Part shown: positions 1 through 64,000 of the stretch, piece after piece
Layout: every line of letters begins with the position of its first letter
Numbering within the stretch: position 1 is the stretch's first letter
The notes under the pieces: model-generated
The model's database searches: none
The model's input: only the letters and a program-made list of their open reading frames with translations
Told to the model about the DNA's origin: nothing
Position numbers and translations under genes: made by a program
DNA from: Heteronotia binoei
Lineage: Eukaryota
Direction: 5' to 3'
Length of the DNA stretch: 64,000 bases
Assembly: GCF_032191835.1 (NCBI RefSeq)
Contig: NC_083237.1
Location: 10,354,001 to 10,418,000, forward strand

Positions 1-633
1 CAGGCCCAATAGAAGTGGTCAGAGGGTACTGTGATTTCCAGACATGCAAGCACATAAACAAAAAAAACCCCTTTCAAAATGTACAATAAACTTTCTGATA
101 TTCCACATATTTTCTTCAGAAAAAGATTGACCAGTGAACGAGGGATGTAATACTTTATGAATAAAAGAAACTCAAAATAACAAATTTAAGTGTTTATTTA
201 TTGTCAAAATCACCCAGTAGGCTTCTATAATGAAGTGCAGGTTGAATCAGAATTTCCTAGATCCTAGTCTAACATTACTGTAACCTCCACTGCACACTGG
301 CCATGTGGAAAGTACTACAGAAAACCTGTTGGGTGTTATAAGGGGTGTTCCTTTTATGCTACTTTACCCTTAGTTTTTATATTCACCTCAATATATATAC
401 CATTTGTAGGTTCTTAACACAAATATTTTGTAAAAGAATCGAATAGAAATGTCAATATAGCATAAAATTTAACAGGGTTAAAATCAGCTAAAGAAATATG
501 GTTTAAAAGGTGGGTATTGACTTGCTAAACAAGCAAAAAGATAAATGTGTGCTTTTCTCGAATGAAACATTTTGTATGAAAAATACAAACTCATCCCTAA
601 GCAAAAATGGCATAAGTATTTATGAATTTGCAG

Positions 634-816
634 CGGGGCTTTTTTTGCAGAAGGAACTCCTTTGCATATTAGGCCACACAACCCTGATGTAGCCAATCCT
701 CCAAGAGCTTACAAGGCTCTTAGAGCAGGGCCTATTAAAAACTCCAGGAGGACAGGCTGCATCAGGATTGTGTGGCCTAATATGCAAAGGAGTTCCTGCT
801 ACAAAAAAAGGTCCCG
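634..816. mobile_element. Palindromic hAT-type MITE
   Basis: Terminal inverted repeats and a perfect 8-bp TSD ATTTGCAG (626-633, 817-824). Empty site in the paralog near 7836. Related copies at about 37520-37705, 48.2 kb and 57.85 kb. Confidence 0.85.
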
Positions 817-1010
817 ATTTGCAGCATTTCTATCCCATCATTCTGCCATTACAAGGCTACCAAGCAGGACAGCAATTAAAAACATGGATGATAAAATTAC
901 ATTATAAAACCACTAAAACCATATCTCCTTCCAAACGCACATTATTAAAACAATTTTTTAAAAGAATTAAGAAACAGAATTAAAATTTGTACAAAAAGTT
1001 AAAATACATG

Positions 1011-1018
<8 letters not shown>

Positions 1019-1090
<72 letters not shown>
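1019..1090. repeat. (TA)n microsatellite
   Basis: Direct reading. Others: (CT)n at 15549-15601 and (GGAA)n at about 3250-3310. Confidence 0.95.
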
Positions 1091-1094
<4 letters not shown>

Positions 1095-2226
1095 GAGGAA
1101 TCATTGAGGGAATGCTAAATGAAAGGAAATGGCTTTCTCCACTGGTGGTGTACAGCAGTGAGCAATAATAATGGACAACATTAATATCAACGTAAATAAT
1201 CAAAAGAGATTTGTATTTACTTTTTGTCCCATTTTTCTCCCCAATAAAAACTAAAAGCAGCTTCCAACTTTGTCCTCCCTTCATCCTTTTTGTCCTCACC
1301 AGCTCACCAGACTCTAACTAAACATTGACGTTAAGTGTTTTAGAATGACAAGGAGAATGCCTCTCCCCAGTGTCTTCTGTGAAACAGTAATGATTCATAC
1401 CCAGGTCTTCTAGGTCACACTCCAGCTCTCTAACCTCTGTACCATGCCTGAATTGTTTATCTACCCAGACAGAGCGATCAAGAAGACCACCTGTCTAAAT
1501 TTCCAAAGATGGGTCCCATCAGAATTTGCATTATTTGCCTTTTTATATTGGTTGAGTGTGACCAAATTCGCTCCATATTTTTATATTGTCCTTGGATAAA
1601 CTGTAGCTGCCTTCTGCTATAAGCTAGTAAATGTCAAAATTAATTTTGAGACTGGTGAATGTACAGCTTGTCAGAATGTTCAGGTTATGCTTCCTTCCTC
1701 CTTGCAATTGGCCACTGCATGGATTAAACAACCTCTCCCTCTCTCCCACACACACACATACACAAAGAATCTTTATATGAGTATGCACCAACATTCTTTT
1801 TTATGCAGGCATACACTGGAAACCACTCACCAAAAGCGGCTTCCAACTGATTGTCCACTGGCAAATGAACAAAAATGGCAGCTGGCAAATACAGTCACAG
1901 AACCTTTATTGGCATAACAGCTGGCAAATACAGTAGTCACACTAAAAAAGAGTTGGAGAGATCTTCAGATGATTGGACTTTCACATACATTGCTAATATT
2001 TGTCCCATGGCCGGTCCTCGGATGTTTATTTAAGCTGTTTTCCCCCAGCTAAAATTCACAAGAAGATCTAATATGTCATCTGAAGATTGCTGCTAAGGAG
2101 GTATGGATGTGGTCAGCACCCGGTTGAGAGAACTGCATTCAGCAAGGACTTAGGCTGGGGAAGCTCCAAGGGACCTTCCACTATGGTATATTCATTTTAA
2201 AGTTTCTTTGAAGATACCTGGTTATG

Positions 2227-3237
2227 TCACAGTGTTTGAGAGCATGGAGGACATTTTTTAATGGGCATCCGCTGCTTCATTACTTTCAGGAATGCAAATG
2301 GAGAGATATGGCCTGATGTACTCAATACTTTATTGGCAGCAACTTTGAACTCTTTGTTCCTGATTGTGAAGATAAAAGGGCTCATCATGGGCAAAAAAGC
2401 TATGATCATGAGGTACATCATTTTGTTGACCCGGGTGTCACCTTGGGTTGAAGGTCTCAAGTACATAAAAAATGATGCCCCGTAGAGGATGCCAACAATA
2501 GTGAGATGAGAAGAGCAAGTGGAAAAGGCTTTTGACCGTCCACTGACAGATGGGATCTGAACAATAGTGGTTATAATGCATACATAAGAAACTAGTGTAA
2601 AGAGAAATGAACCCCACATGACGAGGGCCCCATAAAAGGCACCTATAAGCTCAAACAATGTTGTGTCAGCACAAGCTAATTTCAAGATAGGCCCAATATC
2701 ACAGAAGAAGTGGTCAATGACATTGTCTCCACAATATGGATAAGTCCAAACAACAATACCCTGGAAAAAGTTAATTGTAAACCCACTGAACCAAGTCAGC
2801 AACGAAAGGTACAAACAAAGTCCATTTGTCATCATGGTATTATATAGAAAGGGTTTGCAAATGGCTATGTAACGGTCAAAAGACATGACGGTGAGATTGA
2901 AGAACTGTATGGCTCCCATAGAAAAGGCAACGTAAGCTTGTGCCATGCAGCATGTGAAGCAGATGGTCTTTTGGTCCAAAACTAGGTTGGTCAGCATCTT
3001 TGGTACTACCACTGTGGTGCTCCAGAGCTCAGCCATTGAAAAGTTGGTGAGGAAGAAATACATGGGCATGTGGAGTTTGGGTTCCAGAAAGACCACTGTG
3101 ATGATTAAACAGTTGCCTGAGACTGAAATGAAGTACATCAGAAGTACAAGAGTGAAAAACATAATCCTTATTTCATGAAGTTCCGGAAAACCCAGAAGAA
3201 CAAACTCGGTGATGAATGTTTCATTGTCCACCCCCAT
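2227..3237 (-). CDS. Olfactory receptor OR-a, intact, 336 aa, class II (family-6-like)
   Basis: Single-exon 7TM ORF with OR motifs: N-glycosylation site NET, LHMPMYFFL, MSFDRYIAICKP, HFFCD, KAFSTCSSHL, FTIRN. True start taken as the ATG at 3237, just after a pyrimidine tract and AG acceptor; the ORF-track extension is a (GGAA)n repeat. Confidence 0.95.
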   Translation of the reverse strand: MGVDNETFITEFVLLGFPELHEIRIMFFTLVLLMYFISVSGNCLIITVVFLEPKLHMPMYFFLTNFSMAELWSTTVVVPKMLTNLVLDQKTICFTCCMAQAYVAFSMGAIQFFNLTVMSFDRYIAICKPFLYNTMMTNGLCLYLSLLTWFSGFTINFFQGIVVWTYPYCGDNVIDHFFCDIGPILKLACADTTLFELIGAFYGALVMWGSFLFTLVSYVCIITTIVQIPSVSGRSKAFSTCSSHLTIVGILYGASFFMYLRPSTQGDTRVNKMMYLMIIAFLPMMSPFIFTIRNKEFKVAANKVLSTSGHISPFAFLKVMKQRMPIKKCPPCSQTL

Positions 3238-6200
3238 CTCCTTTAGAAATGGAAGGAAGAAAGGAGGGAAGGAAGGGAGGGAGGGAAGAAGGAAGGAAAG
3301 AAGGAAGGAAAAAATCATTTCTACCCAAACACATATTCATATACTTCTTGTTATATAGTATATCTAGTTAAATGCTACATGGTTACAGTTATATGTATTG
3401 TCATACCTGTATTCGTTACATATGCATACATAGATACACTCTTATACTGAATCAGACGCTTGGTCCAATAAAGTCTGTATTGTCTACTCATGCTGGCAGC
3501 AATCCTCTGTGACTCTCATGCAGACATCTTTCACACCATCTGCTATCTGATTCTTTCAACTGAAGATGCCGGGGATTGAACCTGGAATCTACTGCATGCC
3601 ATACAGATGCTCTAGCACTCTGAGCTGTTCTGTCAATACTAAATCCATATAGATTTAAAGTGTCTTATTTATTCATGTTCCTCTAACTCAAATTTCTATA
3701 CCGACATCTATATTAATTTTCTACTGCATTTTAAAATAGTTGACCTAAAAGGAGACAGAGAACATGCTTCAAAATATGTCAAAAGTCTCTTGTTTATCTC
3801 TCAGTCACCAGGCAGGAAAACTCTACTGAATCATTGTTCAAAATGGTAGAGTTCATGCAAATTATGTAATTGTTTCCTGACTAAGCCAACAACTGTGTTT
3901 ATTCACTGATGAATACTCCAAGTCACCTTTATTTTTTTTTTTAAAGAAGAGGTATACATATGTAACATTCCATTCACAAACATGCAAAGACAACAATATT
4001 TAAACAAACACATTCTGAATGCTTTGTATTGCAATGCCACTAGCAGAACAAATCAATAGGAGCTAGAGAAACTGCCATAGAACAAAAGTTCAAAAACTTA
4101 TACTCCAAAAACCCCTCACAGTTATGTACCTCACAGTGTCAGGAACATGGAATACTTTTGCTGATCACACACATAACAATCGCTTCTGGAAACATTTGTT
4201 GCAAGGTTGGTAGGTATAGTTCCATCCTCTGATGCTAGAAATATATATATTTTTTTCCAACTGGATATTCTAACCACTTAACTTAAAATCTTACTTATTC
4301 AAGAAATCCTGAGAAATGGTGACCTAAAGTGCTAATGATGCCGCTTGTGTTAAACAGCATTTCCTTTTCTTTGGAAACCTGCTAATAACGGAAGGTTTTC
4401 CCAAAAGAGCTCTCCCAAGGCTACTCTCACGCTTCATGCAACAACTAAAGAGAACAATTAAGTTTGAAGAAAGTTTAAAAAAAAATATCAAGAGAGTCAA
4501 TTCTTGAAGGAAAGAAAAAAGTCTCATTTGTATTTCTACCAATTAGACATCCAGCATCTGGAGGACCATAAATTGCTTATGGTAGCTCATTAGAAATTGT
4601 ATAACAATTATTAAAAAAAAAACCTGAAAAGTGTAGCAAGGACTTGTCTTTTGAAGGAACAATACCCAAAACAATAAGTCAGCAATTACAGGGCTAAATT
4701 TGAAGAGTCTTCCAATGTTGTGAAATCGTTTGAGGGAGGATTTCAATCAGTTACTAACCCCAGCCTTAAATCAAACCCTAGCCGTGATACAGTACGCATT
4801 TGTCCCTATCCCACTGCCTTACAGTGAGGAAGGAGGCTGCCATTATGCTACCTGGTTGTGACTGGATCCAGTTGCGATGAGGTTTTGGCAGTGGTCCAGG
4901 GAGTCACAGAATAGGTCAATGAAGAATAGGGCCGGGCATGATATACACGAGGAGAGGATTCAGATTTAGATGGCCTCATTTTGAGGATTCATCATGATGC
5001 TACAGCTGTTTTAGGGTTTAAGTTGAGAGGTCTGCTACTGACCTCTTCAAAAGGAGGTCCAAGCAGAAACACCTCCTGGAAGGAAAGAATATAAAAACAC
5101 TATGTAACACATCCGAGAAAAAGGAGTAATGCCACAGAAATCGTGGTACTGATGTGAAGGGTGGCTCACCGTTTTTTCATTCTCTTATAAGGACGACCAT
5201 ACTGAAATTGTCAATGACAGCTCTTCTGCTTTTAACTGCAGCTTTGACTGAAATCAGATGAACCTCTCTTTACTATTTTTCTCCATAATACAAGATTTTT
5301 ATTATTATTATTTTTTTGCTTAGTATGTTCTTATGATTACTGGGCAACCAAATTACTATCTACTCTTTAATAAAATACCTACGCATAGGACTGTAATGTG
5401 AGAATGCATTAAAACACTGGTTTAGTAAGATGGATAACATGCAGGTACACTTGCCAGTTACATTAAAATAGATACATCAAGGTCAACCATATTTCTTAGT
5501 ACTCTGAACCCTTTGTTGTTTTCTTACGAGGGGAGCGGAATTTGCCCCACTTGGAATCTCCACTGTCTCTTACTATATGGTTTCTGTGTGTGGGTGTGTG
5601 CATGTGTGTGTGGTTTTGTTATGTTATCCTTTTATTTGTTTGACATTTTAAACTCATATTGAGCTCTTTGGACCAGAAAAAAATACTATGTGGTGACTCC
5701 GCACGCTTATTATGACTAAGCAAAGTTATCTCATATTTTTCTGTGTGTGTTAACTGGGGAAACCAAAGGCCTTATCTTTATTGACATGAACAGATTGATA
5801 TGAAAAAAGTAAGCATGTATTGAAGAGCTTTGTGCCATGCCAGACCACTAATTCATCTAGCTTTGTATTCCAAATAGCAGGATCTCTATGGTCCACATAG
5901 TAACTTCAACAAGTTGTCCAGCCTTCTTAATATTTACATTTCACTTTATCGACCATTCACCAATGCACATTCATTGTGGAGTATCCTCCACTAGCCAATC
6001 ATTAAGAGTTGTGACAGGTGGGGCCATTGATATGCAACCCTGCTCACCACAATATGTGAAGAAAATAAGGAGGAATCTTACCAAGAGCCTCAGTGCCATG
6101 ACTTTGATGCCTGGCAACATACATGACCTGAAGGGGAACTGAATTTTGTCAAGGACTTCAGATTCTGCCTCTTCTCCAAAACATCTTCTCTCTTTAGAAA

Positions 6201-6312
6201 GCCATACCAGACAGTCATTTGCATGATATCAAGGATGTATATATACTAGCATGGCAAGCAGACATGGTTCTGGGAGTTTGCAGCTCTATGCCCGAAAGAT
6301 AAAGGAGCTGAG

Positions 6313-6612
6313 TAGAGATGGGCAAGAATTGGGAAAATGTGGGTTCGTTTGTGATTCATGACTGAACCACAAACCGAATAATGCACCAAACTGAGCTGAA
6401 TGGTTCAGAGGGAAAAGAAAGCAAGGGTTTAAATGGACTCAGAGTCCCTTTAAACCCCTTCTTTCTGCTCTATACACAAACCTCCACAAACTCATTAAAA
6501 ATTTCATGAGAATTCATGAAGGCAGACCTCCATGAACTTCTGTTCTTGAAGCACGAAGCAGCTAAAATTAATCATGAAGTTTAGTTCATAAGTTGGTTCG
6601 TGCCCATTCCTA
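6313..6612. mobile_element. hAT-type MITE, 300 bp
   Basis: Ends TAGAGATGGGCA / TGCCCATTCCTA with a perfect 8-bp TSD GAGCTGAG. Confidence 0.85.
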
Positions 6613-8626
6613 GAGCTGAGAGCTCAACATTGTGGAAATCCAAGCTATGATTTTAAAAAGGAAGATTCCAGGCTTTGTGAATCATGACTGCAAACAAATG
6701 GATGTGAATGTATATGAGCAATACACTTGGATCAGAAAGAAATCCTAAGCACTCAGGATCCTACTATTTCTCAGAATCCTACTTTAGTCTATTCAGTGGG
6801 GCTTTCTCCCAGGAAAATAATATCAGAATTGCACAGCAAGTCATCCTGACCCACAGTAATAATAGCAAAGAGGCTGACAGTGCTGCAGAATGAAATATTC
6901 ATAATATCTAGCACCTTGTCGTGAAGAAATGAATAAGATAAGAGAGGAGTGTGTCTCCAGCTTTTGCACACAGATACATTCATGAGTGATGTCTGATATT
7001 TTTTTGTGCTACCTCCAAAGAGGTTTGTCTCAGTGATTACAGACCAGCACTTTGTGCCAACTCAGAGATGCCTCTGAAGTCAGCCCAAAAAATCCCTGCA
7101 GATGGCAACATCTGCTGGCCGTTCCTATCCCATCCTCAACCCTTCCTCCAGGCTGCTCCACCTGGCTCAAAAAGTTACCACTTCCAAAGTGGTAGCAAAT
7201 TTTTGAGCTGGCCATCAGTCAGCTCCGGGTAGTGTGGATGGGGAAGGGCGCAAGTGCAGCGACTTGGCAGTGTGGAACTGCCAAGCTGCCCCAAGCTGTT
7301 CTCAGGTTGTTGGGTTTTTTTAACCAATCAGAGAGCTGGTGCACATTAGCACTTGCCCCCCAAAGGAAAAGAAAAGGAATCTGGCTTCTGGGTTGCCTTC
7401 CCATGTGAAGGCGGCCAGTCGCCTAGCAGACGGGATACGGGTGGCATGCGGGTGAGTGTGTGGAGGCTCCAGAATGGTTCTTTTCTGAGTGGTCCCAATT
7501 CAGGATGCCTCACAGCCACCCCAGAATGCCTGTCTGGTATCAGCCAGTGTGTCCTTCTTTCTTGCATGCGTAGTAATACTTGCCAGTATCTTCAGGTTTC
7601 AGGTTATTCAGCTGCAGGGAAACTTGGCTTTTGAAAATGTCCTTTGTGATGTTGGAAATGTTAGCATAAAATTTAACATGAAATAATCAGCAAAAGAAAA
7701 TATTGAAAAAATGTGGGTATCAATTTGCTAAAGGAGCAAAATAGAAAAAATGTGCTTTGTTTTCAGATGAAACATTCTGTTTGAAAAATACAGAATCACT
7801 CCTAAGCAAAAATGTATGAACTTATTTATTTATGAATTTACAGCATTTATATTCCATTATTCTGCCATTACAAGGTCATCAAGCCAGCAAACAATTTATA
7901 ACATACATGATGCAATTGCCCTATAAAACCATTAAAATAACCCCTGCCAAACTGGCATCATTAAAACATTTTTTAAAAGAGTTAACAAAAAGAACTAAAA
8001 TTCATGCAAAACATTTTTTAAAAAACAATTTGGTTCTGAGAGAGGGATCAAATGAAAGGAAAAGAGTTTACCCACTGGCAGTAGATAGCAAAGAGCGATA
8101 ATAATGGGCAATAAATACTATCAACAAAAATAACTGAGAGAAACCAGAGAGCAGCTCCCAAGTTGCTCTGTTTTGTATTTTCTTTTTATCCCATTTTCCT
8201 CCCCAATGGTAATGGTTATTAACACTGTTTTCCCTCCACCATTTTGTTCTCACAACAACAGCAGTGTGAAGTATTTTAGAACATCTAGGAGAATACCTCT
8301 CCCAAGGTCTTCTGTGGCAGAACAGAGATTCATACCCAGTTCTTCTAGATCATAGTCCAGCTCTCTGGCCACTGCACCATGCCTGGATTGGTTATCCAGA
8401 CACAGCACTCAAGCAGACCACCTGACTGAATTTCCAAAGATGGGGTCCATCAGAATTGCTTTGAGTCACCCGTTTATATTGGTATATTATATTATATTGG
8501 TTAAATTTGACCATATTTTCTCCAAACACTGGAATTGTTCCTGGAATTACTATAGCTGCCTTCTGCTATAAGCTAGTAAATTCCAAAATTAATTTTGGGA
8601 ATGGTGAATGTACAGCTTCCCAGAAC

Positions 8627-8995
8627 ATTCAGGTCATAATCCCCTACTCCTTGCAATTGACCAATGTGTTTAGGTCATATTCCCCTACCCCTTGCAATTG
8701 ACCAATGCATTCAGGTCATATTCCCCTACCCCTTGCAATTGATCAATGTGTTTAGGTCATATTCCCCTACCCCTTGCAATTGACCAATGCGTTCAGGTCA
8801 TACTCCCCTACTCCTTGCAATTGACCAATGTGTTTAGGTCATATTCCCCTACCCCTTGCAATTGACCAATGCATTCAGGTCATATTCCCCTACCCCTTGC
8901 AATTGACCAATGTGTTTAGGTCATATTCCCCTACCCCTTGCAACTGACCGATGCGTTCAGGTCATACTCCCCTACTCCTTGCAATTGACCAGTGC
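8627..8995. repeat. Minisatellite, 9 x 41 bp
   Basis: Unit TCAGGTCATATTCCCCTACCCCTTGCAATTGACCAATGCAT; a single copy is present in the paralog near 1678-1715. Confidence 0.95.
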
Positions 8996-9335
8996 ATGGA
9001 TTCAACAACATCAGAAAAAGAGAGAGAGAGAGACTGAAGTAAGGAGTTTGAGGTAAGCAAGCATCAACATTCTTTTTATGTGTATCTTATCCATGTGCAT
9101 GCAAGCAGGCACACACTGGAAACCTCTCACTAAAAGCAGTTTCCAACTGATTGTCCACTGGCAAATGAACAAAAATGGCAGCTAGCAAATGCATTAGCCA
9201 CACTAATAAACAGACGGGGAGATCTTCAGATGAGTGAACTTTCACATACATTGCTAATATTTGACTCATGGCTGGTCCCCAGAGGTTTATTTGGGGTGAA
9301 CTTTTCCCAGCTAACATTCACAATAAGGTCTAATG

Positions 9336-9470
9336 CAGGGGTGGCCAATGGTAGCTCTCCAGATGTTTTTGCCTATAACTCCCATCAGCCCCAGCCATCA
9401 GCCATCCTGGCTGGAGCTGATGGGAGTTGTAGGCAAAAAACATTTGGAGAGCTACCGTTGGCCACCCCTG
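9336..9470. mobile_element. Short palindromic hAT-type MITE
   Basis: CAGGGGTGGCCAA..TTGGCCACCCCTG with TSD GTCTAATG/GTCTAACG; empty site near 2066. Sister copies at 39117-39251 and 49290-49424. Confidence 0.85.
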
Positions 9471-9633
9471 GTCTAACGTGCCATCAGAAAATTGCTGCTA
9501 AGGGCTACGGATCTGGTCAGTGACTGGTTAAGAGAATTGCATTCAGCAAGGATTTAAACTGGGTTAGCTCCAAGGGATCTTCCACTACTGTATATTCATT
9601 TCAAAGTTTATTTGAAGGTACCTGGCTATGTCA

Positions 9634-10641
9634 CTATGTTTGAGAGCATGGGGGGCATTTTTTCATGGGTATCCGCTGCTTCATTACCTCCATAAATGCA
9701 AATGGAAAGATATAGCCCAATATATTCAGTAGTTTATTGGCAGCAGTTTTGAATTCTTGGTTCCTGATTGTGAAGATAAAAGGGCTCATCATGGGCAACA
9801 AAACAACGACCATAAGGTACATCATTTTGTTGATCTGGGTGTCACCTTGGGTGGAAGGTCTCAGGTACATAAAAAATGATGCCCCGTAGAAGATGCCAAC
9901 AATAGTGAGATGGGAAGAGCAGGTGGAAAAGGCTTTTGACCGTCCACTGACAGATGGAATCTGAACAATAGCAGTTATAATGCAGGCATAAGAAACCAGC
10001 GTAAAGAGAAATGAACCCCACATAAGGATGGCCCCATAAAAGACACCTAGAAGCTCAAATGATGTTGTATCAGCGCAAGCTAATTTTAAAATAGGCCCAA
10101 TATCACAGAAGAAGTGGTCAATGACATTGTCTCCACAATATGGATAAGTCCAAACAACGATAATCTGGAAAAAGTTAATTGTAAACCCACTGAACCAAGT
10201 CAGCAACGAAAGGTACAAACAAAGTCCATTTGTCATCATGGTATTATATAGAAAGGGTTTGCAAATGGCTATGTAACGGTCAAAAGACATGACAGTGAGA
10301 TTGAAGAACTGTATGGCTCCCATAGAAAAGGCAACATAAACTTGTGCCATGCAGCATGTGAAGCAGATGGTCTTTTGGTCCAAAACTAGGTTGGTCAGCA
10401 TCTTTGGTACCACCACTGTGGTGCTCCAGAGTTCAGCCATTGAAAAGTTGGTGAGGAAGAAATACATGGGCATGTGGAGTTTGGGTTCCAGAAAGACCAC
10501 TGTGATGATTAAACAGTTGCCCGAGACTGAAATGAAGTACATCAGAAGTACAAGAGCAAAAAATATAATCCTTATTCCATGCAGTTCCGGAAAACCCAGA
10601 AGAACAAACTCAGTGATGAATGTTTCATTGCCCACCTCCAT
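9634..10641 (-). CDS. Olfactory receptor OR-b, 335 aa, recent tandem paralog of OR-a
   Basis: Same OR motifs and highly similar protein. ATG at 10641. The last Leu codon of OR-a is TAG here (9634-9636), immediately before the ancestral TGA. Confidence 0.95.
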   Translation of the reverse strand: MEVGNETFITEFVLLGFPELHGIRIIFFALVLLMYFISVSGNCLIITVVFLEPKLHMPMYFFLTNFSMAELWSTTVVVPKMLTNLVLDQKTICFTCCMAQVYVAFSMGAIQFFNLTVMSFDRYIAICKPFLYNTMMTNGLCLYLSLLTWFSGFTINFFQIIVVWTYPYCGDNVIDHFFCDIGPILKLACADTTSFELLGVFYGAILMWGSFLFTLVSYACIITAIVQIPSVSGRSKAFSTCSSHLTIVGIFYGASFFMYLRPSTQGDTQINKMMYLMVVVLLPMMSPFIFTIRNQEFKTAANKLLNILGYIFPFAFMEVMKQRIPMKKCPPCSQT

Positions 10642-10969
10642 CTCCTTCAGAAAGGAAGAAAGAAGTCTCAGCATATGGTTCCCAGTTGTTTTCTTTATTG
10701 CTAGCAATCCACAGTTATTTGGTAGTAATACCTCCCTAGATGTTCTATTACACTAAATAGTATGATTGCTTTGGTACTGTTATCTCCTTCCATTCCATTT
10801 CTTTCTGTATTTCATGTTGAACTATTGCAATGCCTGTAAATGTTATGTGCTATCATTTCACCCAACTCTGTATACCAATTATATTTTATGGCTATTCAAT
10901 GATTATTTGTTTATTTGAATGATACTATTGAGTTATATTTTGTATCATTTGTGTACTTTTCAATAAAAT

Positions 10970-11098
10970 NNNNNNNNNNNNNNNNNNNNNNNNNNNNNNN
11001 NNNNNNNNNNNNNNNNNNNNNNNNNNNNNNNNNNNNNNNNNNNNNNNNNNNNNNNNNNNNNNNNNNNNNNNNNNNNNNNNNNNNNNNNNNNNNNNNNN
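10970..11098. other. Assembly gap
   Basis: N run. Confidence 1.
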
Positions 11099-12759
11099 AT
11101 TTCTATGTTCTACCTGGACACATACATATATATTTCTTTGTTATAGTTATGTGTATTATCATACATATATCCTCTTAGTTACATTTACATATATAATGCA
11201 TACATAAATACACACAGATACAGCTGTCTTTTATTAAATCAGGACTTTGGTCCTTCAAAGTCAGTATTTTCTACTTGGACTGGCCATGGCTTTCTGGGTC
11301 TCATGCAAACATCTTTTGCATCACCTGGTACCTGAACATTTCAACTGGAGATTCTGAGGATTGAACCTGCAACGTACTGCATACCATTCTAGCACCCTGA
11401 GCCATTTCTTCAATACTTTAGTTATATAGCTCAAAAGTGTCTTATTTATTCATGTTCCAATAACTCAAGTTTTAACATAACCTTCTACATAAATTTTCTA
11501 CTGTATTTTAAAATAGTTGACTTTAAAAGAAAGAGAAAGAGCATGCTTCAAAATATGCTGAAAGACTCCTGTTTATCTCTCAGTCACTAGGCAGAAAAAG
11601 TCTACTGAATCATTGCCTGGATAGATAGAGTTCATGAAAATTAAGTAATGGTTTCTTGGCTAAACCAACAACTGTGTTGCTTCACTGAAGAATACTCTGT
11701 TACCTTTATTTTTTTAAGGGTATAAATATCTATTGTTCCATTCAGAAACATGCATAGACAGCAATATTTAAATAATCACTTTCTGAATGCTTTCTATTGC
11801 AATGCCACTATAAGAACAAATCAATAGGAGTTAGGGAAACTGGTACAGAACAGAAGTTCAAAAACTTCTTCTCCAATAAACCCATACAGTTATGTACCTC
11901 ACAATGTCAGGAACATGGAATACTTTCTCTGATCCCCCACATAACAATTGCTCCTGGAAACATTTGTCCCAAGGTTGATAGGTGTACTTCCATCTTCTCA
12001 TGCTAGAAATGTATTTTATCAACTAGATAGTCTAACCACTTCACTGAAAACTCTAGGTATTCAAGAAAACTTGGGTAATGGCACACTAAAGTGCTCGGAA
12101 CAATATTTGTAGCCTTAGACACCATTCTCGTTAAATGGCATTTTCCACTCTTTTCTTTAGGAATCCGTTAATAATTGAAAGTTTTCCCGAAGGAGTTCTT
12201 CCGAGGCTACTCTGGAGCTTCCTTTAACAACTAAAGAGAACAACTAATTTTACAGAAAGTGTTTTAAAAAGATCAAGAGAGTCAACTCTTGAAGGAAAGA
12301 TAAAAAGTCTCACTTGTATTTCTACCAATTAAGCATCTGGAGGATCACAAATATTTACGCTAGCTCATTAAAAGTTGTATAACAATAATTAAAAAATTGA
12401 AAAAGTGTTCCATGGACTTGTCTTTTGAAGAGGCAACAGCCAAAGCAATACATCAGTAATTATAGAGCTAAGTGTGATGAGACGTCCGATGTTGTGAAAT
12501 TTATTATTATTGGTTAATTTATATCCCGCCCATTCCCCCATTGGCGGCTCAGAGCAGAGTAAATCAAATAGAAATAAAATCACAATAAAATCATAATAAG
12601 ACTAATTACAACATTCATCAAAGTGCAGCAAAATGATTCAGCAAGATGACATGACAACAAGGTAGTATAGCACAAAGTAGTACCACAGTACAGCACCACA
12701 GTACAGTAGTGCAGTAGAGCAGTAAAGCATAGAAGAAGATGAAGAAGATATTGGATTTA

Positions 12760-13114
12760 TATCACCATCTTCAAGTACTTGAAAGGATGTCATATTGAGG
12801 ATGGTGTGGAATTGTTTTCTGTGGCCCCAGAAGGTAGGACCAGAACCAATGAGTTGAAATTTAATCAGAAGAGTTTCCAGCTCAATATTTGGAAGAACTT
12901 CCTGACAGAGCGGTTCCTCAGTGGAACAGGCTCCCTCGGGAGGTGGTGGGCTCTGCTTCCTTGGAGGTTTTGAAACAGAGGCTAGATGGCCATCTGACAG
13001 CAATGAAGATCCTGTGGATTTAGGGGGAGGTATTTGTGAGTTTCCTGCATTGTGCAGGGGTTTGGACTAGATGACCCTGGAGGTCCCTTCCATCTCTATG
13101 ATTCTGTGATTCTA
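12760..13114 (+). mobile_element. CR1 LINE 3' end
   Basis: KGCHIEDGVELFSVAPEGRTRTN ORF2 C-terminus, then 3' UTR ending in GATTCT-type repeats. Confidence 0.85.
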
Positions 13115-13149
13115 GTGCTAGCACTGAAGGTTTGGGTTTTTTAATTGTC

Positions 13150-13510
13150 TTTTACACAGTAATACATGGCAGTGTCTTCAGGATTCAGACCATTCATTTG
13201 CAGATACACTTTGTTCTGACAGGTGGCACTTTCTTGATGGGTGATGAACCCAGTGCATGCCATAGAGATTCCAAGCACTGCATGAATCAGTAGGGACTCT
13301 CCAGACATTTTCTCCCACCACCTGTTTCCGCAAGAATCTGGCAAGAAACCTGCAGAAAATAATGAAAATAATATTATAGAATTATAACAGTATGCATGTA
13401 AAGAAAAGCTCATTACAAAGCCGTGAAGTTTTCTAGTCAAACGAGAGATAACCCCTTTTCTTATATGCCCAGAAGATCATTAGAAAAGTTATGAAAATAC
13501 TCCCTGACAT
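13150..13510 (-). pseudogene. IGHV: IGHV-like pseudogene VH1
   Basis: 46-bp leader MSGSIFITFLMIFWA (13465-13510) with donor GTAAG mutated to ATAAG; acceptor at 13350-13351; frameshifted FR1, GMHWV, and KVYLQMNGLNPEDTAMYYCVK; CDR2/FR3 deleted and RSS collapsed. Confidence 0.85.
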
Positions 13511-13619
13511 GACTTTTGTGCTAGGAAATGTCTCCTAGGAATGCACAGGGAATTGAATCCTATGAAAGATCTTGAATACTTTATCAACAGACTCCTTTTT
13601 AAAATGACACTAGATTGTC

Positions 13620-13627
13620 ATTTGCAT
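13620..13627 (-). promoter_or_regulatory. Ig octamer ATGCAAAT, VH1 promoter
   Basis: 110 bp upstream of the leader ATG, in VH-type orientation. Confidence 0.75.
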
Positions 13628-13842
13628 GAGGACAAGGCCGATATTATATGCACATAACAAAGCCTCCAACGAACTAATACCTGGAATGACATAAGCAGCA
13701 ACTCCTTCTTCCCTGTATCTGCTCTGTACAGTTTTATGAAAACAGTCAATCACGTGGAATTTTTCTCCCCACCACTAACACAGCTTGCACACATGGAAAT
13801 GTAATAATGGAAGGCCAGTTCTATAAAAAATGTAATAGTTTC

Positions 13843-14301
13843 AAGCGCTCCCTCTAAGCTGTGGAGTCTTGCGAGCAAAAATTCTACTTTGTGAGCTACT
13901 GGCATTGAAGTTGCCAGTGACGATTTCCAACTAGCCTTATGCCACTCTCACTCTCCTCTTCTCCGCGGGGCTTCCATTGGATTTCACACTATCTGCCCCG
14001 GGGCTGCAACTCACTCCGCCTATTTCATGCCGAAAACAAGATCCTCTAAAAATCAGTTTCTGTTTGCTGCATGAAAATGGTAAAGCTAGTTGCAGCCCTG
14101 GGGCAGATAGTGTGAAATCCGACGGAAGCCCCGCAGAGAAGAGGAACGTGAAAGGGGCATAAGGGTAGTGGGAAAGCAGTCAGTGACTGCATGAATGAGT
14201 TTGCTCTGAGGCCATTTTTCCTGAGCTAAAACAAAAATGTGTGAGCCAGAGGCTAAAAAACTATGCGCTAGCTCACGCTAACTCAGTGTAGAGGGAACAT
14301 T
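13843..14301. mobile_element. Nested MITEs: TA-flanked element (13934-14165) inside an older element
   Basis: Inner element has about 75-bp inverted ends and TA on both sides. Outer ends GCGCTCCCTCTAAGCT / TAGAGGGAACATT are only roughly placed. Confidence 0.65.
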
Positions 14302-14691
14302 TCAGCTACTTACCACTGTAACTATAGTTATGGTAATAGTTAGAGAATCCCACCCCCCAAAAAGCAAATCTTAAATTTTCTGTATAAAATGCAAAGTAGT
14401 AAGATACAAATATGTTCAGTAAGATTCAATGGAGCATGCAACTTTGGAATCAGCTAAACAACCGTTTAACCTAATAATACATTTTCTGGAAGTGTTTGGT
14501 CAAGAGACTCTCCCCTTTGACAACTAAATTTCGTCACAAATGTTGGCCAGTTTGTGGATTGCAAAGGGATGTTCATGAATGAAAGAACCCCCATGAACAT
14601 TCACAAGTTTTAATGCGGTTCATGACAGTTTGAGTTGGTTAGAGCAGAGAGCAGGGACTTAATAGCTCCAAGTCATTTAAACCCCTGCTTT

Positions 14692-15435
14692 AAGAACATA
14701 AGAGAAGCCATGTTGGATCAGACCAATGGCCCATCCAGTCCAACACTCTGTGTCACACAGTGGCCAATATATATACAGCCACCATATCCTCCTGTGGCAG
14801 TGAATTCCACATGTTAATCACCCTTTGGGTGAAGAAGTACTTCCTTTTATCCGTTTTAACCTGACTGCTCAGCAATTTCATCGAATGCCCACGAGATCTT
14901 GTATTGTGAGAAAGGGAGAAAAGTACTTCTTTCCCTACTTTCTCCATCCCATGCATAATCTTGCAAATTTCTATCATGTCACTCCGCAGTTGACGTTTCT
15001 CCAAGCTAAAGAGCCCCAAGCGTTTTAACCTTTCTTCATAGGGAAAGTGTTCCAAACCTTTAATCATTCTAGTTGCCCTTTTCTGGACTTTTTCCAATGC
15101 CATAATATCCTTTTTGAGGTGCGGTGACCAGAATTATATACAGTATTCCAAATGAGACCGCACCATCGATTTATACAGGGGCATTATGATACTGGCTGAT
15201 TTGTTTTCAATTCCTTTCCTAATAATTCCCAGCATGGTGTTGGCCTTTTTTATTGCAATTGCACGCTGTCTTGACATTTTCAGTGAGTTCTCTACCACGA
15301 CCCCAAGATCTCTCTCTTGGTCAGTCTCTGCCAGTTCACATCCCATCAACTTGTATTTGTAGCTGGGATTCTTGGCCCCAATGTGCATTACTTTGCACTT
15401 GGCCACATTGAACCTCATCTGCCACGTTGATGCCA
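14692..15435 (-). mobile_element. 5'-truncated CR1 LINE
   Basis: WQMRFNVAKCKVMHIG and ALEKVQKRATRMIKGLEHFPYEERLKRLGLFSLEKR (CR1 ORF2 C-terminus), TTCTTATG-type tail. Confidence 0.92.
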
Positions 15436-15547
15436 CGTTGCCACGTTGCTTTCTGCTCTTCATGAAAAAACAGCTGAGTGGCACTCAGTGGCACTCCCTG
15501 TCACTCAACTGTTTGGTTTTAATTGCTTGGAGTAATTTAAACAACTG

Positions 15548-15606
<59 letters not shown>

Positions 15607-15699
15607 GCCACAGGGAGCAGAAAGCAGGTTTCATAAATCCATGTAAGTCGATTTGGTTCATAAGAAGAAGGTTCATGGTGCAGTTTGTGCCAATACTCC

Positions 15700-16420
15700 T
15701 TGCCAATAGCATAATGCGGCCCCTTCCTGCCTGCACCGCTTCCGGCAGCTGAAGGCGGGGGCCGTTTTTGCCTCCCTGGATGGAGAGAGGCAAACAAGCC
15801 TCCCCCATCCGGAGATGTTGGGGTGGGGGCCTGGATCGGGCTTTATAAGCCCAGGCACGCCTTTTGTGGTGCAGTTCGCCCGGGCTTTCGTCGGCCCACC
15901 CTCCCTCCCTGCAACAGGACAGGCTTCTCCGGTCGCCGTTTTGTATGGGGCCAGGTAGAAATTTTTTCATCTCAATGATTGGCACAGGTTGGGATGTGTT
16001 TCGCCTACCTTGTACTGTTTGCAGTTGTTTGGGAGTTCCTTTTTTCTTTTTCTTGCTCGGTAACTTTGGCAGGAGTTTTATTGGCTAGTTAGGTAACCGG
16101 TGAGCACCCTCGGTTTATTCCCGGTTTTAGGGAATATGGCGGGATGAACGACAAATAGGCTGGACGGCTCTTTGCTCGGATGCCCGCTATAGGGTTCCCT
16201 TCTCTGGCAGGCTGCTCTGGAGTACGGCACCTGGCTGGTTGAGGGTATACCTGGCCTTTGCCGGCCTGACATTAGCCGGTATTAATCGGCAACTGTTGGG
16301 GGCGGGGTGGCTCGCCCTGCTGAACAGGGAAGGGTCAGGGGTTTCCCTTGGCCTGTCCAGCTAGTTAGGTTGCCCCATGCCGTGTTGTGTTCAATAAAGT
16401 TGCCCTTGTTTGTTTACCCA
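15700..16420 (+). mobile_element. GC-rich LTR-like or DIRS-like terminal repeat
   Basis: Abrupt GC/CpG-rich block with TATAA (about 15845) and AATAAA (about 16392). No TSD identified. Confidence 0.4.
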
Positions 16421-16779
16421 TATACTTTTGTCTCTTTCTTCCTACTGGGAAGGCAATTAAGTGCATAACCTGGGTTTCTTGTAATGAAAGGTCTCAAATT
16501 TGTGGGGGCGGGATTTGTGGGGATTAAATGTAGTATTGGAAGGATATTCAGATCTGAGGGAGTGACACAATGGAAGGTGAGGCAACAATGAGGTTTTTCA
16601 TTTAGTGAAGTCATCTTAATTGAGAGAAGAGCTCCAGACATCTGGTTCCTGTGGTAAAACTAGATTTCCCTTTCTCATATTTGTGGTTTCCCATCAAAGT
16701 TCAGCTTCCTTAGTTGCCAATGTGGTGGAACATGAGCACCACCAGCAGCACATTCCTGTCTGAAACTGCATAGTGAAAG

Positions 16780-16818
16780 GCTTTTTGCATGAGCTCAGAG
16801 CAGCCTCCATTCACTGTG
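16780..16818 (-). other. 23-RSS of VH2
   Basis: CACAGTG, 23 bp, GCAAAAAGC, directly after the V exon. Confidence 0.9.
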
Positions 16819-17302
16819 TCTCTCGCACAGTAACACACAGCCGTGTCTTCTTGCCTGAGGTTGCTCATCTGGAGGTAGAAGTTGGAGCTGTCCTTGGATG
16901 GCAGGTGAATAATAGTTGGTTGAAGAAGATCTGTAGTATGAAGAAGATCTGTAGTATGATCTGTAGTATGAAGAAAATCTGTAGTATCCAGGCCTTGCCC
17001 TGGCTTCTGTCTGACCCAAGCAGTGTACCAATCATTCAGGACAAATCCACTGGTGGCACACATCAGCTGAACAGATTCCCCGGGCCTCTTCAATTCTGAA
17101 CCTTCTTGGGTCAAAACAACCTCTGAATGGGCTCCTGGAAAGAATACTAAGTGAAGTCACTCTTACTTTCATACTTTGCACTAATGACAACATTCTTATC
17201 GTGGAACGATCTTATGAAGACGTTCCTAAAATGTTATGGGGGATAGAGAAAATTACCTTCCCAAACAGCTACAAAGAGAATCACATGGAGCCAATGTGCC
17301 AT
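16819..17302 (-). CDS. IGHV: IGHV-like gene VH2; open frame but CDR2 region scrambled, probably non-functional
   Basis: Leader MAHWLHVILFVAVWE (17257-17302, GTAATT donor). V exon 16819-17134: [57 protein letters not shown]. Confidence 0.85.
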
Positions 17303-17377
17303 GTTTCGTGGTCCAAAGAAGATGGTTTGAGTCCTTCCTTTTGAACCAGAGATCTTGAAGGCTCAGACAAATGCAGA

Positions 17378-17409
17378 TTTATAGAGACAAGCGTCACTTT
17401 CATTTGCAT
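17378..17409 (-). promoter_or_regulatory. VH2 promoter: octamer (17402-17409) and TATAAA (17378-17383)
   Basis: Exact octamer 100 bp upstream of the ATG, with a TATA box between them. Confidence 0.85.
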
Positions 17410-19415
17410 ATCATTCAAGATAACATACAGGGGTGGACTGGGAGGCCAAAATGGCCAAGGAATGACTCCTCCTGCAGCTGCTGCCCCTCCCACCACCACC
17501 ATGCCTTCTCACTTGATAAAGGAGTGGAGAGAAAAGCGGTACCCTTTATACTTGCCAGCTATACTGTACATGATCTGGCAAAACAAAGGCAGGAACAGTC
17601 GCACTTCTCCTTTCCAGTTGCACCACACCTCAGCTGATTCAGGGATGAGACAGTTACTGTTGTGCTCTTGGTTCTCCTTAGCTGGTGGTGTATGGTGAGG
17701 TCAGCAATGAAGAGTACAGATTATTCCATGCTCCTTCTTGCTTGGGCATTCCACACCTGTTCTGAAGAGTTCCCAACACTGCTTTGGTAAATGCTGGGAG
17801 ATATTAAGAGTAGTGTCTGGAGAGTCCAGAGGTTAGGGTGGATGTGAGATCACTTCTGGGTGATGCTGTAGGCTGCATCTCCTAGCTTTAGGGTTGCCAG
17901 GTCCCTTGGATGAGTGAGCAGAGGATGGGGAGTGCACTTAGCCAGGAATGGAGTGGGAAGAAGCCAGAAAAAGACACAGGAAGAGTTAGAGTCAAGTTGC
18001 ATAACTAACACACACCCCAAACACACTTATATGTAATATTTGAGAAAATCTGTTTCAATTGATCTGAACAAGTGTACATGTACACAATCTAAGTCTCTCA
18101 GCTCTCACTTGTAACCAGAAGTGAACTTCATTGGTATTGAAGGTACCACTGGACTCAAACTTCATTCTCACATCCGTTCATTAATTCTTATATTTCCTGG
18201 TAATTTGTATGCTAATTGATTGACAATCAAGATCAGATCGTAACAGTTGCCTTAATCTGTTATCTGTTCATCCACCCTCTGTTATCCACCCACTTACTTA
18301 TGCGTCTTGATTCTAACTAGACCTTCCTGGCATTTCACCCCCCTTCCTATATGTAATGGTTGAGGAAATTCTGTTTCACTTCATCTGAAGAAGTGTGCCT
18401 GCACATTAAAGTTTATACCTTGAATAAAAGTTGGTTGGTCTTAAAGATGCCACTGGACTCCAACTTTGTTCTGCGGCTTCAGATCAACACAGCTACATGG
18501 TAAACCATTTCGGCTCCCAATCTGCCACAGAAGCAGAAATTGATACTTGTTATAAGTCTGCTCTTGTCTACTGCTGACCAACGAAAGATGATTGCTGTCA
18601 CTGTTGTTTCATAGGTCATTGCTGGAACTCTTCTAGCAGGAGACAGAACTGCCCATTCAGTATTCAAATTACTATTTAAAATACAAGCACAGCAATCTAA
18701 GGTATTGTAGAGCATAAGAACACAAAAGAAGCCATGTTGGATCAGGCCAATGGCCCATCCAATCCAACACTCTGTCACACAGTGGCCAAAAAAACCAGGT
18801 GCCATCAGGAGGTCCACCAGTCTACCACACTAGAAGCCCTCCACTGCAGCCCAACTATACCATTTTCCAGCTATACCTTGTGGCTAATAGCCACAGATGG
18901 ACCTCTGCTCCATATATTTATCCAATCCCCTCTTGAAGCTGTCTATGCTTGTAGCCGCCACCACCTCCCGTGGCAGTGAATTCCATGTGTTAATCACCCT
19001 TTGGGTGAAGAAGGACTTCCTTTTATCTGTTCTAGCCCGAGTGCTCAGAAATCTCATAGTAGCCTTACGTCAATTAGGGAGAGAGTTGAGGTCACATTGA
19101 TTATAGAGTCATCATCAATGTCTTTGCCTACATCTCTATGAATGCCAGATTCAGGGCATGGCTGCCTGCCATCAACCTGCAGGAGTGAAAGCTCAGGACA
19201 TACCTCTAAAAAAGAAATCAGAGATTTCAGTGACTTACAGGGCTTTTATCCCAAAATAGCTTGCTGCAAAAATCGACTACGGCATATCATGCAAACACAG
19301 ATGATCCTTTAAGGTTTGCAAGTCTTCTTTGGACAACCTGCCTTTCTCACTCTCCCAGATGCTGCTTCTTCAAGGGGGAAACTACCCGAGATTTTCCCCT
19401 TGTGGCCATGCTGTG

Positions 19416-19454
19416 GGTTTTGGTGCAAGCTCTAATTCCCTTTTTCTCAATGTG
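19416..19454 (-). other. 23-RSS of VH3
   Basis: CACATTG, 23 bp, ACCAAAACC. Confidence 0.9.
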
Positions 19455-19953
19455 CATCTCTTGTGCAGTAATACACAGCCGTGTCCTCAGCTTTCAGGCT
19501 TGTCATACGCAGATAAATCTGTGATTTGGACCTATCTGCAGAGATGGTGAATCGGAATTTAAAAGCATCTGCATAGTGCGCTGTGCCCGCATAGATCCTT
19601 GCAATCCACTCTAGCCCCTTTTCAGGAGCCTGACGGACCCAGTGCATCCAGTAGCTGTCTATGTTGAACCCTGATGCTGTACAAGTGAGTTGGAGGGAAT
19701 CTCCAGGCCTTTTCACATCCCCTCCAGATTCCACCAAAGTCACATCAGACTGGACACCTAGAAAAGAGAGACACGTTATACGCCAATCCCGCACGGCTTA
19801 GCTTCTTGCAAATTGCTTCATGAGCCCGTTCATGGGAAGAGTGAGATAAAAATCAAAATAAGTAAATGCATTTAGTCAATTGCGTTAAAGCCAAAATGAA
19901 GAAATACCTTTGACAGCACAGAGAATGACAATGAAATGGAGCCAAAGAATCAT
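19455..19953 (-). CDS. IGHV: IGHV gene VH3, intact, clan III-like
   Basis: Leader [15 protein letters not shown] (19908-19953). V exon 19455-19757: [49 protein letters not shown]. Canonical splice sites. Confidence 0.95.
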
Positions 19954-20094
19954 TTCTGTTGGATGGAATAGAGGGGGAAGTGAGACGGAAGATGCTAGGT
20001 TGCAGTTAGGGGCAGGGAGCTGTAGATATCCTCTGCAACATCAGCCGGGGTGCAAAGCAAGAGAAGGGGAGTTTAAAGGACGGACTGTCCCACT

Positions 20095-20102
20095 ATTTGC
20101 AT
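20095..20102 (-). promoter_or_regulatory. Ig octamer, VH3 promoter
   Basis: Exact match 142 bp upstream of the ATG; same spacing as VH4. Confidence 0.85.
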
Positions 20103-23100
20103 ATCCCCCTCTATATAAGAAACCACTTTTCCATGAGGAATGCAATAAACGCTAAAACCCTGTTGGGCAACCCCAGGGCGATGGGGTGACTGACCATGAT
20201 TTTGATTGAACTTTTTTTGTTTGTTTCCAGCCATTTTAGTCAGGCCAGTCACAGAATCTGTCATTTAACCTGAGTCAGCCTTTTTTCTCTGCCCCAGTCT
20301 ATTCTAGAAGAAGAAGATATTGAATTAATATCCCTCCCTCCACTCCGAAGCTCGGAGTCTCAGAGCGGCTCACAATCTCCTTTATCTTCCTCCCCCACAA
20401 CAGACACCCTGTGAGGTGGGTGGGGCTGAGAGGGCTCTCACAGCAGCTGCCCTTTCAAGGACAACCTCTGCCAGAGCTATGGCTGACCCAAGGCCATTCC
20501 AGCAGCTGCAAGTGGAGGAGTGGAGAATAAAACCAGGTTCTCCCAGATAAGAGTCCACACACTTAACCACCACACCAAAGTGGCTCTCTAGGAATTAGTG
20601 ATAGGGGGAGGAAAGAGCGAGACTATGAATTCTTCAGGTTATGTCAATAAAGGTTTTTGGAATTGGAATTGGATTCTTCAGTTCAGTTGGACAATGCTCT
20701 TTGGGAGGTAACAGGCTTGCTGTCAGATCCTTTAGAGTCACCTCTTCTCCCCCTCCTTCAAATAATGCGTTGTCTCAAGGTTGTATCACATGAAAGCCAA
20801 TTTGGTGCAGTGGTTAAGTGCACAGACTCTTATCTGGGAGAAACGGGTTTGATTCCCCACTCCTCCACTTGCAGCTGCTGGGATGGCCTTGGGTCAGCCA
20901 TAGCCCTCGCAAAGCTGTCCCTGAAAGGGCAGCTTCTGTGAGAACTCTCTCAGCCTCACCTATCTCACAGGGTGTCTGTTGTGGGGGAGGAAGGTAAAGG
21001 AGACTGTAAGCCATGCTGAGACTCTAAGATTCAGGATGAAGGGCAGGGTATAAATCCAATATCATCATCTTCATCTTCTTCTTCTTCTTCGTTAAGGAGG
21101 GCACTTGACAGAACTTCACTGAGACAACATACATTAAGTCTATATGTCACCCACATAGAGTGCCTACTCTGGGTTGGGAAGTTCCTCAAGATTTGGGGAG
21201 TAGAGCCTTGGGGTTGGGGATGATCGCAGGGTATCCCTGAGCTTTCATCCCAAAATATGAAGTTGCCAAAGTTGGCTACAAGTCATTCGGCTACAAAACA
21301 GCCACTGATAGCAACTTGGGTTTACGAGGTCTCCACTGACAGCTTGTTTCCCTCACTTTCCCAACTGCTTTTGCTTCACTGTGACACCACTTGAGGAAAA
21401 CCACCTTCCCACTTGCGGCCTCTGTTTTTGTGAACGCTCAGATTCAACTGCTCTGGATCTGGGCCATGTCCTCCTCAGCTTTCAAGCCTGGTAAATGCAG
21501 TTAAATCAACTGGAGGCTGTACATTGGCCTTACACAAGCTCTATATTAGATTTGGTGCCCATTTTAATTTCCCTGCTAGATGAGGGCCCACATGGTCTAG
21601 TAATTAGACTGTCAAACTAGAATGGAGGAAATGATGAAACATCTTCATATCATGGACTTTCAATCAAGTTACCTTTAAACATGTAGGACCACAATAACTT
21701 TCACAGGGTTGTCTCAGAAGGACACATGAATATGGAAACCTGGGATCAGTTGAAAAGTTGGGTTCATCATGCATTAAGACAGTTTCTACATCAACAACAG
21801 ATTTCCAAGACACCTGCTTCCTGTTGTGAAAATTGGCTTCTGTTTCTGCTTTCTCTCCTGGTTGTGGTATGTATAAGTAAAGCATTTTGCCTGTTTATCA
21901 GTATTGTGGAACATGAGCACCACCACCAGGAAATTCTTTCCTGAACTAACATGGGGGATGAAGAACTTAACCCTTAAATAAAGGGGGAAACCATAGCATT
22001 TCTGGTAATTCCTAGAGGGGACTCATATCACTTCCAGGTTTTCCTGGAAGTGGCGTCATGCCATCAGGGACATTTTGTTTCCCTATTCTTTTTTCTCCCA
22101 CCACCCAGAGGAGCAGTTGTGGGAAACAGGAGACAGGGATGGGATGTCCCATCCCCACTGGGCAACTGGTAGCTCTGTTTCTAAGGCTGCACATGTTCCA
22201 AGATGCCTATTAATGTCACACAATGTTTTCCAATCTTCCAACTATGTGAAGAGGAAATGGCTATCCTTACAACAACTGGGTCACCACAAACTGTCTTATA
22301 GCCTTACAGGGAGAGTGTCCTGGTCACCTTGATGACAAAGTCAACCTCACGGTCCTTGCCTAAATTCAGGTCTTGAAGTCAGCAGGAGCTCACAAAAGCA
22401 CAGCTCTTGAACCTTTCTGAGGGTTCCCCCTCCTCCTCGCCATCTACCTACTTTGTCCATTGAATAGTAGGTGCAGCTGTGCATAACTATCCCTAGATTT
22501 GGAGAGCAGCCAGCCAACCAGCCACCAGGAGTTTTGCTATACACCCAGCAGCCTTCATTAACCCCTGGAGAAGTGTGTACCACCCTTTCTCCACTTCTTA
22601 TGTGATTTCAAATAGCAGGTGGCTTGCTGGCCTTTTGACTGTAGGGGGTGGGGCACCCAAGGACAGCCCCAGGTGAACGAGGCCTGCTTGAGCTAGCTGG
22701 ATCTCTAGCCAGCCCATGCAGGCCTCGTTCACCTGGCGCTCTCTCTTCTTGCATGGGGTTGCTTTTGGCTGGTGGAGGGGTGGCAGATGTTAATGAATTA
22801 TGCTAATGAGTTCCACCACCTATGTTTCTACAAAACGACCCCTGGCTATATCTCCATGAATGTCAGGGCCAGGACACAGCTGCCAGGTGTCATCCTACAG
22901 GATTGGCAGCTGTCATCCACACCTCTTGAATATGCAAATAGAATATACAAAAAAGAAATCAGAGATTTCCAAGAAATGCTGGGCTTTTATCTCAATATAG
23001 CTGGCTGCAGAAAAAGGCGTTGATGTTTCACACAACCACAGGCAATCCTTTGAGGGTTGCAAGTGCTTTTTGGACAGCCTGTTTGTTGTTTTCTTTCTCA

Positions 23101-23171
23101 CTTTCCAAAGGGTTTCTTCTTCAACAGGAAACCACTAGAGAATCCCCCACCCCCTTTGTGGCCACACTTTA

Positions 23172-23211
23172 GGTTTTTGTGCAAGATCTGAATTCTCTTT
23201 TCCTCGCTGTG
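23172..23211 (-). other. RSS of VH4 with 24-bp spacer
   Basis: CACAGCG, 24 bp (23181-23204), consensus nonamer ACAAAAACC. Confidence 0.85.
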
Positions 23212-23645
23212 GTTCTCTTGCACAGTAATACTTAGCCGTGTCCTCAGTTTTCAGGCTTGTCATACTCAGATGAACCTGCTGTTTGGAACGATCTGCAGAG
23301 ATTGTGAATCGGCCTTTAAAAGCACTGTATATTGTGCCTTTATTGATCTGATTGATCCATTCCAGTCCCTTTCCAGGAGCCTGACGGACCCAGTGTATCC
23401 AGTAGTCATCTATGTTGAGCCCGGATGTTGTACAAGTGAGTTGGAGGGAATCTCCAGGCCGTCGCACACCCCCACCGGATTCTACCAAAGTTATATCAGA
23501 CTGGACACCTAGGGAGGGAGAGAGAGAAGTTAGAAACCAACCAGTGCTGCTTAGCTTCCTGCAAGTGGCACTCGTCAATTCACAGAAAAAAAGAAATACC
23601 TTTGACAGCAAGGAGAGTGACAATTAAATGGAGCCAAAGAATCAT
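23212..23645 (-). CDS. IGHV: IGHV gene VH4, intact, same family as VH3
   Basis: Leader [15 protein letters not shown] (23600-23645). V exon 23212-23508: [39 protein letters not shown]. Confidence 0.95.
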
Positions 23646-23786
23646 TTCTGTTGGATGGATTAGAGGGAAATGTGAGGCAGACGATGCAAGGTTGCAATTA
23701 GAGGCCGGGAGCTGTATGTATCCTCGGAGTGATCAGCTGGAAAACAGAGCAAGAGGAGGGGAGTTTAAAGGATGGCCAGTCCCACT

Positions 23787-23794
23787 ATTTGCAT
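23787..23794 (-). promoter_or_regulatory. Ig octamer, VH4 promoter
   Basis: Exact match 142 bp upstream of the ATG. Confidence 0.85.
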
Positions 23795-24128
23795 ATTCCC
23801 GTCTATATAAGGCAAACCCTTTCCATGACCAACGCAGGAAACCCAGAAGCTCTGTTTGGTGACCTCAGGGCAGTAGTTCAATGAATATTATTATTATTTT
23901 TCTTAATTCAGCCAGAAGAGCATTAACTTAACAGTTCAGTAGCAGGAAGATTTTGGGTTATTTGTTTTGGCAAGTCCCAGATGGAATCTAGATGCAATGC
24001 TTTAAGAATTTCTATCCTCTGCCATTCAATAACAGCAATCAATATTAGGAATAATTCATTATTTCAGGTCAACCTTGCTTGGGTACATCCCATTTAGAAG
24101 CAATTGTATTTTCATTCATTCATTGCAT

Positions 24129-24530
24129 AAGAACATAAGAGAAGCCATGTTGGATCAGGCCAATGGCCCATCCAGTCCAACACTCTGTGTCACATAAGAA
24201 CATAAAAGAAGCCACGCTGGATCAGGCCAATGGCCCATCCCGTCCAACACTCTGTGTCACATAAGAACATAAGAGAAGCCATGTTGGATCAGGCCAATGG
24301 CCCATCCAGTCCAACACTCTGTGTCACATAAGAACATAAGAGAAGCCATGTTGGATCAGGCCAATGGCCCATCCAGTCCAACACTCTGTGTCACATAAGA
24401 ACATAAGAGAAGCCATGTTGGATCAGGCCAATGGCCCATCCTGTCCAACACTCTGTGTCACATAAGAACATAAGAGAAGCCACATTGGATCAGGCCAATG
24501 GCCCATCCAGTCCAACACTCTGTGTCACAC
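24129..24530 (-). repeat. 6 x 67-bp tandem array of the CR1 terminal 3' UTR
   Basis: Unit matches the single CR1 ends at 14692 and 18712. Confidence 0.92.
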
Positions 24531-25099
24531 AGTGGACAATATATTTGTGCATATATATATATATACATACACACACACACACACCTATATATATACTGTG
24601 GCTAATAGCCACTGATGGACCTCTGCTCCATATTTTTATCCAAGCCCCTCTTAAAGCTGGCTATGCTTCATTCATTCACTTCCCCCCAATATCCCCATCA
24701 AGGTATACAGCACTGTATAGAATTCCATAAACCAAACAGGTGGTATATACATTTGTTCTTTGGTGAAGTGTCTGCCACTGTCACTTTGATCGCAGAGACA
24801 TCAGACATCATCTCATTTGCTAATAAGGAAGCCCAGTAGACCACAGTTATTAAAGATCTCTCCTGCTTGCTTTTCAATGACCATTCAAATCTGCAGTGGA
24901 TGCTATAAATGTGGAAGAGGAGAGGGGGTGATGAGTTATGAATAGCAGACCTTTGTTCTGAACCCTGCCCCCCTGTCTTCGCCCAAAGGCTCTTCAGAAT
25001 GTACTAGGTTCCACTTAAGGAATGGAGCTGCAAAAGACCTCTGCAATATCAACTGAAGTTCAGAGCAAGAGGAGGCAATTTTGAAGGATGGACAATTCA

Positions 25100-25515
25100 C
25101 AGGGGTCGTTTTGTAGAAAAATAGGTGGTGGAGCTCATTAGCATAACTCTTCAGCACATGCTGCCCTGCCAGCCAAAAGCAACCTGATGCATGAAAAGAG
25201 AGCCCTGGGCAAGTGAGGCCTGCTTGGGCTGGCTAGAGGTCTATGTGTGGGTCAAAAGGACAGCAAACCACCCACCGTCTAAAATCAAGTAAGAAGTGGA
25301 GAAAGGGTGGCATGGGCTTCTCCAGGAGTTTATGAGGTCTGCTGGGGTCATGGCAAAGCCCTTGGTGGCTGGCTGGCTGCCCACTCTCCTAATCCAGAGA
25401 ATGTTATGCAGCTGCCCCTACTATTCAATGGACAAGGGAGGGGGGGAGGAGGGGAAAAACCTCAGAAAGGTTCAGGAGCTTTGCTCCTGTGAGCTCCCGT
25501 TGAATCCGAGGCCTG
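25100..25515. mobile_element. hAT-type MITE
   Basis: CAGGGGTC..GGCCTG ends with TSD ACAATTCA/ACAATTCC. A related short copy at 59023-59192 has a perfect TSD GCTGTATC. Confidence 0.75.
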
Positions 25516-25695
25516 ACAATTCCACTATTGGCATATATAAGATAGCACTTTTCCATGACGAATGCATTAAATCCTGGAACTCTTTGTGGTGGCATCAGGG
25601 TAGTGGCACAAGAATTCTGTTGAACATTTGCTGTTGTTGTTGTCCCACGTCAGGCAATATATCTTTGATTGAAATGCTAATGTCCTTGCACCTCG

Positions 25696-25890
25696 GAGGA
25701 GGTGCAAGTTGTGCTGGACGCAAAATTGAAGAAGGGGGGTGCTGTACTACTTAGTGCGCTGGAAATACTTTCCTCCCAGCTGTGATGAGTGGGTGAAATC
25801 AACAGACCTACAAGCCCCCCTTCTTCTGATAAGATTTTACCTACTGCACCCAGACAAACCCCGAGCAAGAGCTTGGGGGGGGGGCAGTAG
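25696..25890 (+). mobile_element. Ty3/Gypsy (chromovirus-type) integrase chromodomain remnant with polypurine tract
   Basis: EVQVVLDAKLKKGG / LYYLVRWKYFPPSCDEWVKSTDLQAPLLLIRFYLLHPDKP across a frameshift, followed by a G-run. Confidence 0.75.
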
Positions 25891-26580
25891 GTCAGGAAAT
25901 GTGTCTTTGATTGAAATGCTAATGTGTCAGAAGTAACTGTAGCCATGTTGAATCTCTGTTACTAACTTCCCCATGCTACGCATATCAAAGCAGCTAGGGC
26001 CAGTGTAGTGTTTGGACCTTCCCTGCAATTACTAACCATTACAGGAATGTACTCCTTTGAAGATAAAGTGTCCCAGGGACGACAACAACCGTGTAGCCTG
26101 GAGAGGAGAGACAGGAACTTGATAACAGAATATTACCGTGTGATTACCTAGCACCTAGACCTTCCAATGTTTAGAATAGTGGCTTTGTTTATGAATGCTT
26201 CGAAGATGTGCCTTTAAGTATGCTTTGCAACAGTACTGGGCATCAGTCCCAATCTCTTTGCTCACTGATGTGGTTTTTCCAATAGACTCAACATTGTATC
26301 TTTTCGATGCCTAATCCTTGGAGATCTAACATTGCCTGACGTTCCCAAGCTAAAATGGGTAACCTTGTCCACGGTCAGAGCACAGGCTTTCCATTTGCTG
26401 AAGTCATCATCATTGAAAAGAGCTGCTCCAGACACCTGCTTCCTCTAGTAATGCTAGGTTTCCCTTTCTACGTTCTCATAATTGTGGTTTCCCATCAAAG
26501 TTCAGTTTCCCGGTTGCAGACGCAGTGGGACAGGAGCGCCATCTGCAGCCAATTCCTTCCTGAACTCACATATCAGAAGA

Positions 26581-26619
26581 CTTTTTTGCATGAGCCCAGA
26601 CCAGCTTCCATTCACTGTG
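26581..26619 (-). other. 23-RSS of VH5
   Basis: CACAGTG, 23 bp, GCAAAAAAG. Confidence 0.88.
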
Positions 26620-27085
26620 CGTCTTGTACAGTAATACACTGCTGTGTCTTCTGGCTTGAGGTTGTCCATTTGTACGTAAAAGTTGGAGCTGTCCTTGGAG
26701 GCCGTGAATCGCCCTCGGATGGTTGAGGAGTAGCTGTTGCTTGATGCTGAATAATAATAAAGCAGCCATTCTGGCCCTTTTTCTGGAAGCTGTCGGATCC
26801 AGTGCATGGTATAGCTGCTCAGGTCAAATCCACTGGTGGAACATGTCAGCCTGGTGGATTCTCCAGGCCTCTTCAGCTCTGGGCCTGACTGAGCGAGAAC
26901 AATTTCTGAAACACCCCCTGTAGAATGAAAAGGCACAGGGTTCAATATAAAGACCCAGTGATATTACCCAAGGATGGGATCATTTTTTCACCCATCCAAA
27001 CTAACAATTTGTTCTCCATATTTAAAAGCAGGGACTTACAAGAGAACGAGTTCATGACTAGGAATGCACTAAGCAGCCGTAACAT
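26620..27085 (-). CDS. IGHV: IGHV gene VH5, intact, same family as VH2
   Basis: Leader MLRLLSAFLVMNSFS (27040-27085, GTAAGT donor). V exon 26620-26917: [58 protein letters not shown]. Confidence 0.95.
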
Positions 27086-27197
27086 TTTGATCAGTGGAAA
27101 GGAAGATGAAAAGCCCTGCTGGAAAGAGATGAACAGGGTTGGCAATCGATGCAAGGCAGTTATCTCAGCTTTTAAAGAAATAAAGGGGAGGCTTTGG

Positions 27198-27205
27198 TTT
27201 TGCAT
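27198..27205 (-). promoter_or_regulatory. Variant octamer ATGCAAAA, VH5 promoter
   Basis: 7/8 match 113 bp upstream of the ATG. Confidence 0.55.
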
Positions 27206-27569
27206 ATCATGGGGAGAGCAGGAGATCGTCGGACAGAAAGGGGTGGAGATAACTCGATCCTGACTGAAACAGGTCAGTCAATTGTCATTCTGTGCTCTGC
27301 TACAGGAAGTGCAAACAGGGTGAAAGATCCGCTCCTGAACAGAGACACATGCCATCAAAGACAGTTACCAACCACTGTGATTAGTCTGTTTGAAAACCAC
27401 ACAAGGTCTGTGATAGACCAAAAATTATCACCTTTAGTATCTGCCACAGAATTCGGAAATCTCATGTTCTTTCATGTCAGCATTCTTCATACCCACCCCT
27501 CACTTCCAAATCCTGGAAATAGAGGGCATCACATCTTTCAACTGTGTACTATTCCAAAGTTGGTTGAGG

Positions 27570-28563
27570 TCACAGAAACCCCTTTTTCAAGGGCTCCTCC
27601 TTCATGAATGTAATGGCAGCAAAGTGAGGGATGTGCTCTCTTCTTCCCAATACCTTGTTCACAGCTGCTTTGAAATCATTGTTTCGGATTGTGAAGATGA
27701 AAGGGCTTACAGTGGGCAAAATGACTATTGCCACAAGGTAAACAACTTTGTTGATTTGACTGTCACCTTGGGTCAAAGGTCTCAGATACATGAAGAACAT
27801 TGCCCCGTAGAAGATGCAGACGATGGTGAGATGGGAAGAACATGTGGAAAATGGCTTGGATCGCCCGCTGACAGATGGGATCTGAATTATGGCACTTATA
27901 ATGCATGCATAAGAAACCACTGTAAAAAGAAATGAGCTCCACATAATTATGACACTATAAATGAGGCCAATAATTTCTGTCACCACTGTATCAGCACAAG
28001 CTAATTTCAAAAGAGGCCCAACATCGCATAAGAAGTGATTGATGATGTTGTGTCTCTAGAATGGGAAATTCCATAAAACTACAGATTGACAAAAGACAAC
28101 TATAAATCCACTGACCCAGGCAAATAATACAAGACGGAAGCAGAGCCTGTTGGTCATCTTGGCATTATAAAGGAAAGGTTTGCAAATGGCGATGTAACGA
28201 TCAAAGGACATTATGGTGAGGTGGAGGAATTGTGTGCTTCCCACAGAGAAGATAAAGAAAGTTTGCACCATGCAACATATGAAACAAATCATGTTTTGAT
28301 CCAAAAGCACATTGGTCATCATCTTTGGCACTACCACAGTGGTGCTACAGAGCTCACCCAGGGAAAAACTGCTAAGAAAGATATACATGGGCATGTGCAG
28401 TTTGGGCTCCATAAAGGCAATTATGATGATTAAACAGTTGCCTGAGACTGAAATGAGGTACATCAAAAGAACAAAAGCAAAAAAACTCCATCCTTATTCC
28501 ACGAAGTTCAGGAAATCCCAGAAGAACAAACTCGGTGATAATTGTAAGATTGCTGTGCTTCAT
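27570..28563 (-). pseudogene. Olfactory receptor pseudogene OR-c
   Basis: Full-length OR homology from the ATG at 28563. +1 frameshift in a 7-A run (28479-28485) and an in-frame TAG at 28056-28058 replacing the Cys of P-x-C. Confidence 0.9.
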
Positions 28564-28999
28564 TTCCTTCTGCACTTCCTTGATACCTTTTTAAAAGGAA
28601 GAATGCAAAATCATTTCAGTCAAAGTAAGAGAAAGGTTGTGCATTTTACTTTTACATTGCAAAAAGAAATATCCTATTTTTCTTTACGAATGAATTAATG
28701 AATGCCAGGAAGCATCAACAGCTGTGCCCTTATACTGAACTGCGACACTCTGAAATCCATCTAATATGAAGAAAAGTTGTACGGGAACAAGTTCTAAGAA
28801 CGTATGTATTGAAAATGCAAATTAAAGAATCCCATTCTGTTTTACATTGCAGCATATATTATAGTCAAAAGCTCAACTTGAAATAGATACAAAAGAATCA
28901 GAAGTCAGTGTGGAAATATTTTCTCCCAATACTAATGAAGGTACATACCTAATAAAATGGGGAACAGAGACTAAACCTTGATATGCCACATATCATGTT

Positions 29000-30086
29000 A
29001 TGTGCGGACTCTTATCTGGGAGAACCGGGTTTGATTCCCCACTCCTCCACTTGCACCTGCTAGCATGGCCTTGGGTCAGCCATAGCTCTGGCAGAGGTTG
29101 TCCTTGAAAGGGCAGCTGCTGTGAGAGCCCCCTCCAGCCGCACCCACCTCACAGGGTGCCTGTTGTGGGGGAAGAAGGAAAAGGAGATTGTGAGCTGCTC
29201 TGAGACTCTTCTGAGTGAAGGGCGGGATATAAATCCAATATATTCATCTACCTCACAGGGTGTCTGTTGTGGGGGAGGAAGGTAAAGGAGATTGTGAGCC
29301 GCTCTGAGACTCTTCGGAGTGGAGGGCAGAATATAAATCCAATATCTTCATCTACCTCACATGGTGTCTGTTGTGGGGGAGGAAGGTAAAGGAGATTGTG
29401 AGCCACTCTGAGACTCTTCGGAATGGAGGGTGGGATATAAATCCAATATCTTCATCTACCTCACAGGGTCTCTGTTGTGGGGGGGGGGGGAGGTAAAGGA
29501 GATTGTGAGCCACTCTGAGACTCTTTGGAGTGGAGGGTGGGATATAAATCCAATATCTTCATCTACCTCACAGGGTGTCTGTTGTGGGGGAGGAAGGTAA
29601 AAGAGATTGTGACCCGCTCTGAGACTCTTCGGAGTAGAGGGCAGGATATAAATCCAATATCTTCATCTACCTCACAGGGTCTCTGTTGTGGGGGGGGAAG
29701 GTAAAGGAAAATGTGAGCTGCTCTGAGACTCTTCGGAGTGGAGGGCGGGATATAAATCCAATATCTTCATCTACCTCACAGGGTGCCTGTTGTGGGGGAG
29801 GAAGGTAAAGGAGATTGTGAGCCGCTCTGAGACTCTTCAGAGTGGAGGGCGGGATATAAATCCAATATCTTCATCTACCTCACAGGGTGTCTGTTGTGGC
29901 GGGGGGGAGGTAGAGGAGATTGTGAGCCGCTCTGAGACTCTTCGGAGTGGAGGGCGGGATATAAATCCAATATCTTCATCTACCTCACAGGGTGCCTGTT
30001 GTGGGGGAGGAAGGTAAAGGAGATTGTAAGCCGCTCTGAGACTCTTCGGAGTGGAACGCGGGATATAAATCCAATATCTTCTTCTT
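29000..30086 (+). mobile_element. tRNA-derived SINE with its 104-bp 3' part repeated 9 times
   Basis: B-box GGTTTGATTCC, then nine copies of CTCACAGGGTGTCTGTTGTGGGGG..ATAAATCCAATATCTTC. Other family members at about 20300-20580 (-), 20800-21090 (+), 34066-34438 (-, two tails), 40481-40750 (+), 56812-57092 (+). Confidence 0.85.
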
Positions 30087-30171
30087 AGGTTGGCTGTACA
30101 TTCTCATCACAGGCATTTACCACATGCTTATGCCCCACCTACTTGGCTATCAACCTCTAATTGCTGATGGG

Positions 30172-31514
30172 TAGGGATGGGTACAGACCCGAACACCGAA
30201 CAAAATCCGGCCCGGAATTTACCTTGTTAGGGGTTCAGAGAGTTCGGTTTGAAAGTCACAAGTTCGGACCAGGAAGTCTCCGAACTTTCTGCCCATTTCA
30301 GAACCTCTTGTGCACTCTTGGCAAAGAAACTCCATACATGGAGTTTCGTACTGAAAAGTGGGTACGGGTAGGATATTTCCAGCCATCGAGGGACCAATAG
30401 TGACAGCCTGAAGTTGACAAGCAAGTCTGAGTTCCAATAACAGGCATCGATCTGACAGGCATCGATCTGGCTTCTTTGCTGTGAGAAGTGGGAAACATGG
30501 ATAGTTTTTTTTTTCTTTTAAAATATATATTTTGATTTGATTTGGGGGTGGACTGTTCACTTTGTGGGTTCTGAAATCCACCCTTTCTCTGCATGCTGGC
30601 TGTGGGGTCCCATTTCTGTTCCTCCAAAAAGCACCCCGTTACTTCCTGCATTGCTTGAGTCTCTGCCTCGGGGTATCCTCTCTTCTCTCCCACTCAGGCA
30701 CCCAAACGATCTACAGATTTCTGGGGTACTTGGCTAACTGCCCTCCCCAGCTGTAGGGTACCCCTTCTGCTCCTTCAAAAAAGCATCCTTTCTCCTCTGC
30801 CACATATTCCCACACATTCCCTTAGCGAGTCCACCAGTACCCCCTTCCACAGCTGTGCAGTGAGTCCCAGTCACCAGACTTGGTTGTCCCTGTCACCTTC
30901 CCAGGTAGGATGGAAGGCTTGGCCCCAATCAGTCATCATGTCACCAGGTCTGGGTGGCTGGTCCCAGGAAGACACAGCCATCTGCAGCCATGTGGGTGGT
31001 CCCCGGGGAGGTACTCTGGGAGTCTGATGCCTGTAAGCTTAACCAGGTCAACACTGTAGCATCTCAAAATGGTGCTGGACAACTCCCCCAAAAACAGTTT
31101 CCTGGAGGCACCTTGTTTGATGGTCTACTACTTGGATCCCCCCAAATCTGACATACATGTAACATGTGGGGCATGGGGAGGGTCATCCCAGGGAGGAACT
31201 ATGTGAGTTGAAGGCCTCTAGCTCACCAAGGTCAGTTTTTGTCACTCCTGAACCAGCAGAGGTGACACATGTTGAAAAACATTGCACTGAATGACCTTTT
31301 TTAGTGGTCTGTAACTTAGCCCCCCAAAGTCCAATGTGGACCAAACTTGGTGGGTATATTGAGGAGAGTGATCTGGAAACAACCTGCCATTTTGGAGCCT
31401 CGAAGCCCTGTGGGGAGCTTTTTAAAAACCAGACTATTTCGCGAACTGGTTTGTGAACCAGGCCAGTTCTGTTCATGAACTGAACCAGCATTTTCTGGTC
31501 TGTGCCCATCCCTA
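30172..31514. mobile_element. Non-autonomous hAT-type DNA transposon, 1343 bp
   Basis: TIRs TAGGGATGGGYACAGACC; perfect 8-bp TSD CTGATGGG (30164-30171, 31515-31522); empty site near 37872. Confidence 0.9.
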
Positions 31515-34500
31515 CTGATGGGCATTCCCACACTTTTGCTGTCACTCTACTGCTTTGTTCCGCCAGACAATAGGAAGAAAATGGAGGCGGAGGTCAGAGT
31601 CGCTTGTATCATGATGTCACTTTTGGCAAAAGCCACCACATGATGGTCTATGGGTTTTGCCATAGAGATTTAGAAAATTCCTAGCATATCAGAGATGACT
31701 GAGACGTCACTTCTGGGTTTTTAGCAGAAGTGATGTAGTAAAGCAAGTCGCATCAGTTTTTCAAGGATTCTACATTCTGAAAATCCCAGCTATCTGCAGG
31801 GGAAAGTTGTAATCCAACCACCTACCCTTTAGGATAAGTATGGAATTAGCTCATTATTTTTTTGGTGAGGGGGACTGGGATCACCACAAATTTGGGATAT
31901 TTCCCCCCTGTTTTGTGCTGCTTTAGGAGATAATTTTCCACAAATTGTGCTTGAGTCGCGGCTGTCCATTCTCAATTATATGGGCTTCAGGATGCCTCTT
32001 TGAAGAAACATTAAAAAGGAAATGACTTTATAGGTCAATGTGCCCATCAGAGGCTACGCGTTTGTCCATGCTGATAACGTCCCATGTTTTTATTTATGTA
32101 AAGAAATTGATAACAACACTGATAATTTTGCAAAATACTTTATTTACTAAGGAAGGGCACAAACACTTTCTTTCTACTCTATGGAGTAGAGGAGAACAGA
32201 TACTTGCACATTAAGAAACTCAACTTGTGAATTTGGAATGAATTTGTGAATCCTCAGTTGCATCCATGATATGTTAGGTGGGGAGAATTAGCCCCTTTCA
32301 GCATATTTTGCATGCAGTTGTAATGAAGATAATCAAAGTTAATGGTAGTGTTCACTAAGTTTGGAGCAAGGCAAATATCAACCATTTGATTAAATTTACC
32401 CACATATATTGTGTCCAGTCTGTTAATGGGTGAGGTGAAGCTAATACAAAAGACATAGAACCATGGAGAATCATTAAGCCTTACTGGTTTTAAAAGCCAC
32501 AAATATACACAACTGAGGATCTTATCTTCCCCCAACTCTTTCTTTCCCCCCCTTTTCTGAAAGTCCCCATAGCCTCTTCACCTTTTCCTCTATCTTTCTC
32601 CTCTCCTTTCTCTATTTTCCTCCCACCTACCAACCTACCCTTTATATGACTCCTTCAACTATACATTATTCTCTCCTCCATTTTGTTCTCACACCAACCC
32701 TGTGAAGTGGGTTAGGCTAAGACTGACTGTCCCAAAGTCACCCATTAATGGTGGTGAGGGGATTTGAACCTCAGGTCTCCAGGATCTTAGTCCAAAACTC
32801 TAACCAGTATACTACACTGGCTCTCATGGGATGAAGGCTAGTGAACAGTGAAAAGAAGCCAGGTCTTGTAGAATCATGCAAGTTAGGCAAGGCATGCATA
32901 GTTTCTTGTAGCACTTAGATGGTGAGGGAAGGGCATATCCTCATGAACATTTGTTTTGCCCATTTTGGGCAAAAAAAGAAGCATAGAGGATTTCCTACTC
33001 TCCTCAGGTGGCCATTCCACAACTAAAAACTAACTGTTTGGTGGGGATGTACCAATTGATCAATTACTTTTAGCATAACTAGATTTAAGGCAAGTAGCAC
33101 CCCTATACTTATCAGTTCAGTTGAATTTTATTACATGGGTCCAATGGCCACTACAAACAATAAAAATACAATAAAAATACAGAAAAGTGAAACTAGATTA
33201 TACATATCTGATAAAAGGAGCTTTGACTTCTGAAAGCTTGTACTCCCCAAATTTTGTTGGTTTCTAAGGTGGTACCGAACTCAAATCTAGCTGCTTTATA
33301 GGTGTACCCTCTGAAACCACTTTTATGAAGTATGTCTTAATCCATTTGTCTCAAAGGTACAACAGGACTCTTTGTTTTATTGTTCTGAAACCTATTTTTT
33401 GGTAAAAGAGTAAGTGTATTTGTTTTTCATTGTTGTTTTTTTCTTCCCCGTTCTGCTTTTTATATTACTTTCAAGAACTTGGACATGAATGTCAAAAGAA
33501 GCATTGTAAGCATCTGAAATGTGATTTTGAACAGCAAGCTACCAGTCCTCATGACAGTGATTTGAATGTAGATGAGCAATTCTTGATGCAAGGTATACTA
33601 GGTTCAGATAGCTATTCTAAGCATATCTTCTCAGGATCTTAGCCTGGTTTTCAGATTTTAATATAACTTTCCTGAACAAACGGCTTCCCATCTCACCTAT
33701 GCTCTCCTGAATGGTGTAATTTGTCCAAGTGCAAAATAACCATACCTTGTGTAACCACATTTCTTGACCAGGTAATATACACCTTGTTTCCAGAATTCTG
33801 CTCACAGAACTGAATCTTCTGTGAGCAAATTATCAGTGAAATGCAGATATGCTATCTTTTTGTTGTTGTTCTTGTAAAACATTCCAGAAGTGAAACCACA
33901 GGGTGATATGAAATCTTATCTTTAACTATTTCCTCCCTAATTGAATAAAACAAAAACAAAACCAAAATATCTCAACCATTGAGCACTGCCACCACCAGAT
34001 GTGAAGAAATGAGCCCATCTTCATCCGGTATCTCCAATTGTTTTTTTAATCTCTTTGGAGTATAAGAAGAAGAAGATAACGGATTTATATCCCACCCTCC
34101 ACTCCGAAGAGTCTCAGAGCGGCTCACAATCTCCTTTACCTTCCTCCCCCACAACAGACACCCTGTGAGGTAGATGAAGATATTGGATTTATATCCCACC
34201 CTCCACTCCGAAGAGTCTCAGAGCGGCTCACAATCTCCTTTACCTTCCTCCCCCACAACAGACACCCTGTGAGGTGGGTGAGGCTGGAGAGGGCTCTCAC
34301 AGCAGCTGCCCTTTCAAGGGCAACCTCTGCCAGAGCTATGGCTGACCCAAGGCCATGCTAGCAGGTGCAAGTGGAGGAGTGGGGAATCAAACCCGGTTCT
34401 CCCAGATAAGAGTCCGCACACTTAACCACTACACCAAACTGTGGCTATAACAACATCTCTTCATCACTTTCAAAACATGACAATATCTCATGACAGCTTT

Positions 34501-34539
34501 ACAATATCCATATGTTGTTTGGCCCACTGTCATCTGGTT

Positions 34540-35066
34540 CCATCACTGTAGTATCAGCACAAGCTAGCTTCAAAACAGGCCTAGCGTTGCATAAGAAGTG
34601 ATTGATAACACTGTGTCCACAGAATGGGAGATTCCATACAACTACAGATTAACTAAGGACAACTATAAATCCACTGACCCAAGCAAATAATAGAAGATGG
34701 AAGCAAAGCCCATTGGTCGGGTGGAGGAATGGTGTACTTCCTACAGAGAAATAATAATAATAATAATATAATAATAATAAATTTTATTTATATCCCGCCC
34801 TCCCCGCCTAGGCAGGCTCAGGGCGGCTAACAACATATTCAAATAAAAAGTTATACAGTAATTTAAAACAGCATTAAAAAGTTAAAAAGAGAAGGTAAAG
34901 AAAGTTTGCACCATCCAACGCATGAAATAAATCATGTTTTGGTCCAAGAGCACGTTGTTCAGCATCTTTAGTACCACCACTTGTGGTGCTACAGAGCTCA
35001 CCCAGGAAAAAACTGCTGAGAAAAATATACATGGGCGTGTGCAGTTTGAGCTCCATAACGATAATA
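34540..35066 (-). pseudogene. Fragmentary OR pseudogene OR-d, related to OR-c
   Basis: LHTPMYIFLSSF..ELCSTT and LKLACADT-encoding segments. About 70 bp covering the DRY region is deleted, both ends are missing, and an insertion lies at 34751-34887. Confidence 0.8.
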
Positions 35067-35418
35067 GTTATTTTTTAAAAGTAATTTATTTGGTTTAAAA
35101 GTTCATAGGCCATGTACCAACAGTGGTATAGATAGATAGATTTAAAAACTTACAATAAAATAAAATTATGATAAAAATGTACAATTAGAAATTACAGTGA
35201 TACAAAAGTTGGCCACATCTGTTATACAGTTGTGGCAGAAGCTGTTTAACAAAAGTCTCAGTGTGGTGTATTCAGAAAAGGATGCAAATTTCAGCAACTA
35301 TTTTGTCAAAAATTTTCCTCTCTCAGTTTCATATTTAGGACAATGTGAAAAGTTATGTATAAGAGAGTCAACAGACCGTATATTTGTTTTAAAGCTTCTT
35401 TGAAGATACCTGGCTATG

Positions 35419-36429
35419 TCACAGTGTTGGAGAGCATGTTGGACACTTTTTCACGGGCTTCCTTTGCTTTATTACCACCATGAATGCAAATGGAGAGACA
35501 CGGCCGAATATACTCAGTACTTTGTTGGCAGCAGATTCGAACTCCTTGTTCCTGATTGTGAAGACAAAAGGGCTCATCGTGGGCAAAAAACCTATGACCA
35601 CGAGGTGCATCACTTTGTTGACTTGGGTGTCACCTTGGGTTGAAGGTCTCAGGTACATGAAAAACGCTGCCCCGTAGAGGATGCCGACAATAGTGAGATG
35701 GGAAGAGCAGGTGGAAAAGGCTTTTGACCGTCCACTGACAGATGGGATCTGAACAATAGTGGTTATAATGCATCCATAAGAAACCAGCATAAACAGAAAT
35801 GAACCCCACATGACAATGACACCATAAAAGACTCCTAGAAGCTCAAACCATGTCGTATCAGCGCAAGCTAATTTCAAGATAGGCCCAATGTCACAGAAGA
35901 AGTGGTCAATGACATTGTCTCCGCAATATGGATAAGTCCAAACGACCATACCCTGTAAAAAGTTAATTGTAAACCCACTGAGCCAAGTCAGCAACGAAAG
36001 GTACAAACAAAGTCCATTTGTCATCGTGGCATTATATAAAAAGGGTTTGCAAATGGCTATGTAACGGTCAAAAGACATCACTGTGAGATTGAATAATTGT
36101 ATGGCTCCCATGGAAAAAGCAACGTAAGCTTGTGCCGTGCAGCATGTGAAGCAGATGGTTTTTTGGTCCAAAACTAGGTTTATCAGCATCTTCGGTACTA
36201 CCACTGTGGTGACACAAAGTTCAGCCAGGGAAAAGCTGCTAAGAAAGAAATACATGGGTATGTGGAGTTTGGGTTCCAGAAAGATCACTGCGAGGATTAA
36301 ACAGTTGCCTGAGACTGAAATGCAGTACACCAGAAGTACAAGAGCAAAAAACATCATCTTTATGCCATGAAGTTCCGGAAAACCCAGAAGAACAAACTCG
36401 GTGATTATTGTAAAATTGCTGGGCTTCAT
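35419..36429 (-). CDS. Olfactory receptor OR-e, intact, 336 aa, same clade as OR-a/b
   Basis: All OR motifs present. ATG at 36429 (MKPSNFT). Candidate splice acceptor at 36453-36454. Confidence 0.95.
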   Translation of the reverse strand: MKPSNFTIITEFVLLGFPELHGIKMMFFALVLLVYCISVSGNCLILAVIFLEPKLHIPMYFFLSSFSLAELCVTTVVVPKMLINLVLDQKTICFTCCTAQAYVAFSMGAIQLFNLTVMSFDRYIAICKPFLYNATMTNGLCLYLSLLTWLSGFTINFLQGMVVWTYPYCGDNVIDHFFCDIGPILKLACADTTWFELLGVFYGVIVMWGSFLFMLVSYGCIITTIVQIPSVSGRSKAFSTCSSHLTIVGILYGAAFFMYLRPSTQGDTQVNKVMHLVVIGFLPTMSPFVFTIRNKEFESAANKVLSIFGRVSPFAFMVVIKQRKPVKKCPTCSPTL

Positions 36430-39379
36430 TACCTTCTGCCCTTCCTTGACGCCTTGAAAAAAGGTAGAGAACAAAATCATTTTGTTCAAATGAAGACAAA
36501 GATGGTGTATTTTTATTTTACATTGCAAATATAAATATCCCTTTTCCTTTATGAATGAATTACCGGCCAGGAGACATCAACAGCTGTACCCTTATGCCGA
36601 TCTGCTACACTCCGAAACCCATCTAGTATGAAGAAAGGTTGTACGAGAACAAATCCCAACAACACATGTATTGAAAATGCAAATTAAAGAATCCCATTCT
36701 GTTTTACATTGCAGCAAATATTATAGGGTGAGAATCAGCTCGAATTAGATACAAAAGAATCAGAAGTCGACATAGAAACATTTTCTGGCAATACTGATGA
36801 AGGTACAAACCTAATAAAATTGGGAACAGAGACTAAAACCCTGATATCCCGCATATTATTTTCCGTAGTAAACGTTAGCCAAAGGTGAAAGGAAAAATAA
36901 TAAAGAAAGTGAGGAAGAAAAAAAACAATTAGAAAAATATCTTCAAGATACATATAAAAAAATCTTCCCTCACTTAAAAATCCTTTGTAGATAGATCCAA
37001 GTGGGCAGCGCCGGTGTTGGTCTGAAGTAGGAGTCAAGTTTCACCTTCAAGACCAACAAAGTGTTATTCAGAACGTAAGCTTTTGAATGCATGCATACTT
37101 CCTCAGACAGGACTATACCTTCTCCCCTCCTCTGAAGAAGTACGCATGCATACAAAAACTTACGTTAGAGATCATTGTTGTTAAATGGAAGACATTCTTC
37201 TTTGTGTGTGTGTTTAAAATACACCAAGGATTTCACCGGAAGGACCTTCCACAATGTCCCTGATTTCCCCCATGGCATTTTTTTTAAAATCACAATTGAA
37301 GGATACAGAGATTTATTATCTTTCAAAACTTTTCAAAGATTTGTCTCATGACAATTAGGAAAACTAATTAAGGTTGCCAACGATTCATTGTGTGTCTTAT
37401 TTTTTAACGTCAAAAATATTGACTAATAATATAGCAGAAATTGTTTTCTTTTCTTTTTTAATATAAATTTCATTTCAGGGCTCTAATTGACTCTGACATA
37501 TCATCGAGCCAACATCTGCCAGGGCTTTTTTTGTATCAGGAATTCCTTTGCATATTAGGCCACACCCCTCTTAAGTAGCCAATCCTTCAAGAGTTTACAG
37601 GGCTCTTATTACAGGGCCTACTGTAAGCACGTGGAGGATTGGCTACATCAGAGGTGTGTGGCCTAATATGCAAAAGAGTCCCTGCTACAAAAAAAAAAAG
37701 TCCTGACCTCTGTCATTGCAAACAAAGCATGAGATGCTACTGGCTGATTGGGCACACGCCTTAGCCCAAGGGCCAATGAAAAATTCCTTGTTATTAGCTA
37801 GCTGTACATTCTCATCACAGGCGTTTACTTATTGCTTATACTTCACCTACTTGGTTATCAACCTCCAGGTGCTGATGGGCATCCTCCCACTTTTGCTACC
37901 ACTCTGCTGCTGTGTTCCTCCAGGTCAGAGTCATGTGTGTAATGATTTCACTTTTGGCAAAAGCCGCCGTGTGATGGTCTATGGTTTTTACCATAGAGAT
38001 TTAGGGAATTCCTAGAGTGTCATGGGTGGCTGAGATGTCACTTCTGGGTTTTCAGCAGAAGTGAAGTTGTGAGCATCCCTCACCAGTTTTTCAAGGGTTT
38101 CACCTTCTGAAAGCTCCAACTATCTGGAGCAGATGAACGGTAAACTTACCAGCTACCCTTTAGGACCAGTAAGAGATTAGATCATCATTGGTGGGGGGAC
38201 TGGGATCTCCACAAATTCATAAAGTATCATTTTCCCCCCTTTTATTCTGTGCTGAATTTTTGGATAGTGGTGTTAGAATTGGGCCTTGCCTTTTTACGGG
38301 TTCGGCTATAACTAGGGTGTGGCAAGACCTGGGCAAGTTGCTAGAACATAGGGATAATAGTCAAACACCCATAGGCATCCAAGGAAAGAGAGGCATTCCA
38401 GAAATAGCACATCATTAATTGGAGCCATAGGGTTGCCAACCTCCAGGTGAGGCCTGGAGCCCTTCTGGAATGACAGCAGCACTCCAGATGACAGATCAGT
38501 TCCCCTGGAGAAAATGACTGGGCAAGAAGGTGCACTGGATGACATTATACCTTGCTTAGGTCCCCATACCCCACCCTCTACAGGCTTCACCCTTGAAGCT
38601 GAGCAGCAGTAACCAAATCCTCAGCTACATCTGTGGGATATACATGACATGCAGGTGAGGATGTTCATGGCCATTGGTAGTGCTCACTATTCTGGAGCCA
38701 GGCGTAGATCAAGCATTTGATTAAATTTAAACCATCAACAGGGTGAGGCAGCCACCAGGTCTCAGAGTTTCTGGCAGGGTCCACTTCTGCAGATCCCCCC
38801 TCCAACCACTTGCTTCCAGGGAAGGAATGGTGGCACTTCTGGCAGGCGGTGGTTCTATCTGCACAACATCATCCAGGGCCAACAGTGAAAGACATATTGT
38901 TAGTGGGAAGGCTCACAAATAGTTGGTGGAAGGAAAGCACACACAGGCAAGTAGGGATGTGAGTGGATTGGAAGAAAGGCATGAATAGTTTCTTGTGGTA
39001 CTTAGATGGGGAGGGGAGCAAGCATTCTGTCTCCAGGGTCCCACAAAACCTCAAACCTCCCCACATCCTCATGAACGTTTGTTTTGCACATTCTGTGCAA
39101 CAAAATAAGCATCGGGCACGGGTGGCCAATGGTAGCTCTCCAGATGTTTTTTGCCTACAACTCCCATCAGCCCCAACCATCAGTCATGCTGGCTGGGGCT
39201 GATGGGAGTTGTAGGCAAAAACATCTGGAGTGCTACTGTTGGCCACCCCTGGCATAGGGGATTTCCTAGTCTCCTCGGGTGGGCCATTGTGCAATGTGAA
39301 AGCCACAACAGAAAATGGACATTTCTAGGACAAGAGCTCATGTTTGCTTTCTCCAGCAGATGTTCCTCCTTCCCTGGAG

Positions 39380-39418
39380 GGTTTATGTAGGCCCTTGCAT
39401 GTTGTTTTTCACACTGTG
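39380..39418 (-). other. 23-RSS of VH6
   Basis: CACAGTG, 23 bp, ACATAAACC. Confidence 0.92.
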
Positions 39419-39893
39419 TGTCTTGCACAGTAATAAACTGCTGTGTCTTCAACTTTTAGGTTAGCCAGCTGCAGATATGTGGTGCTGATAGAGGTGTCCA
39501 CGGTGATGGTGACTCGACCTTCCAGAACCTTAGCGTAGCTTGTTGTGATGGTATTGGTCGTAATGTAACCAATCCACTCCAGTCCTTTCCCAGATGCCTG
39601 TCTAATCCAGAACATAGCATAGCTGGTAAATGTATACCCAGATCCCTTACAAGTGAGTCTCACTGATTCTCCAGGTCTTTTTAGTTCAGGACCAGACTGG
39701 TCAAACCTGACTTGAGATTGGACACCTGGAAATAAACAAAAAGAAGGAGCAGGTGAGGATTTGTTAGGACACCCATTTCATTTCAGCCTACAGTGCCAGA
39801 TGTTCATCCCTACTGTCCCCGGCTTTTTAATTGAAAATCCATTTTACCTGCTAATACAGCTGCCCAGAGGAAAAGGCATGACCAAAAAGACAT
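39419..39893 (-). CDS. IGHV: IGHV gene VH6, intact, clan I-like
   Basis: Leader [15 protein letters not shown] (39848-39893). V exon 39419-39725: [53 protein letters not shown]. Confidence 0.95.
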
Positions 39894-39982
39894 GGCTTCA
39901 TTGAATGAGAAGAAAGGATAATGATACCCCACTGAAGGAAATCTGCTTTAAAAATCTTTAGAAGGGCCAACACACATCCTGG

Positions 39983-39990
39983 ATTTGCAT
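39983..39990 (-). promoter_or_regulatory. Ig octamer, VH6 promoter
   Basis: Exact match 90 bp upstream of the ATG. Confidence 0.85.
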
Positions 39991-40784
39991 ATGAGTAATA
40001 CAGCGGCTTTTAAAGCAACATTGAAAGGGCCGCCGTTCATTTTGAAAGGCCATATGGATGTCTTTTTTAGAGTTCATAGAAATGATTAGACCCCATTTCA
40101 AAATGTGAGACTATTTTGCAGAGACGGTGTTTTATTGAGATTGAATTTAATTGAACTGGATAGGATTTCTAGCCTGCCCTTCCCTGCAAAGCAGGGCTCA
40201 GGGTGAGTTACAAGAGTAAATGAATACAATAAATTAGAACGATTTAAACTATTTAGACAGGCAATACAATATTTAAAAACCTACACAGCATCAAATAGTA
40301 CCTAAGATACAAGGTATGAGGTTAAAAAGGTGTCGTGTCCAAAGAGATTTTTGGTTCCTGCAGCCTTTAGCAGCAGGATGTCTGAAGTCTGCTCTTATTT
40401 GCAGAACAAAATGATACGTTTATTAGTATCACAAAGATGAGGATAGAGTAAGACTGAGCTGCCATAGGTTTGAATGGAGAGCCAGTTTGGTGTAGTGGTG
40501 AAGTGTGTGGACTCTTATCTGGGAGAACTGGGTTTGATTCCCCCACTCTTCCACTTGCACCTGCTAGCATGGCCTTGGGTCAGCCATAGCTCTGGCAGAG
40601 ATTGTCCTTAAAAGGGCAGTTGCTGTGAGAACCTTCTCAGCCCCACCCACCTCACAGGGTATCTGTTGTGGGGGAGAAAGGTAAAGGAGATTGTGAGCCA
40701 CTCTGAGACTCTTCGGAGTGGAGGGCGGGATATAAATCCAATGTCTTCTTGAAAGGGAAACCACTTATGAACCACTCTGAAATT

Positions 40785-42030
40785 ATTTATTCATTTAGAT
40801 TTCTATCCCACACTCTCCGCAAGTGAACTCAAGGCAGCTAACGGTCAGTTCAAACATCTATAATTACAGTTTAAAACCAATAAAATACAATTACAATTAA
40901 AACATTCCATGGTGCTGTACAACTTCAATATAGGCGGGATCCTATAATAATCATAGCTCTTCAGTAGTGTAGGGTGGCAGTCCTCTCCCGGTTTAGATGT
41001 TGAAGGCCTGTTGAAATAATTCAATTTTACAGGCCCTGTGGAATTTAGAAAGCTCTCTCAGGATCCTTATGGCTTCCGGGAGGGCATTCCACATTTCTGG
41101 TGCTGCCACTGAGAAGGCCCTAGCCCGTGTGGAGAACAACCTGGCCTCCTTTGGTCCAGAGATGGACAGTAGGTTTTGTGTCCCTGAATGCAGTGCTCTC
41201 TGGGGAACATGCGGAGAAAGGCAGTCCTGTAGATAGGGAGGCCCCTGACCATAAAAGGCTTTAAAAATCAATACCAACACCTTGAAATGTACTTGGAACA
41301 CAATGGGCGATTTCCCACACAGCTTACCGAGGAGCAAAGTCCCTCCTCACCGTGCAGCATCTGCTCGGATTACCCACTAACTGCTCCGCAGATTCAGGAA
41401 GTGCCGGACCTTTGGCGTTGCTAACGTAAACTAGGGTTTTAGCGATTTCCATTTGAGATGCAAAAGGTCCGGCACTTCCTGATTCCACGGAGCAGTAGGT
41501 GGGAAATCCGAGCAGATGCTGCGCGGTGAGGAGGGACTTCGCTCCTTGGTAAGCTGTGTGGGAAATCGCCCAAAAGGTAGACAGTGCAGCTCTTTCAGCA
41601 CTGGCTGAATGTGCTCCCAGTGAGGGAGCCCCATTAACAGCTGTGCTGCAGCGTTCTGCACTAGCTGTAGTTTCCGAATCAGGGTCAAGGGTAGCCCCAT
41701 GCAGAGAGCATTACGGTGATCTATTCTCTAGGTGACCGTAGTTTGGATCACCATTGCTAAGTTGTCATGCTCCAGGAAAGGGACCAACTGCCGTATGCAC
41801 CGAAGATTTAAAAGGGTGGATTTGGTAATGGCTGCTACCTGGGCCTCCATTGTCAGAGAGGACTCCAGGAGCACTCCCAAGCTCTTGACCTTAGGGGCCG
41901 GTATTAGTGGCACTCCATCAAGAGCCGGTAAAGGAATCTCCCTTCCTGGGTCACCGCGGCTCAGATAGAGAACCTCCATCTTTGTCGGATTCAGCTTTAA
42001 CAGGCTCAGCCTGAGCCAAGATGCTATGGC
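40785..42030 (-). mobile_element. L2 LINE 3' portion
   Basis: VKSLGVLLESSLTMEAQV, KLQLVQNAAAQLL, LHCLP/IVFQVHFKVL and RAFSVAAPEMWNALP. A smaller L2 piece lies at 46572-46800 (+). Confidence 0.85.
41305..41571. mobile_element. Foldback MITE, PIF/Harbinger-like, inserted in L2
   Basis: About 110-bp inverted arms starting GGGCGATTTCCCACAC; 3-bp flanks AAT/AAA; splits the L2 reading LHCLP|IVFQ. Confidence 0.8.
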
Positions 42031-42671
42031 TTGAAGAGGTTTCTGTTGTTGTTGTTGTTTTTAAATAATATAAACGTTTCAATGAATTGCAACCGACTAA
42101 CTTATTCTGGCTTCACTCTATGATACTGTAATCTCTTAGTTTCTTGTGAATTTTGCTGACCTGAAACCAAAAGCTCACTGGGAGCTGTCCCAGTGAGACC
42201 TCGCAGGATCATTGTGGGGGGGAGGGGGACAACAGCAGTACTAAAATCCCATATCAGTTGGAACTGGAGGGGAGAGGCTGTGGCTCAGTAATAGAACATA
42301 TACTTGGCATGCAAAAAGTCCCAAATTCAGCCCCTGGACTCTTCACTGGAGGAGGAGGAGGAGAAGAAGAAGATAATGATGATGATGATATTGGATTTAT
42401 ACCATGCCCTCCACTCCAAAACTTAGAGTCTCAGAGTAGTTTACAATCTCCTTTTCCTTCCTCCCCTACAACAGACACCCTGTGAGATAGGTGGGACTGA
42501 GAGAGCTCTCCCAGAGACTACCCTTTCAAGGACACCTTTACAAGCATTATGGACTGATCCAAGGCCATTCCAGCAGCTGCAAACGGAGGAGTGGGAAATG
42601 AAAGGAGCGGGGATTTTCCAAAAGAAGAGTCTGTGCAATGAACCATTATACCAAACTGGAACAGGTAGTAA

Positions 42672-42969
42672 AAAGGTAAAGGTAGCCCCCCGTGCAAGCA
42701 CCAGTCGTTTCCGACTCTGGGGTGACGTTGCTTTCACAACATTTTCACGGCAAACTTTGTATGGGTGGTTTGCCATTGCCTTCCCTAGTCATCTACACTT
42801 TCCCCCCAGCAAACTGGGGACTCATTTTACCAACCTCAGAAGGATAGAAGGCTGAGTCAACCTAGAGCCAGCTACCTGAACCCAGCTTCCGCTGGGGATC
42901 GAACTCAGGTCATGAGAAGAACTTAGGACTGCAATACAGCAGCTTTACCACTCTGCACCATGGGGCTCC
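42672..42969 (-). mobile_element. Sauria SINE
   Basis: tRNA-like head and (ACCTTT)n tail characteristic of Sauria SINE. Confidence 0.85.
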
Positions 42970-45043
42970 AGGAACAGGCAGTAGGTGATGTGAAAGATCT
43001 TGCCTGAGTTTACTGCCCCAAAGGTCTGATTCGGTATAAAGCCGCTTTGTGTGTTTATGCATATCATGTGTTTCCAGACTCTCTCAGCTACTCCCTCACT
43101 TCCAAGGAATGAATGAGAAGTCATTTGGGCTGCCTAGGACCTTAGGCTGTTTCTTCTCAGGTCATTGCAGGCTACACAAAGAGAGCAGCATAAGCACTAC
43201 AGAGTTGAACAGAATCTTTAACATGGCCACAGCATTGTTCTTTACCATTCCATCACAAAGAGTGAGTCAAAAGCCATGTTCCTTCTGAAGCTATTGTTGC
43301 AAATACGAAACATCCTCCTCTCCAATTGAGGGGCTTTCCAAACAACAGAGGCGCAGAAGAGTTGATTGGCAGATTCCTTTTATTGTTTTTCTCACATTGA
43401 ATGTGGGAAGGAGAAATAAACCCTTAACTCCTTTCTCCGTTCTCCTTCAAAATTCTTCCCCATAGTCACAACATCTGATACCTTCCTGTAAACAAAGACC
43501 AACTCACAGATTGGCTACACTGGTCTTCGCCTTTGACATTCTAATTACATTCATTGGTCCAATAAGTCTCATATCCCAACTTAGAAGTGAGAGATGAATA
43601 GATATTACCTGGGGGCGCTAATCTGGGACCCCCATGCCCCACTTCCCATACTTCATATCTGCGGTTTCGCCCCCTTCCCTGTTCGACTCCAGTGTAGGCC
43701 TCCTGGCCCAATTCCGGGATGAGTAAGCACAGGGCTCCTGCTGTAGCAGGGAGATTTGACCTTCTCCAAGAGATAGGCTCCCGGTGACTCCTGGAGGTAG
43801 AAAGATAGCTTACTTTCCACCAAGATGTTTACAGAACAAAATGAAGATAATGAGTCTCTGCTAATGGGGAGACTTCCACTCGTATCTAACAGTAGCCCAT
43901 TGTTCTTGGTTAGGACTGTGGAACCAAAATCATAGAAAAGGCCTTATAATACTTTTAAGGTGAGCTCAGCAAATATAACACTACAAACATGATACTTTGA
44001 ACAAATATATAATACTTTGTTAAGGCAGGTTAGTGCAAATGATCAAGATTAGTGCAATTCTATTTGGCACTCTGCCCATGCTCTAATGCAAATCTGAATC
44101 TGCGTCCAACACTATCAATGGAACCATGGCAATCACAATATTAGGAAGTAGTTGGAGGTAGATACATGCATAAAATACCCAGGGAGGTATTTTTGTTGTT
44201 GTTGCCGTTTGTATTTTTTTTTATTTTCCCCTTCCCAAGATGAGCTTAGGGCAGGTAACATCAGGTTACATAAACATTAAAAACCAGTTAATATATAATC
44301 GTTTAAACAGGGGGAAAACAGTTAAGCAATTAAAAATGGCAGCAAGGGTAAAATAAATTTGGAACGGATTGAAGAAATTTAAGATCCCTCCCATAAACTG
44401 GACAGATGGTAGTAGGAGTAGAGAGCACTCATATCACATCACAAGTTTCATATCGGGCAGATGATATTTTAATGTTTTAATAATGTTTTATTGTTATAAT
44501 GTGAATCTGTCATCAAATTGTGACTGTTGTTAGTTGCCCTGAGCCCATTTGGGGAGGGTGGGATACAAGTGCAATAAAATAAATAAATAAATAAATGGTC
44601 AAAACAACTTCTATGCAACTCTCTTGTCCTTTTTCAGGTATAAATGAGGACTGTGGAACATAATGCCGCTGTACTTGTCAGGAAGTTGGGAACGTCTGGA
44701 TTGCCAGTACATGGCATAAATCCTAGGAAGGTGGCCCTCTTCCTGGTCTACAAACCATTCATTCTTGTCTGCTGAACTTCAGGCCTTCCCTGTGAGTCTC
44801 CTGCCAGTAGCTCTTGCAACTAACCACAGGGTTTCCCTGAGTTAGAGAGCACACTCAGCAGACTGGAAGAGGTGGACTCAGTTGACTGCTCAATGTTCTT
44901 ATTATGTCGGAATAGTTTTTGACGATATCCTTTTTTGGGAAAATGTGGACCTAGCAGTCCTTTGTGAGGAATGTTTTTGACCATGCCTCTGCCCACCCCC
45001 CACCCCCTTCCCAGCAACAAATGTACAGACACAGATGCATAGA

Positions 45044-45071
45044 TGTTTGTGTCTAGCTTTATCTCATTGTG
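45044..45071 (-). other. Putative 12-RSS of VH7
   Basis: CACAATG, 12 bp (AGATAAAGCTAG), ACACAAACA. The 23-spacer position reads TATGCATCT, which is not a nonamer. Confidence 0.6.
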
Positions 45072-46200
45072 GATGGCACAGTAATACACGCCACTGTCGG
45101 CAGCTCCCAGGCTCTTCATCTCTAAGTAAGCTGTGTTAATCGAGTTATTCCTGGAAATAGCAAATCTTCCATGCCAAATTGGACGTATGGTTTTTACTGT
45201 ACCATCTGGGTTCACCTCTCCAACCCACTGAAGTCCCTGGTCACTGATTTTTTGAACCCATTCTATCCAGTACTGAGCAAAAGACGAGGAGGAAGATTTG
45301 CAAGAAAGAATCACTGTCTCCCCTGGTTGTCTAACTTCTGAAGAAGGTTGGATGACAGTCATCTCGGATTTAGCAGCTGGAAAGATAACAGAAAAAAAAA
45401 GTTCTTAATTTTAACCATTTTTCCACCACATTCAATCCTTGTATCCATGCAAAATGGTTAACCCTTCATTCCATCTGTACAGCTATCGTGTAAAGTAGTT
45501 CAGAATTCTCACCACTTTGTAAGGGTTGGAAAAAGCTAGGAGATCACAGTGTCCAATCTGTCACTCTGCATTAGTCTCTTCTATAGTCGTAATACAGATA
45601 TCACAGGTTTGGTCTGAACACTTTTTGCCACTGGACTTTTCATATTCTGGCAGCTATCATATAACTGGGTCATACAGATTCCAAAATAAATGCAAGGAAT
45701 GGTTAGGAGGGAGGAAGGAAGGAAGCTAATGAGGAAGGGAAGCAAGCTGCAGGATGGCTTGGTAATGGGAGATGAGGTAGCTATGGAAAAATAGATTGTT
45801 TAATCTGAGTTGCATTGTCCATTCTAAATCTCAGATTCAGCTCATCTGGCCAAGGGGAATTGCCATCTAGGAAGCATTTAAAGTGATCACCACCATGGGC
45901 AACTGTCCTGGCATCCTTTGGTCCAGTGGATCACATCTCTGTTTACAGCTGCTTGGACTAGAGACACCCATTGGGAAATGTATCAAAACATTGTCAAATC
46001 CTCTGTGATCCACACCATTCATCCAGTTTAGGAATACAGAAAGTCAGTTGAGAGCATCTTCAATGAATGGCTAAAAAGTTTCCCATCTCTTTTTTTTCTC
46101 TCCAAAGAGAAACACATCACACTGTTTTCACCATTCCTCACTTAGTATACTCACCAAAGAAGATGCCCATCAATATACATAGTACTGTGAAAGCCTGCAT
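45072..46200 (-). CDS. IGHV: Divergent VH-type V gene VH7; intact frame, long leader intron, atypical RSS
   Basis: Leader MQAFTVLCILMGIFF (46155-46200, GTGAGT donor), 778-bp intron, V exon 45072-45376: EMTVIQPSSEVRQPGETVILSC..WIEWVQK..GLQWVG..GRFAISRNNSINTAYL..DSGVYYCA. Confidence 0.88.
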
Positions 46201-46325
46201 GATGTACATGTGTGCATAAACCCACAATGACAATTCCTTATTGGAAGAAAGGAAAATCACACAGGGAGTCTTCAAGAGAGATCTACTGGGTAGTATTTCT
46301 TATATGAGCTTTTAAGGGAAGTGTC

Positions 46326-46333
46326 ATTTGCAT
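46326..46333 (-). promoter_or_regulatory. Ig octamer, VH7 promoter
   Basis: Exact match 126 bp upstream of the ATG; TATA-like ATATAAG near 46299-46305. Confidence 0.85.
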
Positions 46334-49085
46334 TGGGGTAGCTATAACAAGAATCAGTTACCTCCTAGTCATGTTGCTGGCAGAGAGTTCGAGACTCTGA
46401 TGTAACAGGAATGGGATGAGTCCCTCTCTTTTAGAACCAGTCCCATCAACAGTTGTTCGACAAATGGACCAACCACCTATCCTGTCTGAAGACATTTTGC
46501 CAACTTTCTGTACTAAAGAACCTCAATAAAGCTTGTTCTCATCATTTTGAGAACTTTGTACCCGTGTATCTTCAGGACTGCTTCCTCTGGTATGTTCCCT
46601 GAAGAGCATTATACTCTGCTGAGAACAATCTGCTTGTGATCCCTGGCCCTAAAGACATCCAGCTGTCCTCAACTAGAACCAGGGCTTTCTCATCCCTGGC
46701 TCCAACTTGATGGAACTCTCTGCCATGTAACCTCAGGGCCCAGGAGGACATTAAACAATTCCACTGGACCTGCAAGTCAGAGAAGTTCTGCCTGGCTTTT
46801 AGTTGAGGACAGTGATGGGTAATATCATACCTGGCCCCCTCCCCTCTCTGTCCTTCTCTCTCTGCTTCCTTCTTATCAAGTTCATGAGGTGGCATCACAG
46901 TCTGGAACTGGTTAAAGACTGATTCATTAAAGACATGTGGGGGTTGTTTTTAAGAATGCAATAATGCATTTATAAAGGTTTATTAATGTCTATGACATAG
47001 TCTATTTCATTGTTGTTTATTGCCCAGAGGCCTGTGCACTCAAGGATTGGGCAATTCTTAAATCCAAATTATAAATCAATAAATAAAACAAATAAACTGT
47101 ATCAACAGGACACAGAGAAGGTATTTTTGTCCCACTGGTTGGGACAATGCCAAGTGTATAATGCCCTTGTCATTCTGAAAGGATAGTTCTGCACTGTCCC
47201 AACCCTAAAAGTTACAGAAGTGGTATCTAACATTCCTAGGCTTATGTCTAGCTCTTGAGTTGCACGATGGCTTCCACTATGAGAATCTACAGAATGCAGA
47301 TGACTCACCAATCAAAGACAGCTAAGATTGTTGAGAGAAGATGAGCCTTTTTGTCTTCTTTAGGCACACTGGCTCATTTTTGTTCTGTACATGAACCCCC
47401 AAGCTATTTCACACCCACACCTGTGTAGACCAGTCAAAGCAACACAACACAATGCCTTCAGCATGGCTTTCTCATGTTCCTTGGGCTCTCCCTCCCTCTA
47501 GTGGTCACTGGAAATATAATAGAGGTAGTGCGTCCTTGATCATTTGGGCACTTGCTTTTCCTAAAGAAGACGGGAAGGCAGCATGTTATACCCTCAGAAG
47601 CTAGACAGGGTCACATCTCAGAAGATAGACAGGGTCAACATTTGGATGCGAGACTACAAAGAAAGATTCTGCAGAAGAAGTCGTTGACAAACCATCTCTA
47701 CTTCTCATTTGCCTTGAAAGGCCCTTGCTGGGGTCACCATAAATCAGCTGCATACAATTCCTAAGGGAAGAGAAGGTGTTGCCTTCTTTACACAGACAGT
47801 GATCAAAGTGTGAAATTCGCGGCCAGAGGATATAGCGATAGGCATAGGAATAAACAGCTTTAAAAGGAGACTTGTTAGATTCACGGAGGATAAGTCCATC
47901 AGTAGATACTAGACATGATGACTAAAGAGAACCTGCACATTCAGAGGAGTCAACCTCTCAATTTCAGTGCCAAGAGGCAACATCAAGGGGAGGCTTTGGC
48001 CTCTCTGTCCTGTCGCTGGACCTCTGGGAGAACTGGCTGGCCACTGTCTGAGACAGGATGCTGGACAAGATGGACCACTGGTTTGATCCAGCAGGGCTCT
48101 TCTGATGTTCTTATGCCTTGTTCTTCATTGTCTTGGTTGTCTTGGTGTCTTGGTTGGCTTCTTCATGTGTATTAATCTCAACCTAAAACCTTTAAATATC
48201 AATTCAGGTATGCTGCCATGTTGGTCTGAAGCAGGGGTGGAATTCTAGCAGGAGCTTCTTTGCATATTAGGCCACGCACCCCTGATGTAGCCAATCCTCC
48301 AAGAGCTTCCAGGGCTTTTAGTACAGGGCCTACTGTAAGCTCTTGAATGATTCCAAGAAGATTTGCTGAGCTGGGGACTATAATACAGGAAATATCATCA
48401 TTGAAATAGCGTGAGACTTCACAACCACTGAAAACGAGACTTCGTGTCAAGAAAGGAAGGAAGGTAAAGGAAGGCGCCATTAGGAGAAGGGAAGAATAAC
48501 AAGTTCTCCAGTCCTCTCTAGGACTTAAAATCATAGAGAAGTACCAGCTGCCTTTATAAGAAGGTCAAAACTTTAAAAGTTAATAGAAAGAAATGCTTCC
48601 TTCTGTATAACAGTTTGTTTTGCAAGGCTTGCTCGATCACACAGGAGCTACAAATCAAAACCTCTGTTTTCTCCATTGGCTGAGCCTCCTCCCTTGGGGA
48701 GGAAGAGGGGGAGCCAGAGCTTGTTTTTCCAGGCTCTCCCAATCACACAGCAGAGCTACTGAGCCAAGCCTCTTTTCCTTCTATTGACTGCGGAAAGAGT
48801 CAGAGCTTCCTTTGCCCAGTTCCCTGGATCCCATGGGAGAAATACAAAGAAAGCAACTTTAAGACCAATGAGTGCTAACATTTTAAGCATATTTTAAGTT
48901 ATTTTTTTTAAAAAAAAATGTGTTTGTCTGTGCCCTTTATAAAGTTTATATCTCTGCTCTCTAATCTTAAATAGGTATACACATGGCCTGGCCTAACACG
49001 GTCCAGCCCAACCTGACATGGTCCGGCCCAACAAGGTCTCATTTATATCAAATCTGGCCCTCACAATAAATGAGTTTGACACCCC

Positions 49086-50535
49086 TGTCCTAAAGGGTAG
49101 CTGGTAAGTTTACAGCTCGTCTGCTGCAGGTAATGGGAGCTTTCAGAAAGAGGTACCCTTGAAAAACTGGTAAGGCATGCTCACAACTTTACTTCTGCTG
49201 AAAACCCAGAAGTGACGTTTCAGCCACCTATGACACTCTAGGACTTCCCTAAATTTCTGCAGTTAAAAACCATAGAGCATCACATAATGCAGGGGTGGCC
49301 AATGGTAGCTCTCCAGATGTTTTTTGCCTACAACTCCCATCAGCCCCAGCCATCAGCCATGCTGGCTGGGGCTGATGGGAGTTGTAGACAAAAACATCTG
49401 GAGGGCTACCGTTCGCTACCCATGACATAGCGGCTTTTGCTAAAAGTGACATCATGACATATGTGACTCTGATCCTCCTCCCCCATTTTATTCCTGCAGC
49501 CTAGAGGAACACAGCAGCAGTGTGGCAGCAAAAGGATGCCCATCAGCACCTCGAGGTTGACAGCCAAGTAGGTGGGGCATAAGCACATATTAAACACTTG
49601 AGATGAGCATGTACAGCCAGCTTATAAGAAGAACATTTTTGTTGGCCCATGGGCTAAGGCCAGGGCTGGCCCTGCTACTAGGCAAAATAGGCAATTGCCT
49701 AGGACTCCGTTCTTCTGAGGGCTCTGAATTGACGCCCCCATGTGACTCAGTGACAGCATCAGTGCAGTCCAGAAGTTAGCTTTGCCTGGGGTACCAAACA
49801 GTCTAGGGCTGGCTCTGGTTAAAGCTTCTGCCCAACCAGTCAGTAGCATCTTGTGCCTCGTTTGCAATGACAGAGGTTATCGCGATGACGTTTCAGAGTC
49901 AATTAGAGCACTAAAATGGATTTTATATCTAAAAAAGAAAGAAAGAAAACAACGTTGCTATATAATTAGTCAATACATTTGGTGTTAAAAAGTAAGACAC
50001 ATAATTACTTGCTCGCGACCTTAATTAGTTTCCTTAATTGTCATGAGACAAATCCATGAAGAGTCTTGAAAGATATTTAAAATCTTTTTGTATCCTTAAG
50101 TTGTGATTTAAAAAAAATGCCATGGGGAAAATCCGGGAGTTTGTGGATGGTCCTCACAATCAAATCCTTGGAGTGGTAAAAAACAAGTCACAGAAGAAAG
50201 ACTGTCTTTAACAACAATGATCTCTAATGGTACCATGAACAACACATTAAATAAAATGCATAAGGTAATAGACTTTACTTTTACGAGTATTTTAGGATTT
50301 TTAGGAGAAGGAAGATCTTTTTATATATATTGAAGATATTTTTCGGTTTCTTTCTTTCTTATTTTCTTTTATTATTTTCCCTCTTTCACCATTGGCTAAT
50401 GTTTACTGAAGAAAATAATATGTGGGATATCAAGGTTCAATCTCTGTTCCTAATTTTATTCGGTATGTACCTTCATCGGTATTTGGGGAAAATGTTTCCA
50501 CACTGACTTCTGATTCTTTTCTATCTAATTCACTT
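49086..50535. repeat. Inverted copy of the non-coding block at 36735-38166
   Basis: Reverse-complement matches, for example 38105-38166 with 49086-49150 and 36740-36890 with 50390-50533. Confidence 0.85.
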
Positions 50536-52425
50536 GGCCACTCTGTGAAACAGCATGCTGTTCCTGATGGACTATTTATCTGTTTTGGTCATCCAGCAAT
50601 TCTTATGAAGAAGTTTCAGAAGATAACTAGTAAAAACAGATAGTTCTGAGATTTTGGGGATATAAGCTTTTGAGAATCAAAACTCCCTATGTCAGATACC
50701 AATATGAACAACTGACATTCATCTAAGCTCTAATTTGGAGTCAAGAAGAAGGATTTTTTTAATAGATGAATTGTGAACACTTTGCGTGTGTGTTGTCTTA
50801 TTTACACAAACAGTGCTCAAAATGTGAAATTTGCTGCCAGAGGATGTAGTGATAGTCATGGGAATAAACAGCTCTAAAGGGAAATTTGTTAGATTCATGG
50901 AGGATAGGTCTATCTTTTGTCCATTCTGAACCTTTCTTTTGTCCATCCTGAACCTACTGTCCATCAGCCTCATTGGAGAGATCTGCACATGAGTATAGCA
51001 GATCCCAGTCTGACATTTTAACCCCTACCCTCCAATGGTCCAAGGATACACTAAATTCTCAGGGAGAGTACTGGTATTCCAAGAGAAGGGATTTGGGTAA
51101 TAGAAAGAGGCACCAAAATGTGTGTTGGAGTGTTTGTGAAAACACAGGAGCAAAAGCTACTCAATGTGAAGAACGAAAGTAACCATGAATAATTTAAGAA
51201 CCTCTCATTAGCCTGATATATAAGAACAAACCTGTGCTTGTTTTACCTCAGTATTTTCAGCCCCTGATTTCATCCAACCTTTCACTATTATGTTAATTTT
51301 TTTGGGGGGGGGGTTGCTCTTTAAAAGCATCCCAAGTGCCATTTCCAGTGATTTTCACTTAAAGGGCGATATATAGTAGTGACAATGAGTGGGACTGCCA
51401 CTCCATGGCTGTGAAGGGAAAATAAAAATGGAGGGAAAATCTAGCCTCTGAGGAAGGTAAGTGGAAGGGGTTCATTGGTTTACTTGAAAGGACTTTGTAA
51501 AAACAGTAATGTTCAGCATGTGATACTTGAAATGCTACACACAATAGCTACGCAGACCAGTCCTGTGAAGGCATACACAGAATTCAATCCACTGACACTT
51601 CATATGAATGATGTACACCTAGGTAGTATTAAACACTTAGTTGGTAAGGTACCTAAATATGGTTGTATTCCAGTAGTTTAACTTGAATCAATAATGCTCA
51701 TTGTTGGAGTGGTTGTGTGAGTGCATGAACAAGGTTTAAGGAGAACAGAGGTGAAGAGGAGAATGTGGTTGGGAAAAACAATACACTGAACAGCCTGTGA
51801 GGACAAATTCAGATTAATACCGGCCAATAGCACTAAATGCAATTTGTAGATTTGTGTTCCATATTTTGCCCTGGCATGGATGGTCCTCGCTACCTCAGTC
51901 TCATCAGATCTCAGAAACAAAGCAGGATCCACGCAGGTATGCACTTTGATTGGAGACGATCAAAGAAGTCCAGCGTTATTACGTATAGGCAGACAATGGC
52001 AAACCACCTCTGGCCCTCTCTTGCCTTGAAAACCCTGTGAAGTCCCCAGAAATCAGCTGATACTTGATAGGACTTTACATTGCCGATTTTGCAAAATGGA
52101 GCGTCGATGTAAGCTGTGCACCTTTGTTTGAAAATTAATGAGAAAAAAGAAGAAGGAAATATGTCTCTCATGATGAAACAGCCAATAAACTCCCTGCTTA
52201 GGAGTCCTGATTCAGTGGTACATTCAGTGTTTTGCACTAAGAAGGTCTCAGGTTCAATCTCTGAAATCTCTAAGTTAAACAATTTCAAGTAGCAAGTTGC
52301 AGCAGATGATAATGAACTTGATTGGTCGGTAATCCATCTTGATGTAAGGCAGTTAATTATGTTCTTTTCCCACTTCTTCTTCCAGGGAGGTGAAGAGGGA
52401 CAGGTGCATAGGTCCTCTCTGTGAA

Positions 52426-53352
52426 ATGCTTAAGGCAAATCAATCTGCAATCACGGAGTTTATCCTTCAAGGGTTTCCAGGCTCTCCACAGTCACAGAAG
52501 TATCTGTTTGCCCCTGTTCTGTTTATGTACATCCTCACCGTAGTTGGCAACATGCTGATCATTTTCATTATTGTCCATGATCAACGTTTGCATAATCCCA
52601 TGTACTTCTTCCTGGGAAACTTCTCTTTCCTGGAGATCTGGTATGTGACCACCTTGTTACCCAAGATATTAGTTAACTTTCTGGCCAAGAGGAGGGCCAT
52701 CTGTTTCTACTGTTGCATCACCCAAGCCTTTTTCCACTTCTTACTGGGAGCCACTGAATTCTTTCTGCTAGCTGCTATGTCCTTGGATCGCTACACGGCC
52801 ATCTGCAAGCCTTTGCATTACAGCGTTATCATGAGCCGTAGGCTTTGCTTCCAGCTAGCAACGGGATCGTGGCTGGGAGGGTTTCTCACAGTCATTGTTC
52901 AGACCATCATGCTCTGCCAACTCCCATTCTGCGGTCCCAATCTGATTAACCATTTCTACTGTGATGTGACCCCAATCCTGAGCTTGGCGTGTGCTGACAC
53001 ACACCTCCTGGAACAGATTGTTTTGGTGGGATCTGCCCTGCTTCTCTTCACTTCCTTCTTATTCACCGCAATATCGTACTTCTTCATCATATTGACGATA
53101 CTGCGCATCCCTTCCTCTTCAGGACGACAGAAGGCTTTCTCGACCTGTGCTGCCCACCTTACAGTTGTATCAATACAATATGGAACTGTGATGTTTATGT
53201 ATGTGAAACCGAAGGCCAATGCCTCCCTTGAGGTGAACAAAGTGGTTGCTGTGTTGAATACGGTCATAACTCCTCTCCTCAATCCCTTTATCTACACTTT
53301 GAGGAACAAAGATGTCAAAGAAGCTTTGAAGAAAACTGCAAATATAAAATAA
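52426..53352 (+). CDS. Olfactory receptor OR-f, intact, 308 aa, family-6-like
   Basis: MLKANQS start, [46 protein letters not shown]. Pyrimidine tract and AG acceptor end at 52385. Confidence 0.95.
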   Translation: MLKANQSAITEFILQGFPGSPQSQKYLFAPVLFMYILTVVGNMLIIFIIVHDQRLHNPMYFFLGNFSFLEIWYVTTLLPKILVNFLAKRRAICFYCCITQAFFHFLLGATEFFLLAAMSLDRYTAICKPLHYSVIMSRRLCFQLATGSWLGGFLTVIVQTIMLCQLPFCGPNLINHFYCDVTPILSLACADTHLLEQIVLVGSALLLFTSFLFTAISYFFIILTILRIPSSSGRQKAFSTCAAHLTVVSIQYGTVMFMYVKPKANASLEVNKVVAVLNTVITPLLNPFIYTLRNKDVKEALKKTANIK

Positions 53353-53938
53353 ATATTTCACTTAGAGGCACTTTATAGGTGTGAAGCAACAGGAAAACGT
53401 TGTGTCTCTGTGTATCTGAAGGAGTGTGCTTGAACACAAAAGCTTATAAATGGAATAAAAATTAGAATAAAACTTAGTCTTTTTCGGTCTTAAAGGTTGG
53501 CACCTTTAAGACCAACAAAAACTAAGTTTTAGACTAATTTTTATTCAAGGTTTAAGCAAAGGATCTATCTTCCACACCAGAAAAGAATAAAGCCTCTTGA
53601 TACATTGTGGGAGACTCAAAGACAACATTGTGATCTCTTATGTTGACTGGTTCTCATGATCTATGTTACCAAGTGTGGCAGCTCTCAGAACAGTATTATC
53701 TTAGGTATCTTCTGTTCCCGAGAGTCAGTGGAGTTTGAAAACACAACTGCAAAGGCTCAAACTGAAGTCAATCAATTTGCGAGGCCATTTGGCACAACTG
53801 TTATGAGAACATCCCTTCCCACTGTAATTTATAGCTATGGACTCCCAAGGAAATGGTCAGAGGAGAGGAGAGGAGAGGGAGAGGGAGATGGAGATGGAGA
53901 TGGAGAGGGGAGGAGAGGGAGAGGACGGGAGAGGGAGA

Positions 53939-54079
53939 NNNNNNNNNNNNNNNNNNNNNNNNNNNNNNNNNNNNNNNNNNNNNNNNNNNNNNNNNNNNNN
54001 NNNNNNNNNNNNNNNNNNNNNNNNNNNNNNNNNNNNNNNNNNNNNNNNNNNNNNNNNNNNNNNNNNNNNNNNNNNNNNN
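53939..54079. other. Assembly gap
   Basis: N run next to a purine-rich simple repeat. Confidence 1.
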
Positions 54080-57000
54080 GTTTCATTAGTGCCCTCTTCA
54101 ACAATTATGCTCACATAATTTCCATTGTATGACATATTCAAAACATAAATGGTAGCATTATGGTGAAGGCGCCACAAGTTTCCCTGTGGAGTTTTGTTAG
54201 TTTGTGTCTATCAGATTGTCACATCTTTACCCCAGGGTTCTTTTCAATAGGCTTTTCCTAGCATTATATTAGTTATTTTAGGATTCTGGCAAATCTCCTA
54301 AGCTTATATTAAATGTTGTTTCGAATTGTTTTATTCCTCATTTTCTTTCTTTGCTGCTTTTTTCAATCCTCTGTATCTCTCTGGTTTATTGTTTGCAGAA
54401 CTCACATTATTGTAAGCCATCTAAAGGTGGGGTATAAATATTTCCAAATACATAAATAAATAAATGAGGTTGCCTCAACAGTGTGTAGTTCTTCCATCTA
54501 ATCACTGGCCCAGTAGGGGGTCTATTTAGAGATGGCAACTCATATGTCTCTGCAGTTGCTTCCATGTCCTTTCTAATCTGGGAAGCAACAGAAAATTAAG
54601 AAATGTGTGTCTTTCTGCTCATGGCTAAAACAGTTAGCAAGCAACATTGATGTCCAGAACTTGTGCCATTCCCAGAGCTGTGCGTTCAAACACTGAATAT
54701 ACATTTGAACATTTCAATAGGAGAAAAACACACACCTGACCACTGCTATCTTAGTCTCTTAATAAAAGCATAGCAATTTTTACAGAGGCATCCTGAAGCA
54801 TATTTTCCTATTTGTATGTTAAAGGGAGAAACTGAATATTTGCATTATGCCAATCTTTTCTTTTATGCATGCTTTTGGATTTTGCATGCTTTTGGATTTA
54901 AGTTTTACTTTTTAATGGCCACCCATAGTATGGATGCATTTATTTAGTCATTAATAGCTGCTTCCAAAGGTCTTTAACATATATGTAGCATCTGGCACAA
55001 GCTAACCCATTCTTCGGACCACTAGTCAGATTGTGGGATTTCCTGTGCAAGTTTCTAGTCCTTAAGAAATCCTACAGGCAAACATAGGTGGAGACTGGAA
55101 GCAGGTAAAAGCATGGAGAAGAGATATGACATTGAAGAATGTGGGTGTCATTTATTTAGTTATTTATTTGTTTGTTTATTTTTGCTTTACATTACTGTGT
55201 TTATTTCATTTTGTGGCCGAAAAGGATTAGACTCTCAATGGTTATCAGCCATTGTTTGAGACAGGATCCTGGAAAAGATGGATCACAGGTTTGATTCAGC
55301 AGGCTCTCCTTATGATCTCAAAGTCCTTCCCCATATCAAATACTATGAATGTCCATTGTAAGAATATCATGCTATTAAACAAGCTCTGGTATCTTAAAAG
55401 GTTCTCATGAGGCAAATTGGCCTCATGAGAACCGAGAAAGTTCTCAAATCCCACGGAGAAGAGATGAAAAGAAAATGAAGCAACAACTCAGCTGGGTGAA
55501 GTTATTCTCAGACCACCGAGAATGGATATCTGTGTTCAAGAGAGATAAAGATAGAAAGAGAAAGAAGAACAGGAGAAAATAACAGAACAAAACCATTAGG
55601 CTCAAGATGTGATTGTTTCAGCTGATGAGATAATTCCTCTGTATACCAAGAAGTTCCTGCATCCTAAGACTTCTTGTTCACAGATTGTTTGAAATTATAT
55701 TTCTTTTGACTTATTCAACATAGATAATTTCCTCCTGATTTACAAGCAATGGCAGAATGGTTGTTAAGGAAATTCAGTATTACTTTCACACCTTCCATTG
55801 CTGTTGTAGTAGAACTCACTACAGATAAATGCATAATTTAGCATCTGGTTGATGTTCTCCTCCATGGTTTCTGGAAGCTTTTAGCAAGTTCTTTTTTGCC
55901 TCACCATATAGATGTGGACTTCAAGGAAGTTTCTATTAATTTGTAGTTAGGACAACTGTCATCAAGTTAGAAGCATCACTTCCAAGGACAAGAAGCTGAT
56001 CCACCAGATCTCACAAATGACAGTCCAATGTTGGCTTCAGTAGAGATCTCCCTATGATCACATCAGTAAGATGAGCTAGTTGTTAAGCAAATTCAGTATT
56101 ACTTCTGCTCCTTCCATTGCCGATGTAGTAGAACTTACTCCTGCTAAAAGCATTGTTTAGCATCACAAATGTGGTAGAAATGTGGAAGGTTTTAGCAAGT
56201 TCCTTTTTGCTTCACCCTGTGACTGTGGACCTCCAAGAAGTTTTCTACTGATTTGCAGTTGGGACAACTGTTGTCCAGTTAGAAGCATCTCTTCCAAGGG
56301 CAAGAAGCTGATCCACCAGATCTCACAAATGACACTCCAGCTTTGGCTTCAGTAGGGATCTGCCTATGAGCACATCCGTAAGGTGAGCTAGTTCTTCCTA
56401 AACATTTATTGTGTTCAATGGGAGAGGCGGCTTCCAGTGATAGCCCGAAAGGCAAAGAACTTGACTGTGTCATGAGATACAATGTTGCTTTATCAGATAT
56501 CCAAATTGGATGGCAGGAGGGAGAGAGTCAGGGTCTAGAGGCTGAGACCTTGCTTGATGCTCCCTCCCCACTCTTGGATTCAGAGGATGAATGCCTCTGC
56601 ATGCAGAAGTTCTCTTTAGTCTCCATTGCTAGTAGGCACTGATAGAGCTATTCTCCTTGAATCTATCTAATCCAGGGAGGATAGCTCTATCAGTGGCTAC
56701 TAGCAATGGAGACTAAAGAAAGCTTCTGCGTTTAGAGGCATTTTTTTTTAGAACTATCTATGCCTTTGGCCCTTGCTATATCCTCTGGCAGTGAATTCCA
56801 TCGCAAAGAGAGCTGGTTTGGTGTAATGGTTAAGTGCATGGACTCTTGTATTGGAGAACCGGGTTTGATTCCCCACTCCTTCACCTGCACCTGCTGGAAT
56901 GGCTTTGGGTTAGCCATAGCTCTGGCAGAGGTTGTCCTTGAAAGGGCAGCTGCTGTGAGAGTCCTCTCAGCCCCATCCACCTCACAGGGTGTCTGTTGTG

Positions 57001-58225
57001 GGGGGAGAAGATAAAGGAGATTGTAAGCTGCTCTGAGTCTCTGATTCAGAGAGAAGGGCAGGGTATAAATCTGCAATTCTTCTTCTTCTTCTTAATTGCT
57101 TGCTGTGTAAAGCAGTGTTTCCCTTTCTCTTTCCTGTATCCACTGCCCATCAGCTTCACTGGATGCCCTCAAGTTCTAATATTTTGGGAGAGAATTTTAT
57201 GTTTGTCAACTCTCTTCACACCGTGCATAGTTTTATCAACCTCAATTATGTCCCCTTTTATTCTGTTGTCTCTTTTCAAGACTGAAAACTCTCAGCCACT
57301 TCACCCTTTCCTCATAGGACTGGTGCTCCATCTCCCCAAGCAGGAAAGAAAAAGAAAAAATATTCCTTTATTTCTATTATTTTATACTTTTTGCTCCCAG
57401 ACCTGTGTAAACAAACAACTTCACTAAATCAATAGTGCAGAATAATACAACCCAATAATATAAAAGATAACCAAACATCCAGAAATACTAGGTAAAAAGT
57501 ATAAAATATTCAGCAGTTAGCATCTTGCTCAAAGACATGTCACCGCAAAGTTCATGGGGGGATGGAGGGCCAGATACAAAGCAATCTTCAATGGGGCTCC
57601 AGTGTTCTAAGAGGACTGATTTTAGTGAATGGTGCATTGAACCATTATAGAATTGCATTGGTACTTGATCTCAAGCTAAGCTACTTTGCCATGTTTTTGT
57701 GAGGATAAAATAGAGGAAAGGTGAATGTTGTGTGCCGTGAAAAACTCTTCAGAAGAAGGGCAAGATAAATATGAAATAAGTAGATATAGTATTTCTTTAT
57801 TATTCAATTCAGACCTCATTCAGTTATAGGTATGCACTCAGGTTTTTTTTTTTTTTTGAGCAGGAACACACAGGAATGCAGTTCCGGCTGACTTGGTGTC
57901 AGAGGGTGTGGCCTAATATTCAAATGAGTTCCTGCTGGGCTTTTCCTACAAAAAAAGCCCTATGTGCACTTAAGAAGGCCCAAGCATCTTGTCAATTTTC
58001 CTATACCAGATTCTTTAACTCCTGCAGATTCACCAGCTTGTTCAGGATGCTCTGGTCAGGTCTCATTCAGACACAAGGAAACTAGACACCTCTGGCTTCT
58101 TAAGAGCCTAGCTATAATTAAATCAGACCTGACTGGCGTCACCTGCAACAAGTTGATCAAAGCGCTTCAAACGGATGACATCTGCAAAAGTGTATGTGCA
58201 TCACAACTGAGTTCAATCAGTTCAA

Positions 58226-58747
58226 GGGGAGGGACGGTGGCTCAGTGGTAGAACATCTGCATGGTAAGCAGAAGGTCCCAGGTTCTATCCCCGGCATCTC
58301 CAACTAAAAAGGGTCCAGGCAAATAGGTGTGAAAAACCTCAGCTTGAGATCCTGGAGAGCCGCTGCTAGTCAGGTGAGGGATGGTGGCTCAGTGGTAGAA
58401 CATCTGCTTGGTAAGCAGAAGGTCCCAGGTTCCATCCCCAGCATCCCCCAACTAAAAAGAGTCCAGGCAAATAGGTGTGAAAAACCTCAGCTTGAGACCC
58501 TGGAGAGCCACTGCCAGTCAGGTGAGGGACGGTGGCTCAGTGGTAGAGCATCTGCATGGTCAGCAGAAGGTCCCAGGTTCAATCCCCGGCATCTCCAACT
58601 AAAAAGGGTCCAGGCAGGTAGGCATGAAAAACCTCAGCTTGAGCCCCTGGAGAGCCGATGCCAGTCTGAGTAGACAAGACTGACTTGGATGGACCGAGGG
58701 TCTGATTCAGTAGAAGGCAGCTTTATATGTTCATATATATATGTTCA
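58226..58747 (+). mobile_element. tRNA-derived SINE with triplicated 5' unit of about 148 bp
   Basis: Three A-box/B-box heads (GGTGGCTCAGTGG..GGTTCAATCCCC) and one tail. A dimeric relative lies at 62260-62603; older monomers at about 3444-3624 and 11234-11402 (-). Confidence 0.85.
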
Positions 58748-59590
58748 ATCCCTCATTTAAAAAGCATCTAAACTAACTGCAACCTCACACAATTATAAAT
58801 TGTGTTAATTTATGCAAATAGAGCTGATTTCTTCCCTGTTGCAAAACTGGAATTATTTTGGTCAGAACTCGGGAGTTTTCATTTAATGTCAGGAGTGAAT
58901 ATATGTTTCCTCTTTCATTTATTTTATAGCCTCTTACATTATTTTTTTTGTCCGTCATTTTGGTTTTCCACATTTTGCCATTGGGTTTATCCAAGGTTTG
59001 TAATACATATGCTAGCTGTATCCAGGCCTCCAATTCAGGGGGAGCTCACAGGAGCACAGCTCCTGAACCTTTCTGAGAGTTCCACCTCCTCCTTCTGAGA
59101 GTTCCATCTCCTTGTCCATTGAATAGTATGTGCAGCTGCATAACAATCCCTGGATGAGCTCCACCACCTATTTTTTGACAAAACGACCCCTGGCTGTATC
59201 ATATGTATTTCTACATATGTATGTGTTTAGAAGTACATTGCAGTTATTTACACACAACATGTTATTTATTTATTTCTGAACATTGATATCCCACTCCTCC
59301 TGAAACTGAATTATGCTGACTAATTCACAAATAACTGGGAAAAACTGCATTACTTTTGCAGGAACAATTTAGTGCAGGAAAAAGAAAAAGTGCCGCAAAA
59401 AAGAAAATAGTGAAAAAGGAAATACAGGAGGCGCAAAAGAGAAACTGAGATTTTTCAAGCAATGCAGGCAGGTATCAGGAATTGCAAATTATCTCTATTT
59501 GTTCTGGAAAACTGAAGCCTCTTCATCAGAGATAACCTTCAATGGCATTATAAAGGTTCATTGTCTTTTTCTTTCTCCTCAGAACCACAA

Positions 59591-60544
59591 ATAGAGCTAG
59601 CTGCCACTAACCAATCACTGGTGAAAGAGTTTATCTTCCTATCTTTCCCCATACGCCGCGACATGCAGATAATCTCCTTTCTGGTCCTGATTCTCACATA
59701 TCTCCTCACCCTCACGGGAAATGTGGTCATCCTTTCCCTTATATGGACCAATCAAAGTCTTCACACTCCGATGTATTTCTTCCTCAGCAACTTGTCTTTC
59801 CTGGACATCCTCTTCACCACAGTGATTGCTCCCAAAATGCTCTCCAATCTTCTGGCTGAAAAGAAAACAATTTCCTTGCACGGTTGCTTTGCCCAAATTT
59901 ATTTATATTTCTTCCTGGGGACTGTGGAGTTCATCCTTCTATCTGTCATGTCTTTTGATCGTTATGTGGCCATATGCAACCCACTGAGGTACACTGTAAT
60001 AATGAATGGGCGAGTCTGCTTTTTGATGGTTTTGGGATGTTGGGTGGGAGCCTTTCTGTCAGTCTTTTGTCCTGCAGTTCTTCTCTTCAGACTTCCCTAT
60101 TGTCGGCAAACTATCAACCACTTCTTTTGTGACATTGCACCATTGTTGGATGTGGCTTGTTTTGACACCCACTTCATAGAACTCCTTAGTTTCTTCATGT
60201 CTTCCTTAGTGGTCCTCAGTTCCTTGATGCTCACGGTGGTATCTTACACTTACATCATCTCTACCATCCTCAAAATCCCTTCTGGAAAAGGGAGGCAGAA
60301 GGCCTTTTCTACTTGTGCCTCTCACATCACTGTGGTCACCATTGCTTATGGAAGTTCTATCTTCATGTATGTCCGTCCAAATCAAAGCAGCTCTCTAGCC
60401 TTTGATAAGGTCGCTGCTATCCTGACAACAGTGGTGACCCCTCTTCTGAATCCCTTTATATATAGTCTCCGGAATGAGAAAGTGAAAGAAGTTTTCAAGG
60501 AGGCACTAGAAAGGAAATTTCTTCATAAGCATGATATTGCTTGA
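59591..60544 (+). CDS. Olfactory receptor OR-g; open frame, but the expected start codon reads ATA
   Basis: [45 protein letters not shown] all intact. No ATG before the NQS site; first in-frame ATG is at 59663. Confidence 0.85.
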
Positions 60545-63406
60545 TTCCAATGGGGCACCAATATCTGTTTTAAAAAGAATAACAATTGGACATCTTCTTG
60601 AGTCCTGACTCCTTTGGAGCCCAGCAGCTTCTCCTATTCCCTTCCCATACATTCAATTATGAAACTCAATATCATCAGTAAAAACACATTGTATTGTCAA
60701 GAGCATGGATAAGAATATCCTTGGTTAGAGGATCTCCCTTCCATCCGAGTTCCAATCTAAAACTTTAAGTAGATAAGATATGGGAGATTAATGTTGCATT
60801 AAAAAAAAATCTCTCCTAAGGCTATTCTCTGTCAATGAATTCTGCCCATGGAAGCTTTGCATTTAATTATATATATATGGGGCAACAGTGGGAGGGCTTT
60901 TGGAATTGTGGCCCTGCTGGAGTTCTGCCTAATTACAAGACTAGCAAGACTATGAGTAAGTATTTATTGTGATGGTTCAGTTTGTATCTACTCATTCAGG
61001 ACCCTTGCCAAATGGATGAACCTGTCTTTCCTGTTTATTCTATTTTCTTTCAGAGAGCTACCATAGGCCCAAGGGGGGAAGACCATGCGGCGGGGGGGGG
61101 GGGGGGCGGCTTAGCATGCTTAATCTCAATTCGACTGTTCTCTTTTGGTAGTGAACAATTTGATTAGTGCCTTCCCTTTTAAAGTCGGATGATGGTCAAC
61201 TTTTTTTCTGTTTACATTCCCACCCCCCACCCCCAATCCACTTCTAGTCCAGAGATGAGATTGTCTGGCCAAAATTGTTGATGACTTGCAAGCCCGTTTT
61301 CTAGACACCCCTTTGGTATTAGTGAGGGACTTCAATGCAAGGATTGGCAGTGATGATTATATATTATTTCTCTAAATCACTAGGCTCGGTGACAAATTTC
61401 TTAGCCCTGCTTGACATAATAGAAAATCTAAGGATCGCTTAATAATATATCTAATTGAAAATCTTTGTCCACATCTGGAAACCATTTGCAGTGCAAAATG
61501 CAATTCACATTTCTTCTCTTTTCATTTTGTCATCACTGCAGCATCACTACGTTTAGTTTAACGCCTCACACGAACTTGCTAACATTCATTTCTAAGGGCA
61601 GACATCGTATGCGTGCATTAAAGTTCATCAAGTTGCTTCTGACTTAGGATGACCCTGTGAATCCATGACCTCCAAAGTGTCCTATCATTAACCTGTAAAT
61701 GTCCTATCATTAGCCTGTACACAGGGCTGGCCCTTTCACTAGGCAGCCCAGGGTACAGCTACAAGCCCTCGGAGGGCACTAGAATGGCCCTCTCACCTGC
61801 CCTCACCTCCGTGGCAAGGGAAATACTGGCAAAAGTGGCTGTGGGGGAGCAGTGCGCTCATTCTGCCGGCTGCATCAGATGTACACCACTCTGCGCATCA
61901 CACACACGTCAGACGCAGGGGAGCTAGGGCAGCTTCACAGCACGCTCCGCAGTGAAGGTGCACGGCTGGTCCCCACTGCTTTCGAAGGGGGCGTGGCACC
62001 CTGCCTAGGATGCTGTTCCGCCTTGAGCTGCTGCGGCCTGTAAACTGATGAAGGGGAGAGGATGGCAAAAGGTGCAGAGTGGGTGGAACGATTTTAATGT
62101 GGGTAGGGTTGTGACCTTTGAGGGGTGGCAAAAAGGGTGGGTGGGGGATATCCATGGGAACCTGGATTATCTTTGACTTAGAAGTGAAACAAGGGAAAGA
62201 TTGACACAAAAGCACTCTCAGTAAACCCATAGAAACAGTGACCAGAAAGCGAACTGAGCTAGAGTATCTGCTTGGTAAGCAGAAGGTCCCAGGTTCAATC
62301 CCCGGCATCTCCAACTAAAAAGGGTCCAGGCAAGTAGGCGTGAAAAACCTCAGCTTGAGGCCCTGGAGAGCCGCTCCAGTCAGGTGAGGGACGGTGGCTC
62401 AGTGGTAGAGCATCTGCTTGGGAAGCAGAAGGTCCCAGGTTCAATCCCCAGCATCTCCAACTAAAAAGGGTCCAGGCAAATAGGTGTGAAAAACCTCAGC
62501 TTGAGGCCCTGGAGAGCCGCTGCCAGTCTGAGTAGACAAGACTGACTTTGATATACCGAGGGTCTGCTTCAGTAGAAGGCAGCTTCATATGTTCATGTTC
62601 ATGAGCACTGAAGGGAGGAAAATCAACACAGAATGCAAAAGAAAACCTGACGAACATGCACAATGAAAGTGAGGGGAAACCTCAGTGCATAACAGGTCTT
62701 AATTGGATTAGCCAATACTAGGCACAAAAGAGATTTCACATTGCATAAAAGAATTCTAAGCAAAAGAAGACACTCTACTACATTTCAGGATTTCATTCTA
62801 TACATGCTCAGAATAAGGAATATTAGGGGCATTGGGCTATGGTGACTTTCATCAATGCTGCCCCCAGTTCCAAAACAGGAGCCCAAAATAACCTCCTCAT
62901 CTCTTGGTTACATCATTGTACTGTTTGAATTGTGGTCTCAGGCTGAGCCAATTGTCTGAACTATGGCCCTTTGTTTTAATCTCTCTGTTTTATATTTACA
63001 AGATAGTTTAATTTTGTTGATGCGCTTTATTTATTGCTATTGTAATGCTCTCAGTGCCGTAAGCCACCCTGAGCCCACCTTGCGGGGTAGGGCGGGATCT
63101 AAATCGCAAATTAAATTATAATTAAATTCAATAGTACAACATGAGTTTGGGAGGATTCTGTGTCACTTGGCCCTTTTTTTGAGCCATGATATTTCCCCCT
63201 CATGAAACAGAAATAAGGACTTTTGCTCTATTGATTTTGTAGTAGAACACATCTTTTCCAGAAGCATTTGCCATCTGCACCTGAGATTTCATCTCCCTGG
63301 TGGAATGATTTTTTTAAAAAAAGACTGAACATATTAATGCTTGTCATTTAAAAGGATAAAAAGGTATCCTTCAGAGCCTGTGAAAGCACCTGTAGCTTTA
63401 TTATGT

Positions 63407-63696
63407 GGTAAAGGTAAAGGTAGTCCCCTGTGCAAGCACCAGTCATTTCCGATTCTGGGGTGATGTCGCATCACAATGTTTTCATGGCAGACTTTTTACG
63501 GGGTGGTTTGCCATTGCCTTCCCCAATCATCTACACTTTCCCCCCAGCAAGCTGGGGACTCATTTTACTGACTTTGGAAGGATGAAAGGCTGAATCAACC
63601 TTGAGCCGGCAACCTGAACCCAGCTTCCACCAGGATCAAACTTAGATCATGAGCAGAGAGCTTGGACTGCAGTACTGCAGCTGCACCATGGGGCTC
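63407..63696 (-). mobile_element. Sauria SINE
   Basis: Same body and (ACCTTT)n tail as 42672-42969. Confidence 0.85.
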
Positions 63697-64000
63697 TTTC
63701 ATTAGGTGCTACAAACAGACAAATCCAGAAGCAGATAAAGTGACACAAATAAATTCAAATATCTTTGTAAAATTTCTGTGCTTACGCAGAAGGAGAGATG
63801 GGTGCTTTTTATTGGCTTTGGCTGATCTCCCTGTCTATCATTGTCTTCTGCTAAGTGATACATTCTAGAAAGGATTTTCCTCATTCTTTTAGTAAATATC
63901 TTAGATAGCATATGAAAATTAATTTTGAGAAAATGAAGAAGACGCCTACTCCAGGAAACAATCCAGAAACTTAAGCATGTGAGTACTGATCTTGCATTAA

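What the first reader, a model, noticed from the sequence alone, without database searches (positions are those of the whole stretch)
2227..60544. Immunoglobulin VH array interleaved gene-by-gene with olfactory receptors
Seen: OR,OR,VH,VH,VH,VH,VH,OR,OR,OR,VH,VH,OR,OR within 60 kb, with intact members of both families and no gap between the VH blocks and OR-c/d/e. Established: both families show one-gene, one-allele choice; OR clusters flank the mammalian TRA/TRD locus; and VH-like genes occur in TRA/D loci of frogs, birds and platypus. Inference: this is either an IGH locus grown into an OR cluster, or a relic of IGH-TRA/D-OR linkage. All V genes point left, so deletional joining of VH6 or VH7 would excise the intervening ORs in lymphocytes. 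How novel this is for squamates I cannot verify here.
Basis: partly seen in the sequence, partly recalled or inferred. Interest (0 to 1): 0.85.

Follow-up and report, generated by a model that had tools for sequence, protein, structure and literature searches.

The report
Antibody V genes interleaved with smell receptors
In a gecko genome, antibody heavy-chain V gene segments and intact olfactory receptor genes alternate along one stretch of DNA; the same layout occurs in other geckos, a skink and a wall lizard, so it is an old, conserved feature of the lizard antibody locus and not an assembly error.

Summary
The window is Heteronotia binoei chromosome CM063339.1, about 10.354-10.418 Mb. It holds seven olfactory receptor (OR) loci: five intact, one with a stop and a frameshift, one fragment. 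It also holds seven VH loci, all on the minus strand: five with an intact V-exon, one disrupted by a tandem repeat, one fragment.

The V genes carry IGH hallmarks:
- a 46-nt leader exon;
- a forward ATGCAAAT octamer 97-149 nt before the ATG (five genes plus the relic V1f);
- 23/24-bp-spacer RSS (V2-V6);
- best PDB matches that are all antibody heavy chains.

The core block 11099-53938 has no gap.

The same VH/OR6X1-like interleaving, with recognisable V5, V6 and V7 orthologues, is found in Gekko kuhli, Eublepharis macularius, Tiliqua scincoides and Podarcis raffonei. The embedded ORs form one well-supported squamate clade. Both families show purifying selection (dN/dS 0.14-0.52). On the same chromosome, loci about 470 kb before and 170 kb beyond the window also mix OR, V2R and minus-strand VH.

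My best reading is a distal part of the germline IGHV region with chemoreceptor genes embedded since early squamate evolution. D-J-C genes in cis and rearranged transcripts could not be tested. I found no paper describing this arrangement. The scan had already noted VH mixed with V2R genes elsewhere on this chromosome.

The parts
2227..3318 (-). ORa, intact OR6X1-like olfactory receptor
   Evidence: 363-aa ORF. Pfam 7tm_4 E 1.7e-43. 90% identical to ORb. dN/dS 0.27 against ORb.
7567..7650 (-). Small VH FR3-like fragment
   Evidence: tblastn with V4 residues 66-93, E 1e-4. Weak match.
9634..10707 (-). ORb, intact OR6X1-like olfactory receptor; tandem duplicate of the ORa unit
   Evidence: ORF. 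Identical to annotated protein P0098 of H. binoei. Duplication unit shown.
10970..11098 (.). Assembly gap 1, in the 5' flank of ORb
   Evidence: N run. Both flanks are collinear with the ungapped ORa paralogue unit.
13150..13627 (-). V1f, a VH relic: FR3 only, no RSS, but an upstream octamer at 13620-13627
16780..17409 (-). V2, probable pseudogene. Octamer 17402-17409, leader ATG 17302, V-exon 17134-16819, heptamer-23-nonamer 16818-16780. CDR2 replaced by a tandem repeat at 16921-16987.
19416..20102 (-). V3, intact VH (VESGG type). Octamer 20095-20102, leader ATG 19953, V-exon 19757-19455, CACATTG-23-ACCAAAACC.
23172..23794 (-). V4, intact VH (VESGG type). Octamer 23787-23794, leader ATG 23645, V-exon 23508-23212, CACAGCG-24-ACAAAAACC.
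26581..27085 (-). V5, intact V-exon. Leader ATG 27085, V-exon 26917-26620, CACAGTG-23-GCAAAAAAG. No octamer within 1.3 kb upstream of the V-exon.
   Evidence: Orthologues in T. scincoides (76% aa) and E. macularius.
27582..28569 (-). ORc, OR6X1-like pseudogene with an in-frame stop after TM4 and a frameshift near TM1
34538..35071 (-). ORd, degenerate OR fragment with several stops
35419..36528 (-). ORe, intact OR6X1-like olfactory receptor
   Evidence: ORF. Pfam. Homologues named OR6X1-like. dN/dS 0.15-0.24 against orthologues.
39380..39990 (-). V6, intact VH (IGHV1/7-like). Octamer 39983-39990, leader ATG 39893, V-exon 39725-39419, CACAGTG-23-ACATAAACC.
   Evidence: Orthologues 87% (G. kuhli), 77% (T. 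scincoides) and 61% (P. raffonei). One 184-nt RNA-library contig lies inside the exon.
45044..46333 (-). V7, intact divergent VH. Octamer 46326-46333, leader ATG 46200, 778-nt intron, V-exon 45376-45072, CACAATG-12-ACACAAACA (12-bp spacer).
52390..53352 (+). ORf, intact olfactory receptor, on the opposite strand to the V genes
   Evidence: ORF. Pfam 7tm_4 E 4e-50. A related OR lies in the same position and orientation next to V7 in G. kuhli.
53939..54079 (.). Assembly gap 2, between ORf and ORg, bordered by a GA-rich simple repeat
   Evidence: The join was not testable.
59561..60544 (+). ORg, intact olfactory receptor of a more distant lineage
   Evidence: ORF. Pfam E 3e-50. Long branch in the tree.

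Best explanation
The window is a distal piece of the germline immunoglobulin heavy-chain V region of the gecko Heteronotia binoei. Class II OR6X1-like olfactory receptor genes are embedded between VH segments, and outside the window V2R vomeronasal receptor genes are too.

The VH segments are ordinary recombining IGHV genes, all pointing the same way. The ORs are ordinary, selectively maintained odorant receptor genes. I see them as passengers in a region that evolves by local tandem duplication and loss, with no functional coupling needed. The mosaic arose before geckos, skinks and lacertids diverged and has been kept since.

In a B cell that joins a distal V (for example V6) by deletion, every OR between that V and the D-J cluster would be lost on that allele, which costs a lymphocyte nothing.

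Shown here: gene content, order, orientation, IGH-type cis elements, conservation and selection. Inferred: that D-J-C lie in cis at lower coordinates, that these V genes are used in antibodies, and that the ORs are expressed in the nose.
For: - Content and order.
- IGH hallmarks: a 46-nt L-part1 and an 11-nt L-part2 in V2-V7. A forward octamer 97-149 nt upstream of the leader ATG in V2, V3, V4, V6 and V7, plus one upstream of relic V1f. In total there are 19 octamers in the window against 5.1 expected.
- RSS: heptamer-23/24-nonamer in V2-V6.
- All 60 best PDB matches listed for V6 and for V7 are antibody heavy-chain V domains, including fusion constructs and nanobodies.
- The V genes are 30-52% identical to each other except V3/V4, so they represent several VH families, as in an IGH array.
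- Genome and position identified.
- Independent assemblies of four other squamates show VH exons in the same orientation within 10 kb of the orthologous ORs, with V5, V6 and V7 orthologues.
- The embedded ORs form a 19-row clade (SH-aLRT 99) with gecko, skink and lacertid members. All 10 members whose context was read have a VH-like exon within 10 kb; the one at L009 is degenerate.
- RSS are conserved in the orthologues.
- dN/dS is 0.14-0.40 for the ORs and 0.16-0.52 for the V genes.
- On the same chromosome, L009 (9.88 Mb) holds V2R, OR and a degenerate V, and L010 (10.59 Mb) holds OR, OR, VH and V2R, with the V genes on the minus strand.
- Scan notes place VH plus V2R 680-740 kb before the window.
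Against: - No D, J or C gene was seen. The tools could not reach the rest of the chromosome, and the scan notes hold nothing on constant genes.
- RNA evidence is only one 184-nt contig inside the V6 exon in a metatranscriptomic run. It shows neither splicing nor a V(D)J junction.
- V7 has a 12-bp, not a 23-bp, spacer. V5 lacks an octamer.
- No member of the embedded OR clade was seen in snakes or anguimorphs. The nearest homologues checked in Thamnophis, Elgaria, a turtle and an alligator have no VH within 10 kb. How far the arrangement extends is therefore open.
Confidence: 0.75

Rival explanations
1. The mosaic is a relic of an ancestral tetrapod linkage IGH - OR cluster - TRA/TRD. In squamates the VH array and the bordering OR cluster then became interdigitated. 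This can be true together with the best explanation.
For: In frogs IgH and TCR alpha/delta are tightly linked, and OR genes flank TCR alpha/delta in amphibians, birds and mammals (PMC3457774; PMC8945572). An unchecked scan note reports a TCR-alpha-type V inside an OR cluster 1.89 Mb beyond the window on the same chromosome.
Against: The embedded ORs are OR6X1-like, not OR10G3-like. The turtle and alligator OR6X1-like loci read here have no VH within 10 kb. The TRA locus of this genome was not located.
Confidence: 0.3
2. The V genes are VH-like segments that serve a T-cell receptor locus, like the VH-delta genes of frogs, birds and platypus, rather than the antibody heavy chain.
For: VH-delta genes cannot be told from VH by sequence (PMC3457774). 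ORs and a possible TRA-type V are on the same chromosome.
Against: Squamates are reported to have lost TRD (PMC11754216). Forward octamers typical of IGHV promoters precede five of the six complete genes. Several divergent VH families are interspersed over at least 0.7 Mb. No TRAV/TRDV-type V is in the window.
Confidence: 0.05
3. The V genes are orphons: copies outside the working IGH locus that no longer rearrange.
For: IGHV orphons next to OR genes exist in humans (from memory, not checked). D-J-C genes in cis were not shown here.
Against: Open V-exons, leaders, splice sites and RSS are conserved in orthologues separated since early squamate divergence, with dN/dS 0.16-0.52. Orphons are expected to decay.
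Confidence: 0.05
4. The interleaving is an assembly artefact that joins IGH and OR contigs.
For: There are two N gaps in the span.
Against: The block with VHx5-ORx3-VHx2-OR is ungapped. Gap 1 flanks match an ungapped paralogue. Four independent assemblies of other species show the same neighbours.
Confidence: 0.02

Closest known systems
Mammalian IGH V region (human 14q32, mouse, rat)
   Same: An array of same-orientation VH segments of mixed families, each with an octamer promoter, split leader and 23-bp-spacer RSS. The rat array also holds a few non-IGHV genes, including one OR pseudogene at its distal end (PMC2890078).
   Different: Here intact, selectively constrained OR genes recur between VH segments: five intact ORs in 64 kb, with more ORs and V2R genes over about 0.7-1 Mb. 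The arrangement, with individual V orthologues, is conserved across distant lizard families. That is not expected for fast-turnover IGHV arrays.
TRA/TRD locus with its flanking OR genes, and VH-delta genes
   Same: An antigen-receptor V array next to OR genes, with VH-type V genes living beside ORs (PMC3457774, PMC8945572).
   Different: In TRA/TRD the ORs border the locus rather than alternate with V genes. The V genes here have IGH-type promoters and no TRAV/TRDV neighbours. Squamates are reported to lack TRD (PMC11754216).
Human IGHV orphon clusters near OR4 genes (15q11, 16p11); from memory, not checked here
   Same: VH-type sequences and OR genes side by side.
   Different: Orphons are recent, non-rearranging copies. 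The genes here keep RSS, leaders and open frames across deep squamate divergences.

Membership tests
IGHV gene segments of an IGH locus | V-set domain of VH type (FR motifs, Cys23, Trp41, Cys104) | tested here: met
   Pfam V-set for V2-V7. All 60 best PDB matches listed for V6 and for V7 are antibody heavy-chain V domains. Alignment.
IGHV gene segments of an IGH locus | Split leader: L-part1 of about 46 nt, an intron, and an 11-nt L-part2 joined to the V-exon | tested here: met
   46-nt L-part1 with a GT donor and AG acceptor in V2-V7. Introns are 91-150 nt, and 778 nt in V7.
IGHV gene segments of an IGH locus | Forward ATGCAAAT octamer in the promoter | tested here: met
   Present 97-149 nt upstream of the ATG in V2, V3, V4, V6 and V7, and upstream of relic V1f. 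Absent in V5. 19 octamers in the window against 5.1 expected.
IGHV gene segments of an IGH locus | RSS with a 23-bp spacer at the 3' end | tested here: met
   23 or 24 bp in V2-V6. Not met in V7, which has a conserved 12-bp spacer.
IGHV gene segments of an IGH locus | D, J and C (IGHM etc.) genes downstream in cis | not testable with these tools
   The rest of the chromosome could not be fetched. Scan notes hold nothing on constant genes. All VH seen between 9.88 and 10.59 Mb are on the minus strand.
IGHV gene segments of an IGH locus | Use in rearranged VDJ transcripts | tested here: inconclusive
   One 184-nt contig from an RNA library lies inside the V6 exon with 2 mismatches. No junction was seen.
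VH-delta genes of a TRA/TRD locus | Position among TRAV/TRDV genes, upstream of TRD/TRA D-J-C | tested here: not met
   No TRAV/TRDV-like V in the window or in loci L009 and L010. TRD is reported lost in squamates (PMC11754216). The wider context was not testable.
IGHV orphons | Non-functional copies outside the locus, free of constraint on RSS and reading frame | tested here: not met
   RSS, leaders and open frames are conserved in orthologues of four other squamates. dN/dS is 0.16-0.52.
Class II olfactory receptors, OR6X1-like | Intronless ORF of about 310-340 aa with a 7tm_4 domain and OR motifs | tested here: met
   Pfam 7tm_4 E 1e-43 to 1e-50 for ORa, ORe, ORf and ORg. Nearest named homologues are 'olfactory receptor 6X1-like'. 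Tree. dN/dS 0.14-0.40.
Class II olfactory receptors, OR6X1-like | Expression in olfactory sensory neurons | not tested
   No olfactory-epithelium RNA was available.

The most novel reading that the evidence does not exclude
The squamate IGHV region has been a stable mosaic of three stochastically, monoallelically chosen receptor families (VH, OR, V2R) for roughly 200 million years. That age is my estimate of when geckos split from other squamates, not a tool result. On this reading the mosaic descends from an ancestral IGH-OR-TRA/D neighbourhood, and it is kept because the families tolerate, or share, the same repressive chromatin environment. Within it, one conserved VH lineage (V7) with a 12-bp-spacer RSS could, by the 12/23 rule, join JH directly without a D segment.
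Probability: 0.15. Interest if true: 0.8.

Novelty: new variant of a known kind. Interest (0 to 1): 0.55.

Why it matters
IGHV arrays are usually described as nearly pure, fast-evolving V clusters. Here a heavy-chain V region carries intact chemoreceptor genes between its V segments. That neighbourhood, down to single V orthologues, has survived the split of geckos, skinks and lacertids.

This offers a natural system for two questions:
- How are two gene families that each use one-gene, one-allele choice insulated from each other in B cells and in olfactory neurons?
- Does loop-extrusion scanning of the V region tolerate foreign genes?

It also bears on how IGH, TRA/TRD and OR clusters were arranged in early tetrapods.

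There is a practical consequence too. Automatic annotation already fuses an OR with a V exon in Gekko kuhli, so reptile IGH and OR catalogues need care in this region.

Tried and rejected
- RNA support: the three RNA runs that hold part of 39370-45369 cover mostly two repeats, at 40370-40770 and 42370-42970. Only one short contig lies in V6, with no junctions, so this is inconclusive.
- Homologue search with V7 found no candidate sharing words, so the V7 lineage seems unannotated in protein databases.
- CTCF-like sites after the RSS: only V5 has a 12/14 match within 200 nt. In all there are 19 such matches in the window against 6.3 in shuffles, with no pattern.
- EBF/Olf-1 palindromes: 3 against 1.3 expected, not significant.
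- An exact consensus RSS search found nothing, because every RSS departs from the consensus by at least one base.
- A shared VH+OR duplication cassette inside the window is not supported. Duplications are OR-only (ORa/ORb unit, ORc/ORe) or V-only (V3/V4).
- Outgroup and other-lineage loci without VH within 10 kb: alligator L007, Thamnophis L008, turtle L011, Elgaria L012. These may be paralogues, so this is weak evidence of absence.
- Literature searches for ORs or V2Rs inside a reptile IGH locus found nothing. The only related items were a rat OR pseudogene in IGHV and the ORs bordering TRA/TRD.
- Scan notes gave no constant-region or J-cluster position.

Full report
**What is in the window**

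A six-frame ORF list, Pfam and tblastn of the window's own OR and V translations against the window give the following order.

| Feature | Coordinates | Strand | State |
|---|---|---|---|
| ORa | 2227-3318 | - | intact |
| V fragment | 7567-7650 | - | small fragment |
| ORb | 9634-10707 | - | intact |
| Gap 1 | 10970-11098 | . | N run |
| V1f | 13150-13224 | - | FR3 relic |
| V2 | V-exon 16819-17134 | - | probable pseudogene |
| V3 | 19455-19757 | - | intact |
| V4 | 23212-23508 | - | intact |
| V5 | 26620-26917 | - | intact V-exon |
| ORc | 27582-28569 | - | pseudogene |
| ORd | 34538-35071 | - | degenerate fragment |
| ORe | 35419-36528 | - | intact |
| V6 | 39419-39725 | - | intact |
| V7 | 45072-45376 | - | intact |
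| ORf | 52390-53352 | + | intact |
| Gap 2 | 53939-54079 | . | N run |
| ORg | 59561-60544 | + | intact |

The details differ a little:
- V1f is only an FR3 relic.
- V2 keeps an open frame, but a tandem repeat at 16921-16987 replaces the end of FR2, CDR2 and the start of FR3.
- ORc has an in-frame stop and a frameshift.
- ORd is a degenerate fragment.

That leaves five ORs with intact reading frames and five V genes with intact V-exons.

**The gaps**

Neither N run lies in a gene, and 11099-53938 is continuous. That stretch holds five VH, three OR, two VH and ORf.

For gap 1, a self-comparison shows that ORb and its flanks are a tandem copy of the ungapped ORa unit. 2067-3261 matches 9472-10664 at 91.6%, and 3428-4726 matches 11212-12500 at 78.4%. 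So the sequence on both sides of the gap is in the expected order and orientation.

Gap 2 could not be tested. It matters only for ORg.

**Are the V genes heavy-chain V genes?**

V2 to V7 each have:
- an ATG-initiated 46-nt first leader exon with a GT donor;
- an intron of 91-150 nt (778 nt in V7);
- an AG acceptor and an 11-nt second leader part.

A forward ATGCAAAT octamer lies 97-149 nt upstream of the ATG in V2, V3, V4, V6 and V7. One also lies upstream of the relic V1f. The window has 19 octamers against 5.1 expected.

V2-V6 end in a heptamer, a 23- or 24-bp spacer and an A-rich nonamer.

All 60 best PDB matches listed for V6 and for V7 are antibody heavy-chain V domains, including fusion constructs and nanobodies.

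The V genes are only 30-52% identical to one another, except V3/V4 at about 74-76%. Several VH families are therefore interspersed, as in IGH arrays.

**Which genome, and where**

The nearest V6 homologue is from Gekko kuhli at 87%.

The OR search returned a protein encoded by the window itself, on a 68,086,271-bp contig shared with annotated Heteronotia binoei proteins. The look-up then placed it on GCA_032191835.1, CM063339.1. Mapping that locus back gives window = about 10,354,001-10,418,000, in plus orientation.

ORa-ORe are 'olfactory receptor 6X1-like' by the names of their nearest homologues.

**Is the interleaving real and conserved?**

| Species | Locus | What was found |
|---|---|---|
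| Gekko kuhli | CM122952.1, 61.08-61.13 Mb | ORf-like on the opposite strand, a V7 orthologue (78%), a V6 orthologue (87%), an ORe-like gene on the same strand, then a run of VH genes and another OR. One gene model there even fuses an OR with a V exon. |
| Eublepharis macularius | L003 | VH exons within 10 kb of the closest OR6X1-like orthologue, in the same orientation |
| Tiliqua scincoides | L004 | V7-like, V6-like, two V5-like, OR, V4-like, OR |
| Podarcis raffonei | L005 | VH exons within 10 kb of the closest OR6X1-like orthologue, in the same orientation |

A maximum-likelihood tree of 59 ORs puts ORa, ORb and ORe in a 19-row clade (SH-aLRT 99) with gecko, skink and lacertid members. All ten members whose surroundings I read have a VH-like exon within 10 kb; the one beside the L009 member is degenerate.

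Four independent assemblies with the same neighbours rule out a misjoin. They also date the arrangement to before these lineages split.

**Selection**

| Comparison | dN/dS |
|---|---|
| OR paralogues | 0.27-0.40 |
| OR orthologues | 0.14-0.24 |
| V5, V6, V7 orthologues and V3/V4 | 0.16-0.52 |

The RSS of the V orthologues are also conserved. Orphons or dead copies would not keep frames, leaders and RSS over such distances.

**The wider neighbourhood**

On the same chromosome, locus L009 (9.876-9.897 Mb) holds a V2R gene, an OR of the embedded clade and a degenerate V. Locus L010 (10.579-10.600 Mb) holds two ORs, a VH with an RSS and a V2R. Both V genes are on the minus strand of the record, like all those in the window.

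Earlier scan notes, which I did not check directly, place VH genes mixed with V2R genes 680-740 kb before the window. They also place a TCR-alpha-type V in an OR cluster 1.89 Mb beyond it.

The VH/chemoreceptor mosaic therefore spans at least 9.88-10.59 Mb by my own data. It probably reaches from 9.62 Mb.

**What could not be shown**

No D, J or C gene was reachable, so 'IGH locus proper' rests on the cis elements, the orientation and the conservation.

The RNA runs that hold part of 39370-45369 mostly cover two repeats. One 184-nt contig (2 mismatches) lies inside the V6 exon, without any junction.

Nearest homologues in Thamnophis, Elgaria, a turtle and an alligator have no VH within 10 kb. 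They belong to other branches of the tree, so the distribution outside geckos, skinks and lacertids is open.

**Mechanism**

The simplest account has VH, OR and V2R genes as three families that grow by local duplication and have shared one chromosomal neighbourhood since early squamate history. Duplications inside the window are OR-only or V-only, so there is no sign here of a joint cassette.

Motif scans found no sign of shared regulatory elements:
- EBF/Olf-1 palindromes were not enriched.
- Only V5 has a CTCF-like match close behind its RSS.

If D-J-C lie at lower coordinates, deletional joining of V6 or V7 removes ORc-ORe, ORb and ORa on that allele. This follows from the geometry. It is inference.

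**Comparison with what is known**

OR genes border TRA/TRD in tetrapods, and IgH is tightly linked to TCR alpha/delta in frogs (PMC3457774; PMC8945572). The rat IGHV region contains six non-IGHV genes, including one OR pseudogene (PMC2890078).

Full-text searches found no description of intact ORs or V2Rs woven into a reptile IGH V region. I therefore rate it a new variant of a known kind of locus.

The linkage-relic idea stays possible but untested. The ORs here are OR6X1-like, not OR10G3-like.

**A side result**

V7 has heptamer-12-nonamer instead of a 23-bp spacer. The 12-bp spacing is the same in the V7 orthologues of G. kuhli, T. scincoides and P. raffonei, whereas the sequence beyond the nonamer no longer aligns between the geckos and the skink or lacertid.

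The cross-species conservation is new here.

Noticed in passing
window 45044-46333 (-); L001:7350-7690; L004:538-870; L005:7016-7350: V7 is an intact, divergent VH gene whose RSS has a 12-bp spacer. The same heptamer-12-nonamer is present in its orthologues in Gekko kuhli, Tiliqua scincoides and Podarcis raffonei, while the sequence after the nonamer no longer aligns between the geckos and the other two. By the 12/23 rule such a V could join a JH (23-bp spacer) directly but not a DH. It has a 46-nt leader, a long intron (778 nt) and an octamer. No protein database entry shares words with it.
   Followed up: partly
L001:14905-20562 (Gekko kuhli, protein P0112): The public annotation of Gekko kuhli fuses an OR6X1-like ORF with a downstream VH exon into one 422-aa model (Pfam 7tm_4 plus V-set). 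This is an annotation artefact caused by the interleaving.
   Followed up: partly
L009 and L010 (H. binoei CM063339.1 9.876-9.897 and 10.579-10.600 Mb); L012 (Elgaria): V2R vomeronasal receptor genes (ANF_receptor, NCD3G, 7tm_3) sit next to OR6X1-like genes. In H. binoei they also sit next to VH segments.
   Followed up: partly
window 16921-16987: A tandem repeat (30 nt x2, or 18 nt x4) inside the V2 exon replaces CDR2 but keeps the reading frame open.
   Followed up: yes
window 40370-40770 and 42370-42970: Two repeat copies in inverted orientation, very abundant in three metatranscriptomic RNA runs and 90-99% alike. They are probably a transcribed SINE-like family.
   Followed up: no
window 29146-30085: A tandem array with a period of about 104 bp and about 92% identity between copies, lying between ORc and ORd.
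   Followed up: no
window 14753-15484 (-): Two adjacent 116-aa ORFs on the minus strand between V1f and V2. From their sequence I suspect a decayed retroelement reverse-transcriptase gene. No domain search was run on them.
   Followed up: no
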